Below, one piece after another: positions 1 to 64,000 of a DNA stretch of 64,000 nt (its first letter is position 1; each line of letters begins with the position of its first letter). The notes below the pieces were generated by a model. The model did not search any database, was not told the DNA's origin, and saw only the letters and a program-made list of their open reading frames with translations. The translations under genes were made by a program, and so were the position numbers. The DNA lies in assembly GCA_963674825.1 (NCBI GenBank), contig OY771587.1:960001-1024000 (forward strand), read 5' to 3'. Source of the stretch: Candidatus Cloacimonadales bacterium (GTDB lineage Bacteria > Cloacimonadota > Cloacimonadia > Cloacimonadales > JAIOQZ01).

Positions 1-1283
1 TAGAGCGCGAAGAGAATCGGCATCTGAAGAAGCGTGGGAAGGCAGCCGCCGAGTGGACTGACCCCATGCTCCTTGTAGAGCTTCTGGACTTCAGCGTTCA
101 TCGTACGCGGATCGCCTTTATACTTCTGCTGGATCTCTTTGACTTTCGGCTGAATCTTCTGCATTTTCTGCCCGGATTCAAGCGTTTTGTGAGTCAGCGG
201 ATAGACCACGATCTTAATCACGATCGCGAAGATGATAATGTCGATACCGTAGTTCGGAATGAACTTATGCAGCATTTCCAGGAACCACAAAAAGAACTTG
301 CTCAAAAATTGCAGCCACTTCCAGCCGATCTCGGCCAGGTTTTCCATGCCCATGCCGAATTCATCTTCCAACATGCTGGCGATAAGCGGCCCGACAAAGA
401 CCGAGTAGTGGTGCCGAATCTCCCATGGGTGATCCGAGTTATCCACATGGAGCGACATGCCCGGGCTTTCGCCGCGATCGGTAGCATAGAGCTGGTTAAC
501 GTGCAAAAGATTGTCCGGAATCACCGCGATGCCGAAGTACTTGGTGCGAACACCGGCCCAATCGATATTGCCATTGAGTTCACGCGGTTCCTTCATCAGC
601 TTCGAGAGCATGATGCTTTCGATGCTGTTGTCGATCATCGTGACGATTTTGTAGTCGTTCTTCTTGTGCTTGAGATACGCTTCGGTATCGCGTAGTCCGG
701 ATTCGAACGCAAGATTATAGTGCTCGATATCCTGTCCGATATTAACGTTGAAATCGACTTCGAGCCGGTAATCGGCGCTCAGCCGGAAAACTTTTTCTAC
801 CAGTCTGTTGCCGTCATCGTCCGCGAGGAAGAATGTGATACCATTGTCGGTGGTTTCAACCTGGTAGATCATGTTGGCGATATCGATATCGCCTGCACTG
901 GTTTCGATGGGGATGTTCTCGAAGCAGAGCGTGCGCTGCTCTTCGGGAATCAGCTGTACGAACTTTGTCCGGTCCATCGATGGATAGTCTTTCACGACGG
1001 CTTTTGTGATGCATGCGCCCAGGGTTGAAAAAGTTAGCGCAAGCTTGTCGTTTTCCAAAGTAACCAACTCTGCTTCGACGGAAGTATCCATCGCAAGAGC
1101 TCCGGCAGGTTTCCCTGGGATAGAAATCGAATCGGGCGAGACGGTTTCGGCTGTAGCTTCGGCTTGCTGAACGTTTTCAGTGGCGGCTTGATTCTGATTG
1201 TTTTTAGGAGCCCAGATAAATTGGTTGAACAACCAATAGACGATGAAAATCAGTACGATAGCGATGATGGTTCGCTTATCCAA
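1..1283 (-). CDS. yidC: Membrane protein insertase YidC (3' end outside window)
   Basis: Minus-strand ORF read by hand from TTG at 1283 after a GGAGG RBS: MDKRTIIAIVLIFIVYWLFNQFIWAPK...; near the window edge it reads GVSPLGGCLPTLLQMPILFAL. Follows yidD-rnpA-rpmH. Absent from the ORF track because it runs off the edge. Confidence 0.95.
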   Translation of the reverse strand, partial: MDKRTIIAIVLIFIVYWLFNQFIWAPKNNQNQAATENVQQAEATAETVSPDSISIPGKPAGALAMDTSVEAELVTLENDKLALTFSTLGACITKAVVKDYPSMDRTKFVQLIPEEQRTLCFENIPIETSAGDIDIANMIYQVETTDNGITFFLADDDGNRLVEKVFRLSADYRLEVDFNVNIGQDIEHYNLAFESGLRDTEAYLKHKKNDYKIVTMIDNSIESIMLSKLMKEPRELNGNIDWAGVRTKYFGIAVIPDNLLHVNQLYATDRGESPGMSLHVDNSDHPWEIRHHYSVFVGPLIASMLEDEFGMGMENLAEIGWKWLQFLSKFFLWFLEMLHKFIPNYGIDIIIFAIVIKIVVYPLTHKTLESGQKMQKIQPKVKEIQQKYKGDPRTMNAEVQKLYKEHGVSPLGGCLPTLLQMPILFAL

Positions 1284-1295
1284 AATACCTCCAGG

Positions 1296-1514
1296 TCATA
1301 GTAGGGGGTCGTGTCCTCCGGGGTGAAACGGATGGCACTTGAGTATCCTCTTGACTGACAGGAGTAACGCTTTGTGAAACGGGTATTTCTGGAATGCTTG
1401 ATATGCATAAACGCTGCAGGTGGGCGTAAAGCGACACGAGGGAGGAAGAAACGGGGATATTGCCTTTTTATATACGGTTATCGCGAACATCGCGAGCCGA
1501 TTGAATATCCTCAT
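1296..1514 (-). CDS. yidD: Membrane protein insertion efficiency factor YidD
   Basis: [19 protein letters not shown]...[15 protein letters not shown] signature; canonical position. Confidence 0.95.
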
Positions 1515-1515
1515 G

Positions 1516-1860
1516 TTACAAACTCTCTCCGGCGAGTCTGGATCCCAGGCGTGAAAAAAATCCGTCCAGTTCGAACGACAGCTCGTTCCAATCTGCTTCC
1601 GCTGCGCCTATGCGCGCGATGATGAGAACCTTTACGGGCAATGTCCATAACTGCCCATGCTCTCGTATAAACGCCCTGATCCGCCGTTTTACCTTGTTTC
1701 GCTTTACTGCCTTACCGACCTTTTTACCTGCAACGATACCTACAAAGAGGTGCGGCGCGGTCCCTTTATAAACAAGAAAAGTGAACCGTCTTCCGGGAAA
1801 CCGCCGATGGTCGGAATAAACCTCGTCAAATTCGTTCCGTTTCCGAATCACTCCATACAT
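1516..1860 (-). CDS. rnpA: Ribonuclease P protein component
   Basis: [18 protein letters not shown] motif; between rpmH and yidD. Confidence 0.95.
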
Positions 1861-1867
1861 TCAAACA

Positions 1868-2002
1868 TCAGACAGTAAGTCTTTTACGTCCCTTGAGTCT
1901 GCGAGCTGCAAGGACCTTGCGTCCGCCCTTGGTTGCCATGCGGGCGCGAAAACCGTGTACGCGTTTCCGACGCGTGTTGTGCGGCTGATATGTTCTTTTC
2001 AT
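1868..2002 (-). CDS. rpmH: 50S ribosomal protein L34
   Basis: Hand translation [44 protein letters not shown] (44 aa, below ORF-track cutoff). Confidence 0.97.
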
Positions 2003-2383
2003 GTTTTTATTCTCCTTAAAAATCTACATTCCGGTTCACTTTATACACATTGCTGTGATGAGCTTGAAAAAAATTACAGCCGCTTTTGTGTCAAGCATTT
2101 AATCACACATGCCAACGAATCTCTCTGTCCGACATCGGTTTATTTCAATTCATCGCAGCTGCTAAGCTTGTTGAACATGTATACGAGGTCGAAATGATCA
2201 TCATACGCTGCAACACTTTTATAGTAGAAAACCTGACCCAATTTTCGATACAGAAAAAGATAGAATCACTTTCTTTGTGCAGAAGTGGGTTGACAGGAGT
2301 TTTTTCCTCAACATTTTCTTGTATCGAACGATAAAAGCGTGTCACATGAATTTTTGATCAATAATCGAATAAAGGAGTAAACC

Positions 2384-4267
2384 TTGAAAACTACAGTATT
2401 ACCCCCGCATGGAGGCATGGGTTTAATCGACAGAATGATGCCGGAATTCGAAAGGGATTCGATTCTGGCGCAAGCTTCAAAACTCAAATCGTATACAATC
2501 AGTGACGCGGACCTTTCGATGTTTTACCGGATCGCCGACGGCGCACTCTCGCCGCTGGAAGGCCCGATGTGTAAAACCGAATTCAACCGTGTCCTGGAAG
2601 AAGAAGTCATTGAGCGCAACGGCAAGAAATACGCATGGACGATCCCGGTGGCGTTTCCGGTTTATAAAGCGGATGCGGATCAGTACACGATCGGTCACAA
2701 GATCGTGGTGAAGACCGAGCAGGGCGTTGTCGCCGGACTGCTCCAGGTTGAGGACATCTACCCGTTCGATAAAGATTTCTACAATCTCAAGGTTTACGGC
2801 ACCGACCGCAAGGATCACCCCGGTCCGCGCATCGTCAATGATGATCCGCGCGATTACCTTCTGGGCGGAAAGATCTGGGCGCTGCCTCAGTTACAGCAAA
2901 AACCCTACGACAAATACATGCTCTCGCCGATCCAGACCCGGTCGCTCTTCAAGGAACGCGCGTGGGAACGAACCGTCGCTTTCCAGACCCGCAACGCACT
3001 GCATCGCGCTCACGAATACGCGATCGTCTGGGCGATGGAGAAACTGACTCGCGAAGGCCATTTCACTGGAGCGATTCTCAATCCACTTGTAGGCGCAACC
3101 AAGCAGGATGACGTCCCCGCCGACATCCGCATGGAGACCTACGAAGCATTGCTCAAGAACCGTGCTCTTGGTGAAGGCGACATGGACGAACAGCTCTGGA
3201 AAGATATGGGCTATACACTCGCCGATCAGCTTGTGCTTATCGGGCTGGATGTTAAAATGTTCTATGCAGGTCCGAAAGAAGCGATCATGCACGCCATCTA
3301 CCGTCAGAACTACGGATTTACCGACATTATAATCGGTCGGAAGCATGCCGACGCACCGTTTGACGACGGCACTCCTGCCTGGGGTGACTTCGATGCACAC
3401 GATAAATTCGACAATCCCAACGGTGAGCTACAGATCCAGCCAGTTAAGGTGGGATTTGCGGCTTATTTTGAGGAACTGGGAAAAGTCGCGCTCATCGAAG
3501 ACAATAAGGACAAGGGTTATCACACCATATCCATTGCCGGAAAGGTGTTGCGCCAGAAGCTTCAGAATCAGGAGCCGATCGATACGCGCGTCATGCACAA
3601 GCCGGTCGCGGACATCCTTACCGACTTCTATCAGCAGCGAGCGCGCGAAGAGAAGAAGGAGATCAAGTCCACCAACATCACCTGGCACACGAGCGGTATT
3701 TCGAAGGTCGATCGCGAGAAGCGCAACAACCACAAGGGTGTCGTTATCTGGCTGACAGGGCTTTCCGGTTCCGGGAAATCGACCATCGCCATGAACCTGC
3801 AATCGGTCCTCTTCGAGATGGGTTGTCATACCTACGTCCTTGACGGCGATAACGTACGCCACGGACTCAACCGCAACCTCGGCTTCTCACCCGAGGATCG
3901 TGACGAGAATATCCGCCGCATCGGCGAGGTAGCCAAGCTCTTTGCCGACGCAGGTACCATTGTGATTACCGCTTTCATCTCGCCCTATCGTCAGGGTCGT
4001 GACGAAGCGCGCTATATGATGGAACGCGGCGATTTCTTCGAGGTTTACGTAAACGCACCGGTACCGGTCTGCGAACATCGTGATCCGAAGGGACTTTACA
4101 AGAAAGCGCGCCAAGGTATCATCAAGGAATTTACCGGTATCTCCGCACCTTACGAAGAACCGCTGAATCCTGAGTTCGTACTCGACACCGAACATTACAG
4201 CGTCGAGGAATGCACGCAGCAGATTCTGGAAAAACTCATTGAAACGAAAGTGGTCAAGCGCTCGTAG
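2384..4267 (+). CDS. sat/cysC: Bifunctional sulfate adenylyltransferase / adenylyl-sulfate kinase (Sat-CysC fusion)
   Basis: [14 protein letters not shown] and [18 protein letters not shown] (ATP sulfurylase); [29 protein letters not shown] (APS kinase). Confidence 0.93.
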
Positions 4268-4293
4268 CGTCGATCATCTCGAATAGATTCAAT

Positions 4294-4332
4294 ACCGCCC
4301 TGGGATTCGTCTCCGGGCGGTTTTCTTTTTTC
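4294..4332 (+). terminator. Rho-independent terminator
   Basis: accgccc...gggcggt hairpin followed by a T-run after the sat stop. Confidence 0.75.
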
Positions 4333-4449
4333 TCATAGAATAATATGTATACTTACTCGGCAACTCGGGGATAGAGATACAGCTTCATCCAAAAATTTTC
4401 TTTACGTTTTACAAAGACCGATTATCGTATGGCGTGGAGGTACTCGGGA

Positions 4450-6090
4450 ATGAAAATTATATTTGCTTTGTTCCTTGTTTTAGTATCCATACCCGTCCTT
4501 GTGGCAGTACAGTCGGTTGATTCAACGGTGGTCGTACCCCAACCTATTCTTGTGATCCAGCCGGACAGCAGCGCATTCATCGCGAAGAAAGATACCCTCT
4601 TCTGGCTCTATGGTTCGGAAGGATCATTCCAGGTGGAAGAGCGAATCGATCAGCTTGACAAGAAGCTGAACAAAGAGGTCCGCTGGAGAAAGAAACCGTT
4701 CATCAACCTGCATTCGATCGAAAAGGGTGGTAGATTCTATATTGCCGACAGCACAAGGCTCCTGCTATCCATCACACCCACCGACGCACAAAAGCACGGG
4801 CTCGACCGTCAATCACTGGCAGATACCCTTATCTCCATCCTGACTCGCAAGAATCAGGAATACCTCGGACATTCGCGCATTTTCAACATTATTAAAGACA
4901 TTCTTATCACGCTGGCGTTATCGGTTCTCCTCGTCGGCGTATATTGGTATATCATCAAATTCTTACGCTTTTTCTTCAAAAAGATCCGTAAATGGCTGGC
5001 GCGCGAAAATAACCGGATTATCCGCAGCATCCGGCTGAAAAATATCGAGATCCTCTCGGCTGAGCGAATGCGAATGCTGCTTATCTATACGGTGAAGCTG
5101 ATCAGCATCGTGGTCTATTTTGTGATCAGTTATACATTCCTCACTACGCTGATCGCCACCATTCCAGGTACCAAGCCCATTACCGACAAACTGTATTCAT
5201 TCATCCTGACACCGCTCAAGATGATATGGAGTTCGTTCATCCATTTCATCCCAAATCTCTTCTTCATCCTGGTCATCATTGCAGTATTCCACTATATGAT
5301 GCGGTTGTTGAAGTTCCTCGCAAAAGAGGTCGAGATCGGAAACTTGAAGATACCCGGATTCTACCCTGACTGGTCACGGCAAACCTACCTGATCGTAAGG
5401 TTCCTGGGCATGGCTTTCGTTATCGTGGTGGTATTCCCATACCTACCCGGCTCCAATTCACCGGCGTTCAAGGGTGTCTCTATCTTTCTGGGTATCCTTT
5501 TCTCGCTGGGATCATCCACAGCCATCACCAACATGGTTGCCGGACTGGTTATAACCTACATGCGACCATATGTTGTGGGCGACTGGGTAAAAATAGCCAA
5601 TACTTTGGGCGTGGTTACTGAGAAAAATCTGCTGACCACTCGCCTCAGAACTCCCAAAAATGAAGAGATCTCCATCCCGAATTCGACGATCCTGACCAAT
5701 CAAGTGCAGAACTACTCTTCGCTGAATAGCGAATTTGGGCTGATACTCTACACCACCGTCACCATCGGCTACGACGTCCCCTGGCGACAGGTACATGAAC
5801 TGCTGATCTCCGCTGCCGAGAAGACCATCGGCGTGTCGAAAAAGAAGAAGCCGTTCGTGCTCCAAAAAAGCCTGGACGACTTCTACATCAGTTACGAACT
5901 GAATGCATATACCACATCACCGGACAAGATGGCATTGACCTACTCCAATCTGCATCAGAATATCCAAGATAGTTTCAATGCAGCCAATGTGGAGATCATG
6001 TCTCCGCATTATCGTGCCGAACGTGATGGAAACGCTTCCACAGTGATTCCTCCTGAAGAGGTGCCTGTAAAAATTTTGCCGAAGCAATAA
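4450..6090 (+). CDS. Mechanosensitive ion channel MscS family protein
   Basis: FSLGSSTAITNMVAGLVITYMRPYVVGDWV, IPNS, TIGYDVPW motifs; start chosen after GGAGG. Confidence 0.88.
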   Translation: MKIIFALFLVLVSIPVLVAVQSVDSTVVVPQPILVIQPDSSAFIAKKDTLFWLYGSEGSFQVEERIDQLDKKLNKEVRWRKKPFINLHSIEKGGRFYIADSTRLLLSITPTDAQKHGLDRQSLADTLISILTRKNQEYLGHSRIFNIIKDILITLALSVLLVGVYWYIIKFLRFFFKKIRKWLARENNRIIRSIRLKNIEILSAERMRMLLIYTVKLISIVVYFVISYTFLTTLIATIPGTKPITDKLYSFILTPLKMIWSSFIHFIPNLFFILVIIAVFHYMMRLLKFLAKEVEIGNLKIPGFYPDWSRQTYLIVRFLGMAFVIVVVFPYLPGSNSPAFKGVSIFLGILFSLGSSTAITNMVAGLVITYMRPYVVGDWVKIANTLGVVTEKNLLTTRLRTPKNEEISIPNSTILTNQVQNYSSLNSEFGLILYTTVTIGYDVPWRQVHELLISAAEKTIGVSKKKKPFVLQKSLDDFYISYELNAYTTSPDKMALTYSNLHQNIQDSFNAANVEIMSPHYRAERDGNASTVIPPEEVPVKILPKQ

Positions 6091-6178
6091 TATCGTTGCA
6101 CCCTGCGTGGGAATTTATCTTGCCTGTAACGCTCGACCTCAGGACGAGTACACATCACTTGAATTAAAGGAGGTAACT

Positions 6179-8248
6179 ATGAAATATTTGATGACCATTT
6201 TTACGCTATTATGCCTCACCGCGGCGTTTGCTGGCGAGATGACGCCTGAAGGCGTTTTCAAAGCTGAATCGCAACTGAGCTTCAAAACGCAAACAAGACA
6301 TCGTGACGCACCCTCTTATGTTGTCTCAGTACCACCGGTTGATGTTCAGACAACATACTACGACTACATGCCGGGTAGTTACATCGCCAATCCGATCCAG
6401 TTTCAACGGATGGAAGATGGTGGCCTATACCTGACGTTCCACGCTCGTGAGACTGCCAGCGCAACCAGAAGGCAATACATCGCCTATATCAACCCGGACG
6501 GAAGCCTCAACAGTGTTAACTACGTATCTTCGGCCGACGCTTCGGAAGGATACGGTTCGATCGACCTTGATTTCGATACGCAAGATCCAGTTTTTTCTTA
6601 CCATGTCGATTTCGGACAACCATCCATGACTGTGGATGGCGGGTATGATGTATGGCATCTGCTGCAAACGCCGGGACTCATCTCCACACCTTACACTGTC
6701 GTCGATAACGCTGCCATTGCTGGAATCCAGACACCGTTCTCGGACGACCTCTTCGGCTGGCCATACACTTTTGTCATGAAATCACCAACGTACGACACCG
6801 ACGGAAAGCGCCGTATGTTCGTTTTCTCATCGAACAACACCACCCATAGTACAGACCCATCCGAAAACGTGCTCATCGCCTGGGTAGATTACATAACGAC
6901 AGATATCGAAGTCGGTAACATCCACAGCATGGAATGGAATTACACGACCATCGAGATGCTGGATGAATACAACGCCGGACCCGTATGGGGACGCTATCAG
7001 AAGGGTATCGCGATAACCGAAGATGGGAAAATCGGTATGATCGGCTACCTGAATGCGAATGATATCGAAGGAGCCGGCTCCGAAATGCTGGTGATATACA
7101 ACGATAATTACGGCGAAGGCGAATGGCAGATTTTCGAGCATGAGCTCGCCTACTATGTCGATAATCCGGAGAATGAAGACGGCACGGAATTCTTCGCTTC
7201 CGACGGAGCTGATATCTATTTCGATCTGGTCAACAGCAGCCACCCGCAGGCGATGTTCGATGCCGAGGGAACCCTCCACTTTATCGGCAACATGGTGCTT
7301 GGATACCAGAACGCGGACGAAGAACATATGCTGTGGCAGTATTTCAGCTATGTGAAAGACATCGCGTTCAATCCGGAATATGAAACATGGGATTTCAAAG
7401 ACCTCTATCCTCAGAGCACATCCGAAGAAGCCACCTATCCCTATCTTCCATGGGACGAGGATCAGGACGGGAATGTGGATGAATTTTCCGACGATGGAAA
7501 CGTAACTTACAATCCTGGCTGGCCCATCTGGTTTTACGACTGGGATACAGCCTTCCATGAGAACACTTTCAAGTTCTGTTCGAATGTGGAAGACGATCTC
7601 TATGCTGCCGTTTGGCACGATGGACTCAAGAGTCTGCTGTACAATGACGCTGCGGATGAAGAATACGCAGATTGGGCAACTGCCCCCGAAATCATGATCT
7701 CGATCAAGTTCATGGACAATGACTGGTACGAACCGATCCGGCTCAACGCGCTGGAGGTTCCCGAACTCGAAGGCATGACGCCGGTTTATGTCTATCCCGC
7801 GGATTACATCGAATATGTTGGTGGGGGGTTCTGGCGCATTCACCTCTTCTTCCTGGACGATAACAGCTTTGGCAGCTTCATTCAGGGGTTTGGTGCAAAT
7901 GATGGCGGCATGCTCAAGTATATGGCTATCGATGTAGCGCTGCTTACACCGGTAAGCGACGCTCCAGAAGTAACAGCACTCGAACTGGATAATTACCCCA
8001 ATCCGTTCAACCCCGAGACAACGATTCAATTCGATATCCCGAACCACGCGCAGACAAAACTCAGCGTGTACAACGTTCGCGGCCAATTGGTGAAGACACT
8101 CATCGATCAACCGATGGATGCTGGACAGCACAATGCGGTTTGGAATGGTCAGGATAACAGCGGCAAACCTGTCTCGAGCGGTGTGTATCTCTATCGCCTC
8201 GAAGCTGGAAAGCAGGTTATCACAAGAAGGATGCTGCTATTGAAGTAG
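6179..8248 (+). CDS. Secreted protein with C-terminal FlgD-Ig / T9SS type-A-like sorting domain
   Basis: Signal peptide MKYLMTIFTLLCLTAAFA after AAGGAGG; C-terminus NYPNPFNPETTI...GKPVSSGVYLYRL...RMLLLK. Confidence 0.85.
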   Translation: MKYLMTIFTLLCLTAAFAGEMTPEGVFKAESQLSFKTQTRHRDAPSYVVSVPPVDVQTTYYDYMPGSYIANPIQFQRMEDGGLYLTFHARETASATRRQYIAYINPDGSLNSVNYVSSADASEGYGSIDLDFDTQDPVFSYHVDFGQPSMTVDGGYDVWHLLQTPGLISTPYTVVDNAAIAGIQTPFSDDLFGWPYTFVMKSPTYDTDGKRRMFVFSSNNTTHSTDPSENVLIAWVDYITTDIEVGNIHSMEWNYTTIEMLDEYNAGPVWGRYQKGIAITEDGKIGMIGYLNANDIEGAGSEMLVIYNDNYGEGEWQIFEHELAYYVDNPENEDGTEFFASDGADIYFDLVNSSHPQAMFDAEGTLHFIGNMVLGYQNADEEHMLWQYFSYVKDIAFNPEYETWDFKDLYPQSTSEEATYPYLPWDEDQDGNVDEFSDDGNVTYNPGWPIWFYDWDTAFHENTFKFCSNVEDDLYAAVWHDGLKSLLYNDAADEEYADWATAPEIMISIKFMDNDWYEPIRLNALEVPELEGMTPVYVYPADYIEYVGGGFWRIHLFFLDDNSFGSFIQGFGANDGGMLKYMAIDVALLTPVSDAPEVTALELDNYPNPFNPETTIQFDIPNHAQTKLSVYNVRGQLVKTLIDQPMDAGQHNAVWNGQDNSGKPVSSGVYLYRLEAGKQVITRRMLLLK

Positions 8249-8274
8249 TGGAAACAGAAGATCAACTTTTGCAG

Positions 8275-8300
8275 GGCAGGTGTAGCAACCTGCCTTTTCT
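8275..8300 (+). terminator. Probable Rho-independent terminator
   Basis: ggcaggt-gtagca-acctgcc hairpin followed by tttt. Confidence 0.6.
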
Positions 8301-8436
8301 ATTTGCATAGGCTTAGAAGTTGGCGTAGAAGAAAGGGTTCGATTCCACAGCCATGACGGTAATCAACGCTTTCGCCGCGATCGCCGAGAATAGTAGTGTA
8401 AATATATACGTCACCCTAAGATAGAGCCAGAGATTT

Positions 8437-9417
8437 TTACTGCTTCGGATACGCTTGAATAAACGATTCATAAATGAATTCTCCTAATTTATAATTACCA
8501 CTTTCGTTCAGATGTCCTACACCCTTCAATCGATTTTCTGATCCTGAAATCTCAGCAGAATTGAAGAAGAGGATTCCTTCAGTATTACAAAAATCGCGTA
8601 GTAATTTATTTTCAAGCTCATTCTGACTAAAGAATACAAGCATGAAATCATGCCCATAATCCTTCTGGAATTGTAATAATGTAGCCTTTAAACCTTCAGG
8701 TAGCACGGATACTTGTTCAGAATCATCCTCGCTCCCTACATTATCTGTATTATCATCGACAACGTTGCCTTTGAAACGTTTTGCGTAATTATAACAAAGA
8801 GAAGCAAGACTCGATCGGCTACAAATCGCTTCAACTATCAGTCGAGCTTTTGAGAAGGGAAAATTCTCGCCAAAGTGATCCGGTAGATCAAACGACAAAG
8901 GCTGTTCGTGACGAGAGAGCCATTTAGTACGTAAATGCTCTAGGGCAAGCACAACTTTATCAGGCTTACGGTACTTTTGAGTGAAGAGTTTAACACGAAA
9001 GTATGCCATATAAGGATCATGTCCGGATGCTCCAAGATTGAATACAGAATACTGGGGATTATATTCCTGGAGTTTACGATTGAATACCGCAGCAGCCGTT
9101 TTCCTGATCGGAACCTGATACGCCTCAATATATGACGATCCGGCAAGAAAAACCAGCTTTGTATTATCAGCTAAGTTTACTTCCGGACCATGAATGCCAA
9201 CATTGTTACGCCAGAAACGCTTGTAACCTGCTTCGATATTGAGATACTTCGAGTTCGGCTCATACATGTATACTTTGTGGTAGGAATGCCCCTTTGGGAA
9301 AAAGTAAATCGGCTTCCTAACTGGCTGTGGCGGATATAACACAATGAAGCGAAGAATAAGTTCCACTGTAATCAACGCGGTAATGATACCCAGTAGAAAA
9401 AGAACCATTTTTCTCAT
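8437..9417 (-). CDS. Membrane-anchored SGNH/GDSL-like protein (AlgJ/PatB-like)
   Basis: N-terminal TM; LAGSSYIEA, NLGASG, GHLNESGN; overlaps the MBOAT stop. Confidence 0.6.
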   Translation of the reverse strand: MRKMVLFLLGIITALITVELILRFIVLYPPQPVRKPIYFFPKGHSYHKVYMYEPNSKYLNIEAGYKRFWRNNVGIHGPEVNLADNTKLVFLAGSSYIEAYQVPIRKTAAAVFNRKLQEYNPQYSVFNLGASGHDPYMAYFRVKLFTQKYRKPDKVVLALEHLRTKWLSRHEQPLSFDLPDHFGENFPFSKARLIVEAICSRSSLASLCYNYAKRFKGNVVDDNTDNVGSEDDSEQVSVLPEGLKATLLQFQKDYGHDFMLVFFSQNELENKLLRDFCNTEGILFFNSAEISGSENRLKGVGHLNESGNYKLGEFIYESFIQAYPKQ

Positions 9418-10541
9418 CTGAACCACATCCAGCCAATTGTAACAAACGTGAATGTAACCAGCCCCATCAGGATCTGATAGCTCATCGCTTTGGGTGTCTT
9501 GATCTTACGCTGGCGCTTGTAATTCACCCAAAGCTGATACACAGCGATACCCACGCCGTGCCAGATTCCCCAATACATGAAGTTCCATGCTGCGCCATGC
9601 CACAAACCGCATGCAGCCATCGTGATGATCGGCACGCATACCAGAGACCAGAACTTTTTCCGGCTCACACGGCTCAGCGGGAAGAAAAGGTAATCCCGAA
9701 TCCACTCCGACAACGATATGTGCCAGGTAGCCCAAAAGCGACTCATGTTGGTACGGAAATAGGGATTATTGAAGTTCTCCATGATCTTCAAGCCCATAAT
9801 CCGTGAAGAACCGATCGCGATATCTGAATAACCCGCGAAGTCAGCATATATCTGAATGGAATACCCCAACAAAGCGACGATTCGCAGCCAGATTGACGCG
9901 CTGTCCCACCAGGGTTGAATGAAATAGCCAATCCAGTCGGCAATAACCAGTTTCTTGAACAAACCGTACACGATTCGCTGGAAACCGTACCAAACGTTCT
10001 GCCAGCTCTGGTGGTTCTCCTGCATCTGTGGTTGAAACCGTGAGAACCTCTCGATAGGCCCCGCAACGAAGATAGTGAACAGCGAACTATAGCTGAGAAG
10101 CTCGAAAAACGTACCGCGTTTGGTGATCTTCCAGTTGAGATCAGCAAGATAGCTGATGTGTTTGAAGGTCAGATAGGAAATACCCAACGGCAGAAGCAGA
10201 TTCTCAATTTTAAAATCGGGAAGGCTGGACACGAATTGAGTTAGTTGACTCAGTGTTCCGGTAAGCAGTCCGAGGTATTTGAAGACAATCAACGAACCGA
10301 GTACGCCCAGGATGCCGATTTTCAGGAAAACTGGTTTTTTAAAACGCTCCAGAAGCCAGGCAAACAAATACGTCCAGATCGTCAGACACACCGTAACAAT
10401 GGCTGCCGATCGATCCAGATAGGCGATAAATCCCAGACTCGCAACGCTCAGGAACGCAGCCCGTACGTGTCGCCATGGAATTGCGCGAAACAAGAGGGCA
10501 ACCAAGATCAGATAGGCGAAAAAATGAATGCTAACGATCAT
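9414..10541 (-). CDS. MBOAT family O-acyltransferase (AlgI/DltB-like)
   Basis: LPLGISYLTF, AGPIER, DFAGYSDIAIG, ENFNNPY, FWATWHISLSEWIRDY, GLWHGAAWNF. Confidence 0.92.
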   Translation of the reverse strand: MIVSIHFFAYLILVALLFRAIPWRHVRAAFLSVASLGFIAYLDRSAAIVTVCLTIWTYLFAWLLERFKKPVFLKIGILGVLGSLIVFKYLGLLTGTLSQLTQFVSSLPDFKIENLLLPLGISYLTFKHISYLADLNWKITKRGTFFELLSYSSLFTIFVAGPIERFSRFQPQMQENHQSWQNVWYGFQRIVYGLFKKLVIADWIGYFIQPWWDSASIWLRIVALLGYSIQIYADFAGYSDIAIGSSRIMGLKIMENFNNPYFRTNMSRFWATWHISLSEWIRDYLFFPLSRVSRKKFWSLVCVPIITMAACGLWHGAAWNFMYWGIWHGVGIAVYQLWVNYKRQRKIKTPKAMSYQILMGLVTFTFVTIGWMWFR

Positions 10542-10548
10542 GAGATGA

Positions 10549-10779
10549 TCAGTACCTTTCGATGATTTCGATCATCTGCTTGACGGTATCGAATGATTCC
10601 GCAGTGATAACCGGTGCAGGTACCCTTTTCCCGAACTCTGTCTCGATAAACTGCTGAAGCGACACCAGCGAAAAGGAATCGATCAATCCCGATGAGATCA
10701 ACTTCGTATCTTCGTCGATGACGACATCGTCGTCTTCCACAAACTCGTCATAGATAAATTCAATCAGTTTCTCTTTCAT
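10549..10779 (-). CDS. Acyl/aminoacyl carrier protein (DltC-like)
   Basis: 76 aa acidic protein; LISSGLIDSFSLVSL phosphopantetheine site. Confidence 0.88.
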   Translation of the reverse strand: MKEKLIEFIYDEFVEDDDVVIDEDTKLISSGLIDSFSLVSLQQFIETEFGKRVPAPVITAESFDTVKQMIEIIERY

Positions 10780-10864
10780 AGAATTCTCCTTTGGATGAAA
10801 CCTTCAATCCTCTTTCTTTGCCTTTCTGTCAAGACTTTCCTGTGGTCTTGATGTCAATGCATTT

Positions 10865-11899
10865 TTATTCTACATGCGCCTTATTAGTTGTTGATACAGA
10901 GGGCAATTCATCGGTGTCTCGTGTCATTAAAAAAGTTTTTTGAAATGCAACGTTAAGAAATTCACCAAGCTTTGCATTGCCTTCACGTGTAAGGTGGCCA
11001 TCCCCATTGAAACGAGATTCTGGTTTTAAAATCTCTTCATTGTATTCGTAATTAATGCCATTCATCCGGCAGAAGCTATCAAGTAATTCATTTGCCTCAT
11101 GGCAATCATTAAAAGAAACAAGCAGAAAATCTTTACCATATGTTCTTTGAAATTGTAACAGAGATTCCTTTAGTGCATCAGATAACTCTGGAGTACAAGG
11201 AACTTCACTATACCCATCAGCTATTTCATTATTCACTTCTCTTATACGTTTTGGAAGCGACATTATCGATCGCGCAATCAGATTAATGAAGCTGGAATGG
11301 TGACGTACTTGAGCAGCTAGGCGATATAATCTTGAATACCCGATTTCCTCTCCAAAACGCTCTGGGAGAGTGAAATCTAATGGATATTCATGCCGTTTCA
11401 GCCATTCGTCATACGTACCCTCTATTGCCAGAATGATTTTATCAGGTTCATAGAATTTTGAATAAAATTGAGTCTTGAACCACAATGTATACGGATCATT
11501 TCCTGAGCCTCCTAGGTTGAGAACGCTATAGTCAGGATATTGCTGCTTCAACTCCTTATCGAATACTGACGTAGCTGTTTCTGTTCTACTGACCTGAAAT
11601 GCTTCGATGAACGACGAACCAATCAAGAAAATGTACCGATGATAGGTACTGGAATCAAAATCGGGGCCATTCAATCCGATATTATTCAATTTGAATTTTC
11701 TATTACCACCCTCAACATTCCAGAATTCATAATACGCATCATGTATTTTTATTTTCTGAGTTTTCGCACCATCTCTTCGATAAACAAACTGCCGGCTACT
11801 AAAACCAACAGGATAATTTACTGCAAACCGAACCAGTAGTTCAACAACAATCAAAGCGGTTAATGCTCCCAAGAAAATTAACAATATCTTTCTGATCAT
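10865..11899 (-). CDS. Membrane-anchored SGNH/GDSL-like protein (paralog of 8437..9417)
   Basis: LIGSSFIEA, NLGGSG, DGHLTREGN; same architecture as its paralog. Confidence 0.6.
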   Translation of the reverse strand: MIRKILLIFLGALTALIVVELLVRFAVNYPVGFSSRQFVYRRDGAKTQKIKIHDAYYEFWNVEGGNRKFKLNNIGLNGPDFDSSTYHRYIFLIGSSFIEAFQVSRTETATSVFDKELKQQYPDYSVLNLGGSGNDPYTLWFKTQFYSKFYEPDKIILAIEGTYDEWLKRHEYPLDFTLPERFGEEIGYSRLYRLAAQVRHHSSFINLIARSIMSLPKRIREVNNEIADGYSEVPCTPELSDALKESLLQFQRTYGKDFLLVSFNDCHEANELLDSFCRMNGINYEYNEEILKPESRFNGDGHLTREGNAKLGEFLNVAFQKTFLMTRDTDELPSVSTTNKAHVE

Positions 11900-12022
11900 C
11901 TTCCAATTTATTCCCTATCTACAAATTTCCCTATTCTATACATACTATTCACTTAGCCTACCTTAAGACAAGTATACATTTCTTTGAAATACAAAATGAG
12001 TTATATGTCAAGCGGTTTGTTC

Positions 12023-13687
12023 TCAATTGCTACAACTCGATGATTCAATCAGTTCCAGCATGCCGTCAGTTACACGGTACACCTTGTCGCATATATCGAG
12101 GAATGCATGGTTGTGAGATGTGATGATAACGATCCGGTCTCTGGAGAACGCTTTCACCGATTCCAGAATAATCTCCTCGGTCTGCTTATCAACATTGGAG
12201 GTCGGCTCGTCAAGTATCAACAGCTTCGGATCTTTGACCAACGCCCGTGCGATGGCAATACGCTGTTTTTCCCCCACAGAGATCCCTGTTCCACTCGGAC
12301 CAAACATCGTATTATACTGCTCCGGTAGATTCAGGATGAATCCATCCGCACCTGCAAGTTCGGCAGCTTTACGGACTTCCTCATCGGTGGCATTTGGTTT
12401 TCCAAAGCGGATGTTCTCGTAAACGCTGTCGTGAAGAAGCACCGGCTCCTGCTCCACGTAGGCAGCGATATAGCGCAAAGCCGCAGTCTGGTTCTTCTTC
12501 AACGTACGGTTTTCGTTGATCGTCACGCTACCGTCGATCGGCTCGTAAAGGCCTATCAGGTTCATCAGGAGGCAAGACTTCCCGCAGCCGGAGTGTCCGA
12601 CGAGCCCGATCACCTCGTTTTTGTGGAACGTCGCGTCTTTCACCGTAACGACCGACTTCACGGAGTCGTAAGAGCAGGCGAAGTCCTCGAATCGCAGTTC
12701 GTTTATATCACCCGGATTCTCGCCAATATACTCCGGCTCGTCATTGCAGAGCTCGTTCATTCGCTCGAGTGCTGGAATGCTCTTCTGGATGTTGTTAATC
12801 TGCGAAATCATCTCCATCGCCGGTTCGCTAACCAACGAGTAGTATGAGATATACGCCACTAATTGACCGATGGTTAGCTGATCATGCATGATATACCATG
12901 CTCCCAAACCCAGGATCAACACCGATCTGGAAGTCGTATAAAAAGCCATGAAAAATCCCTGATATGCCCCGATGTTAATTACAGGCTGGAAGGCCTTGAA
13001 GAATCGGGCGATACCATCATGCCAGTATGAAAGCACCTTCTGGTGATTCATGTAAAGCTTGGCAAATGGCGCCCAGATAATGGCATTCTGCATATAGCCG
13101 TTCAACTTTCCGAAGTACTCCAAGATCTTTGCATATCGATTACGCACCGCATCACCGAAGAAATACAAAATGATCAGCACGAATGCAAGATACGACAGTG
13201 TAATAACCGACATCAACCAGTTCATCTGGATCAGCAGAATGCATCCGATCACGATGACAATAACAGCTTTCAAGATGTGGATAGCCTGGTCTGCAAGCAT
13301 GCTCGAAAGCTGATGTGTGTCGTTGTTGATCCTGCCTACCCAGTACCCGACATCGTTTTTCTTTAGATTACTCATCGGCGTACGAATCAAGTTCTCTACC
13401 GCCATACTCTTGATCGAAAAGAGGATCTTCCAGTTGAAGAATGACCCGAATTTAGTCCGACAGAAGACAAGAAAGCTCCGCACGAAGGCAAAGAGCAGAA
13501 GCACAGCCATCAGGTTGATCATCTGCTGCCAGTCTTTGGATGGAATTGCGAAATCGATTACACGCTGGGTGATGTAAGGCGTAGCATATGCTAGAATCGA
13601 TGTGAAGAGAACCAGAAAGAAGAAGTAGAGGTAAAATCCGATGTATTTACGAGTGATCAAGAACAGAATGTTGGATTTCTGCTTCAT
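12023..13687 (-). CDS. ABC exporter, fused permease/ATP-binding
   Basis: N-terminal TM domain; GHSGCGKS Walker A, ISVGEKQRIAIARAL, LILDEPT. Confidence 0.9.
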   Translation of the reverse strand: MKQKSNILFLITRKYIGFYLYFFFLVLFTSILAYATPYITQRVIDFAIPSKDWQQMINLMAVLLLFAFVRSFLVFCRTKFGSFFNWKILFSIKSMAVENLIRTPMSNLKKNDVGYWVGRINNDTHQLSSMLADQAIHILKAVIVIVIGCILLIQMNWLMSVITLSYLAFVLIILYFFGDAVRNRYAKILEYFGKLNGYMQNAIIWAPFAKLYMNHQKVLSYWHDGIARFFKAFQPVINIGAYQGFFMAFYTTSRSVLILGLGAWYIMHDQLTIGQLVAYISYYSLVSEPAMEMISQINNIQKSIPALERMNELCNDEPEYIGENPGDINELRFEDFACSYDSVKSVVTVKDATFHKNEVIGLVGHSGCGKSCLLMNLIGLYEPIDGSVTINENRTLKKNQTAALRYIAAYVEQEPVLLHDSVYENIRFGKPNATDEEVRKAAELAGADGFILNLPEQYNTMFGPSGTGISVGEKQRIAIARALVKDPKLLILDEPTSNVDKQTEEIILESVKAFSRDRIVIITSHNHAFLDICDKVYRVTDGMLELIESSSCSN

Positions 13688-13824
13688 TGCGTCCTCTTAT
13701 CGATCATGAAGAAATACAGGTTTAACTTCCAAGTGTGCTGTACTCATCTGCTTGCCCCAAAAATGGGGAATCAACATTCTCAGCCGGACATCCAGAAGTT
13801 GATTTTATAATCGTTGTGAGGCTT

Positions 13825-15003
13825 TTACAGCAGTCCTACTTCCTTGCCCACCATGTAGAATTTTTCCAGCGCGAAATCGAGCTGCTCACGGGTGTGCGTG
13901 GCCATGAAGCTGCAACGGATCAGCGTGTCGTTCGGCGCAACAGCCGGCGGGATCACCGGGTTGATAAAGACGCCTTCTTCGTCCAGACGCTTCCACATTT
14001 GGAATGCGGTCATCATCTCGCCCACATGCAGCGGGATCACCGGTGTGTTGGAGGTTCCGGTCTCGTAACCCATATCCTTGAATGATTTTAGCATGTAGTT
14101 GGTGTTTTCCCAGAGCTTTTCGATTCGCTCCGGTTCGCTCTCGATGATGTCCAGCGCAGCGAGCACGGATGCTGCTGATGCAGGTGGTAGTGACGCGCTG
14201 AAAATGAGCGCGCGTGAGAAATGCTTGAGATAGTGTATAATTTCTTCATCCGCGGCGATAAATCCGCCCACGGAGGCAAGTGATTTGCTGAAAGTACCCA
14301 TGATGATCTCGGTGTCATTCACCGCGTCGAAATAGCGAGCGCATCCAGCGCCGCTTTCGTGCAAGACGCCCAGCGAGTGCGCTTCATCGATCATCAGACC
14401 AAAGTTGTATTTCTTCTTAAGTTCGAGGATTCCGGGGATATCCGCGATGTCGCCTTCCATGCTGAAGATACCATCCACCACGACAAGCGCATTAGCGCCT
14501 TCAGCCTTGATCAGAGTCTTTTCAAGGCTTTCGATGTCGTTGTGATTGTAGCGCAGCATCTTACCCATGGAGAGCCGGCAGCCATCGATAATGGAAGCAT
14601 GATCGAGCTTATCGGTGACGATGAATTCGTTCTTGTTCACGATCGCGGAAATCGCACCAACATTCGCCTGATATCCAGTGGCGAATACAAGAGCTGCCTC
14701 TTTGCCCACGAACTGTGCCAGTCTTTTCTCCAGCTCGATGTGAATATCAAGCGTACCGTTCAGAAACCGAGATCCGGCGCAACCGGAGCCATATTTGTCG
14801 ATTGCATCCTGCGCAGCCTTCTTGACTTTCGGATGTGTAGTAAGACCCAGATAGCTGTTGGAGCCCATCATCAGCATTTTCTTGCCGTTGACCAGCACTT
14901 CAGTTTCCTGCTCGGTGGAGATAATACGAAAGTACGGATAGTAACCCAGCGCCATGACTTCTCTGGCGCGCGTGAAATTCTTGCATTTGTCTATGATACT
15001 CAT
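13825..15003 (-). CDS. PLP-dependent alpha-oxoamine synthase, probably serine palmitoyltransferase
   Basis: GSNSYLGL, GSRFLNGT, DHASIIDG, DEAH, GTFSKSLASVGG; N-terminus YPYFRIISTEQETEV resembles Bacteroidetes Spt. Confidence 0.75.
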   Translation of the reverse strand: MSIIDKCKNFTRAREVMALGYYPYFRIISTEQETEVLVNGKKMLMMGSNSYLGLTTHPKVKKAAQDAIDKYGSGCAGSRFLNGTLDIHIELEKRLAQFVGKEAALVFATGYQANVGAISAIVNKNEFIVTDKLDHASIIDGCRLSMGKMLRYNHNDIESLEKTLIKAEGANALVVVDGIFSMEGDIADIPGILELKKKYNFGLMIDEAHSLGVLHESGAGCARYFDAVNDTEIIMGTFSKSLASVGGFIAADEEIIHYLKHFSRALIFSASLPPASAASVLAALDIIESEPERIEKLWENTNYMLKSFKDMGYETGTSNTPVIPLHVGEMMTAFQMWKRLDEEGVFINPVIPPAVAPNDTLIRCSFMATHTREQLDFALEKFYMVGKEVGLL

Positions 15004-15050
15004 ACGGAATCCATGTTGTTTGATTGTTCGTATTTATTCAGGTTATCTCA

Positions 15051-16118
15051 TCAGATTATCTCGAATTCCTTAAGATTCTTATACATGACCATCACGAGGC
15101 CACGGACAAGAAACACGCCTGGAACCGATAAAAACATTCCTAAAATTCCAAACAGATACCCACCGGCAATAACTGTCAACATGATTATTAACGGGTGCAT
15201 CTCTGTTTTGTTTCCGATAACAATAGGATAGATGAAGTTATTGTCCAGCACTTGTACAAGCGCCATACCTCCAGCAACCCACAGGATCATGATTGGATCT
15301 TGCCCGGAAATCAGCACGGACGACACTGCCAGAATGGTTCCAATCCACGGGCCGAAATAGGGAATCGCGTTGGCAAACCCGGCGACGATGCCTATCAGAA
15401 GCGAATATTTCACACCGAAGACTGTCAACACAATGGTCGCGAGAATGCCTACAATGATAATCTCGATGAGCAGTGCACGCATGTAGGTACCAATGATGTC
15501 ATCAATCTTTTCCAGCATAATGAGAGTCAGCTCGAAGTAGCGATTGGGGATTATTTTAAGAAACCAGCTCTTGATCGATTCTTCGTCCTTGAGCAGGAAA
15601 AAGCCCACAATCGGGATCGCAACGATGAATGACATCAGCGTAATAAATACCCGAACCAGATCACCCAGGTTGGACAGCAGACCGGTCGTCTGGCGTTCTA
15701 CGAAACCGACGATCTTCTCCTGCACCTGATCCATGGGGATGCCCAGCTTACCTTCCAGTTGTCCGAAGAATTTATCGACGTGCTCCATCACCTTTAGTTT
15801 TGACGTCAATGGTTCACCTTGCTGCATGAACATTCTTAGCGACGAGCCTATTTCTTGGGCTTGATCAATCACGGCCGGAATCAGAAACCACATACCGGCA
15901 AAAATGATCAGTATGAATAGCGAATAGACAATGATGATCGCTACCAGACGATTGATTCTCCAGCTTTCCAGCATGGTGGTCAGCGGCTTCAGAAGATACG
16001 CGAAGATCAATCCCGCAATAAGATAAGAGAGAATACGCGAATAGAAAATAATCCCGAGGACAACCAATATCAGAACGAATCCGTAGAATACGGAGCGGAC
16101 AGTTCTACTCTTGTTCAT
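15051..16118 (-). CDS. AI-2E family transporter (PerM-like)
   Basis: AYLLKP, FFLLKD, IPYFGPWIG, HPLIIMLTVIAGGYLFGILG. Confidence 0.88.
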   Translation of the reverse strand: MNKSRTVRSVFYGFVLILVVLGIIFYSRILSYLIAGLIFAYLLKPLTTMLESWRINRLVAIIIVYSLFILIIFAGMWFLIPAVIDQAQEIGSSLRMFMQQGEPLTSKLKVMEHVDKFFGQLEGKLGIPMDQVQEKIVGFVERQTTGLLSNLGDLVRVFITLMSFIVAIPIVGFFLLKDEESIKSWFLKIIPNRYFELTLIMLEKIDDIIGTYMRALLIEIIIVGILATIVLTVFGVKYSLLIGIVAGFANAIPYFGPWIGTILAVSSVLISGQDPIMILWVAGGMALVQVLDNNFIYPIVIGNKTEMHPLIIMLTVIAGGYLFGILGMFLSVPGVFLVRGLVMVMYKNLKEFEII

Positions 16119-16608
16119 CGGTGATCTCGCGGAGCTTTTTGTTCGTCTCCACCACATTGTTGCTCAGTCCTTTGCCGAGTTCGTACACGATCTTGACGCC
16201 GATGCGGGGATATTTGTCGATCATATCCTGGAAATCGACCTTGGAAACGGCGAGCAAAATTGTGTCTTCAGATGCTATAGCTGTGGCGGTACGACTTGTT
16301 TCGATGAAAAGACCGATCTCGCCAAAAAACGATTGTGGATTCAACTCTGCAAGCTTGATCGGGTCACCATCTTCCTGCTCCAGAACGATATCGACTTTCC
16401 CACGTTTGACAATGTAGAGCACTGCGTGAGGATAACCTTCTCGGAAAATCACTTCTCCGGGTTTATACTCCCGCTGATGCATGAGCCGTGAGAAAATCTT
16501 CAGCTCGTAGTGGTTCAGATGCTTCAGAAAATCGATTTCGCGTAAGAAACGCGTATCGTGCTTATTACCGTCTTTGTCCTTCGTCTTGAGCAGACAGAAG
16601 ATTCCCAT
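16105..16608 (-). CDS. Cyclic nucleotide-binding domain protein
   Basis: IFREG...LYIVKRGKV...FFGEIGL...RTATAIA. Confidence 0.88.
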   Translation of the reverse strand: MGIFCLLKTKDKDGNKHDTRFLREIDFLKHLNHYELKIFSRLMHQREYKPGEVIFREGYPHAVLYIVKRGKVDIVLEQEDGDPIKLAELNPQSFFGEIGLFIETSRTATAIASEDTILLAVSKVDFQDMIDKYPRIGVKIVYELGKGLSNNVVETNKKLREITDEQE

Positions 16609-16618
16609 GCTACCCCCT

Positions 16619-17206
16619 CTACAGAATGAATTTCAGTGAATGGGCGACACCGAGTGTGATCGATGTGACCACTACGCCGGCAATGAGTACTCCTATAAAG
16701 ATACAGGCGATTGACTTCCAGAACTTCAACCCCAACAGATACGCCGCAAACGATCCTGTCCAAGCGCCCGTTACCGGAAGCGGTATGGCGACGAACAAAA
16801 TCAGGCCCAGCTCTTCGTATTTCTCAACGACGGCGCTGCGCTTGCGGGTACGTGTAAAGATCCACTCGAGAAATCGTTTCGACCATTGATAACGAAAACC
16901 GATCTTGGTAATCCAATCCAGAAAGATCAAGAGGAAAAAGATGGGAACCATGTTTCCAACGACGCTCAGCAGGTATACCTTCCACCACGCGAGGTCAAAA
17001 AACTCGATTCCAATCGGGATGGAACCGCGAAGCTCGAAGATTGGGAGAAATGAAATCAGACAAACGATGCTCTCTGACGACATCCCGGTCTGCTCAAGCT
17101 TTGCCACGAATCGCGTCTTCCAGCCAGCCTCATGAGCTGGAGCTTCCTCCGCAAACATGGGTATCAATATGCAAATCAGAACGATTAGTAAAACTACTCT
17201 TGCCAA
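16619..17206 (-). CDS. Small multi-drug export family membrane protein (COG2426)
   Basis: LPIFELRGSIPIG and LFVAIPLPVTGAWTG motifs; TTG start overlapping the pcm end is inferred. Confidence 0.85.
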   Translation of the reverse strand: MARVVLLIVLICILIPMFAEEAPAHEAGWKTRFVAKLEQTGMSSESIVCLISFLPIFELRGSIPIGIEFFDLAWWKVYLLSVVGNMVPIFFLLIFLDWITKIGFRYQWSKRFLEWIFTRTRKRSAVVEKYEELGLILFVAIPLPVTGAWTGSFAAYLLGLKFWKSIACIFIGVLIAGVVVTSITLGVAHSLKFIL

Positions 17207-17847
17207 CCTTCTTCTCCCACAAGCGGAACAAATGCGCATCCGCCCCACTTTTCCTGTATGAATTCGCCGTTTTGGCGTGTGATGCAGATTAATTCCTGTA
17301 CATAGCGCGATCCCGCGGGAATGACCAGTCTACCGCCCTCGGCAAGCTGCTCCAGCAACGGCTGAGGAATCTTTGGCGCTGCGGCTGCGACCACGATGCG
17401 ATCAAACTCGTTTACAGGTGGATAGGCCTTTTCCCAGCCTCGCGTCCCATCGCCGACGCGAAAATGGATATTCTCGTAGCCCATCGTTGTCAAGGTGCGC
17501 TTGGCACGTCTGAGGAGTGGATCAATGCGCTCGACGGTGTAGACTTCTTTCACCAGTTCTGCCAAAAGCGCGGTTTGGTAACCACTGCCGGTGCCGATCT
17601 CCAGCACCCGGTGCTCCGGTTCGAGCTCGAGCAAGCTGAGCATGAGCGATACGATGTAGGGTTGCGAGATTGTCTGCCCCTCTCCGATCGAAAGCGGATG
17701 ATCAGCATAAGAATGCATCTTGAAATCGTCTGGGACAAATTCTTCGCGCGGAACCTTCATGAAGGCCGCCAGCACTTTTACGTCACTGATCCCGCGAGCT
17801 TCCAGGTTATCGCGAACCATGATGCGACGTTGATCTTCAAACTTCAT
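17194..17847 (-). CDS. pcm: Protein-L-isoaspartate O-methyltransferase
   Basis: GQTISQPY, VLEIGTGSGYQ, FVPLVG; downstream of surE. Confidence 0.95.
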   Translation of the reverse strand: MKFEDQRRIMVRDNLEARGISDVKVLAAFMKVPREEFVPDDFKMHSYADHPLSIGEGQTISQPYIVSLMLSLLELEPEHRVLEIGTGSGYQTALLAELVKEVYTVERIDPLLRRAKRTLTTMGYENIHFRVGDGTRGWEKAYPPVNEFDRIVVAAAAPKIPQPLLEQLAEGGRLVIPAGSRYVQELICITRQNGEFIQEKWGGCAFVPLVGEEGWQE

Positions 17848-18622
17848 CCGGGTCCTCCGGCTGCTCGAAGAGATCGACGTTGTCTATCCAACGAGAGATG
17901 GGCTTCACTGTATTGTCGCACATGAAGTCCGGATAGAGCGGTGAAATAGAGATACTTCCTGCGTGAACGCAGGCGAAATCGGTACCGTCGTCTTTTGACC
18001 AGTACTGGATATCGCCACCGACGATGTAGGACATATTGCCCTCTTCGTCGATACACTCTCGAACAAAATTTCGGTAGTGGCGATGCCCGGGACGGGTCAA
18101 CTGAATTCCCCTGACCTGATCCCGTGGAAGATTAGGGACATTGATATTGATAATGTTTTCTTCTCCAACCAGGTCGGCTATTCCTCGCTCAAGCATCTCG
18201 GCGATATACCAAGCAGCAGTCTCGAAATGTTGATCCTTATAATCCTGAATGGACACGGCAATAGATTTCCAACCGAGAAACATCGCTTCCAGCGCGGCGG
18301 CGACAGTTCCCGAATAGAGGATATCCTCACCCATGTTCTGCCCGGAATTGATACCGCTGATAACAATATCCGGATCCTGCTTGAGAATCATCTGCTGCGC
18401 CATGAACACGCAATCAACCGGGGTACCCGTGACCGCGTGACGGTCAGTACCACGATTCTGGACATATAGCGGTTTACGGATTGTAATGGAATGAGACGAC
18501 GCGCTGCGCTCGCTTTCCGGTGCGACCATGATCACATGATGTCCGCGCTTCTTGAGCTCTTCCGCCAGGACGTTGATCCCGATCGCGTCAATCCCGTCAT
18601 CGTTCGTTAATAATATACGCAA
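17837..18622 (-). CDS. surE: 5'/3'-nucleotidase SurE
   Basis: ILLTNDDGI, GTPVDCV, SGINSGQN, YSGTVAAA. Confidence 0.96.
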   Translation of the reverse strand: MRILLTNDDGIDAIGINVLAEELKKRGHHVIMVAPESERSASSHSITIRKPLYVQNRGTDRHAVTGTPVDCVFMAQQMILKQDPDIVISGINSGQNMGEDILYSGTVAAALEAMFLGWKSIAVSIQDYKDQHFETAAWYIAEMLERGIADLVGEENIININVPNLPRDQVRGIQLTRPGHRHYRNFVRECIDEEGNMSYIVGGDIQYWSKDDGTDFACVHAGSISISPLYPDFMCDNTVKPISRWIDNVDLFEQPEDPDEV

Positions 18623-18645
18623 TGATCTATCCTTTCAAGATGTTA

Positions 18646-18945
18646 TTACATAAACTTCTGCATCACAACCAGCCCGACAAGAACCATCACGATCACGACA
18701 GCGACGATACTGATCAGCCTTCCATGCCGCCTGAAGATCCGCGACCACGAAGCTGGCCTTGCCATCTCGATCCCGCTGCCATGAAGCACGCGATAAGCCT
18801 TTTGTGTCGGTAGAATCCACTTGACCTTACCCCGTTTTGTCAAATAGGGCATATAGCCTCTTTGGAGGAGATATTGTTTATTCTCGTCGCTGATGTTGGT
18901 TACTTCATCAGGGCTGAGAAACTGGTCTCTTTCTTGTTCCTTCAT
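18646..18945 (-). CDS. Hypothetical protein with C-terminal TM helix
   Basis: Fills the operon gap between GT2 and surE; hydrophobic C-terminus. Confidence 0.6.
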   Translation of the reverse strand: MKEQERDQFLSPDEVTNISDENKQYLLQRGYMPYLTKRGKVKWILPTQKAYRVLHGSGIEMARPASWSRIFRRHGRLISIVAVVIVMVLVGLVVMQKFM

Positions 18946-19612
18946 ATAGAATGACTCCAAGGAAATTCATAATATCCCGAACGTGTCGGATATGGCTGGG
19001 CTGGTCGTTGTAGATCGTGCTGATAGGTATATGTGCAACGACGGCACCCTTTCGAACGTATTCGAAGAGGATCTCTGTCTCCAGCTGATATCGCTCGGTA
19101 CGCAGGATGCATCCCTTGAGGGGTTCGAGTCCATAAAGACGGTACCCGCTCTGCGAATCACATATCCTCGTGCCGGACATCAGCGTCACGATCAGACTGG
19201 TAAGAGTGTTGCTCGCGACACGGGCCATGGGCATACCGCTACGAAAGAACGCGCGTTTGCCAAGAACCAGATCAGCGTTCGCTTCCCGTTGTTTGATCAG
19301 AAAGCGTTCCATCTGGTCTGGATGGTGCTGCATGTCGCTGTCCATCGTCAGCACAAATTCGAATCCCTGCCTCATCGCGAGGTTGAACCCCACCTTGAGA
19401 GCAGAACCCTTGCCGCGGTTGCGATGCATACGGTGAAGCTGTACGCCGTGGTCGAGGCAGATATCCGCCGAGTCGTCCGAAGAGGCATCATCCACACAGA
19501 TAACGTTCTCCGCGGACGTATTCGCCAAGACGCCCCAGAGCAGTTCCGGAAGCGTCTCACCGGCGTTATAGACCGGTATCACAACCGCAGTGTTTTCCCA
19601 GCTTGCCTGCAT
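18908..19612 (-). CDS. Glycosyltransferase family 2 (DPM synthase-like)
   Basis: VVIPVYN, VDDASSD, NRGKG, MDSDMQH, DSQSGYR. Confidence 0.9.
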   Translation of the reverse strand: MQASWENTAVVIPVYNAGETLPELLWGVLANTSAENVICVDDASSDDSADICLDHGVQLHRMHRNRGKGSALKVGFNLAMRQGFEFVLTMDSDMQHHPDQMERFLIKQREANADLVLGKRAFFRSGMPMARVASNTLTSLIVTLMSGTRICDSQSGYRLYGLEPLKGCILRTERYQLETEILFEYVRKGAVVAHIPISTIYNDQPSHIRHVRDIMNFLGVILYEGTRKRPVSQP

Positions 19613-19648
19613 ATTTTTTCGTTCCAAGCGATTTATTTCATGCGCGGA

Positions 19649-21037
19649 TTATTTCCGCTTCGATTTCCAGATCGTACCGTCTTTGGTATCCAGCAACTCG
19701 ATGCCGATATCGGCGAGGTCGTTGCGGATTTTATCGGCCATAGTGTAGTTCTTTTCCTTCTTGAAGAGCTGACGGTACTCGATGAACATTTCCACCAGCT
19801 TGCCGGAGAGATCGTCCTTGCGGAGCTTGTCTTCCAGATTCGAGAAGAATCCCAGCACGCTTCCGATCTCGACCAGCGCATGCGCGTACTGGATTCGCTC
19901 TTCGACCGGTTCGGAGAGGTTTTTGATATTGCGCGCCAGGTCGAACAACAGTGCAACAGCCTTGGCGGTGTTGAAATCGTCGTCCATCGCAGCCTTGAAG
20001 TCATCGATATACGCCTGCACCTTCTCATCGAATTGCGGTTTCTCATCCATGATCTTCAGGAAGTCCACAAACTCCAGCGCATCATAGAAATTCGCCACAC
20101 CGCTCTTGCTCTCTTCAAGCAGGTCCGGTGAATAGTCGATCGGGCTGCGGTAGTGCTTCGAGAGGAAGAACAGCCGGACCACTTCGGGATCGAATTTGTC
20201 CAGCACGTCGCGCGTGGTGAAGAAATTGCCCAAGCTCTTGGACATCTTCTCACCGGCCATGTTCAGGAAACCGCCGTGCATCCAGTAGCGAGCCAGCGGC
20301 TTGCCGTTCTGAGCGTACGCCTGAGCCTGTTCGTTCTCGTGATGAGGAAACACCAGGTCAACCGCTCCGCCGTGGATATCGAAGGTCTCGCCCAGAAGAT
20401 CGCGGGACATCACCACACATTCGGTGTGCCATCCCGGACGGCCTTCACCCCAGGGGCTATTCCAGGTCGGTTCGCCCGGCTTGGATTTCTTCCACAGGGT
20501 GAAATCGAGCGGATTGCGCTTCTGCTTGTTCTCCTGAATGCGTGCACCGACAAGCTGCTCGTCTGTTTTCTTGCCGGAGAGGCTGCCGTAGTTATCGAGC
20601 TGATCCACCGAGAAATAAACATCGCCATCAGCCTCGTAGGCGAATCCCTTCTTCTCCAGATCGCGAATAAAACCGATCATCTTGCCGATGTACTCGGTTG
20701 CCTTGGGCGAGTGGTCGGTTGGGCGTAGACCCAGACGGCCTGTATCCTCGAAAAACGCCTTGGTGTAATGCTCTGCGACTTTCTCGAAAGGGATATTTTC
20801 GGCAATAGCCTGGTTGATGATCTTGTCGTCGATATCGGTGATGTTTTGCACAAAGGTGACGTCGTAACCGGCATACTCGAAGTAACGTCGGACCACGTCG
20901 AAGAACAAAAACGTACGTGCATTGCCGATGTGAAAGTAGTTATATACGGTCGGTCCGCAGGCATAGAGCTTGACTTTGCCGGGTTCGACCGGTGTGAATT
21001 CTTCTTTTGTCCGTGACTGTGTGTTGTAAATTTTCAT
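19649..21037 (-). CDS. cysS: Cysteine--tRNA ligase
   Basis: CGPTVY, HIGN, GRPGWHTEC, FPHHENE, KMSKS. Confidence 0.97.
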   Translation of the reverse strand: MKIYNTQSRTKEEFTPVEPGKVKLYACGPTVYNYFHIGNARTFLFFDVVRRYFEYAGYDVTFVQNITDIDDKIINQAIAENIPFEKVAEHYTKAFFEDTGRLGLRPTDHSPKATEYIGKMIGFIRDLEKKGFAYEADGDVYFSVDQLDNYGSLSGKKTDEQLVGARIQENKQKRNPLDFTLWKKSKPGEPTWNSPWGEGRPGWHTECVVMSRDLLGETFDIHGGAVDLVFPHHENEQAQAYAQNGKPLARYWMHGGFLNMAGEKMSKSLGNFFTTRDVLDKFDPEVVRLFFLSKHYRSPIDYSPDLLEESKSGVANFYDALEFVDFLKIMDEKPQFDEKVQAYIDDFKAAMDDDFNTAKAVALLFDLARNIKNLSEPVEERIQYAHALVEIGSVLGFFSNLEDKLRKDDLSGKLVEMFIEYRQLFKKEKNYTMADKIRNDLADIGIELLDTKDGTIWKSKRK

Positions 21038-21121
21038 CTATCCTCCGGAAAGGCATTTCCAGTTTTTTTGTTTGCACTGTTCGGAGATAAGCGCTTACAG
21101 AATGCGTGAAAGATGCTTAGA

Positions 21122-21658
21122 TTACACCTGCAAAATCGTCACAACCGTATCGCCCATCTTTTTCTCGTAGGTACGATACTGGTGCCAAGCCTCTTCGATG
21201 GGCTCGTCGAACGCATGTTCGATCATAACCCTGCCTGATGGCTTAAGTAGATTTCGATCGAAGATACGCATAACTGTCTTCTGCACCAGCCCTTTACGAT
21301 AGGGCGGGTCGATCAGGATCAGATCGTATTGCTCTTCGGTGTCATCCAGAAATGCGGTCGCCTTCTTCTTGTGAACCTGCGTTGTATCGCGACAACCCAA
21401 TTTCTCGATGTTTTTCCAGATGGTCTGCACCGATTTCTGGCTCGAATCGACGAAAATCGCCTGCATGGTTCCACGACTGAGCGCTTCAAGCCCGAGAGCA
21501 CCGCTGCCGGCATAAAGATCGAGCACGATATCGTCGTCGTAGAGATCGAGAACACTGAAGATCACTTCCTTCACGAAATCTGTTGTGGGTCTCACGCGAT
21601 CGCCAGACACCGTAAACAGGTGACGTCCCTTGTATTTACCGGTTATGATCCGCATCAT
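21122..21658 (-). CDS. rsmD: 16S rRNA (guanine966-N2)-methyltransferase
   Basis: MRIITGKYKGR, RPTTD, LDLYAGSGALGLEALSRG, DPPY. Confidence 0.93.
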   Translation of the reverse strand: MMRIITGKYKGRHLFTVSGDRVRPTTDFVKEVIFSVLDLYDDDIVLDLYAGSGALGLEALSRGTMQAIFVDSSQKSVQTIWKNIEKLGCRDTTQVHKKKATAFLDDTEEQYDLILIDPPYRKGLVQKTVMRIFDRNLLKPSGRVMIEHAFDEPIEEAWHQYRTYEKKMGDTVVTILQV

Positions 21659-21701
21659 TCCCCCTTTCGCACCTAGTTTATCCTGTAATGATCGACGAGG
21701 A

Positions 21702-21860
21702 TCAGCTTCTTTTATATTTCTTGCTTCCGAATTTGATCTCGAGCTGCTCCGGTTTCTGTTCGAAATTCGGGCAGGTCAGAAGGATCGTTTCTGCCGACTG
21801 CTTGCACTTATTCATGCATTTAGCACATAACTTATTGATGTCTTTATTCTTTACTTCCAT
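21702..21860 (-). CDS. Small Cys-rich protein (52 aa)
   Basis: Hand translation MEVKNKDINKLCAKCMNKCKQSAETILLTCPNFEQKPEQLEIKFGSKKYKRS; fills the operon gap. Confidence 0.6.
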   Translation of the reverse strand: MEVKNKDINKLCAKCMNKCKQSAETILLTCPNFEQKPEQLEIKFGSKKYKRS

Positions 21861-22398
21861 AAAATACTCGTATCAGTTCACCCAATGTGATATCCTGCAG
21901 TGACTTGTTCTTCCCCAGGATTTCAATGGCACGCGCGCTCAGTTCCCCAACATTCATCGAAAGCCAATCTGTCGAAGGTATCGCAGTAAGTGGTTTCGAT
22001 TTTAGCGCAGAAACGGATTCATCATCATCGTATGATCCTTCCAGGATGGATTTGCGAGGTTCGGGCGCGAGCTCTTCGTCCGATTCAACGTTCAAATCAT
22101 CTTCGTCCTCTTCCTGCTGCTGCATCGATTCCTGTAGTTTCTCGTAGCGATCCTGCGGCAATATCTTCAGTCTCTTCCGCTCGTCGGCGGTGAATAGCGC
22201 AGCAATTCGCGGATCGTAGTGGAGCTTGTCATCGCTGAGGATGCGTTCCTGCACGGCCTCGAGTCGCTCTTGAATATCTTCGTCGCCCCGCTCGTTATAC
22301 AGACGGGCATAGACCGCGAGTGCGTCGAAAAGCTGGTTTTGCGATTCATACAACTGTGCGAGCGTCATGGTTGGCGCTAATGATTTGGATGGAGCCAT
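21844..22398 (-). CDS. Hypothetical protein (TPR-like N-terminus)
   Basis: TLAQLYESQNQLFDALAVYARL; operon context. Confidence 0.6.
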   Translation of the reverse strand: MAPSKSLAPTMTLAQLYESQNQLFDALAVYARLYNERGDEDIQERLEAVQERILSDDKLHYDPRIAALFTADERKRLKILPQDRYEKLQESMQQQEEDEDDLNVESDEELAPEPRKSILEGSYDDDESVSALKSKPLTAIPSTDWLSMNVGELSARAIEILGKNKSLQDITLGELIRVFYGSKE

Positions 22399-22399
22399 A

Positions 22400-22990
22400 T
22401 CATTCTCCCAGGGTTATCTCGGGTTTCATCTTCTGCAGAGTCTTCTCGCCAATACCGTTTACCTTAAGAAGGTCGTCAATGCGCTTGAAACGGCCATGTT
22501 TATTGCGATATCGCACAATTCTAGTCGCCAGCACTTCGCCGATCCCTTCGATTTCCATCAATTGCTGCACTCCGGCGCGATTGATGTTGACCTGTCCGGT
22601 CTGGGAAGAAAACCCCAGTAAAGAATCCTGAAATGCGGTTTCATTGTCAAGCGGTATCAGATAGGGAAGCATCCCATCATAAAGTTTCTCGCCAATGCCA
22701 TGTACTTTCATCAGGTCCGATCTGCGCGCAAAACCCGGGCTTTCAGCGTATGCCATGATCGCCCGTGCTTTCTTCTCGCCGATGCCCGGTAGCGCCATGA
22801 GGTCTTCAAGCACCGGGTTACGTAAATCGATGCGCAGATCACTTTGCTCCAGCGTTACACGCAACGAATCTACGTCCGATGCCGATTCCCTTGCAAAAAA
22901 ACGCGCACTCAGTCCCAGCAGCGCAAAACCCATCAGAAACAGCAATATCCGCTGCTCGCCTGGTGTAAAAAGCTTGCTCAGCGGATTCAC
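22400..22990 (-). CDS. comEA: ComEA-family helix-hairpin-helix DNA-binding protein
   Basis: Repeated LPGIGEKKA / VHGIGEK / IEGIGEVLA / VNGIGEKT HhH motifs; N-terminal TM. Confidence 0.85.
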   Translation of the reverse strand: MNPLSKLFTPGEQRILLFLMGFALLGLSARFFARESASDVDSLRVTLEQSDLRIDLRNPVLEDLMALPGIGEKKARAIMAYAESPGFARRSDLMKVHGIGEKLYDGMLPYLIPLDNETAFQDSLLGFSSQTGQVNINRAGVQQLMEIEGIGEVLATRIVRYRNKHGRFKRIDDLLKVNGIGEKTLQKMKPEITLGE

Positions 22991-22991
22991 C

Positions 22992-23387
22992 TTAAGCGTC
23001 CTTTACCCGAACAAACGTCGCTTCCGCACGAGCGTGAATCTTTCCCTCAGGATCGGTCAACTTCGCTTTGCATGTGATAATGCGCCCCTTGTTTTCCACG
23101 ATCTCACCACTGACAAGATAGTCGGTGAGGGAGTTAACCGGCCTTTTATACTCGATGCTCATTCGTCCCGTAACCGCGACAGTTCCCGCGTGCAGTACTA
23201 TCTTGGCCATCGATTCATCCAACAGCGCTGCGACCATCCCGCCGTGGATAATGCCGGGATATCCGGCGAATTTTTCCGGAAGATTGACCACCGCAATCGC
23301 TGTGTTATCTGGATATTCGAAATCGAGTTGCAGGCCATCAGGATTGGCCTTACCGCAGATGAAACATTTGTTGTATTCTTCGCTCAT
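22992..23387 (-). CDS. PaaI family thioesterase
   Basis: CFICGKANPDGL, GYPGIIHGGMVAALLDE. Confidence 0.88.
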   Translation of the reverse strand: MSEEYNKCFICGKANPDGLQLDFEYPDNTAIAVVNLPEKFAGYPGIIHGGMVAALLDESMAKIVLHAGTVAVTGRMSIEYKRPVNSLTDYLVSGEIVENKGRIITCKAKLTDPEGKIHARAEATFVRVKDA

Positions 23388-23501
23388 GAAGAGACTCCTT
23401 TTCTTCTCTCTCATCCCGTCTTCTCGCCCGATGCACAGCTTGCCTTCGGTTTTTATTGACAATCGTTCCCGTCCATCGTTTCAAGACGTTCGGAGGTAAT
23501 C

Positions 23502-23741
23502 ATGAGACCGATCGAAAGAACCATATTATCCAAGATCGACGACAAAGGCGTCACGTTCGACCGCATTGAGGAAATCATCGACGGAATGACACGCCAGGAG
23601 CTCAAGAAAAGCTTCCCGGACGATTCCATCTTCCAGTCGCCACGCTACTTCGCGAAGGTAGTTCTGGACAGCCTTGTGCGGCGCGGCGCGATTCAGAAGC
23701 AGGACGGTAAGTTCGTCAAACCATCTAAAAAGGACGATTAG
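23502..23741 (+). CDS. Small hypothetical protein (winged-helix-like)
   Basis: GGAGG RBS; fills the gap between genes. Confidence 0.6.
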   Translation: MRPIERTILSKIDDKGVTFDRIEEIIDGMTRQELKKSFPDDSIFQSPRYFAKVVLDSLVRRGAIQKQDGKFVKPSKKDD

Positions 23742-24283
23742 TCCATCAGCTCCTGATCGTACTTCGCCATCGCATCGATCGCGAGCTGAAGAAAATCTCC
23801 CAGCTCGAACCCGATATTGCTGCACGTCGCGATCTGCTCACGATTCGCACCCGCGGCAAAGCTCTTCGATTTGAACTTCTTCTTCAGCGATTTCAGCTTC
23901 ACCTCATGGATGGTCTTACCCGGCTGCATCAAGGCAGCGGCTGTGACCAATCCCGTAATCGGATCGGCAGCGTAGAGACTTTTATCCAGCAGCGATTCCA
24001 CCGGTGCATGATCCGCGTGTGCCTTTACCGCATGAACCACATCCCCGGGTAGCCCGGCCTCTTCCAGCATCTGCGCACCTTTCACGCTGTGCTGGTCGGG
24101 ATCGTCCATCGTGTATTCGTAGTCGATATCATGCAATAGCCCGGTGACAAACCACTTCTCCGCATCTTCATTGAAATGCTCCGCAAGCGCTTCCATCACC
24201 GCACCTACAGCAAGGCTGTGCTTTCGCAGGCTATCGCTTTCCAAATGACTATATAACAGCTCATTCGCCTCTGTACGATTCAT
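23738..24283 (-). CDS. HD/HDIG domain hydrolase
   Basis: KHSLAV, GLLHDIDYE, LKKKFKSKSFAAGANRE. Confidence 0.88.
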   Translation of the reverse strand: MNRTEANELLYSHLESDSLRKHSLAVGAVMEALAEHFNEDAEKWFVTGLLHDIDYEYTMDDPDQHSVKGAQMLEEAGLPGDVVHAVKAHADHAPVESLLDKSLYAADPITGLVTAAALMQPGKTIHEVKLKSLKKKFKSKSFAAGANREQIATCSNIGFELGDFLQLAIDAMAKYDQELMD

Positions 24284-24331
24284 CGAGATTATCTCCTTTT
24301 CTTGTATGGCGCGAACCGAGTGCAAACGTCT

Positions 24332-24829
24332 TTACCCCCCTGACAAGGGGGGATTAAGGGGGGTTATCCCCAATTCATCTTCCCTCTGTCGAATCCTCGA
24401 CATTAAATCATCGTATACCCCCTGCAATCTGCATAGAACATCACTGTTTATGTATCGAACCACAACAACCCCAAGGATCTGCAACCTCTCAGTGCGGGTA
24501 CTATCGTATGAAATCCGGTCGGAATGACTATCGCCATCAATTTCAATCGCCATACGTAATTTCGAGCAATAAAAATCCACAATGTAATGATCAATCGGTT
24601 TCTGGCGCAGGAACTTGTACCCTGTTTGCCTTCGAGACAGAATATACTTCCACATTCGCACTTCGGGGAGACAACCGGTTCGACGATTTTCACGGGCACA
24701 GGATGTAAGTTTTGGATTATATGGGAGATGATTTCTTGTTACCCCCCCTTTATCCCCCCTTGTCAGGGGGGTTAGAGAGGCTTCAACCTCAACAAAATCC
24801 TCTGCTTTCTCAAACTCTTTTTCCGCCAT
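24332..24829 (-). CDS. DUF559 (Vsr-like) endonuclease
   Basis: LPYNPKL...ARENR, KFLRQKPIDHYIVDFYC, AIEIDGDSH. Confidence 0.88.
   Translation of the reverse strand: MAEKEFEKAEDFVEVEASLTPLTRGDKGGVTRNHLPYNPKLTSCARENRRTGCLPEVRMWKYILSRRQTGYKFLRQKPIDHYIVDFYCSKLRMAIEIDGDSHSDRISYDSTRTERLQILGVVVVRYINSDVLCRLQGVYDDLMSRIRQREDELGITPLNPPLSGG
24334..24772. repeat. Pair of REP-like palindromic repeats in inverted orientation bracketing the DUF559 core
   Basis: 24334-24363 acccccctgacaaggggggattaagggggg matches the reverse complement of 24743-24772 (acccccctgacaaggggggataaagggggg) with 1 mismatch; each contains a CCCCCCT-N4-AGGGGGG hairpin. Confidence 0.9.
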
Positions 24830-24908
24830 ATTCCGCTGCCTCTAGCGATGCGTCCTCATTCCCTACCAAACCTCAAAACAGTACTTGAACCGTTTCCCAG
24901 CTCCAACA

Positions 24909-25661
24909 CTATCTCCACTGCCTTAGCACTTCGTAGCAGGCGACAGCGAATGAAGTCGCCACATTGAGCGAGTTTTTCCACCCATGAACAGGAATTCTCA
25001 CGATGTGGTCAACCATTTTCAATGTATTTTCATCGATACCATGAGCTTCGTTGCCGATCAAGATCGCACACGGACATGGAAATTCCATCTCGAATAACGT
25101 CGGCGAATCGGCCACCGTTTCCAGCGCGATCACGGGAACTCCACGGTTGCGAAATCGCTCGATCACGATCGAGACATCCTCGTCGTACTGCCATGCCACA
25201 TGTTCGTCGGTACCCATGGCCGTTTTCACAACCTTCGGGTTGTTCGGCGTGGCTGTGTAGCCGGTCAGATACAGCTTCTCCATGCCAACGCATTCCGCCA
25301 CCCGGAAGATCGAGCCTACATTGAACGATGACCGCAGATTATGCACAATTCCGAATAGCGGATACTGTTTCTGATGATTCGATCCATCACCCTGCACGAT
25401 GTTAAGATGTGTGTCCATCGGTTCATAGCCAAGCTTTCTCTGTAACGGGACAGAAAACAGCATGAACTTCTCCAGCGTTTCGCATTCCGGTATTTCCAGG
25501 CTCAACTCGGCGTCCCGTACGAACTGCCTGAGATCCAGCATCAATTCCCATCGCACTTCCGCATCGTCCCACTGCCGCTCGAGTGTTTCGAGGTAGTCGA
25601 TCAGCGTCTTTTCGATCTTATGCTGGTCGAAGCGCTCGATTTTCTTCTTGGTATATTTCAT
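24909..25661 (-). CDS. TrmH/SpoU family RNA methyltransferase
   Basis: NLRSSFNVGSIFR, LIGNEAHGI, IPVHGWKNSLNVA. Confidence 0.9.
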   Translation of the reverse strand: MKYTKKKIERFDQHKIEKTLIDYLETLERQWDDAEVRWELMLDLRQFVRDAELSLEIPECETLEKFMLFSVPLQRKLGYEPMDTHLNIVQGDGSNHQKQYPLFGIVHNLRSSFNVGSIFRVAECVGMEKLYLTGYTATPNNPKVVKTAMGTDEHVAWQYDEDVSIVIERFRNRGVPVIALETVADSPTLFEMEFPCPCAILIGNEAHGIDENTLKMVDHIVRIPVHGWKNSLNVATSFAVACYEVLRQWR

Positions 25662-25761
25662 TTCGACATAATGAGCATACACTGTTATGAACGTCAACGC
25701 ATTTTTCAGTTGCTAATGAATCATTGATCACTATTATTGGGTTTAAAGATCGGAGGTAAAC

Positions 25762-26154
25762 ATGAAATCGATTTACGAACGGAAAATCGTCGGATACGAA
25801 TGCGATATATACGGGCACTTGAACAACGCCAACTACCTGCACGTCTATGAAGAAGCACGCACGAAGGCGTTAAACGAGATCGGGCTTTCCATCTCCGGAT
25901 TGCTTGCGCAAAATCTGCACATGTACCTCAACGAGATCAACATCAAGTTCATGCGCGGCGTCCCGCTTGACTCCATCGTGACCGTTACCACCGAGATTAT
26001 CGTCAAGAACCGGCTCCGCTCCATCTGGCACCAGGAGATGTTCGACAGCGACGGTAACCTGTGCAGCGTCGCCGATGTGCATGGCGTCTTCGCACGTGAT
26101 GGAAGACCAATCCGAATCCCGCAGGAACTGATGGCAAATTTCGGACTGGAGTAA
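25762..26154 (+). CDS. Acyl-CoA thioesterase (YbgC/4HBT family)
   Basis: ECDIYGHLNNANYLHVYEEAR. Confidence 0.88.
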   Translation: MKSIYERKIVGYECDIYGHLNNANYLHVYEEARTKALNEIGLSISGLLAQNLHMYLNEINIKFMRGVPLDSIVTVTTEIIVKNRLRSIWHQEMFDSDGNLCSVADVHGVFARDGRPIRIPQELMANFGLE

Positions 26155-26251
26155 CCCCGCCATCACGTAAAATTATTTTCTTGACAATCGTCTTAAATTA
26201 GCCTCCATATTGTGTTGAGGGATTTATCATAACCAATACTTGGAGGCAATT

Positions 26252-27862
26252 ATGTATAGGGCAATTCTCGCACTCACATTCGTACTGATCTGCACACTCG
26301 CATTCGCTGACGGCGTTCAACCCAACGGCTTCGGAACCGAAACCAATCCGTACCTCATGGAATCGCTCGACAACTTACTGTGGCTATCGACCAATGAAAA
26401 GGTGTGGTCGGATGAATTGTATTACCTTCAGACCGCCGATATCGACGCCACCGACACCGAGAACTGGAACGATGGTGAAGGTTTTTCGCCGATCGGAACA
26501 AGCGGTCGGAAGTTTAAAGGCGTCTATGACGGTGACAACCATACAATCAGCAACCTGCATATCAACAGACCAGATCAGGATTATATAGGGCTATGGGGGT
26601 ATACTCATTATTCTACCTTCACAGAAATTAAATTGGTCAACGTCTCGATCATTGGCGGAGAATTTACCGGTTCACTTGCCGGTTATTGCGAAGGCTCTGG
26701 ATTGATCGAGAACTGCCATTCAGGCGGATCTGTCGAAGGTGCTCGAAACGTTGGCGGTCTGTTCGGGTGTTTAGATGGTTATCTTGATGACTATTACACC
26801 CTAATCATATCGAGTTGTTCGTCCACCAGCACTGTTGTAGGAACCGAAATCGTTGGAGGACTGATAGGAGCTGGATACGTAGTGGAAATATCTTATTGCT
26901 TTGTCGATTGCACCGTATCCGCGACAGAATCGTATGCGGGTGGAATTTGCGCTATAACCAACGAAGCATTTGTAATTGAATACTGCTATGTTCAGGGGGA
27001 AATTTCAAGTTCAGACTTTGCTGGAAGTATCATCGGATATTGCATATTGTCGAATATTGATTCATCAGGAAGTAATGCAACGATAAATTGCTCGGGAGAT
27101 CAATCCGGCGGTATTACTGGATGTATGACGTACGCAATAATCAATTGCTGCTATTTCTTAGGCAATTTGAATGGAACATCTCATTCGGGAGGCATAGTCG
27201 GTTTTTCCGCTGACTCCGATATCAAGAACTGCTACGTTGCAGGTAATATCACGCCGTCAACAGCGTCAGCGTTATCTGGAACTTTCAATAATTACGAATA
27301 TATTGCTCGCGTTCGCAATTGTGTCTGGAATACTCAGACAACCGGAGTTAATCATGCCATGGGTACCAATCAAGAAAGCGCCATAGACTGCTACGGCTGC
27401 ACCACAGCAGAGATGATGCAGCAATCAACCTACACTAATCTCGGCTGGGACTTCGTGGATGAGACCGAGAATGGCACTGAAGATTATTGGGATATGTCCA
27501 CCGACTGGAACGAAGGCTATCCATACATCCACGATATCTGGGTCTATGTCGATAACGATGAAGAACCAACCGTTCCGCCAGTATTCGAAACCACGCTGAG
27601 CAACGCCTATCCGAATCCGTTCAATCCGAGCACGACCATCGCATATTCGCTTTCAGAATCAGGACCGGTCGAAATCAGCGTCTATAACATCCGCGGACAG
27701 CGGATTACAAAGCTTATCGATGAAAGACAGCCAGCCGGGCAGCACAACGTCGTCTGGAACGGCACCGATTCCCGTGGCAAGCCCGTCTCCAGCGGTATCT
27801 ACTTCTACAGGATGACAACGCCTGATCGCTACATCGCGAAGAAAATGGTAATGGTGAAATAG
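26252..27862 (+). CDS. Secreted GLUG-repeat protein with C-terminal FlgD-Ig/T9SS-like domain
   Basis: Signal peptide; GTETNPY, repeated VGGL(I/F)G units; YPNPFNPSTTI C-terminal domain. Confidence 0.85.
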   Translation: MYRAILALTFVLICTLAFADGVQPNGFGTETNPYLMESLDNLLWLSTNEKVWSDELYYLQTADIDATDTENWNDGEGFSPIGTSGRKFKGVYDGDNHTISNLHINRPDQDYIGLWGYTHYSTFTEIKLVNVSIIGGEFTGSLAGYCEGSGLIENCHSGGSVEGARNVGGLFGCLDGYLDDYYTLIISSCSSTSTVVGTEIVGGLIGAGYVVEISYCFVDCTVSATESYAGGICAITNEAFVIEYCYVQGEISSSDFAGSIIGYCILSNIDSSGSNATINCSGDQSGGITGCMTYAIINCCYFLGNLNGTSHSGGIVGFSADSDIKNCYVAGNITPSTASALSGTFNNYEYIARVRNCVWNTQTTGVNHAMGTNQESAIDCYGCTTAEMMQQSTYTNLGWDFVDETENGTEDYWDMSTDWNEGYPYIHDIWVYVDNDEEPTVPPVFETTLSNAYPNPFNPSTTIAYSLSESGPVEISVYNIRGQRITKLIDERQPAGQHNVVWNGTDSRGKPVSSGIYFYRMTTPDRYIAKKMVMVK

Positions 27863-30444
27863 AACACGAACAATGCACTTGGAGGCATTATGCGTAGAGT
27901 AATACTCACACTCACATTCGTACTGATCTGCACATTCGCTTTCGCTGACGGCGTCCAGCCCAATGGCTCCGGAACCGAAACCGATCCGTACCTCATGGAA
28001 TCGCTCGACAACTTGCTATGGCTTTCGACCAACATAGACGTTTGGAGCGACAGCCTCTACTTCCTGCAAACCGCTGACATCGATGCCTCGGACACGCAGA
28101 ACTGGAATGGTGGAAATGGGCTTTGGCCGATCGGAACAAGCGCTAATAAGTTTTCTGGCACTTATGACGGCGGAAATCACACCATTAGCGATATGCATAT
28201 CGATCGAAGACACAGTGACAATATGGGGATGTGGGGATATGCGCTCAACTCATCATTTAAAAATCTGAGTATCTTGGATACCTATGTTTCCGGTGACCAA
28301 TACGTTGCCATTTTCGTGGCGAAATGTAGCGGTGTAACGTTCGAAAATTGCCACTGTAGCGGTCAGCTTGATGGATCGTTCGATATTGGGGGGCTTGTTG
28401 GTGGTGGATATGTTTATACTGCAACGAACTGTTCTTCCACATGTACAATAGATGGGAACAGCCGTGTCGGGGGACTAATTGGCTACCTTAGCTTCTCTCT
28501 CGGAATAGAAAACTGTAGCTCAGACTGCTCAATTGCTGGGAATTCTTCATTGGGGGGGCTGATAGGTTATGTCGATTGTTCTCACCCAATTTCCTTTTGC
28601 TCTTCCAATACTCAAATCCTTATGGACTGGAGGAACGGAAGTAATGTTGGAGGTTTAATTGGGTTTTCTGATGATGTAAACATTGATCACTGCAATGCCG
28701 ATTGCACGATATCGTGTCTTGGATATAGTACTTCCAATGTCGGTGGGCTGATAGGGTATTTTAATCATGATAATCATAGCGAGAATTATACGATATCTAA
28801 TTGTTTTGTAACGGGTTCTATTGAAGGCGAAGAAGATGTGGGAGGATTAGTTGGAGGACTTCGCACCGCCTATTCACCATTTACAAACAATCTTTTCGAA
28901 CATTCTTATTACGACTACGAAACGTTCACCATCAATGGAGAGCACGAAGTTAGCTTTGGGGCAGTACCGACCAATTTATTCAACGACTGGGTGGAGAATG
29001 GATTCGAACTAAATCCTGATGACTACCTTCTCAATCTCGATGGCTCTGATGATTACCTGATATCAAGTCCTGAAGACTTACGTTGCTTGATGGCTTTCGG
29101 GCAAGATAATTGTGCCTTTCGCCTAACAGCCAACATCGATATGGCTGAATATCCAGGCTTTTATCTCCCGGTATTCTGCGCAACCCTTAACGGTGACAAT
29201 CACACGATATCAAACCTTTCTCTTATTGACACCGACAATGATTTCAAAGGCTTCATTGGTTTTGCGAAGAGAGCCGTAGTTTCAGATCTGAACATAAACA
29301 ACATTCAAATTAGTGGCAACGAGTACATTGGAGGAATGGCTGGATATGGGCAGTATACTGCGATCACCAACTGTAATGTTAATGGACTGATCAATGTAAC
29401 ACATCGCTATGTTGGAGGTTTTTGTGGTTTTTCAGTTGAAAACACCTTCACACAATGCAGCTTCAACGGTTCAACAGCAAGCGAAGTCAACGACTCGAAT
29501 AATGGCGGAATTTGTGGCTATGCCAGAGTAAGCGATTTCATCAATTGTTTCAGCAATGGGGAGATTATCAACACGGGTACTTCCAGTAAAACCGGAGGTA
29601 TTGTCGGGCGATGTTATAGCAGCACTTTCCAAGGATGCTATTCTGAAGCAACGATCGATGCTTCACGTTCGAGAGCTGGCGGTATTGTGGGATACTCCGA
29701 TGTGTCAACGGTGAACAATTGCTACTTCTCCGGGATCGTTATGGGCAGCACAGACACAGGCGGAATCGTAGGGATCAGTATTCACGGATCGGAAGTCAAT
29801 TACTGCTATGTAAATGGAGAGGTTTATCCTCCTGAGGCTGCGGCCATTGTCGGCTATAATACACGAGGCGAGGTTGGAGGGGAAGTTTCGTATGTTCGCA
29901 ATTGCGTGTGGGATTCAGAAACCATGGCTGTCAGCGGTGCGATTGGCCATTCATATGGTGGGCAAACATATATGGTCGAAGGCCACACTCGCGCTGAGAT
30001 GCGAGAACAATCAACCTACACCAACCTCGGCTGGGACTTCGTGGATGAAACCGAGAATGGCACTGAAGATTATTGGGATATGTCCACCGACTGGAACGAA
30101 GGCTACCCATACATCCACGATATCTGGGTCTATGTCGATAACGATGAAGAACCAACCGTTCCGCCAGTATTCGAAACCACGCTGAGCAACGCCTATCCGA
30201 ATCCGTTCAATCCGAGCACGACCATCGCATATTCGCTTTCGGAAGCAGGACCGGTCGAAATCAGCGTCTATAACATCCGCGGACAGCGGGTCAAGAAGCT
30301 CGTCAGCGAAAGGCAGCCAGCCGGGCAGCACAACGTCGTCTGGAACGGCACCGATTCCCGTGGCAAGCCCGTCTCCAGCGGTATCTACTTCTACAGGATG
30401 ACAACGCCTGATCGCAACATCGCGAAGAAAATGGTAATGGTGAA
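27422..30444 (+). repeat. ~437-bp near-identical direct repeat (27422-27858 and 30008-30444)
   Basis: Direct comparison shows long identical runs with scattered substitutions; the 5' ~150 bp of the two genes are also highly similar. Confidence 0.92.
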
Positions 30445-30448
30445 GTGA
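27890..30448 (+). CDS. Secreted GLUG-repeat protein with C-terminal FlgD-Ig/T9SS-like domain (tandem paralog)
   Basis: Same architecture with a longer central GGLIG repeat region. Confidence 0.85.
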   Translation: MRRVILTLTFVLICTFAFADGVQPNGSGTETDPYLMESLDNLLWLSTNIDVWSDSLYFLQTADIDASDTQNWNGGNGLWPIGTSANKFSGTYDGGNHTISDMHIDRRHSDNMGMWGYALNSSFKNLSILDTYVSGDQYVAIFVAKCSGVTFENCHCSGQLDGSFDIGGLVGGGYVYTATNCSSTCTIDGNSRVGGLIGYLSFSLGIENCSSDCSIAGNSSLGGLIGYVDCSHPISFCSSNTQILMDWRNGSNVGGLIGFSDDVNIDHCNADCTISCLGYSTSNVGGLIGYFNHDNHSENYTISNCFVTGSIEGEEDVGGLVGGLRTAYSPFTNNLFEHSYYDYETFTINGEHEVSFGAVPTNLFNDWVENGFELNPDDYLLNLDGSDDYLISSPEDLRCLMAFGQDNCAFRLTANIDMAEYPGFYLPVFCATLNGDNHTISNLSLIDTDNDFKGFIGFAKRAVVSDLNINNIQISGNEYIGGMAGYGQYTAITNCNVNGLINVTHRYVGGFCGFSVENTFTQCSFNGSTASEVNDSNNGGICGYARVSDFINCFSNGEIINTGTSSKTGGIVGRCYSSTFQGCYSEATIDASRSRAGGIVGYSDVSTVNNCYFSGIVMGSTDTGGIVGISIHGSEVNYCYVNGEVYPPEAAAIVGYNTRGEVGGEVSYVRNCVWDSETMAVSGAIGHSYGGQTYMVEGHTRAEMREQSTYTNLGWDFVDETENGTEDYWDMSTDWNEGYPYIHDIWVYVDNDEEPTVPPVFETTLSNAYPNPFNPSTTIAYSLSEAGPVEISVYNIRGQRVKKLVSERQPAGQHNVVWNGTDSRGKPVSSGIYFYRMTTPDRNIAKKMVMVK

Positions 30449-30485
30449 TCACTACATTCGAATAGAGAATAGGAAACAGCTTTAT

Positions 30486-30520
30486 AAATACCGGAGGGCA
30501 AATGTCTTCCGGTATTTTTT
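30486..30520 (+). terminator. Rho-independent terminator
   Basis: aataccggagggca-aa-tgtcttccggtatt followed by a T-run. Confidence 0.8.
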
Positions 30521-30555
30521 ATGTCTGATATAAAGTCTCACCCCCCTTGGCAGAA

Positions 30556-30867
30556 GTTACTATCGATCGGGGGGACGGGACAACCCGCGACGCTATAATC
30601 TGTTAGACCATATTGGGCGATAGTAACTTGTTGGCAAGGCCGGTTACTATCGTCCCTTTCAGTATCCCGAAGATGGCACATCGGGTTCACTTACGAGGTT
30701 GTTTAGTTACTTCATATTTCGCGAGATAGTGCGAAAGCCTTTGAGTTTGCGATAGTAACCGAAAATCAGCGATAGTAACCAACCGATAGTAACTCGGTAG
30801 TAACCCGAACCAACAGCCGATAGTAACCAATCGGTAGTAACCGGCGATAGTTCGCACGATAGTAACC
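30556..30867. repeat. Cluster of ~10 CG(A/G)TAGTAAC(C) motifs, putative transposase-binding end sites
   Basis: Reverse copies at 30556 and 30642; forward copies at 30618, 30750, 30770, 30784, 30795, 30818, 30832, 30857; degenerate copy at 30845. Confidence 0.9.
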
Positions 30868-30936
30868 ACACCCAACAAGAAACCCGACTGGTTAAAGTCG
30901 GGTCAAGCAAAAACCGTTTGGAACCCTGTCGGCCGA

Positions 30937-31680
30937 TTAGTAGAGCCTGAACTTAATCACCACCACGCCAACGAGGTGAACGTCCATTGGTGAATCCTCG
31001 TCGAGCACGATGACATTGTAGTCTTTGTTGAATGGGAGAAGGAGTACTTGCTTGTTCTTCGGCACGAGCTGCACCTTTTTCAGCGTGATGCCATCATCGG
31101 TTCGAACAGCGCACACCTTGCCATCGAGACTCATCCAGTCGTAGTTGTAATGGATGACCACGATGTCGCCATGATGGATGTTCGGCTCCATGCTGTGACC
31201 GTTCACTCGAAATACGCAGTAGTTCACCGTATCACTCGAAAGGAACACGCGCGGAATTTCGATGTACGCGAGGCTGTCCTTCTTCACTTTGACGGGTGGC
31301 CCTGCCGCAATCTCCGCTTCCACCGGCAGACTCACCGTTCGACTGAAGTAGTTGTCCGAAGGATTGTAGGGACGACCGTCGATAGTCTTGACCGTGTGCT
31401 TGAGCATTTCAAGCCGCTTCTTCCTGCCGTCCTCGGTCTCGAGTAACGCTTCGGGGAAGGGTTCGATGAACATCGAACCTTGTCCTGTGAGCAACCAGTT
31501 CATGTTCACGGCATGCATTTCGCAAATACGAACCAGCGCATCGATGGATGGTTTGCTCTTCTTCTTGTCAGAGAGCCAGTCCGAGAGGTTTCCGGTTGAT
31601 ACGCCGATTGATGACGCAAAATCCATCTTTTTCATTTCTAACGACTTAACTACAGCCGCCAATCTGTCTTTTACTTCCAT
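30937..31680 (-). CDS. Phage repressor (XRE HTH + S24 peptidase)
   Basis: FASSIGVSTGNLSDWL HTH; EIAAGPP, FRVNGHSMEP, ITLKK autocleavage motifs. Confidence 0.92.
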   Translation of the reverse strand: MEVKDRLAAVVKSLEMKKMDFASSIGVSTGNLSDWLSDKKKSKPSIDALVRICEMHAVNMNWLLTGQGSMFIEPFPEALLETEDGRKKRLEMLKHTVKTIDGRPYNPSDNYFSRTVSLPVEAEIAAGPPVKVKKDSLAYIEIPRVFLSSDTVNYCVFRVNGHSMEPNIHHGDIVVIHYNYDWMSLDGKVCAVRTDDGITLKKVQLVPKNKQVLLLPFNKDYNVIVLDEDSPMDVHLVGVVVIKFRLY

Positions 31681-31708
31681 GCTTTCTCCTGCAATGACTT
31701 ACAGTTTA

Positions 31709-31793
31709 TGCGAGAAATCTGTTGACATTTCGCACGCAATTCTTCATTATTGATGCATGAACTCGAAATTGCACAAACACGAACCGGTGTCAA
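31709..31793. promoter_or_regulatory. Face-to-face promoters and operator between repressor and ner
   Basis: TTGACA 31722-31727 with CATTAT at 17 bp (+); TGTCAA 31788-31793 (-); inverted repeat tgcgagaaat...atttcgca straddling the + strand -35. Confidence 0.6.
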
Positions 31794-31823
31794 TGGAAAA
31801 TTTTCAGCGGAAGGGAGAAAGGA

Positions 31824-32027
31824 TTGAAAAAGTACACGCAAAACCAATTCAAGGCTGCCATAAAGCTTAAGGGAATCAGCATTTCCGAGATTTCGGAAAC
31901 CATAGGAATTTCGATGCGAATGCTTGAATATTATATGAAGGGCGAGAAGAATATGCGAAAAGCGGACGCCTTCCTCGAACTTCTCGAACCGGAATTAAGT
32001 CAGATTACAGGAGAAGTTTTAGCATAA
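31824..32027 (+). CDS. Ner/Cro-like HTH protein
   Basis: 67 aa, AAIKLKGISISEISETIGIS; divergent from the repressor, upstream of the transposase. Confidence 0.75.
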   Translation: MKKYTQNQFKAAIKLKGISISEISETIGISMRMLEYYMKGEKNMRKADAFLELLEPELSQITGEVLA

Positions 32028-32055
32028 ATGCGAGAGACGCGAGAAGGAGAATCGG

Positions 32056-34038
32056 ATGACTTGGCTATCGAGTAATGAATTGTGCGATATGTTGGATGTT
32101 ACTCGGCCTGGTCTGTATAAAATCGCAAAGAAGCAGGCATGGTCGACAAAACAAGTCAAGATGGAGCACGGAGGTCATAGGAAGCTTTATGAGGTGCCAG
32201 ACGATTATCTCGTAGAAAAGACAGGTCAGGTAACTCCGTTCCCTTCTCATGCGGAGTCATTGCCTGTGGCGATTGACGACTCAATCCCTGATTTGCGACC
32301 CAAGATAGATATCCCCCTCGACCTGCAAGAGCAAGCTGAACTACGCGCCAGGCTATGCGAGTTAATCTTGGAAGAACTCGAGCAGTCGGAATCGCGCATG
32401 GAGACGTGGGTGGCTATGACGGCGAGCTACAATGCCGGTGAGTTGCTTCCTGAGTTGTTCAAGCTTGAAGGTAAGCATGGAGAGCGTACGCTTCGACGTT
32501 GGGTGAAGCAGTATGAAGCCGCGAGTAAGAGCAGCGAGGTGTTGATTCGAAGCCGCAAGCTTGGGCAGCCGGAACGAAACCTGACAGAAACTGAGCAGAA
32601 CTTCCTGCTCCACCTGCTACTGACACCGAATCGCGTCTCGATTGGTTCGGCGATACGTAAGCTCAAGCAAATGGAAGCCCTCGACAAACTTGAAACTCCC
32701 GCCAGCAAGCCAACTCTTCGTCGTTGGTGCGAGGAGTGGCGCGACAGCCACAAGCCCGAATGGAACCTGCTCCGCAACGGTAAGAAGTCGCTCAAAGAGA
32801 CTGGCATCCAAAGCATTCTTCGCAGTGACGAGCTCGAGGTCGGCGACGTATGGGTGGCAGACGGTCACAAGCTCGCCTTCGACATCATCGATCCGGCTAC
32901 CGGAAAGCCCAGACGCATGACAATGATCATGTTCTTCGACTGGGCTTCCCGTTACCCGGTAGGAGCGTCGCTGGCGGTCTCGGAAGACTCTCAGCATGTG
33001 TTACTGGCTCTCAGAAACAGCATCATGCATTGGGGCGGCAGACCGAAGTACGTGTATCTCGACAATGGCAAGGCGTTCCGGAGCAAACTGTTCAACAAGC
33101 AGTGGGAGAAGCACGACCTCAGCAAGGAGTTGGAAGGCATCTTCCCGCGACTGGGCATCGGGGTAGCCTTCGCCAAAGCCTACAACGCGCGTGCGAAGGT
33201 GGTTGAGAGGTTTTTCCGAACCTTTCAGGATGATTTCGAGCGATACATGACTACCTTCCGGGGCGGCTCGATTGACGACAAACCTGCAACGCTCAAACGT
33301 AACGAGAAGTGGTTACGGAACATCTTCGCAGGAAAACCGCTGACGATTCCTCAGGCGAAGGCGATGATCGGGCTCTACATCGAGAAGATGTACGGACTGA
33401 CGCCGCATGGTGGCTTGAACAGCGCGAAACCCGCTGAGGTTTTTCACAACGCTATCGTGCCTGACGACCAGAAGATCGATCCTGCGAAGCTCAACTTCCT
33501 CATGCTCGCGGCGGCGAATCGCGTAGTGCATGCGTCCGGCGTCCGCTTCAGCAACGTGCTCTTCTGGCACGACTACCTGATTCAGCACATCGGCGACAGA
33601 GTCACCCTGCGCTACGACCTGATGGACATGCGCTCGGTGCTGGTTTACGACGCGAAAAACCGCTTCATTTGCCAGGCGGAAGCGCGTCGTCACCAGCATC
33701 CATTCATCCATCTCGCCAAGGACAAGCCGCAAGCACAGAAGGCCCTCCAGAAGGAACTGCAGAGCATTCGCAAGCTCGAGAAGAACGCGCAGGAGTCATC
33801 CGAAGCCATCCTGCTCAAGGTCAACGAAGCCGTCGGCCAGATACAGCAACCGATGACCGAAGAGATTGGCGAGATATTCGCAAACCAGCCGCTGATCGAG
33901 CAGCCGAAGCCGGAATTTACCATCGACGACATCGTGAAGGCGTCGGCTGAGGGTGAGAACATCCAGCTTGATACAAAGCCTCGCGAGGATGAAGAGCTCA
34001 ACTTTGAAGAACTGATGAAAGCAATAGGAATAGGATAG
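32056..34038 (+). CDS. Mu-like DDE transposase (MuA family)
   Basis: N-terminal HTH; WVADGH, YLDNGKAF, AKVVERFF catalytic triad; C-terminal VTLRYDLMDM (Mu-transposase C-type). Confidence 0.92.
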   Translation: MTWLSSNELCDMLDVTRPGLYKIAKKQAWSTKQVKMEHGGHRKLYEVPDDYLVEKTGQVTPFPSHAESLPVAIDDSIPDLRPKIDIPLDLQEQAELRARLCELILEELEQSESRMETWVAMTASYNAGELLPELFKLEGKHGERTLRRWVKQYEAASKSSEVLIRSRKLGQPERNLTETEQNFLLHLLLTPNRVSIGSAIRKLKQMEALDKLETPASKPTLRRWCEEWRDSHKPEWNLLRNGKKSLKETGIQSILRSDELEVGDVWVADGHKLAFDIIDPATGKPRRMTMIMFFDWASRYPVGASLAVSEDSQHVLLALRNSIMHWGGRPKYVYLDNGKAFRSKLFNKQWEKHDLSKELEGIFPRLGIGVAFAKAYNARAKVVERFFRTFQDDFERYMTTFRGGSIDDKPATLKRNEKWLRNIFAGKPLTIPQAKAMIGLYIEKMYGLTPHGGLNSAKPAEVFHNAIVPDDQKIDPAKLNFLMLAAANRVVHASGVRFSNVLFWHDYLIQHIGDRVTLRYDLMDMRSVLVYDAKNRFICQAEARRHQHPFIHLAKDKPQAQKALQKELQSIRKLEKNAQESSEAILLKVNEAVGQIQQPMTEEIGEIFANQPLIEQPKPEFTIDDIVKASAEGENIQLDTKPREDEELNFEELMKAIGIG

Positions 34039-34050
34039 GGAGGTACATAC

Positions 34051-34785
34051 ATGAGAGAGAGAATTTTAGCGGAAACCGAAAACGTGCGCGGGGCGAAGAA
34101 ATGCATCGCCTACCTGCAGGACCGCCCGAAGACCGAGATGGTCGGGCTGGGGCTGCTCTATGGTGCGCCGGGACTGGGCAAGACCCGCTTCGCCAAGCGA
34201 CTCGCCTACACCAACGACTACATATACTTGAGGCTGGAAGCCTCGATGACGGCGAAGGTGTTCGCGCGCGAGCTGCTTCGCCTACTGCACTACCGGTACG
34301 ACGTCTCGGACGAAGGCTATCATGGCTCGACGAGTACGCTGTTTCGTCGTTGCATCGACCTGTTGCAATCGCACCCGGAAGCTGTGGTTATCATCGATGA
34401 AATCGACTACGCCTTCAACCAGCCGATGCTGCTCGGTTCGATTCGAGACATCGTGGACGAGACGCTGGCCATTGTGGTGCTGGTCGGCATGAAGGACGCG
34501 AAAGAGAAGCTGCTCAAAGCCAACGCGCACTACTTCGACCGGTGCAACTATTTCTACGAATTCAAAAAGTTGTCACGAGAGGATGTCGATCTTGTCTGTA
34601 AAGCCGTCTCCGAGGTGAAGATGCGCTCCGACTTGGTGACGTACATTCACAAGACAACCCACGGTAACTTCCGTCGGATCATCAAAATATTTGAGGTTGT
34701 CGAGAAGGTAGCCGCCGCCAAGCAGCTTACTGAAGTATCGCTTAACGATCTGCAAGAAACGCAGGAGCTGAAGAATGCGTCCTAA
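34051..34785 (+). CDS. MuB-like AAA ATPase
   Basis: YGAPGLGKT Walker A, VIIDEID Walker B, directly after the transposase. Confidence 0.9.
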   Translation: MRERILAETENVRGAKKCIAYLQDRPKTEMVGLGLLYGAPGLGKTRFAKRLAYTNDYIYLRLEASMTAKVFARELLRLLHYRYDVSDEGYHGSTSTLFRRCIDLLQSHPEAVVIIDEIDYAFNQPMLLGSIRDIVDETLAIVVLVGMKDAKEKLLKANAHYFDRCNYFYEFKKLSREDVDLVCKAVSEVKMRSDLVTYIHKTTHGNFRRIIKIFEVVEKVAAAKQLTEVSLNDLQETQELKNAS

Positions 34786-35062
34786 CATTCCTGCCAGGCG
34801 CGTCATCGACCGCTTCGTCGAGTATCATAAGCGGCCTTTCACCGTGAAGGACGTCGCCAACGACACAGGACTTCACCCCAAGACTGTGCGCAATCTGCTG
34901 CCGCAACTGGTTCAAGCAGGCAGAATTCGTGTACTGATGCGGGAGCAAGCCGGAAACATCTACGGCAAACCTGTCGCCATCGGCAAGCAGAGAAGCGCAA
35001 TTAGGCTTTATTGGACAGTATTGATGAAAAAACAGCTCGGGCTATTTCCATCGTATTATTGA
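34775..35062 (+). pseudogene. Phage HTH protein, probably 3'-truncated
   Basis: FTVKDVANDTGLHPKTVRNLL; GC-rich sequence ends near 34995 and reads into AT-rich cargo. Confidence 0.55.
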
Positions 35063-35812
35063 ATTCTTCGATGTTTGATCCATTTGTACGTTAATAAATT
35101 GGTCAATTTTATCAGGGTCAGGATTTTTACGATCAGGTTCTACTTGCTCATACCAGGTCTCCCAATTAGCAGGATCAAGAAAGGTAATCAGCCCAACCCC
35201 AAATTCATTGCAAAGGTCAATCAATTCATCAACCTGCTGTGTATTATCCTCTAATTGCACAACAAGGTAACTATAATGAGAGAAGAGAGAATGAGATGCC
35301 GTTTCAAAAACTCCGGTTTTATCTTTATGATAGCCTTTGGGTTTAACTTCAAAAGTTATTACTTCTATTGAGCGACCAATTTGATATTGATAGGATTTGA
35401 GGGCTACAATAGTAATATCTGGTCGCGACCATTTCCCACCGGTTCGTTTCCTACCTTGGTTAGCAGTAATCTCAATTACAAAATTCTTATCTAAGCGTTT
35501 GTCTTTCACCCAGTCCTGTGCAATCACTTTCTTAATATCCGGATACAGGTCTTTCTCAAGCTTTGCTTCGTGTTGGTCACTTTCTATGATTTCTACATCA
35601 GAATTTAAAGGTTCAGTGTCAACGAGTTTGGTAGCGCCTCCCTTGCCCCGTCCCATTGTTACTTTACCTTCGTCAATCAATTCATTTCTTGCTTCAAAGA
35701 ATGAATCAGGTGATATTTTAAGGTTTCTCTGCAGTGTAATATTTCCTATAATACCATCCGTTGACAGTCTCAGCTCATTCAGAATTCGCTGTTTGATATC
35801 ATTGATTTCCAT
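35042..35812 (-). CDS. Cargo: wHTH + PD-(D/E)XK nuclease-like protein
   Basis: WSRPDITIV...FEVK...SHYSYLV...FGVGLITF; AT-rich and antisense to phage genes. Confidence 0.7.
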   Translation of the reverse strand: MEINDIKQRILNELRLSTDGIIGNITLQRNLKISPDSFFEARNELIDEGKVTMGRGKGGATKLVDTEPLNSDVEIIESDQHEAKLEKDLYPDIKKVIAQDWVKDKRLDKNFVIEITANQGRKRTGGKWSRPDITIVALKSYQYQIGRSIEVITFEVKPKGYHKDKTGVFETASHSLFSHYSYLVVQLEDNTQQVDELIDLCNEFGVGLITFLDPANWETWYEQVEPDRKNPDPDKIDQFINVQMDQTSKNSIIRWK

Positions 35813-35901
35813 AATCCCTTTCTCCTCTTCTATGTTTCAAGATGGATATTCATCGAACAATAATAATGTTGTCAAATCATTTAGGGTATGTACGCAATTT
35901 T

Positions 35902-36291
35902 ATGAATAGCTACCGACCGGATGAAATCGCGGGCTGCTTGAACGTCAACATCTCGACGGTCTACCGGTTGATCCGCGACTTCGACGACCCGCTTCCCGCG
36001 TTCCGCCTCAAGGCCAACGGACAGTTGCGCGTACACGGGCAGTCCCTCAAACAGTACGCCGACAATCCGCAGGACACCGCGCTGCAGTCGCTCGTATCGC
36101 TCCTCAAGCAGTACCAGAAGGAGCTCGAGCCGAGCAAGGACTTGATCGACTACATGAAGCGGTTCTTGGACTGGCAGATCGATTTCTACCACGCAAGGGG
36201 CGATGAAGCGACCGCGAAAGCCATTCAGCGGGAAATCCTCGGTGAGGACGGGCTCGTGGCCTATTTCATGAACCATATGACAGGAACGTAG
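35902..36291 (+). CDS. HTH (excisionase-like) protein, possibly an in-frame fusion with a small-terminase-like C-terminus
   Basis: YRPDEIAGCLNVNISTVYRLI HTH followed by an unrelated helical segment; lies directly before the terminase remnant. Confidence 0.55.
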   Translation: MNSYRPDEIAGCLNVNISTVYRLIRDFDDPLPAFRLKANGQLRVHGQSLKQYADNPQDTALQSLVSLLKQYQKELEPSKDLIDYMKRFLDWQIDFYHARGDEATAKAIQREILGEDGLVAYFMNHMTGT

Positions 36292-36303
36292 ATATGGGAT
36301 TAA

Positions 36304-37608
36304 CTATATCTCAAGCAATCTTTTGTATTTCTCGCGGTATTTATTGGGAATCCGATCAAAATCATAAAGCTGTAATGCATCCTTGAGCCGTTGCTTACAG
36401 TTTAGATAACTTTTAACCCGACTACTGATTAGATTATCTTCCTCAAGCAGGATAAAGATGAAACTTATTTCTGCAGGCGTAAACTGCTTTATCATTATCT
36501 CATAGTATATGACCGCAGCGAAAGAAACACCATACATATTTCCTATATAACATAGCATTACAGTTAGAACAAACTCCCTCTTTGCTGAATCAGGGATAGG
36601 AGTATTGCTTGTCAATTCCATAAGTCTTTGCGCAAATGGAGGTTCGTTATAAAAATTTTGGAATGCATGATGTACATTGTAGAGGTTTTTGCAAGCACTT
36701 GATATTATACTATGCTGCTCTGATGTATGCAATACTGATAACAGATTTAATTTCTCAAAAAATATTCTTGATGCTCTTTGTTTTTCTTCTTTTCCTTGAG
36801 CTTGATATTCAGAGTGCTGATTTACAAGCATCGAAATCACTTCATCAGTAAATTGCGTCTTCAGCCCCATACATATATTAAGAGAATTCATCCTAGTTGT
36901 TTCGTTCTCTTCAGAGTTACAATAAACACCATGAAGAGCTCTGAGAAGCATCTCTCTTTGAGCCGTGTATGTATTTTTGAATCGATCAATCCAGATAGAG
37001 ATCTGTTCAGAATCAAATCTGTCATTGCGAATTGCATCATAGAATGATTTTGCATCTATCCCTATAATATTAATCTCTTTTGAAAGCGCGTGCTTAGCAA
37101 TTCTATTCAGAAATGAAATGAACTCTCTATCGTTGAGCTGCCCCGTATTGGGGTGTGCTGCCGAGTAATTATTTCTAACTTCTCTGGATTGATTTAGGAA
37201 AAAGTACCCCTCTTCACTAATTAAATTCAACTCAAGACAAAGGTGCAGAAGATCATTGTCCCGCATTTCTAAAAGAGTTTTCTGATTAATATCCTTTTGG
37301 GTTATATCCTTTATAATATTGAGTCCAAAATTCTCCAATCTATCTCTTAGATAACGGATACCCGCATTCCAAGCATAGTTAATAGCTCCATCAAATAGCC
37401 CAACTGACACTGCAATACACATTTTAGCTATTAGCTCATTCCTTTGTCCTTCGGGTATTAATGCAAGTTCCCGAGGTAAACCTTGCCATGCATATGAGAT
37501 TTCCTCTCTGCTTGCTACATAATCTCTTAATACACTCAAATTACTAAGCACATGGTCAATATGTGGTAAAGTAACCTCTGTAATTGCTGGCAATGTAATA
37601 TCGCACAT
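36304..37608 (-). CDS. Cargo: hypothetical protein with HEPN-like Rx6H motif
   Basis: AINYAWN...REVRNNYSAAHP; AT-rich, antisense. Confidence 0.6.
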   Translation of the reverse strand: MCDITLPAITEVTLPHIDHVLSNLSVLRDYVASREEISYAWQGLPRELALIPEGQRNELIAKMCIAVSVGLFDGAINYAWNAGIRYLRDRLENFGLNIIKDITQKDINQKTLLEMRDNDLLHLCLELNLISEEGYFFLNQSREVRNNYSAAHPNTGQLNDREFISFLNRIAKHALSKEINIIGIDAKSFYDAIRNDRFDSEQISIWIDRFKNTYTAQREMLLRALHGVYCNSEENETTRMNSLNICMGLKTQFTDEVISMLVNQHSEYQAQGKEEKQRASRIFFEKLNLLSVLHTSEQHSIISSACKNLYNVHHAFQNFYNEPPFAQRLMELTSNTPIPDSAKREFVLTVMLCYIGNMYGVSFAAVIYYEIMIKQFTPAEISFIFILLEEDNLISSRVKSYLNCKQRLKDALQLYDFDRIPNKYREKYKRLLEI

Positions 37609-37656
37609 TTTTCCTCCAATATTTACAAATCAGAAAAGCTTGTCTCTTGTCAAGCA

Positions 37657-37854
37657 AAACGCGTGGACACAGTCGTCGAGACCGGCAAGGTAGTCTTCCC
37701 GGACGGGCAGGATACGCCGACCCTCGTCAGTCAGTTTCTCACCTATCCGCAGGGCTATGTGGACGGCCCGGACGCCCTCGCGGGCTGCCTCGAACGCTTC
37801 CCCGAGTACGACACCGGCCGCAACAGAACCAGAGTTCGGAGCTTCCGGTTTTGA
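37657..37854 (+). pseudogene. C-terminal remnant of large terminase
   Basis: VETGKVVFP...LVSQFLTYPQGYVDGPDALAG resembles the TerL nuclease C-terminus; upstream part replaced by cargo. Confidence 0.65.
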
Positions 37855-38729
37855 CCTATTTCGACCGTGTGATGCTCGAGTATTACCGTGTCCTCAACAA
37901 TGCCTGGCAGCGCGAGGTGCGCGAGTCGGCGACGCAGGCCATCAGGGCGTTGTCCGACATCCCTCGTCACGAGAGGCTCAATCGCACCCATATCGACGAC
38001 GTTCTCGCCGTGATCGACTCCAACCTCGGCGAGGATTTTTCGTCCGCTGTGCGCGCTGAAACGAAGGCGTACATTCAGCGGTGCATGCTGCTGGGCCTGA
38101 ACGACGCGCAGAAGCAGGTTCCGCACAACACCCGCATCGGCTTGTACGGCGCACGAGAGAAGCGGCTCGAGACCGTCATCACCCGCCAGAACCTGTTCTG
38201 GATCGGCGAACGCTACGGCACGGACATCTCGCAGAAGTTCCGTTCCACACTTACCGAAGCCGTAGCCTCCGGCTACACGAAGAAGATGCTGCAAGAGCAA
38301 CTCGCGGAGCAGTTCAAGGACTTGGGCGCGAAGTCGCAGCACTATTGGCAGGGGTTGGCGGAGCACACCGCGCTCCGAATCCGCGAGTTCGGCAGGCTGG
38401 AGGGGTATCGCAAGGCTGGCGCGAAGTACTACCGACTAATGGTTGTGCTCGATGATCGCACGTCGGATATCTGCCGCGCCCTCGCCGCGCAGAACAAGGT
38501 GTATCCGCTTTCCGACGCGCTCGAGGTGATGGAAGACTTGCTGGCCATCGATCCCAAGCAGCATAGCCTCGAGTCGGCGCGAGAACGCACGAAGGAGCTT
38601 GCGCCGTGGGTCAGCGAAGACATGATAGAACGAAACGCCAGCGGCAAGCCCACGGGCGTCTCAGGAAGCCATACGCCCTTCCCACCATTCCACTGGAAGT
38701 GCCGGACCGGGACGGAGGTGGTTGTTTAG
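37851..38729 (+). CDS. Phage minor head protein (Mu gpF / SPP1 gp7 family)
   Basis: VLDDRTSDICRAL ... PPFHWKCRT. Confidence 0.85.
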   Translation: MTYFDRVMLEYYRVLNNAWQREVRESATQAIRALSDIPRHERLNRTHIDDVLAVIDSNLGEDFSSAVRAETKAYIQRCMLLGLNDAQKQVPHNTRIGLYGAREKRLETVITRQNLFWIGERYGTDISQKFRSTLTEAVASGYTKKMLQEQLAEQFKDLGAKSQHYWQGLAEHTALRIREFGRLEGYRKAGAKYYRLMVVLDDRTSDICRALAAQNKVYPLSDALEVMEDLLAIDPKQHSLESARERTKELAPWVSEDMIERNASGKPTGVSGSHTPFPPFHWKCRTGTEVVV

Positions 38730-38802
38730 GGGATTTTATGGAATGGAGTTGGACCTACGAGGAAAACTGGCTTGGCGGCCAGTTTTCGGTGTTTGTGGGG
38801 GA

Positions 38803-39093
38803 TTATTCTGAATGGGGGTCGGTGAAGTCTGCAGCGTTTTCAGGTGCGTTCATGAAATCGGCTACGTCCTGCCGGGTGGCTTCCCAGTTGAGGATGCGGC
38901 CCGTCTCGATGTCGATTTCAAGGTTGATGTAATCACCCCAGTGCTGCTCCGGCATGAACTCCGGCACCGGGCCGTCGTAGTTCTTCATCGCTTCGCCGTT
39001 TTCGCCCGTGAAAAAAGCTCTCATGCTGCCTGAAATCTTTGCGTTGATGATCATCGTCTTCGGGGTGGTCTCTGTGGTCTTTTTCGTCTCCAT
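38803..39093 (-). CDS. Small phage hypothetical protein
   Basis: GGAG RBS; YDGPVPEFMPEQHWGDYINLEIDIETGRILNW; GC-rich like the backbone. Confidence 0.6.
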   Translation of the reverse strand: METKKTTETTPKTMIINAKISGSMRAFFTGENGEAMKNYDGPVPEFMPEQHWGDYINLEIDIETGRILNWEATRQDVADFMNAPENAADFTDPHSE

Positions 39094-39322
39094 CGTAGTC
39101 TCCTTTGTGCTCCTAAGTATGTCTCTACGATAAAGATCGCGCACAGGAAGTCAAGTCCTTAAGACGGCATAAATGTTATTTTTTGTGTGATTTAGCGGGT
39201 TGTAAAGGGATCATATAGACGCGGTGTATCAAGAAGTTTCGTACAGAGGCAAAAGTGTGGCTTCAACAAAAAAGCCATTTATCGGCAAGATGAATTTGAT
39301 TCTATTTCATGACAGTCACCTT

Positions 39323-40855
39323 TTATAATATCTCAGAATCTTCAGATGCTTGCCTGACACCGAATACAGGCATGTTTTTCCCCAAATATTCCACATCAAG
39401 TTTTCCTAATTGATACTTGATAGTATCTCTCATTCTACGTGCTCTATCGAGACAATAATGCTTGAAATCGCGAGTACTTATGTCGCTTGCACTTCGTACA
39501 TGTGGAAACAACAATTTCAAATACGCTGTCGCAATACGCTTGACAGCTTCTGTGTCACGAGTGTCTGCTGCCATTGGAACTTCAACAAGTTCATCAACAA
39601 TGGTGCGATAACTTGTATCATCGCGCAATTCATGCATAATCGAGCAGTAGTATTCTGAGTTTATCGCCCATCCTGAAATTTTCAGATCATCATTCATTCT
39701 GGGAATGTTCCAACCTTTTATAAATCCGTGGAAACGTTCGACTAAAGCTGACTCATGAAACACGGAAGGCAATTCCTCGAACATATTTCCGTAACCATCC
39801 TCATCCATCGTTTCCTTTTTAATATTGCCACAAAGAATAACGCCTGATTCAGCAATTCCTTCATAGTTTCCGACTGTGAATATTCCTGACTCAAGATAAC
39901 CTTTTAAAGCAGCGCGCATCTCATCAATATCTGAAAATGATATCGTCTGGACTTCATCAAGAGTTATAAAATCGTTTCCAGACACTAAGCCTTCAACCCG
40001 CTTATTTTGGTCATAGAACATTTTTGCACGACTCATTATGCCTCCACTTGAAAGCCATCCAAAACGGCTTACTCGGCCAAATAAATACGACTTGCCAGTT
40101 CCTTTAGGGGCTAGCTCAATAAGATTCAAGCGCTTCTCTATGAATGGGAGCAAACGAGTAAGCATCGTGAGTTTCTTCTCTTCAGGTTCAACACCGTTTA
40201 TGTAATCACTTGGGTTATCAGTTTCAAGAGAATACCCGCTCGCGTTGTAGTCAACTGCTCCAAGCAGTATGTCTATCCATTCTGAGGTGGAGAATTCACG
40301 TCGTGCATCTTTGAAATAGTCAATATCAATTGTGTATGGACAGAAAGATTTAAAAGCTGTCAGCTTAATTTTTCCACGATTCGCACTTCTCGCTTTGTTG
40401 CTGGAAAACTCCATATCGAAACAGTCTGGTGAACGATAACCTATCTCAAGCATTCCCCAGGTTTCACGTCCCCGAACTAAGTCTTCTTTGCAATATTGCC
40501 ATACAGAATCCTCGATAATTGTGTCTTTGCTTGTCAGCCCAAAGTCTGGTAACGCAAACGATACCTCACCTGTTCTGATATCAATGTCAATCGCAACCTT
40601 AGCAAGAAACTTCACCCTCTCGTGTTCGATAATAACTTTGTTTTTTATCGCTATCCAGTCATCCTTACGCGGCAGATATGTTCGAACAAAGCTTAACAAC
40701 TCATCTGAGTCGAAATGACCATTAGCGTCCTCGAACCTTTTCAGAAGCCAATCACGCATAAATGAAGGCAGGCTTAAAGCAGAAAAGAAATTGCTCTTCT
40801 TGAGATCTTTATATACTACCATTTCATCAAAGCAGTTCCTGAGCTTATCAATCAT
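39323..40855 (-). CDS. brxL: BREX BrxL-like ATPase (no C-terminal Lon protease domain evident)
   Basis: LTRLLPFIEKRLNLIELAPKGTGKSY, LDEVQ, RFHGFIKGWNIP; last gene of the operon. Confidence 0.82.
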   Translation of the reverse strand: MIDKLRNCFDEMVVYKDLKKSNFFSALSLPSFMRDWLLKRFEDANGHFDSDELLSFVRTYLPRKDDWIAIKNKVIIEHERVKFLAKVAIDIDIRTGEVSFALPDFGLTSKDTIIEDSVWQYCKEDLVRGRETWGMLEIGYRSPDCFDMEFSSNKARSANRGKIKLTAFKSFCPYTIDIDYFKDARREFSTSEWIDILLGAVDYNASGYSLETDNPSDYINGVEPEEKKLTMLTRLLPFIEKRLNLIELAPKGTGKSYLFGRVSRFGWLSSGGIMSRAKMFYDQNKRVEGLVSGNDFITLDEVQTISFSDIDEMRAALKGYLESGIFTVGNYEGIAESGVILCGNIKKETMDEDGYGNMFEELPSVFHESALVERFHGFIKGWNIPRMNDDLKISGWAINSEYYCSIMHELRDDTSYRTIVDELVEVPMAADTRDTEAVKRIATAYLKLLFPHVRSASDISTRDFKHYCLDRARRMRDTIKYQLGKLDVEYLGKNMPVFGVRQASEDSEIL

Positions 40856-40867
40856 TCTTTGCTCTCC

Positions 40868-43141
40868 TTAAAACAAGTCATTGAAATCGTCATTGACTTT
40901 AGCACTCTTTCCATGCGCTTTAAAATTGATGTCACCAATCAGATTGTCTCCCGCATAAACACTACATGAGTAATCACCAGCCCGTTTGATATCTGGCAAT
41001 TTAACTGTAAAATGGTTACTATCAATCCGTGAAGCCATGTAACGCTTTTTTCTGATAACAATGGAGATATCGTGCATTGCCCAGTTGACATACAGATTGA
41101 TAACCGCACCCTTCTGAATATCAACAGAGACAGTCTCCTCAACAAGCTTAACCACTATGTTTGCATCCTTCAAGGTAAGTTCAATAATGGGAACCACGAC
41201 CTCTTCCAAGGACGCACCACCATGTACTTCAACATTCGCCGCCCGGCTCCCTCTGAAGCGTCCATAGTCAGCAAGTACAAGATATCCATTTTCCTCTGCA
41301 GCAAATGGCAGTTCATCATCTGGCTGAAATGATTTACAGCAACGCCCCGAATGCTCACCTTTAGTATCAGTGTTGTACTTTTCCTCTTTTCGCCGTAAGA
41401 CGGCAAGTCTTGAAGCACCATGGTCACTTACTATCAAGAATCGTTTAATTTCTCTTTGCGCAAGTTTTGTGGCTGCCTTGTTCATCATCTCTGTTATTAT
41501 TTCCAGCTCTTTCGCAAGGTGGATAGGCAATTCGTTATTAGTAAAGTTATAACCGCCAGTATCTTTATGCTTAATATTATCAAGGTCATTATTCTTCTCT
41601 TTATCACCCTTCCATTCATCAAAAAAATCTTTGTTGATTTCTGTTATCGTTGGAAGTTCTGCACGAGCAATGCAAATCTGAATCAGCAGATTGTACTTCT
41701 GAGCTAGGGTCTCTATAAGTCCCAAATACTCAACTCCAAGAGCATCAAGCCAGTATAAGTATGTCCCCTTTTGGTCGACTTTGTCTAAAACCTCATTTCT
41801 TGTAGGCAAATGATTGAACATTCGTGGTGGGAGAGCTAGCTCCTCGACTTTCTCCAAGAAATCTTTCTCAAGCATATTCAGTAATTTCTGTCGTTTATAT
41901 GCTCGAAAATATTTTGTCAACAAGTCAGCGAGTATAGGACATTTAAAAATATAATCGCCCATATATGCAGCCAACGCAGGATACACTCTTTCAAGCTGCG
42001 TAATCATTCCGTTTACCGAGAGCCATGCTATGACCTCTTCACGTTCAACTTCTGTTCGATCAGTTAATTTGAAAATGCTTTCCGAGACTGCTTGCCGGTT
42101 ACTTATTACAAAATCCGCAATGGCTGGCTCTGGAAACTTCTCGGTAAGCACTTTGCGCTCTTCATAAAATTGGGGAAACCGTGCATCCGTTGGCTTAATA
42201 TAAATGATCTCTTCTAATACCCGCTTGCTGAAATCATCGAACGTTGTCGTTTGATTGAGTACGTACCGGAGGTATCCACTTTGCAATGTTTCTTCTTTGC
42301 ACTTGAGACTGATAAAATAAAGCCAGTTAGGATAATTTCTTCCAGCAATTCGCGAATAAAAATCTGACTCAAGATTACTGTTAAAATCGAATTTCTCAAA
42401 AACTTCATCGATTGAATAATTGTTTTCATTGAGGTTAGATAGCAGTTCTGTCCATTGCTCATCACTTCCGCATGATTGTTCTAAGTTAAATCCATCCGTT
42501 ACGAGCTTGATGGCATCAAATGCCGTATTTACATGACTCACTGTAAATATTGCCAAATCAAGACTGACAGTAGTGTTTACAACAACTCTGCCTTTCTTTC
42601 CATTCTCAAGCTCCTCCAGCATTGCTTTGAAAGAAGCTAATGCACTTAATCCAACGGAAGGTTTTACAAAGTAAAAAGACAAATCACATTTAGCATCATC
42701 AATAACGCTGTATCGGCGACTGTCAAAACGAAGGTCAGTTAATAACTTTGAAACGAGCGAAGCTAAGCCTCGTAGAAGAAAAACGACTTTAACACCTTTG
42801 AAATTGTAATCTTTCAAACGCAGAATAGTATGTAGTGCTTCAGCGCTTCCAAGTAGAGCGAGAAACTCACCGAGTCCAATAATTGCGTACTTTTTCTTCT
42901 TTGCATTCCCCACTGATTTATTGATGTAGTTGAGGAGATCATCAATGCTAGGCACCTTATCATCGTTATTGCAGAAAACACTTAATCTAACACACTCAAC
43001 CCCAGCAAAAGCTAATTCACTTTTTGCTGCTTGATACTTCTCGTCACTAACAAACAAGAAAAACGGAGTTGATGAGAGTAAATACGATTCCCTTTGAATC
43101 TCGGGGGCATCCAGATATTTCCTAACTGTGCTGAACAACAT
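40868..43141 (-). CDS. pglZ: BREX-4 PglZ alkaline-phosphatase-domain protein
   Basis: WLDALGVEY, LPTITEIN, IVSDHGASRL, HGGASLEEVVVP. Confidence 0.88.
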   Translation of the reverse strand: MLFSTVRKYLDAPEIQRESYLLSSTPFFLFVSDEKYQAAKSELAFAGVECVRLSVFCNNDDKVPSIDDLLNYINKSVGNAKKKKYAIIGLGEFLALLGSAEALHTILRLKDYNFKGVKVVFLLRGLASLVSKLLTDLRFDSRRYSVIDDAKCDLSFYFVKPSVGLSALASFKAMLEELENGKKGRVVVNTTVSLDLAIFTVSHVNTAFDAIKLVTDGFNLEQSCGSDEQWTELLSNLNENNYSIDEVFEKFDFNSNLESDFYSRIAGRNYPNWLYFISLKCKEETLQSGYLRYVLNQTTTFDDFSKRVLEEIIYIKPTDARFPQFYEERKVLTEKFPEPAIADFVISNRQAVSESIFKLTDRTEVEREEVIAWLSVNGMITQLERVYPALAAYMGDYIFKCPILADLLTKYFRAYKRQKLLNMLEKDFLEKVEELALPPRMFNHLPTRNEVLDKVDQKGTYLYWLDALGVEYLGLIETLAQKYNLLIQICIARAELPTITEINKDFFDEWKGDKEKNNDLDNIKHKDTGGYNFTNNELPIHLAKELEIITEMMNKAATKLAQREIKRFLIVSDHGASRLAVLRRKEEKYNTDTKGEHSGRCCKSFQPDDELPFAAEENGYLVLADYGRFRGSRAANVEVHGGASLEEVVVPIIELTLKDANIVVKLVEETVSVDIQKGAVINLYVNWAMHDISIVIRKKRYMASRIDSNHFTVKLPDIKRAGDYSCSVYAGDNLIGDINFKAHGKSAKVNDDFNDLF

Positions 43142-43142
43142 T

Positions 43143-46100
43143 CTAATCCCCGCTTCTATTAGCCAGTATCTCAACTCCGACAGCCATATTGTCTTTGATA
43201 AGTTGCTTCAGATACTTTTTAATCTGCTTATCGTCCATTTTGTCAATTTTAGCAAGTACTTGATCGCTGCCACCTGCATTGTACTTAGCTTCGGCGAGTT
43301 TTTTTATTTTGGCTTTGACAGTTGGGTGTTCGCGCCATTCGTATGTGTCTATACATAGGCGATCAAGAGCATCTCTGACTGTGTCAAAATCGGAAAGTAA
43401 GGGGAAATAGTCACCGACAATATCCCGTTTAAAAGCACTATCTCGTTTTTCTTGATCAGATAGTGTATTAAAAAGAGTTGTTGAGTTGAGGAATTCTAAC
43501 GCTGAACGAATTTCTGAATCTCTCCCCACATTTCTATTGATGATTTCGAAAGCTCTCTTTGATTTTTCATAGTCGATCTCAGAAACACAGCTTAAAATCG
43601 GTGTTCTGTAATGACTCGACCATTCATTCGGATTTTTCGTCCCTGTCTTTTCCTTCCACAATGAAATGAGTTGAGATTTTAACTGGTTCCTGCGAAATTC
43701 ATTAGCTGCTTCATCAACCTTTGAGTTACAGATTGTTTGAGACAACTCAAACATACCCATTGGGAGAAGACGCCTAATATTGACAATGTCGTGATCAGCT
43801 ATGTCTTCAAGATACACTTCGTAGATCAGGGCAAAAGTACGTATGTCGTTGATCAGTAGTTCCCTTACTTCAGCACCGTTTGATACTAACTCGGAAAGGA
43901 ACTCCCTCAATTTCTCAGGTAGAATATCTTCTTTTTTACAGATTTTTAGGAGTATGTCGAGAATCCGACTCAAAGCAGAGAATTTAGCCTGTAGAGCTTC
44001 ACATGAAATGCGGAGAAACTCCAAACGCTCTTTCCATTTGCCTTTTACCTCCATCCAGCAATGCATGTCTGCACTTAGAATCATTCTACTCTCTTTGACT
44101 ACACTGTACTCGATCATTAGTCTTTGTATTTCTTCTTCGCCTGTTTGCTTGTCCCAGAGGCATGCATGTTTAACGTCAAACAATCGACGAATGTCATTAA
44201 ACAGGCTGTCCTCTACTCCGATTTCTGATGCGAGTTCTAACACTTTGCCATTTTCATAACAACAAAGGTACTTATACATGCCTTTCTGACAATTATCGCT
44301 TGTGAGTAAGGTGCGCAAGTTATTAGCGATTGATGGATTGGCGGCTGCGATACCTCCGATTTCAACAGCTTTTCTCTGGGCATCATTACCTTCTCTTTGA
44401 ACGAGTTCTATGTATTTCTGAACCACATTGAAGACACCAGCAGTATCCACCTCTTCAAGGCACCATACCGGCAGATTCAATCTACGCATTTGAGCAGAGA
44501 CGGCTCTGGCTGCCTGCCCGGCAGAAGAGCATGAATTAGGTGGAACTCCCCAAGCCTTCTCCGTAAGTTCGTGGAACGCCATTTCTTCGGTAGTCATTTT
44601 AACGATATAGGTCGTTTTGGAAGACTTGCTCGTGCTGATGTAGTTTCCGATCATTTCTGCAAGTTTATCCGACGTCATTATTCCATGGCCTCCTGAAGAG
44701 TCACTAAAACGGAATGGATCACCACCATACTCTTTCAGAAGAAAACCCGTAATGAACGACGATAGGTTACATGGCGCAAAACCGTATGTAACCACAAGAA
44801 ATTCATATATATCACTGATGGATATCTCTCCTTCACGAGCAAACGCATCCTCAATACGTTTGGTTACTTCGATTTTGATTTTTGAAATTGGTAATAACGC
44901 TGTGTCGGTGTTTTCCCAATACCGTTCAATTTGCCAAACGTTCGGAAGAACGTGTTTCTCGAGACCAACTACTACACCTCTCGTTGCTTTTGATATACCC
45001 GATTTAGCAGAAGCCTTTCCTTGAGTCAATTTCATCTGGTTTTCGTTAACACCCTTGGCAAAATCAAAAAAGAGAGTCGAATGAAATTTGTTGATAACGA
45101 TAGTTTGAAGCACAGAGGAAACACCCTGTCCATTGCCAAGTTTCTCACCATCTTGATTTTTATAGGTGTAAACGATGAATGGACCGTTGAAAATGCGATT
45201 CTTCCAGTCTAAGTCTAAGACTCGTTTTGCTTTATCCGAATTTTCTAGTGAAGATGTATTATTGCTTCCTTGATAATACATCGCCATAGCTTCGAAATCA
45301 ACGTATTGCTCAAATGCCTCCGTGCCAAGTGGAGTTGAGAGTGCATCTATGAAAACGATGTTTTCATACTGCTTGTCGGAAATTGCATTCCTGAGGGATA
45401 AGCGGAAACTTGCTGCTTCCGTTTCATCTTTGGCGAAGGCTATAACAGCTTGAAAATTCCATGATGTAGATTTCTCGCGTAATTCATTGATTTTGCGAGT
45501 AAAATCAGCCGTAGTTACTGGAGTTATTTTGCCTGTACCTGGTTCAGACTCAAATCTCAGGCGAAGTGCAGGAGAGAGGGATAAAACATTGGAAAGACCA
45601 CCGACTGTGATTAACTTCGAAGTTTTGCTATTCTGGCGCACTTGTTCTTTGTACTTGTCGATCTTCACCTGATCTCCGGCTAACACAGCAGCCCCGTATG
45701 CATATCGCCCACCGCTGATTGGATTTAAAACGAGAATACCCCTTTCTTTAAGCCCCTTTGCAAGACTGGCAGACTTAGACCCTTCTAAATCGGATATGCC
45801 CTCAAAGACATAACTTAGATTCTGATCCGTTGCTTTAAATAGATCAATCATTCCGCCTAAACGCTGATCTATAGCCTGCATACAGAGTATGGCTTTCAAA
45901 ATTACTTTTTCATCATTTCGTAAATTCTGCTGTTGTGGATAAGTGTCCAGAATCAAACGAATATCTGAGGTGAGATTATCTTTCCCTTTCTCGTAGAAAA
46001 AATCCCACAACATATCCACTGTAAGAAGTGGGTGATCGTCAATTGGTCCTTTATTTTCTAAAAACCATTGGAATGCCATTACGTCGTCACTGTATGTCGA

Positions 46101-47312
46101 CTTGATGAAGTCGAACATGCTCCGTTGATTGGATTGGAACGCTGAGGCAATATGCTTTAGAAGCAAGGCGGCCATAGGGTGAAGTGGCATTATATTCTTC
46201 ATCACACGAGGATCGTCAATTTTCGCTACTGACATGACTTTTGCGCGGGAATTTTGAACTCGAGTGTTCAAGTCATCAGTAAAATTCTCCCATTCTGCCT
46301 TTACGGCTGCTTTAACATTGAAAGCATGACCGATAAGATCGAAGGCAATGTTATCGGGTAATGCAATGCTTACCGGAATAAACCGATCGCTTACTTTCTT
46401 CCATGTCAAGTCGGTGTTCGGAAACAGTTGTCCTGATTCATGAGTTACTATAATGAAATAGAAGGGGTTCAAATTCACAAACTCAACGAGTTTTTGGAAT
46501 TCTGAAAGGCTCTCTCGATTATTTTTCAAATAGTCGGAAAACTCATCCCATATAAAGACAACTTTGATGTTGTTCTGATCGATAATGTCTTTCAGCCAAT
46601 TTATTAGCCTGTTAGCATCAATATTTAATGCTGTGATCCCCTCGTTGTCGGCAAGCCGGAAAATGTTTGCCATTAGAGTTTTAATCTCCCCCCCCCTTCG
46701 AAGAGAATTAAGCACTTCATCGGCGTTGGCATGGCTGAACAGTGTTGCCCATTCAGGTTGTTTCAATAGGTCATCTATGAATCGCTTCTGCGAGGGCTTC
46801 TCAATCCAGGCAATAACGCTATCCTTTAGAGCATCCTCACCTGAATACAAGCCCGCTTCTTCAAGTTGAGCTTTTACTGTTTCCTGGATTGCAAAGAAAA
46901 GATCACGAGGAGAATCGATCATCCCCGAGGCATATCTATAAGCTGTTATAATACCTTTCTTCTTGTGACCGACTAACTTTTCGAGTAAATCGGATTTCCT
47001 ATTCAATGGCTCATATTTTCCCCAGTAAGTGCGGACATCTTCTTCGGGTTCTTCAAGAATTTTCTTTAGGGCATAGGCACATTGTGACTTGCCTGTGCCA
47101 TACGCACCTTCTATCCATATTGAACGTTTCTCCTGCCGGGCTAAAACACGTTCCATTTTACTCAGCATCTCTATGAATGTGGAGTGCGGATAAGTTCTCA
47201 TCCAGAACTGGGGATTGTTCTTTTCGGCAGCATCTATTGATGAATCGTTGACCTGGGGAAAGTACTCTTCATCAATATCGAAGTAATCGCGGTATTTATT
47301 GCCATTATTCAT
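43143..47312 (-). CDS. brxC: BREX BrxC-like large P-loop ATPase
   Basis: WIEGAYGTGKS, VFIWDEFSDY, PLHPMAA, SNQRSMFDFI; between brxP and pglZ. Confidence 0.8.
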   Translation of the reverse strand: MNNGNKYRDYFDIDEEYFPQVNDSSIDAAEKNNPQFWMRTYPHSTFIEMLSKMERVLARQEKRSIWIEGAYGTGKSQCAYALKKILEEPEEDVRTYWGKYEPLNRKSDLLEKLVGHKKKGIITAYRYASGMIDSPRDLFFAIQETVKAQLEEAGLYSGEDALKDSVIAWIEKPSQKRFIDDLLKQPEWATLFSHANADEVLNSLRRGGEIKTLMANIFRLADNEGITALNIDANRLINWLKDIIDQNNIKVVFIWDEFSDYLKNNRESLSEFQKLVEFVNLNPFYFIIVTHESGQLFPNTDLTWKKVSDRFIPVSIALPDNIAFDLIGHAFNVKAAVKAEWENFTDDLNTRVQNSRAKVMSVAKIDDPRVMKNIMPLHPMAALLLKHIASAFQSNQRSMFDFIKSTYSDDVMAFQWFLENKGPIDDHPLLTVDMLWDFFYEKGKDNLTSDIRLILDTYPQQQNLRNDEKVILKAILCMQAIDQRLGGMIDLFKATDQNLSYVFEGISDLEGSKSASLAKGLKERGILVLNPISGGRYAYGAAVLAGDQVKIDKYKEQVRQNSKTSKLITVGGLSNVLSLSPALRLRFESEPGTGKITPVTTADFTRKINELREKSTSWNFQAVIAFAKDETEAASFRLSLRNAISDKQYENIVFIDALSTPLGTEAFEQYVDFEAMAMYYQGSNNTSSLENSDKAKRVLDLDWKNRIFNGPFIVYTYKNQDGEKLGNGQGVSSVLQTIVINKFHSTLFFDFAKGVNENQMKLTQGKASAKSGISKATRGVVVGLEKHVLPNVWQIERYWENTDTALLPISKIKIEVTKRIEDAFAREGEISISDIYEFLVVTYGFAPCNLSSFITGFLLKEYGGDPFRFSDSSGGHGIMTSDKLAEMIGNYISTSKSSKTTYIVKMTTEEMAFHELTEKAWGVPPNSCSSAGQAARAVSAQMRRLNLPVWCLEEVDTAGVFNVVQKYIELVQREGNDAQRKAVEIGGIAAANPSIANNLRTLLTSDNCQKGMYKYLCCYENGKVLELASEIGVEDSLFNDIRRLFDVKHACLWDKQTGEEEIQRLMIEYSVVKESRMILSADMHCWMEVKGKWKERLEFLRISCEALQAKFSALSRILDILLKICKKEDILPEKLREFLSELVSNGAEVRELLINDIRTFALIYEVYLEDIADHDIVNIRRLLPMGMFELSQTICNSKVDEAANEFRRNQLKSQLISLWKEKTGTKNPNEWSSHYRTPILSCVSEIDYEKSKRAFEIINRNVGRDSEIRSALEFLNSTTLFNTLSDQEKRDSAFKRDIVGDYFPLLSDFDTVRDALDRLCIDTYEWREHPTVKAKIKKLAEAKYNAGGSDQVLAKIDKMDDKQIKKYLKQLIKDNMAVGVEILANRSGD

Positions 47313-49605
47313 CTTCGTTATCTCCTGTGAACAAATCAAGTACGTCTGTGGAAGATTTTCTCTCATCAAGTGCTATTTTCTCAAGATCATGTGTGAATGA
47401 TGCAGTGATGAATTGGGGATATTTTGCAGATAATCCCAAAAGGAGTGACGTCATTTCGTTCCGGTCAAGTCCGAAAATCTGAGAGGGACTGATACCATCA
47501 CGGTCAATACTGTCATTCAGCAACGTGGCAAGAGTGAATTCTTTGTAGTCGCCACACTTTTCTGCAAACCTGAACAATCCATATAGAACTACTCGCGGAT
47601 CACCCACAGAGCACTTAGTGCGAACGAGATCACCTTTTTCGGTGATATAACCAAACCGTAAGATCGTACCGAGGTGTGTTTCAACTATCCTTTTATAGGC
47701 TTTAGCAATGGCTTTTGCCGGTCTCTTCAATAAGCCATCCGTGAGAAGCATGTCGACCACATTCTGACGGGTGTAAGTATGTCCAATATCAAGATTTTTA
47801 ATATACCATCCCATTTGAGGGTTTGAGCAAGCGAGGTTAATGAGCATCAATCCCAATGCGGTGTCAGTTTCCCAGCCAATGGAACAAACAATTTGTGCAA
47901 AGCGAGATAAACGATTATCGGTCGATAATTCCGCATCAGAAAGGAATACTTTGAATTTAACAAGTTGGTCGGGACCCAAATTATTTTCCGTGAAAAAACT
48001 TTCCTTATCGCTAAAAAAATCTGAAATCCAATCTGATTTGGGTGCATGCTCAGTAAATGAATTGATTGATCGCATTTTTGTCCCTCCATTTGGTATCTTT
48101 AAAGAATCATACATTAAACAACCGCCAGGCAGATTGTGACAATCATAACAGTGCTGGCAACCGTCAATTTTTATTTTTTCATTTACGAATGAAATGCACC
48201 CGTTCCTGCAATTAGCCGAACATACAGCACATGCACTACAATAAGCAGCTTTCCTGAATACTTGCCTCAGTATCTTAGCTAACGATGGATTACTCTTCAA
48301 GTGTTGCTCAAGTACTGACACGACATATCCAACCGCTGTCTGCTCTACTGATAATGGAATGTCCCAATCAAGTGTTTTTATCCATTCCCTCCAGTCTGAC
48401 TGAGGGTTTGTAATTGTAATCCGAGTATAACCATTACGCACTTCCTCTTTATACTTCTTTATTGCGCCATCAACGAACCTACCATCCGCACGAGATTTCC
48501 AAGCACCTCGATTCATAAATTCATTGAAGCGTGAATCCGAGAATTTCTTGTCGCTTGTGTTTCTAATAATGCTAAAATACTGAGTAACTGATTGCGGATA
48601 CGAGACATGCCTCATGTACTCGCTTAGTCCTCCCGACATTGGACAGACTAAACACCCAGCACGGGAATTCCCCTTTTTGTATGTATTATTTATGTAAACA
48701 CTATTAGCGAACATATACAGATAAATTTCGGCCGATGTCCATTCTAAAATAGGATAGAAATCATACTGGCCATTAACCTTCTTGCCATAATTCTCATATT
48801 CATACCCTGAACGTGTTGTACTTTCATGAGCTCGAACACCTACAAATGCTAGTCCAGTGTAATCGTTTTTTCCAGTTATCTCTCTGAGTTTAACTACTTG
48901 TGGAGTGCTTTTATGAACTGAACAGCACCAGCGAAGAATACGCGATGGTGGACCAAATAGTTCCCATGATTCTTTGGAGCTGAGATGCGATCTGGCAGTG
49001 TAGAATGGAATTTGCTCTATTGCACATTGTTGTTTGTATTCTTCAACTGTGTCATAAGTATCAGGAAACTCCATATCAGTGTCACCAAACACAACCACGA
49101 AACTGCCTTTGGGCAGTGCTTTTTTTACAAGATCAAGCAAAACACAACTGTCTTTACCACCCGAAAACGCTACGTGAAAACAGTCCAAAATGCTTTTATA
49201 TTTCTTGTAGATAGCCAGTATCTTCTTAACTGTTGTTTGCTCAATAATATCAAGCATCTCTCGATTTGCTTCAACCATACCCTCAACATCAATGGGTCTT
49301 AACGAAAGGCCTGAAGGCTCTGGCATGACCTGCATACCATCTTTATTTTTCGGGATAATGATTTTAGGAGCATTATAAACATTGCCGCCTTGTATCTTTG
49401 CAACAAGGATCCCGCGATAGTAATATTGGTTGGCTTCAGCCCACATGTATGGGGTGTGCACCTGATTGTCATATCTCCAGATTTTAGCAAAGCCTAATAC
49501 GTTTAACTCGGGAGCGAAAACCGGACGAGGTTCTTTTGAGAACTCAGTAGGTGAAGTATTGAGAAGTATTCCGCCAGTTATTTCATCGTATGTATATGAG
49601 TACAC
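47305..49605 (-). CDS. brxP: BREX-4 BrxP: PAPS-reductase family + Fe-S + DUF4007-like C-terminus
   Basis: AFSGGKDS, WCCSVHK, GVRAHES, RAGCLVCP, CSACAVCSANC, CQHCYDC. Confidence 0.82.
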   Translation of the reverse strand: MYSYTYDEITGGILLNTSPTEFSKEPRPVFAPELNVLGFAKIWRYDNQVHTPYMWAEANQYYYRGILVAKIQGGNVYNAPKIIIPKNKDGMQVMPEPSGLSLRPIDVEGMVEANREMLDIIEQTTVKKILAIYKKYKSILDCFHVAFSGGKDSCVLLDLVKKALPKGSFVVVFGDTDMEFPDTYDTVEEYKQQCAIEQIPFYTARSHLSSKESWELFGPPSRILRWCCSVHKSTPQVVKLREITGKNDYTGLAFVGVRAHESTTRSGYEYENYGKKVNGQYDFYPILEWTSAEIYLYMFANSVYINNTYKKGNSRAGCLVCPMSGGLSEYMRHVSYPQSVTQYFSIIRNTSDKKFSDSRFNEFMNRGAWKSRADGRFVDGAIKKYKEEVRNGYTRITITNPQSDWREWIKTLDWDIPLSVEQTAVGYVVSVLEQHLKSNPSLAKILRQVFRKAAYCSACAVCSANCRNGCISFVNEKIKIDGCQHCYDCHNLPGGCLMYDSLKIPNGGTKMRSINSFTEHAPKSDWISDFFSDKESFFTENNLGPDQLVKFKVFLSDAELSTDNRLSRFAQIVCSIGWETDTALGLMLINLACSNPQMGWYIKNLDIGHTYTRQNVVDMLLTDGLLKRPAKAIAKAYKRIVETHLGTILRFGYITEKGDLVRTKCSVGDPRVVLYGLFRFAEKCGDYKEFTLATLLNDSIDRDGISPSQIFGLDRNEMTSLLLGLSAKYPQFITASFTHDLEKIALDERKSSTDVLDLFTGDNEDE

Positions 49606-49624
49606 TTAAACATTTCCTCTTCTA

Positions 49625-51319
49625 TTAGTTGGCTTTCACCATGTGTATTATTTCCATGATCTTCTTCTCGGAAAGCTTTCTACCCGTAAAACCATTTATT
49701 GATAGAAAATCTGCCACGATCGATGCCTCAAGTGCAACGTTGGCATTCGTTATGGCATCTACCAAGATATCCATATAGTCTTTCATGCAATTTTTCCGGA
49801 TGATCGTTCCAGCATTCCTCGAATTTCCAGTAAGAGCATTGAATCGGAATTTGTAGCTGAAACGACGACAGTAGCTTTCAAGCACAAACAAATTCCACTT
49901 CTGTCCACAATCAGGAAATGCTCCAAATGTGGTGACAGATTGTAGAGGCAGATATTCTCCTTTTATAAAAAGCTCTATAGCTTTGTCAATTCTTTCCGGT
50001 TCGAATTGAACATGTCGGTCAGCCACATAAGCATTTTTACCAATCCGAATCATTACTGAATTTGCTGCTTCTAATACAATGCGATAGGAATCACCTCCCG
50101 TAAATTCCTTCATGAAGTTCAGTAAGTCATTAAGCGAGCACTTCTCAAGAAGTCGGCAATGGTCTTTGATGATGGTAAGTATCTCAAAAGAATCTCCTTT
50201 GCGAATGATTATCTTGCCTTTTCTGTCAAACTCATCAGACAGACAAATGCGAAAAATGGCTTTTTCAATAGCATTGTTTGTCAGTTCGTAGTTACGTTCT
50301 TCGATTTCATACATGGGTAGATTTGTTGCCAGTAAATAGCCGCTGACATTACATTCCCTCTGGGCAGCATCTCGGATACTTTGCTTCTCTTTCTCGGTGA
50401 TATCTACTTGGCTGATATGTGAAAATGTCTCCAAGCGAGCTTTAAAAAAGTCGCCATTTTGTCCAAGTACATTTCTAATCCTGCTCAAAGGTATATAGAA
50501 TAACCGTTCGGCGAGTTGGTTATATGTTTGCAGAACTTGGTCACCCCACACACGTAAGATTTCACCCTCGACTACTGTATTGACAGATGAGTTTGTGAAG
50601 CCCCAATATCTTCGTGTGAATATATGCTCGGGGAAAAGGCTACGCAGAATATCAATAAGCATTGTTTCTGAAACTACACTCCCCTTGATAAGCCAGCGCT
50701 CATTCTTCTTATAGAATTCATCATAGAAGATTGCTGAAGCTCCATCGGCGAAGTAGGCTTCTACTAAATCCTTTATTCGCTTTTTAATTTCGTTAGAAAC
50801 GGCATACACTTTCCCATCGAATGTTATTCCGCAAGCAATAATACACCTATTTAGCTCACTATCGACCATCGTGATTTCATCTTCTACGTGCATTGCAGCA
50901 AAGTTTCTAAATCGTTTTAACTCGATTATTGAATTCAATCTGTAACCGTTGGAGAAGTAAGCTGTTAGTACCTTCGAAATCTGTCCCATATAGACCGGAT
51001 CAAGTATAGAAGCCGACGCATTAGAATCGATAGACTCCGGAAGATCGCATGATCCTTCCTGATCCGCAATTGTCACATCCATGCAATTGGCATCAAGATT
51101 ATCAAAATCATTTTGATTGCCTTCACTTCGTTTCGAGTGCAAAACATTGTCCATAATTTTTCGATACACCATCAGTACTGGAGCATCGTGGAGTTCATTA
51201 AACTCATCTTCTGTGAGATCTCTTCCAAGTACTTCATGAAGTACTCGCGCTTTAGCTTCGTGGAGGTCTCTGTTCATCATTTCATTGAGCTTTGATAGCT
51301 TTACCTCGTCATCTCCCAA
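49625..51319 (-). CDS. Hypothetical protein heading the BREX-4 operon
   Basis: Long AT-rich ORF 19 bp upstream of brxP; TTG start after GGAGG inferred. Confidence 0.7.
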   Translation of the reverse strand: MGDDEVKLSKLNEMMNRDLHEAKARVLHEVLGRDLTEDEFNELHDAPVLMVYRKIMDNVLHSKRSEGNQNDFDNLDANCMDVTIADQEGSCDLPESIDSNASASILDPVYMGQISKVLTAYFSNGYRLNSIIELKRFRNFAAMHVEDEITMVDSELNRCIIACGITFDGKVYAVSNEIKKRIKDLVEAYFADGASAIFYDEFYKKNERWLIKGSVVSETMLIDILRSLFPEHIFTRRYWGFTNSSVNTVVEGEILRVWGDQVLQTYNQLAERLFYIPLSRIRNVLGQNGDFFKARLETFSHISQVDITEKEKQSIRDAAQRECNVSGYLLATNLPMYEIEERNYELTNNAIEKAIFRICLSDEFDRKGKIIIRKGDSFEILTIIKDHCRLLEKCSLNDLLNFMKEFTGGDSYRIVLEAANSVMIRIGKNAYVADRHVQFEPERIDKAIELFIKGEYLPLQSVTTFGAFPDCGQKWNLFVLESYCRRFSYKFRFNALTGNSRNAGTIIRKNCMKDYMDILVDAITNANVALEASIVADFLSINGFTGRKLSEKKIMEIIHMVKAN

Positions 51320-51560
51320 ACCTAAGCCTCCCTTTGTCCATCGGCAACTACATCGTAGAATGGGAAAACTACCTGGCACACCGTTTTAATACTGGCCATA
51401 AGTTGATTGCCCATGGTTGGCTATGGTTAGCCATTTAACTTGCCAAAAAAACTACAATTACCAAACACACAAGAAAAAAATCTTCTGATTGAGTAAACAC
51501 CTGTGTCATCTCAGTGCAACCCGTTTTGCCATTATAAAGATTGTTTTCTACTCTTGCTCT

Positions 51561-51947
51561 ATGAGTAATAATGACTGGATCGACTGGGACCGCATCAGGT
51601 TCTTCCGCAAGAGTGAATTCGCCTGTTCGTGTTGTGGCGTTGTGACACTTGACATTTCGTTTGCGCTGAGACTGGATCTAGCGCGTGAAATTGCTGGCAT
51701 GCCGTTCGTCATCACGAGCGGCTATCGTTGCCACGCGCACAACGTCGAAGTCGGCGGGGTGAAGCAATCCGCGCACATGGCCGGACTGGCCGCAGATATC
51801 TCCTGCCCCGACAGCGTGACGCGACTCAAGATACTGCGCGGACTGATCGTAGCAGGCTTCCGGCGCATCGGCATCGGCAAGAATTTCATCCACTGCGACG
51901 TCGACGCCAGCAAGCCGAATAACGTCTGGCTGTACGGGGATCGGTGA
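51561..51947 (+). CDS. Peptidase M15A (phage endolysin-like)
   Basis: EFACSCCG, ITSGYRC..HN..VGG..SAHMAGLAADI, FIHCD. Confidence 0.9.
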   Translation: MSNNDWIDWDRIRFFRKSEFACSCCGVVTLDISFALRLDLAREIAGMPFVITSGYRCHAHNVEVGGVKQSAHMAGLAADISCPDSVTRLKILRGLIVAGFRRIGIGKNFIHCDVDASKPNNVWLYGDR

Positions 51948-52408
51948 TGGCCGTGCTGCCCGTTGCGACCGACAAGGCTGTCGCCATCCTGAACCTGACG
52001 AACGACCGGCGCATCACCGCGACGTTCGAGGAACATGCACCCGCCGTGATGCTGCTGCTGAAGCGCGTCTCGGACGCAGATGTGTGGGTCGACCTGCTCT
52101 CTGGAGAGGTGGACGCCGACACCGCCGACAGCTACACCTTCGCCTACTGCTACCTGCTGCTGGCCGAGACCGTTGATCTGCTCAACTTGAAAACGCTCGG
52201 CGAGGGCATCATCAAGACCACCGGCATCGACACGCAGCAGACCGAATTGCTGACCGGAAGCGAGGTGCAGGCGTTTCGCAAACACCTGACCATCAAGGCA
52301 TTGGAAACCATAGAAGATTTTCTCAACGCAGACGGCTACTCGCGACTCCGTGAACTGGCGCTCGGCACCTCCCGACACCGCACCCGCACCAAGGCAAGCG
52401 TGATATGA
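51944..52408 (+). CDS. Phage protein (possible head-tail adaptor)
   Basis: GC-rich, coupled to neighbours in the structural operon; function positional only. Confidence 0.55.
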   Translation: MMAVLPVATDKAVAILNLTNDRRITATFEEHAPAVMLLLKRVSDADVWVDLLSGEVDADTADSYTFAYCYLLLAETVDLLNLKTLGEGIIKTTGIDTQQTELLTGSEVQAFRKHLTIKALETIEDFLNADGYSRLRELALGTSRHRTRTKASVI

Positions 52409-52872
52409 CCCCCACCGACAACTCCATCTACCGCGCTATCTTCGCGGCCATCGAGAGCCGTCTGCATCTCATTGGGAGCGTGATCGATGGCGAAGCGCGA
52501 CGCCTGATTCTGGAGCGAGACATCAAGGCGGAGGGTGACTTCCTCGCCAACACGGGCTACGAAGTCGAGGTCGGGAGCGCATCCATCGACCTGATTGTCG
52601 GCTCAAACGTGCCGCACGAGCCGTTCGTGTTGGGCGGCAAGGTACCCTCCTGGACACCACTCGAGCCGCTCAAGGCTTGGGTGGAGCGGAAGAACCTCTC
52701 GTGGGTCGACAAGAAGAGCGGTAAGCAACTCTCCATCGAGCAAATGGCGTACATGATCCGCGCGAAGATCAAGCGCGAGGGCATCCCCGCGAGGAACGTC
52801 TTTGCGGAGGTGATCAGGAACCGTGAGTCGTGGATTTTCCAGCAGCTCGATAGCATCGAGGTGGCGTTATGA
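52405..52872 (+). CDS. Phage neck/tail-completion protein (HK97 gp10-like)
   Basis: VGSNVPHEPFVLGG...LKAWVERK...IKREGIPARNVF. Confidence 0.6.
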   Translation: MTPTDNSIYRAIFAAIESRLHLIGSVIDGEARRLILERDIKAEGDFLANTGYEVEVGSASIDLIVGSNVPHEPFVLGGKVPSWTPLEPLKAWVERKNLSWVDKKSGKQLSIEQMAYMIRAKIKREGIPARNVFAEVIRNRESWIFQQLDSIEVAL

Positions 52873-53246
52873 GCTACGCCCAAACCCGCGAACTTATCTG
52901 CCAGGCATTGAACGCTTGCGGTATCGTTTCCGACAACATCCGCTTCCACAAGGACGACGTGCCCTCCGCTTTCCCCGCCGCGATGGTGGTCTTGCAGGGC
53001 GAGAAGGGCGTCAACGGCACGGCTAAGCAATACACATCCATCGAGCACGATGTCGGAGTGTTTCTCATTGTCGATGTCAACGAAACCGACGACTCGGACA
53101 GCGCGGTTCTCGCGCTCTCGGAGCGGTTCCGCGAGCAGTATCGCAAGCACGTTGGACGGGACATCCCGCAGATTGAGTACTACGCCGCCAGAGCCGATTC
53201 GGGCCGTCGGGTCCGCATCGCGAAGGTTTACACGGTGACGCCATGA
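52869..53246 (+). CDS. Phage protein (possible tail terminator)
   Basis: Coupled ORF of ~125 aa with FPAAMV; positional. Confidence 0.5.
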   Translation: MSYAQTRELICQALNACGIVSDNIRFHKDDVPSAFPAAMVVLQGEKGVNGTAKQYTSIEHDVGVFLIVDVNETDDSDSAVLALSERFREQYRKHVGRDIPQIEYYAARADSGRRVRIAKVYTVTP

Positions 53247-54433
53247 GAGTGTGCAAGATCGGCGGGTTCAACGTCGGGTACACCGACACCGACGAGTTGC
53301 TCCAGAAGCGGTACGGTGCTGTTTCATCCGACTTAAACAATTGCAAGTGGACTGGCGCGAAGAGACTCACGAAAGCGCAGGAGCAGCGGAAGATCGTTTC
53401 CGCGCCCTACTCGATGTCCAACCTGCTGAAACTGCTGGAGAAAGACGAGTACCATGCTGGATGCGTCGCCGCCAAGATGAACGCGACGGTGATGCAGGTC
53501 GAGGTGAAGGACTCCGGCCTCAAGAAGTGGCTGCTGGAAGCGCAGTATCCGGGCAGTGAGGACGTGTCGTCCGTGCTGGCGGAGTTCCTCAAGTATTACC
53601 TGTCGTGCGGCAACGGCTTTCTGCTCAAGATGCGCAACACGAAGGGTCAATGGGTCGGCTTCGAACGGCTGTTGCCCACCGAGACGCAGATCGTCGAAAA
53701 CTACGACGAGTTCGGCTTCTTCAGACCGGACTTCATCCAGGTCAAGAACGGCAAGAAGACCTTCTTCCCCGGCGCGGACGTCATCCATTTCAAGCAGACG
53801 ACGCACAAGTCGAACGCGTGGGGCGTGGCCTGCCTACCGGTGGCGGTCAACGTCGAGATACTCTCCGAAGTCAAGGTGTTCGACTACAACAACTTCAGGA
53901 ACGGACTGCTCGTCGACTACTTCATGATCGTCGAGGGCGGTTCGCTCCGTGATGACGTGGTCGAGGACGCCGATGGCAACGAGGTGCTCAAGGACGCCTT
54001 CACCGTCATCGAGGAGACGCTGCAGAGCGCGAAGGGCAACAACAAGTCGCACACGACCGTCCTCATCGAAACCGAGAACAAGGACGCTCGTATCCGACTC
54101 GAACCCCTGCGGCAACAGGATCGCGACGGCGGCTTCATCACGCTGAAGAAAGACCTGCGCGAGGGCATCTTCGCGTACCATCGAGTCCCGGCGCGCATCG
54201 TCTCGCAGCTCATTCCGGGGCAGCTCGGCGGCGACAATCGCTCCGACATGCTGATGTTCCACCATTTCGTGATCAAGCCGCTCCAGCACCGGCTCGGACA
54301 GGTGCTATCCAGCGCGTTCAACGCCGAGTTCGGCTGGAAGCTGACCCCCGCCGATTTTGACTTCGGCGACCTGACATCGATCTTCGAGAGCGAAGACGAG
54401 AAACTTTTCAATTCCAATAGATTAGGAGGCTGA
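53243..54433 (+). CDS. Phage portal protein (PBSX-like)
   Basis: YLSCGNGFLLKMRN, DVIHFKQ, AWGV, NNFRNG, IFAYHRVP, VIKPLQ. Confidence 0.82.
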   Translation: MRVCKIGGFNVGYTDTDELLQKRYGAVSSDLNNCKWTGAKRLTKAQEQRKIVSAPYSMSNLLKLLEKDEYHAGCVAAKMNATVMQVEVKDSGLKKWLLEAQYPGSEDVSSVLAEFLKYYLSCGNGFLLKMRNTKGQWVGFERLLPTETQIVENYDEFGFFRPDFIQVKNGKKTFFPGADVIHFKQTTHKSNAWGVACLPVAVNVEILSEVKVFDYNNFRNGLLVDYFMIVEGGSLRDDVVEDADGNEVLKDAFTVIEETLQSAKGNNKSHTTVLIETENKDARIRLEPLRQQDRDGGFITLKKDLREGIFAYHRVPARIVSQLIPGQLGGDNRSDMLMFHHFVIKPLQHRLGQVLSSAFNAEFGWKLTPADFDFGDLTSIFESEDEKLFNSNRLGG

Positions 54434-54860
54434 ATGACAGAACGTAAAACCGTGCGCAAAGGCGAGTTGCGCAACGTCGAGGTGGAGCTCGTATCGCTGC
54501 TCTTCGACGACATGAACCCCGCCAACCAGAAGGGCTTCGTTGTCAAAGCCGCGAGTGGCAAGGCGTACAAGGTGCGCGGCTCGTCGGTCAAGTTCAAGAG
54601 CGAGACGAAGGGGCGTCAGGGGCGGCTGTTCGTGACGCTGATGGAACCGGACGTGAAGGACGCGCAGGGCGATTTCTACACCGCCGAGGAGATCCAGAAG
54701 GCGTGCGACCACTTCAGTAAGCACGGCATGGTCGGGCGCAACGACATCAACCACAACAACCACCCGATCGACGACTTTTCCGTCGCCGAGAACTACATCC
54801 TCAAAACCGAGGACAGGACGCACTTTCCCGACACACGCATCGGAGCTTGGGTGCAGGTGC
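54434..54860 (+). pseudogene. XkdF-like prohead protease, truncated by cargo
   Basis: ELVSLLF..PAN, LMEPDVKDAQGDFYTAEEIQKAC, DINH, AENYI, GAWVQV; cut before the usual G-x-S motif. Confidence 0.72.
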
Positions 54861-55834
54861 TATTTTCGAATTTCAACGGTGATACTTGAATCAATTGCAT
54901 TTGCAAGGTCTGTAATCTGTGATACTTTGTCTTTAGGAACATTTCTACCAATATGCACTTTTCGGATCCTAATGGTATATGGTATTGAGCCATTCGGAAC
55001 ATGAATTGGATATTTTATATACGAATCATCGAAACGTTCAAGTTGATTCGGGTTGTAGATCAATAATCTTGTTTCTTTTTCCCATGAATAGCGATCCCTT
55101 TTGTAGAAAAATGAAAAACGAAACAATCCATTTATCATTACTTCCTTCATACAATATTGACGCAACCGAAAATTGATCTCACTTATGAAATCGAAATCAT
55201 ATCCTGAATCGTAAGAGACGCGATTAAAACCAATTCGTTCATTTTGTGATGGACCGAAGGAGGAATTTGTTAATACTTGTATCTCAAAACAAACTCCATC
55301 ATCAGAATCAGCATATTCAAGCCAAAAACGATCTTCCAGGTTCCTTGTGAAACACAGAATATGGCCTAAGTTTCGAACTCTATCTGATTGTGGAGATTTG
55401 TTTGGCCTGCCAATATCACAATAAATAGGATTTTCGTTGTGTCTTCGTATTTCTGTCATGTTTTTTTTCGTGCTGCACATTTTTCTGCAGTATTCCTCTG
55501 GCATTAAGTATCCTAAGAGCCCCACTCGTTTGTAAAATTCTGTGAATTCCGCATAATCATTGAGTGATTGAGATTCTAAATTATACATCCTGAAGGCTTT
55601 TTCCTGCAATGCTCCGATAGCATAGTCGCTTTTCATGAAACGATATAGGATATCACCATCACACACTTGAGGAGAACGATCTTTCAAAACCCTCGCAATT
55701 GGGTTTTTATCTTCTTGTATCCATATAAGCTGATGGACATTGATGTCTGCATTGCTGTCAACACCAAATTTTTCAAGGGAGTGTGCCTTTAAAGTGTCAT
55801 TTATAATCCTTATGATCTTTGCTTTATCACTCAT
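54860..55834 (-). CDS. Cargo: DUF2971 family protein
   Basis: LYRFMK, ILCFT, FWLEYADSDDGVCFEI, VSY, YKRDRYSWEKETRL. Confidence 0.72.
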   Translation of the reverse strand: MSDKAKIIRIINDTLKAHSLEKFGVDSNADINVHQLIWIQEDKNPIARVLKDRSPQVCDGDILYRFMKSDYAIGALQEKAFRMYNLESQSLNDYAEFTEFYKRVGLLGYLMPEEYCRKMCSTKKNMTEIRRHNENPIYCDIGRPNKSPQSDRVRNLGHILCFTRNLEDRFWLEYADSDDGVCFEIQVLTNSSFGPSQNERIGFNRVSYDSGYDFDFISEINFRLRQYCMKEVMINGLFRFSFFYKRDRYSWEKETRLLIYNPNQLERFDDSYIKYPIHVPNGSIPYTIRIRKVHIGRNVPKDKVSQITDLANAIDSSITVEIRK

Positions 55835-55899
55835 GGTTACCTCCATTTTCAGATTTAGTAACTTGTTGCAAACATGTCAAAAGAAATTTCCACGAGTCC

Positions 55900-56129
55900 A
55901 TTCATCCCTTCTGGCAAAGGAGGGAAAAGAGGCAAAATGGATACTCAAACAGGCGATCAAGGCCCTCGCAGAGCCCATCGTGGACGCCGTTATCAGCGCG
56001 CTGGAGGCTCTGGCCAAGCGTAGCGAGAACACTATCGACGACGCCTTCGTGGCCAAGTTCCGCGAGTTCAAGGAAGCCATCGTCGGCTTCATCCTCGCGC
56101 ACTGCGACAACATCGTCAAACGCGCGTAG
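55900..56129 (+). pseudogene. 3' fragment of a phage protein
   Basis: GC-rich frame ...KWILKQAIKALAEPIVDAVISALEALAKRSENTIDDAFV... with no credible start. Confidence 0.5.
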
Positions 56130-56138
56130 GGAGCGGCC

Positions 56139-56684
56139 ATGCCCGTAGAAAAACCAACCCTACCCACCGGCATGAGCTCTGGCGACCTCGCGAACCTGCT
56201 CAACCAGATCGGCGGCGTGGACGTGTACAACGTCCACGTCGGGGTCGGCGAGCTGACGGAGAGTGAAATCACGGCGATGTTCGCCAGTCAGCCGACGATG
56301 GAGACCGAGATTTCAACAAACTTCGAGGAGCTTGGCGAACTGGCCGAGAAGCCGTTCAAGGTCGAGTCTAAGACCGAGAAGCTCAAGACCCGGCACTACC
56401 AGATCGAGGGTAAGCGCACCAACGTCGTCACCGTGACCATCGTCGGCATCAACGAGGACAAGAAGAACTGGCTCGAGGAGCAGAGTGCAGGCATGGCGCA
56501 GATCACGCTGGTCGCCGTCTCGAAGGACAAGACGCAGGCCGTGCTTATCAACGGCTGTCGCTGGACGGTCGACTGGAGCGGTGAAGCGGACGGTCTCTAC
56601 ACCCAAGAGGTGGCGACCGAGTTCACCGGCAAGACCAGCGGCAAGGTTAGCTTCTTCAACAAGATACCCATAACCGCAACGTAG
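56139..56684 (+). CDS. Probable major tail tube protein
   Basis: 181 aa, beta-rich and Thr/Glu-rich, upstream of the chaperone/tape-measure region. Confidence 0.55.
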   Translation: MPVEKPTLPTGMSSGDLANLLNQIGGVDVYNVHVGVGELTESEITAMFASQPTMETEISTNFEELGELAEKPFKVESKTEKLKTRHYQIEGKRTNVVTVTIVGINEDKKNWLEEQSAGMAQITLVAVSKDKTQAVLINGCRWTVDWSGEADGLYTQEVATEFTGKTSGKVSFFNKIPITAT

Positions 56685-56689
56685 GAGAC

Positions 56690-56893
56690 ATGATGAACTG
56701 CACATGCGACCCTGAAGTTCGCAAAAAGATATCGGACGTGCACAAGGAAGTCTATGGCAACGGCGATTCGAGCCGTTCGATTGTGACCCGCATCGCGCGT
56801 CTGGAAACGAACATCAAGCTGCTCACGAGCCTGACCGTCAGCCAGTTCTTTCTGCTGGTGGGCGTGGCCGTGAAGACCTTTCTGGGGGCGTGA
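56690..56893 (+). CDS. Small membrane phage protein (holin-like)
   Basis: VYGNG...RIARLE plus C-terminal TM. Confidence 0.5.
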   Translation: MMNCTCDPEVRKKISDVHKEVYGNGDSSRSIVTRIARLETNIKLLTSLTVSQFFLLVGVAVKTFLGA

Positions 56894-57216
56894 TGGACAT
56901 CAGTTACGCCACCTTTCGCAAGGTGCTCTCAACGCTGCTTCGCAACGATCAACTCCGCGACGGACTGAGCGACCTGCTCGCCGGTAACGAGGTTGAGTTG
57001 AGCGAGGTCGGCTTCCTGGACTTGCTCGAAGAGTCGCACGTCGACATCGACATCCTGCGCATCCTCACCGGACGCGAACCGGAGGCCATCGGGCCGGAAC
57101 AGGCGGCGGAGGCGTTCACGGCTTTTTTCTCGGCTGTCAGAGGCAGTTGGCGCGCGTTTCAGCCCTTGCTCGAAGGTTTGGGCTACACGGCGCAGGTCGA
57201 AGCGGGGACAGCATAG
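56890..57216 (+). CDS. Probable tail assembly chaperone G
   Basis: Position after the tail tube; contains a T-TTT-TTC slippery site at 57123-57129. Confidence 0.6.
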   Translation: MMDISYATFRKVLSTLLRNDQLRDGLSDLLAGNEVELSEVGFLDLLEESHVDIDILRILTGREPEAIGPEQAAEAFTAFFSAVRGSWRAFQPLLEGLGYTAQVEAGTA

Positions 57217-57341
57217 AACGTCTCGAGATGGCCCTGCGCGGGGCGGGGTTCACGCAAGCCGATTTTTGCGAGCTGAGCCTGCCCGAACTCTACCTCCGCT
57301 ACTGCCTCGCCATCGAAAACACAAGGAAACACAATGGATAG
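57123..57341 (+). CDS. -1 frameshift extension (G-T chaperone)
   Basis: The -1 frame is open from the slippery site to TAG 57341: ...DSIERLEMALRGAGF...LSLPELYLRYCLA. Confidence 0.55.
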   Translation, partial: FFLGCQRQLARVSALARRFGLHGAGRSGDSIERLEMALRGAGFTQADFCELSLPELYLRYCLAIENTRKHNG

Positions 57342-58095
57342 TCTGATTACATGGATCGGCGGCAAGAAGCTGCTGCGCAAGAAAATCGCCAGCCTCGTGC
57401 CCGACGACAACACCGGCTACGTGGAGCCGTTCGGCGGGGCCGGTTGGGTGCTGTTTTACCGCGACCGCTGGGCCCGTCTCGAGGTGTACAACGACCTCGA
57501 CTCACGGCTCACGAACCTGTTCCTGCAGGTGAAGTTCCACCCCGACGCGCTGGTGAAAGAACTGGAGCTGATGCCTGCCTCACGCGCCCTGTTCGACGAA
57601 CTGGTCGAGCAGCCCGGCCTCACTGAGCTACAACGGGCCGCGCGATTCCTCTACGTCATCACCCGCTCGTTCGGCGGCAAGGGCGAGCACTTCGGCAGGG
57701 CTTCCACGTCCGGTCCGAGCAGCATGCAGCGCAAGCTGGAGCGTGTCCACGCGCTGAGCAAGCGACTCGACAAGGTGACCATCGAACACCTGCCCTACGA
57801 CGAGCTGATCGCCTTCTACGACCGGCCCGGCGTGTTCTTCTACTGCGATCCGCCCTACGTCCACGGCACGACCTACGCAAACGCGCGTCACTTCGACCAC
57901 GAGCGGCTTCGGGACGTGCTGAAGGGCGTGAAAGGACGCTGGCTGCTCTCCTACGACGACTGCCCCGAGGTGCGCGAGTTGTACGCCGGACACACCATCA
58001 TTCCGGTCAGTCGCGTGAAGGGGATCAACCGGATGCAGGGCGAGAGCATGTTCAAGGAGGTTATCATCGCAAACTACGAGGTGCCAGATGAATAG
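57334..58095 (+). CDS. DNA adenine methyltransferase (Dam/D12 class)
   Basis: WIGGK, YVEPFGGAG, YNDLD, YCDPPY. Confidence 0.92.
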   Translation: MDSLITWIGGKKLLRKKIASLVPDDNTGYVEPFGGAGWVLFYRDRWARLEVYNDLDSRLTNLFLQVKFHPDALVKELELMPASRALFDELVEQPGLTELQRAARFLYVITRSFGGKGEHFGRASTSGPSSMQRKLERVHALSKRLDKVTIEHLPYDELIAFYDRPGVFFYCDPPYVHGTTYANARHFDHERLRDVLKGVKGRWLLSYDDCPEVRELYAGHTIIPVSRVKGINRMQGESMFKEVIIANYEVPDE

Positions 58096-58864
58096 CGTCA
58101 TCGGTTGGGTGGGCGGCAAGCGACTACTGCGCAAGGCGATCCTGCCGCTCATCCCGAAGCACGACACGTACTGCGAACCCTTTGCCGGAGCGGCGTGGAT
58201 ACTCTTCGCCAAGTCGCGCGACCACAAGGAATGGCAGGCAACCAAGGGCCAGAAATACCGCGAAATCCTCAACGACATCAACGGCGAGTTGGTGAATTTC
58301 TGGCGGCATGTGAAGCACCATCCGGCCGCGCTGAAAGCGGAACTCGACCGGTTTCTCGCCTCGCGGGAGCTGTTTCACGAGTTTCTCGATAGCGCGTCGC
58401 GCACCGACCTCGAACGCGCCGTGCGGTTCTACTATGTGCTGGCGTGCTCCTACGGCAGCCTTTCGAGCACCTTCGCTGTTCGTGGTCACCTGACGATGCT
58501 GCCGATCCGGCGCGTGGGCAAGCTCGAAGCCGCCAGCGAACGCCTGCGCGACGTCATCATCGAGCGACTCGACTACGAGGCTGTCATCCGCAAGTACGAC
58601 CGCCCTGCGACCTTCTTCTACATCGACCCGCCGTACTACGAGCGTGAGATGCTCTACGAACGCGACCGGGTAGCGGCGTTCGACCAGCACGAGGAGCTTG
58701 CGATGCTGCTGCGCGAGGTGCAGGGCAAGTGGTTCCTGAGCTACAACGACCATCCCGTCATCCGCGAGCTGTACAAGGGGTTCACCATCGATGTGGTGAA
58801 CACGCGATACTCGGTGTCGGGGACGAACAGGGCAAGCTCAGAGATATTGGTTAGAAATTACTAA
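58088..58864 (+). CDS. Second DNA adenine methyltransferase (Dam/D12 class)
   Basis: WVGGK, YCEPFAGAA, NDING, YIDPPY. Confidence 0.92.
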   Translation: MNSVIGWVGGKRLLRKAILPLIPKHDTYCEPFAGAAWILFAKSRDHKEWQATKGQKYREILNDINGELVNFWRHVKHHPAALKAELDRFLASRELFHEFLDSASRTDLERAVRFYYVLACSYGSLSSTFAVRGHLTMLPIRRVGKLEAASERLRDVIIERLDYEAVIRKYDRPATFFYIDPPYYEREMLYERDRVAAFDQHEELAMLLREVQGKWFLSYNDHPVIRELYKGFTIDVVNTRYSVSGTNRASSEILVRNY

Positions 58865-58876
58865 AGTATGACTGAA

Positions 58877-59215
58877 TCATTTCTTTGCAGTTTTCCTGTC
58901 CAAAATAGCTTGGAGAACTTTGTGATCCATATAATGAGCCAGCCAATGAGGTTCCTCAAATGGTTTCTTCAGGGACTCCAACCTATCAATCTCATCTTGA
59001 AGTTCCTCAATACTGTACTCGAGGAACCTCGAGAACTTGTCATCCAGTTTTTTGTATGTGAAGTCCTCAAGGCTTTCGTATCCCATGACCTCAAGAAGAA
59101 ACGCAGTATTTGGACGTGCATCTTGGTCAACAGGTACCGATTTAAGGGGTTTGTTGAGCTCCAGACCCAGAAGTTTTCGGACAGTCTCGATACTTGGATA
59201 ATCTGCAGTTGTCAT
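58877..59215 (-). CDS. Cargo: small hypothetical protein
   Basis: AAGGAGG RBS and own TTGACA; antisense between dam2 and the tape measure gene. Confidence 0.65.
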   Translation of the reverse strand: MTTADYPSIETVRKLLGLELNKPLKSVPVDQDARPNTAFLLEVMGYESLEDFTYKKLDDKFSRFLEYSIEELQDEIDRLESLKKPFEEPHWLAHYMDHKVLQAILDRKTAKK

Positions 59216-59271
59216 GATTCCTCCTTGTTTGATGTGCTGATGATGAAAGATTGAATGAGGATGTCAAGTAA

Positions 59272-59760
59272 ATGGCAACATTGAAGTTCCGCATCATCAT
59301 CGAGAAGGGCGACGCGAATGCGGCTATCACCGACGTCGAGGCGCAGGTTGACGACCTGAAGCAGAAGGCGGAGGAACCGAAGTCGCTGAAGCTCGACGCG
59401 CAGGCCGCATTGGGCGTTATCCGCGACGTGATGCTGAACCTGTCGTCCCTGAAGTCGGTCATCGATGGCGTCGTGGGTAAGGCGAACGACCTGCTCAACG
59501 CTTCGCTCAAGCAGCGGCAAGCCGTGACCCTGACCAACATCGCGTTCGGCGAGCAATCGGAATCGATGCAGGAGTTTGCGTCACGCATGCAGGCGGTGAC
59601 CAACCACGGCGACGAGGAGCTGCTGCCACTCATGGCGAAGATGCGGCAGACGTTCAAAATGACGACCGAGGAGGTGCAGGCCATCACGCCGTACATCCTC
59701 GATTTCGCGGACGCTAACGCATCCACCGACGTCGAGGCGAAACAAAATAAACGATTATAG
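59272..59760 (+). pseudogene. Tape measure protein N-terminal fragment
   Basis: MATLKFRIII...FASRMQAVTNHGDEELL...; GC-rich until ~59740, then stops at 162 aa. Confidence 0.7.
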
Positions 59761-59840
59761 AAATGAAATATTAAACTTGACATGGATCATTTGGTTTGAT
59801 ATGGATTTAATAATTAATCATGACAACATATGGAGGAACC

Positions 59841-60722
59841 ATGAAATATTTTCTTCTCGCTATCGTGTTAATGGCGTACAGCCTGCTTGTAGCCGAAACC
59901 TGGATATACGAAAAGACCGTCGTCGAGCTTCCCATGGGCGAAGCGGAAAATCAGTTGAGCCTTGTACTCGTTCCAGATGGCTACGAAGAAATGGATTCAG
60001 GTCCAACAAGCTTCACCATTGATGAGGACGAAAATATTTACATACTGACTCGACGCAAAAACATCATCAAGAAGTTTGACCGTAATGGCAACTTCATCTG
60101 CGCATCGAAATACGAAAAGGGTGCAGGAGATGTCATCCGATTTCTTGGATATCATAATGGAATGGTTTACACCATGAGTTGGGGGTCTGATCGTCCATAT
60201 GTCCGAAGATATAACAAAGACCTCGAATACATTGGTTGTTCTTCTTTACATAAAGAAAGAGGTCCAACTGTTGGTCTGAGCTTCATTGAAAGCAATGCGG
60301 ATAAGTTTGGTTTACTCATCTACGATGGTCCACAAGCGATACAAGCTGGCGAACTTGTGTTGCAAAATAACCAATATCATCTTAAGAAAATGAAACTGTT
60401 CGATTTCACCTATAAGCCAGTTGACCTGAAAAAGATGTGGCATTCCGATATTGGATATCGATTTATAAATTATGACAGGGATAACTACTTGTATTTCGAG
60501 AACTTGGTTGCTCCATTGACAGCGACAGAACTCGGCATTGTAACGGAAAAAGGTGACTTTATCTCCACGAATGTCGTTTTCGATTCAAATTTAGTTCATG
60601 ACGTTCATTTCTACGATAGAGTTTATCCTTTTGTTTCAAAATCTGGTGTTGCTTATAGCTTGGTTGTTTCCAAGGACAAAATTGAATATGTCCGTTGGTA
60701 TAAAACAGGAGTAGAGAAATGA
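59841..60722 (+). CDS. Cargo: secreted beta-propeller-like protein
   Basis: Signal peptide; GPTSFTIDEDENIYIL...IKKFDRNGNFI (NHL-like). Confidence 0.65.
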   Translation: MKYFLLAIVLMAYSLLVAETWIYEKTVVELPMGEAENQLSLVLVPDGYEEMDSGPTSFTIDEDENIYILTRRKNIIKKFDRNGNFICASKYEKGAGDVIRFLGYHNGMVYTMSWGSDRPYVRRYNKDLEYIGCSSLHKERGPTVGLSFIESNADKFGLLIYDGPQAIQAGELVLQNNQYHLKKMKLFDFTYKPVDLKKMWHSDIGYRFINYDRDNYLYFENLVAPLTATELGIVTEKGDFISTNVVFDSNLVHDVHFYDRVYPFVSKSGVAYSLVVSKDKIEYVRWYKTGVEK

Positions 60723-62542
60723 GAATATCCATATTCACAGTTTTCATTATTGGAGCTACTAGTTTATTATCCGTAAACATGAACCTTGCTGTCGACTATC
60801 TCAATATGGAATGGATGGTGAATGGCCCCAACGTCTGGAACAACTACACCGATACAGGAGATCCGCATCAGGGATACACTGAAGCTCATCCTTGCGACTG
60901 GGTAGATGGTATCGGTACAACCATTACCGGCATGCCCTACCACTATGGAGGCAAGGATTCATTTGCACAATGGGATAATGATTACGTAAACGGAAACAAC
61001 GGCCCCGGCGCTCATACAATTCATTATCAGATAAACTCACCCACTTCACGGGAATGGGCGGCCGGTATTGACTGTTCCGGTTTCGTTGGAAGGTGTTGGG
61101 GGATATCCGAGGTTTCAATAGGAGGTTTTGGATGTGGACATATTCGTGATAATTACCCCAACATTGCACCCCATCTGGTTCAACCCGGTGATGCATTTGT
61201 AGCTAGCACTCATGCCAGACTTTGCTATGGAAGATACGAAGATGATCCAACAAATCAATGGGTAGAGGTAATTGAAGCAATGTCTGATGGAGTAAATAAA
61301 GTGGAGAAGAATATCTATAGAATCGAAGATATGATAGCTAGTGGCTTTGGCTGTTACTCCTGCTCGGATTCCACCAACATCTCTGCCGGCTCCGTCTCTG
61401 GAACCTGGACGCTGGAAGATGGACCATACTTGATCGGTGGCGACATCCAAGTCGATACGACAGCAACGTTGACCATCGAAGCCGGCGTCAACGTGATTTT
61501 CACCGGGCACTACAAGTTCACCATATATGGTAAATTGCTCGCACAGGGTACCGAGGACATGAATATCTTCTTCACCGCAGAAAACACGATCGCCGGCTGG
61601 GGCGGCCTGAGGTTCATCAACAACAACACCAATGAATTCGACCAGTCCCGACTGACACACTGCAAGATCGAATACGGAAACGCACAGGGGAACTGGCCTG
61701 ACAATGTGGGAGGGGGAATTTTCTGCCAGTATTCCAATACGATCATCGACACCTGTGTCGTGACCAACAATAGCGCCCTTGCAGGTGGTGGTATTTACGT
61801 GAATCATTCCAACCCGGAGATCTATTACACGCTGATATCGGAGAATCACGCACAAGAGTTCGGCGGAGGAATCGCAGCGTACGACAACTGCATGTTCTTC
61901 CTCATGAACAACACCATTGTCGATAATACCGTGGATGTGTCAGGCAATGTAGGCGGTGGCATTTTCTGCGATATGTCCTGCTGGGCGTACATTGTGAATA
62001 CGATTGTATGGGGCAATACGTCCTATCAGGTATATCTGTTTTACGATAGAGACTATACGATCAATTATTGCAACATAGAGGATGCCATATATCCAGGTGA
62101 CGGAAATTTCTCGAGCGATCCACTGTTCAACGGTTCGGATCCCACTCACTATGAGCTGACGAGCAATTCGCCCTGCATCGACACCGGACACCCTAATTAT
62201 AACGATCCGGACGGTACAAGAAGTGATGTCGGCGCATTTCCGTATTTCCAGTTACCGGAGCCGCCGGAAGTGACGATCAGCATACAGAACAATCAGGTGA
62301 GTCTCGCCTGCGGAAGCGTGTCTCGAACCAGTTATATAGTCTATTCTTCCGACGATCCGGAAGGGACTTTTACAGAGGATGAGACAGGATCGTTCGACGG
62401 AAATGTTTGGACTGCGCCCTTGACGGATGATTCGAGATTCTACTATGTCACGACCGATACAGGAAGTCGCCGTGAGAATTCGGAAGTGACACCATTGAGT
62501 GAACTGATCAACAACCACAAGCGTTTGCATATACAGCGCTGA
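60719..62542 (+). CDS. Cargo: secreted NlpC/P60-like domain + right-handed beta-helix protein
   Basis: GMPYHYGG, GIDCSGFV, QPGDAF..H; then GGGI repeats, SPCIDTG, RSDVGAF. Confidence 0.72.
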   Translation: MRISIFTVFIIGATSLLSVNMNLAVDYLNMEWMVNGPNVWNNYTDTGDPHQGYTEAHPCDWVDGIGTTITGMPYHYGGKDSFAQWDNDYVNGNNGPGAHTIHYQINSPTSREWAAGIDCSGFVGRCWGISEVSIGGFGCGHIRDNYPNIAPHLVQPGDAFVASTHARLCYGRYEDDPTNQWVEVIEAMSDGVNKVEKNIYRIEDMIASGFGCYSCSDSTNISAGSVSGTWTLEDGPYLIGGDIQVDTTATLTIEAGVNVIFTGHYKFTIYGKLLAQGTEDMNIFFTAENTIAGWGGLRFINNNTNEFDQSRLTHCKIEYGNAQGNWPDNVGGGIFCQYSNTIIDTCVVTNNSALAGGGIYVNHSNPEIYYTLISENHAQEFGGGIAAYDNCMFFLMNNTIVDNTVDVSGNVGGGIFCDMSCWAYIVNTIVWGNTSYQVYLFYDRDYTINYCNIEDAIYPGDGNFSSDPLFNGSDPTHYELTSNSPCIDTGHPNYNDPDGTRSDVGAFPYFQLPEPPEVTISIQNNQVSLACGSVSRTSYIVYSSDDPEGTFTEDETGSFDGNVWTAPLTDDSRFYYVTTDTGSRRENSEVTPLSELINNHKRLHIQR

Positions 62543-62559
62543 TTCACTACTCACTTTAG

Positions 62560-62943
62560 CGCATCCTCTCCATCTACATCATCTCGCTGCCCGGTGGCAC
62601 GCTACGACTGGTCAACAAGGACGACGCCTCGAATGCGGTCACCACAATCGATTCCGCCGACGTCATCGAGTTCAAGCGCAAGCGGCTCAACCGTTCGCGG
62701 CCCGACACGTCCGTCCTGGACTGTCTCGTCGGCGACACGACCAACCTGAAGGCCCTCATCGCCGACCACTACGAAACCCTTTTCTGCCAGACGTGGAGCC
62801 TCGAAGCGACCGTTGACAACCTCGCCAAATACGACTTTGCCTTGTTCGACAAGCTGCTCGTCGAGGGCGTGCAGTACCGCATCACCGAGCTGCAGCGCGA
62901 CCCGAAGGCGGACGAGTATGTGCTCAAGGCGTGGGAGGTCTGA
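62560..62943 (+). pseudogene. 3' fragment of a phage tail-region gene
   Basis: Hand-translated GC-rich frame IYIISLPGGTLRLVNKD...EYVLKAWEV* with no start (in-frame TAG at 62557). Confidence 0.6.
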
Positions 62944-63392
62944 TGCTGTGCTACGACGGCTTTCGCATCATCTCCATCGCGGGCGGCGCGTACTCCGGGT
63001 TCGTCGTCGAGAGCGGCGTCATCGACTACCAGCCGCAACGCAAGTATCGCGTCGAGAAGCAGTGCGCCTTCGATCCGACCATCCTCATCCGGCGCGAGCC
63101 GTACAACGAAGATTCCATCGAGTGCGAGGCCTACTTGCATGCGACGCAGTATGACGATCTGTACGCCATCCTGAGCGGTGCAGACCTGCTCTTCATCGAG
63201 TTCGACACCGGCTCGGGGACGCTGCAGTTCCCGGTAGTGATCGACAAGCTGCCCAAGCTCGAAGACGATGCACGCTCCCATCGCAGCCGCATCAAATTCA
63301 CCCTCACCAGCATCTACAAGCAGTTGTCGCCCATCGACTTCGACAGCGTGTTCGGCTACGGCAACGGCTGGGGCGACTGCTGGGGATTTTAG
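62943..63392 (+). CDS. Phage tail-region protein
   Basis: TGATG coupling; ends FGYGNGWGDCWGF. Confidence 0.6.
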   Translation: MLCYDGFRIISIAGGAYSGFVVESGVIDYQPQRKYRVEKQCAFDPTILIRREPYNEDSIECEAYLHATQYDDLYAILSGADLLFIEFDTGSGTLQFPVVIDKLPKLEDDARSHRSRIKFTLTSIYKQLSPIDFDSVFGYGNGWGDCWGF

Positions 63393-63400
63393 GAGGACGC

Positions 63401-64000
63401 ATGCCCGAAACCACCAACTTCAGCCTCTATCAGCCGGTCGCCGGGGAGTCAGGATGGGCCGCCGCGCTCAACGGTAACTTCGACACCATCGACGCGCTTC
63501 TGTACTCGCACCAGACCAGCATCGACGGTCACACGGGAACCGGCAGCAACAAGCACAACGCAGAGCAGATCCGCACCTCGGACGGCTCGGATGTGCAGTC
63601 CGCGCTGGCGGCCAAAGCGAGCCTGCATCACTCGCATCAGGCGGACGATGTCATCCTTCCCGATAACCTCGACATTGGCCATCACATTGCGAATATCAAC
63701 GACGATATCCAAAGTCTTGAAACAACGAAGGCTGCATTGCGGCACACCCACCAATCCGACGACATTCTCCTGCCTGACGGCCTCGAGCTTGGGCAGCATA
63801 TCGACAGCATCGACGACGACATAGAAGCACTCCAGACCGGCAAGGCGGACGCCACCCACGAGCACGCTGAATATGCCCTGCAAACCGCTCTGGACACGGT
63901 TGAGAACACTCTCGATCTGTTGTTGCCAGACCTTGCATCCGTGACGCTGAGCGTCGATGTCGTCAATCGCAGCGGCGGCATTCGCATTCTGTTCCACACT
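63401..64000 (+). CDS. Tail fibre-like protein (runs off window)
   Basis: AGGAGG RBS; MPETTNFSLYQP...LNGNFDTID; repeats KASLHHSHQADD / KAALRHTHQSDD / KADATHEH. Confidence 0.65.
   Translation, partial: MPETTNFSLYQPVAGESGWAAALNGNFDTIDALLYSHQTSIDGHTGTGSNKHNAEQIRTSDGSDVQSALAAKASLHHSHQADDVILPDNLDIGHHIANINDDIQSLETTKAALRHTHQSDDILLPDGLELGQHIDSIDDDIEALQTGKADATHEHAEYALQTALDTVENTLDLLLPDLASVTLSVDVVNRSGGIRILFHT

Follow-up and report, generated by a model that had tools for sequence, protein, structure and literature searches.

A Mu-like prophage derivative of a Cloacimonadales bacterium with virion genes replaced in place by whole-gene cargo

Transposable prophages, as described for Mu, D3112 and the prophages of Leptospira in PMC8705779, carry a DDE transposase and an ATPase near the left end, and have a short target duplication and varied insertion sites. 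The length quoted there is 36-39 kb, ends other than TG are possible, packaging is by headful with flanking host DNA, and mini-Mu is mentioned as well. The element described here, termed A, is like these prophages in its transposase and ATPase genes, duplication and varied sites, and is near to them in length. Its ends are TA...CA as compared to the TG-CA and TA-TA reported in that source; its repressor has an S24 peptidase domain, its head has an XkdF-type protease-capsid fusion, and it is without terminase, capsid and tape measure, which have been overwritten in place.

The prophage pool of E. coli O157 Sakai, as described in PMC2669165, likewise comprises many recombining defective sister prophages in one genome, and its head-defective prophages are packaged, probably by complementation. 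The defective members in that account are mostly lambdoid, the sole Mu-like prophage being intact, and have been damaged by frameshifts, deletions and IS insertions, whereas in the present case a transposable phage has undergone whole-gene swaps that are matched in size. Elements domesticated by deletion or divergence, as described in PMC13626063, have also lost core virion genes and kept genes of benefit to the host; these elements shrink and lose their borders, whereas A has retained exact borders and its full length, each loss being paired with a gain of cargo. Among the titles and abstracts searched, a set without most subscription papers, none describes transposable prophages in which virion genes have been replaced at matched size.

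Predicted helper dependence for particles, as well as defence cargo, is further shared with phage satellites (P4, PICI) and engineered mini-Mu. Satellites of the P4/PICI type carry an integrase and a conserved small gene set, and are packaged by a helper. In contrast, A has no integrase match, and no conserved reduced gene set or hijack gene was found, the gene set differing in every sister; it is a natural element of nearly full helper length.

Boundaries and gene content of element A

The window, i.e. the whole 64,000-nt stretch of DNA analysed, holds all of the 34,930-bp element except its last 1.46 kb (Table 1). The preliminary description had taken a TG at 30522 as the left end; the position of the TCTGA duplication and the comparison with the sister prophage B rule this out, the TG being outside the element and the true end being TA at 30529. 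A right end in CA and a 5-bp target duplication, both of which it had proposed to look for, were found. The insertion site is empty in the congeneric genomes G034 and G040, in which the flanking host genes are ~430 and ~640 bp apart, respectively, and elements of different genomes have different target duplications; insertion sites thus differ between genomes. Just left of it, at 26240-30448 of the window, two tandem GLUG/FlgD-tail secreted proteins with 3' ends 96% identical are encoded.

With a DDE transposase and an adjoining ATPase, defined ends with a 5-bp duplication and varied sites, and without the complete virion gene set that is present as open frames in B, element A is a derivative of a transposable (Mu-like) prophage and not a complete member. 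The transposase family is present in 78 of 201 genomes of the order, and relatives of the portal occur mostly in Cloacimonadales or Cloacimonadota genomes.

Table 1. Features of element A and its left flank, in window coordinates
Feature	Position	Strand	Remarks
Target-site duplication TCTGA	30524..30528	.	second copy directly after the right end at 65458
Element A	30529..64000, on to 65458	+	TA...CA ends, TTGGCA/TGCCAA end repeats
Left end region	30529..30936	+	first 400 bp 97.5% identical to sister B
HTH + peptidase S24 repressor	30937..31680	-	97% identical to B, open frame
ner-like HTH gene	31824..32027	+	named by position
MuA-type DDE transposase	32056..34038	+	PF09299; D270, D337, E385, aligned to TnsB
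MuB-type AAA ATPase	34051..34785	+	open frame
Swap 1	34969..35908	-	940 bp, 256-aa putative nuclease (PD...EVK motif); replaces 1516 bp
Fused HTH gene/small terminase stub	35909..36271	+	253-bp deletion at 7-bp microhomology
Swap 2	36272..37659	-	1388 bp, 434-aa putative HEPN-like protein; replaces 1362 bp of large terminase
Large-terminase C-terminal stub, intact Mu F-like minor head gene	37660..38729	+	
Main cargo slot	39161..51502	-	12,342 bp, type 4 BREX brxP-brxC-pglZ-brxL and upstream 584-aa orphan
M15 endolysin, three small genes, intact portal, protease stub	51503..54858	+	
Swap 3	54859..55934	-	1076 bp, 328-aa DUF2971/PDC-S31-like gene (weak matches); replaces 1334 bp
Putative major tail, holin and chaperone genes, two Dam-type methyltransferases	55935..58864	+	
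Small intergenic moron	58846..59285	-	440 bp as compared to 140 bp in B; 112-aa ORF
Tape-measure stub	59272..59728	+	152 codons; left join as in G022d and G034_C3b
Swap 4	59729..62576	+	2848 bp, secreted 300-aa + 607-aa pair; replaces 3366 bp of tape measure/tail gene
Tail-gene stub, intact distal tail-region genes	62577..64000	+	on to the right end

The transposition module had been considered intact, which holds for the repressor, the transposase with its catalytic triad and the ATPase, all in open frames, but not for ner; a 1-base loss has shortened its product to 67 aa, as compared to 78 aa in all three sisters shown.

Sister prophage B (34,236 bp, duplication TCCAT) resides in the same single-contig genome as A, with a backbone 85-92% identical, and its only lesion is a 204-bp deletion in the second Dam gene. 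As compared to B, four stretches of the A backbone (early, terminase, capsid and tail) have been overwritten in place by whole AT-rich genes, the other changes being the small moron, the 253-bp deletion and the base lost from ner. Open frames in B encode a 514-aa large terminase, a 578-aa protease-capsid fusion, an 882-aa tape measure and a 478-aa tail-region gene, of which A retains the last ~63 codons, 146 residues, 152 residues and residues 358-478, respectively. The GC content is 36-45% in the inserts and 52-61% in the backbone. The fragmentary state of these four genes and the AT-rich genes at the breaks, both noticed in the preliminary description, were thereby confirmed. The DNA lost at Swap 1 comprised gemA-like and DUF3164 genes and parts of two HTH genes, and that lost at Swap 3 most of the protease-capsid fusion. 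The major tail, holin and chaperone genes are named from their position, without a family match. A promoter and terminator scan of 34900-39400 returned 8 and 5 sites, respectively, as compared to 6.4 and 4.6 expected.

Sister elements and the census of swaps

Only B is complete among the 17 close stretches, some of which are cut by contig ends or extraction limits, and B is a candidate intact helper for A. Alignment of homologous elements, as had been suggested, revealed a backbone that is kept and cargo that differs. The sisters break different genes, MuA and MuB included; no single stretch of G022 is complete, and jointly its stretches hold every gene. Among IMG/VR loci of sufficient length, a set biased towards intact phages, capsid, major tail and tape measure are kept in 39 of 40, and a metagenome scan with the tape-measure stub returned no relative. 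Where both ends were located, the elements other than A and B measure 36,108, 31,398, 30,960, 29,139, 22,876 and 18,840 bp, with ~34.9 kb for G022d, so that the largest is ~36 kb; a search for the ends of G014a, G017a, G053a, G053b and G039a did not locate them.

G028a (L014/L015 on G028:C3; 30,960 bp) has a TG left end, a perfect 5-bp duplication and intact MuA and MuB, together with a fragment of one virion gene only; a repressor match is absent, and Avs4 is among its 27 kb of cargo. The 36,108-bp unit at G000:C1:3775092-3811199 has a repressor-ner-MuA-MuB stretch 98.5% identical to that of B, left and right ends and a tail-gene stub, and carries IS/intron-like remnants and ~29 kb of host-type genes, including those for giant secreted proteins (3184 and 4569 aa). 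A spacer of 8 bp separates its left end from a preceding right end, and the identical 8 letters follow its own right end. Solo right ends, or new elements at or inside an older right end, were observed at G000:C1:348309, 3770844 and 3775083, and at G022 L010 and G028 L014; Mu-like elements usually show target immunity. L037/L038 (G034:C4:496462-519337; 22,876 bp) has both ends and a target duplication and is almost without phage genes, its cargo comprising a TOTE primase-helicase and host-type transport genes. Two more left-end-like stretches and a degenerate right end surround host-type genes at G000:C1 ~1120840-1131189.

The census covered 30 element-containing stretches, of which the 15 close ones, along with A, were aligned to B at the DNA level. 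After homologous gaps and the main slot were set aside and shared alleles counted once, 18 swaps were obtained, the events being hand-curated and not all independent (two have a common right join). Inserted length correlates with deleted length (Spearman 0.65, p=0.0012), and 13 of the 18 swaps are within 1.5-fold in size (permutation p=0.006); addition of four large events gives 16 of 22 and a rho of 0.81, and the median ratio of inserted to deleted length is 0.87. Eight pure deletions, one of them that of B, and four small intergenic insertions lie outside the size test. When 800 kb of the G034 chromosome was compared with G000 as a host control, 58 gaps of at least 900 bp were recorded; 48 with partial homology were set aside, and the 10 non-homologous ones comprise 6 pure indels and 4 swaps, 1 of which is size-matched. 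Size-matched events thus make up 13 of 20 in the elements (the 18 swaps and two ~1.5-kb deletions) as compared to 1 of 10 in this small control (Fisher p=0.007).

Insert ends lie at most 150 bp from a complete ORF in 43 of 60 cases (three rows hand-corrected), as compared to 25% for random host cuts over the whole genome, and cuts on the phage side fall inside genes in 31 of 36, matching chance (87%). Joins with known parents display short microhomologies. The pairing of a loss with a whole-gene gain of similar length is a general pattern in the close relatives.

Several broken alleles are shared among genomes. The tape-measure join of A recurs in G022d and G034_C3b, i.e. in three species in all; G022h (without tape measure) and G034_C3a have in common a radical-SAM insert, the two copies being 96-97% identical; the Swap 1 insert is 99% identical in the G022a and G022b elements; and an insert of ~72 bp breaks terL in both G022 and G034. 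The median identity of host proteins between G000 and G034 is 80%. The tape-measure stub of G022d equals the intact gene of the co-resident G022b to codon 146, within ~20 bp of the break, and a function for truncated virion stubs (e.g. as assembly poisons), considered in view of their low dN/dS, is therefore unneeded. G053b and G039a have a common portal break with ~8 kb of cargo, the three long genes of which display a dS of 0.7-0.8 and a dN/dS of ~0.2; their assignment to different sites derives from different neighbouring genes only.

Cargo genes

The description of the cargo as defence stands for the BREX set, which is a complete type 4 gene set with NF033445 and TIGR02688 above cut-off. 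All four genes given for this type in PMC12914056 (brxP, brxC, pglZ and brxL) are present. Type 4 systems are further characterised by DNA phosphorothioation or phage exclusion. The orphan gene upstream of brxP (49625-51379) matches only unnamed clusters in Atlas, and its N-terminal part has a 28% match to an IS-like element of G022. The same slot holds 10,497 bp of other cargo in the intact B, and BREX-like genes in L082, an IMG/VR locus with an intact backbone. The slot that holds BREX in A is thus a cargo hotspot of the usual kind, found in intact phages also, and does not support domestication.

The PD-(D/E)XK and HEPN assignments derive from motifs. A PD...(D/E)xK motif is visible in the 256-aa protein, which has no family match in Pfam, PADLOC and NCBIfam. 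HEPN RNases are characterised by an Rx4-6H motif within a HEPN fold; for the 434-aa protein, R-N-x5-H (R145, N146, H152) is invariant in all 84 aligned sequences, with a DUF4145 match in 1 of the 84 only; the protein itself has no family match in the same three collections, and Atlas and PDB-profile searches returned only unnamed clusters or helical-repeat noise.

The secreted pair at 59820-62542, which does not bear out the defence label, has a 72%-identical host paralogue at G000:C1:1420141-1422347 (L005). Its 607-aa protein has a DCSG motif, which we take to resemble that of NlpC/P60 amidases, and a beta-helix, without a family match. Between A and G022d, the middle of the pair is 49-73% identical and the promoter and ends are 84-96% identical. 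The two genes may possibly form an effector-immunity pair.

In the sisters, 25 of the 67 cargo proteins scanned (of 119 called) match PADLOC at E<=1e-8, the matches including restriction types I-III, Avs4, Ppl, TIR, SEFIR and several PDC families; Sir2-STAND matches are also among the defence matches of the element cargo. The other sister cargo comprises secreted FlgD-tail proteins, signalling proteins, a radical SAM enzyme and IS transposases. Cargo ORFs run against the direction of phage transcription in 61 of 93 cases.

Origin of the swaps and its meaning

The locus likely belongs to a recombining pool of defective Mu-like prophages, which we infer to be packaged by an intact sister. A is a defective Mu-like prophage with virion genes swapped in place; on balance, its own transposase probably copies it, and the capsid in which it travels is probably that of B. 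Foreign DNA would enter by illegitimate, microhomology-type recombination, with removal of phage DNA at the same spot, and headful packaging from the left end would then discard genomes much longer than the parent. Oversize genomes of Mu lose the right end in packaging; a like loss is proposed to keep the swaps about size-neutral and trimmed to whole genes. Homologous recombination between co-resident copies would move broken alleles to fresh backbones, and is proposed to explain the stubs without decay. As a point against this reading, the alleles could also have passed between species through generalised transduction or by transformation. The presence of ComEC is uninformative, 10 of 14 controls having it too. 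The headful limit explains an upper bound only, and shorter elements as well as the 8 pure deletions also occur. The several sisters without MuA, MuB or an end, and the frameshifted ner of A, are further points against it. Two near-identical virion-defective elements at different sites were not found among the stretches compared, so transposition after breakage is a step that we infer.

Less probable, and the main rival, is the reading that A is an immobile relic and a recombination sink, in which host selection keeps the cargo and removes lethal genes, and the size match arises from the recombination mechanism. The swap would then be homology-anchored with one illegitimate end, and alleles would move by transduction or transformation and not by end-driven packaging. 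A homology-anchored process of this type is described in PMC2884548, and the microhomologies at the joins, the back-jump joins of G034_C3a and a second right join for one left join fit it, while nothing on size matching by this mechanism is contained in the available part of PMC3240628, and the size match is absent from host DNA. Many sisters are without transposase or ends, and the allele with a broken portal that G053b and G039a share is an old one (dS 0.70), the dN/dS of its cargo being ~0.2; as against this, no measured element exceeds ~36 kb, and A has ends nearly identical to those of B and an intact transposase. A plain decaying relic also fits poorly, as evident from the length that is kept and the broken alleles common to several species. 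An assembly artefact that joined A-like with B-like copies, for which the occurrence of two 88%-identical copies in one genome could be cited, is so improbable as to be nearly negligible. Of the six cargo joins checked in 36101-56100, five (36271, 37660, 39160, 51503 and 54858) are bridged by Logan short-read contigs from one sample, possibly the source sample, which rules out a chimera at these joins; the first contig extends back to about 34458, and join 55935 has no more than 29 letters on one side. Depth across the cargo is flat (37-44), and identical joins occur in other genomes.

A stable domesticated lineage, the first option of the preliminary description, in which the phage would have settled into life as a defence transposon and its gene set would be both reduced and fixed, is improbable. 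It would agree with the intact transposase, ATPase and ends, with the site being empty in G034 and G040, and with G028a and the C-E unit, which resemble pure transposons. However, the set of breaks of A is found in no other of the 21 compared stretches, sisters break MuA and MuB too, and virion genes that would be useless are undecayed. The dN/dS of A against its sisters is mostly 0.02-0.2 (highest 0.27), the transposase, virion genes and stubs being alike. In A, the transposition genes have private N/S counts of 31/103, the intact virion genes of 31/100 and the stubs of 5/21 (0.30, 0.31 and 0.24), and those of the same classes in B are 26/82, 38/101 and 15/45. The comparison of transposase with structural genes, which had been proposed as a check, therefore gives an equal purifying signal and no special preservation of the transposase. 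This argues against a long-domesticated transposon, and A is accordingly made up of parts that were functional until recently, in the manner illustrated by the G022d stub.

Accounts of prophage decay usually present it as shrinkage. In the present elements, loss and gain are paired, gene for gene, at near-constant length and in many independent events. The dated whole-gene inserts offer a rare handle on the trimming of phage morons to exact genes, and the swapped slots are a source of candidate defence genes. If the capsid sets the length, the 'dead' prophages of this order would be working vehicles for defence islands, with restriction types I-III, BREX-4, Avs4, Ppl, TIR, SEFIR and Sir2-STAND matches among those concerned. 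We propose tentatively, and with somewhat more doubt than confidence, that these elements are natural full-length Mu-type cargo shuttles, which trade virion genes for same-sized cassettes of defence and secreted-protein genes, remain at the size of the capsid, exchange parts and broken alleles, and spread between species in the capsid of a sister. If true, phage satellites would have in them a counterpart that relies on transposition and is without a fixed gene set, the length of the element being a record of continued packaging.
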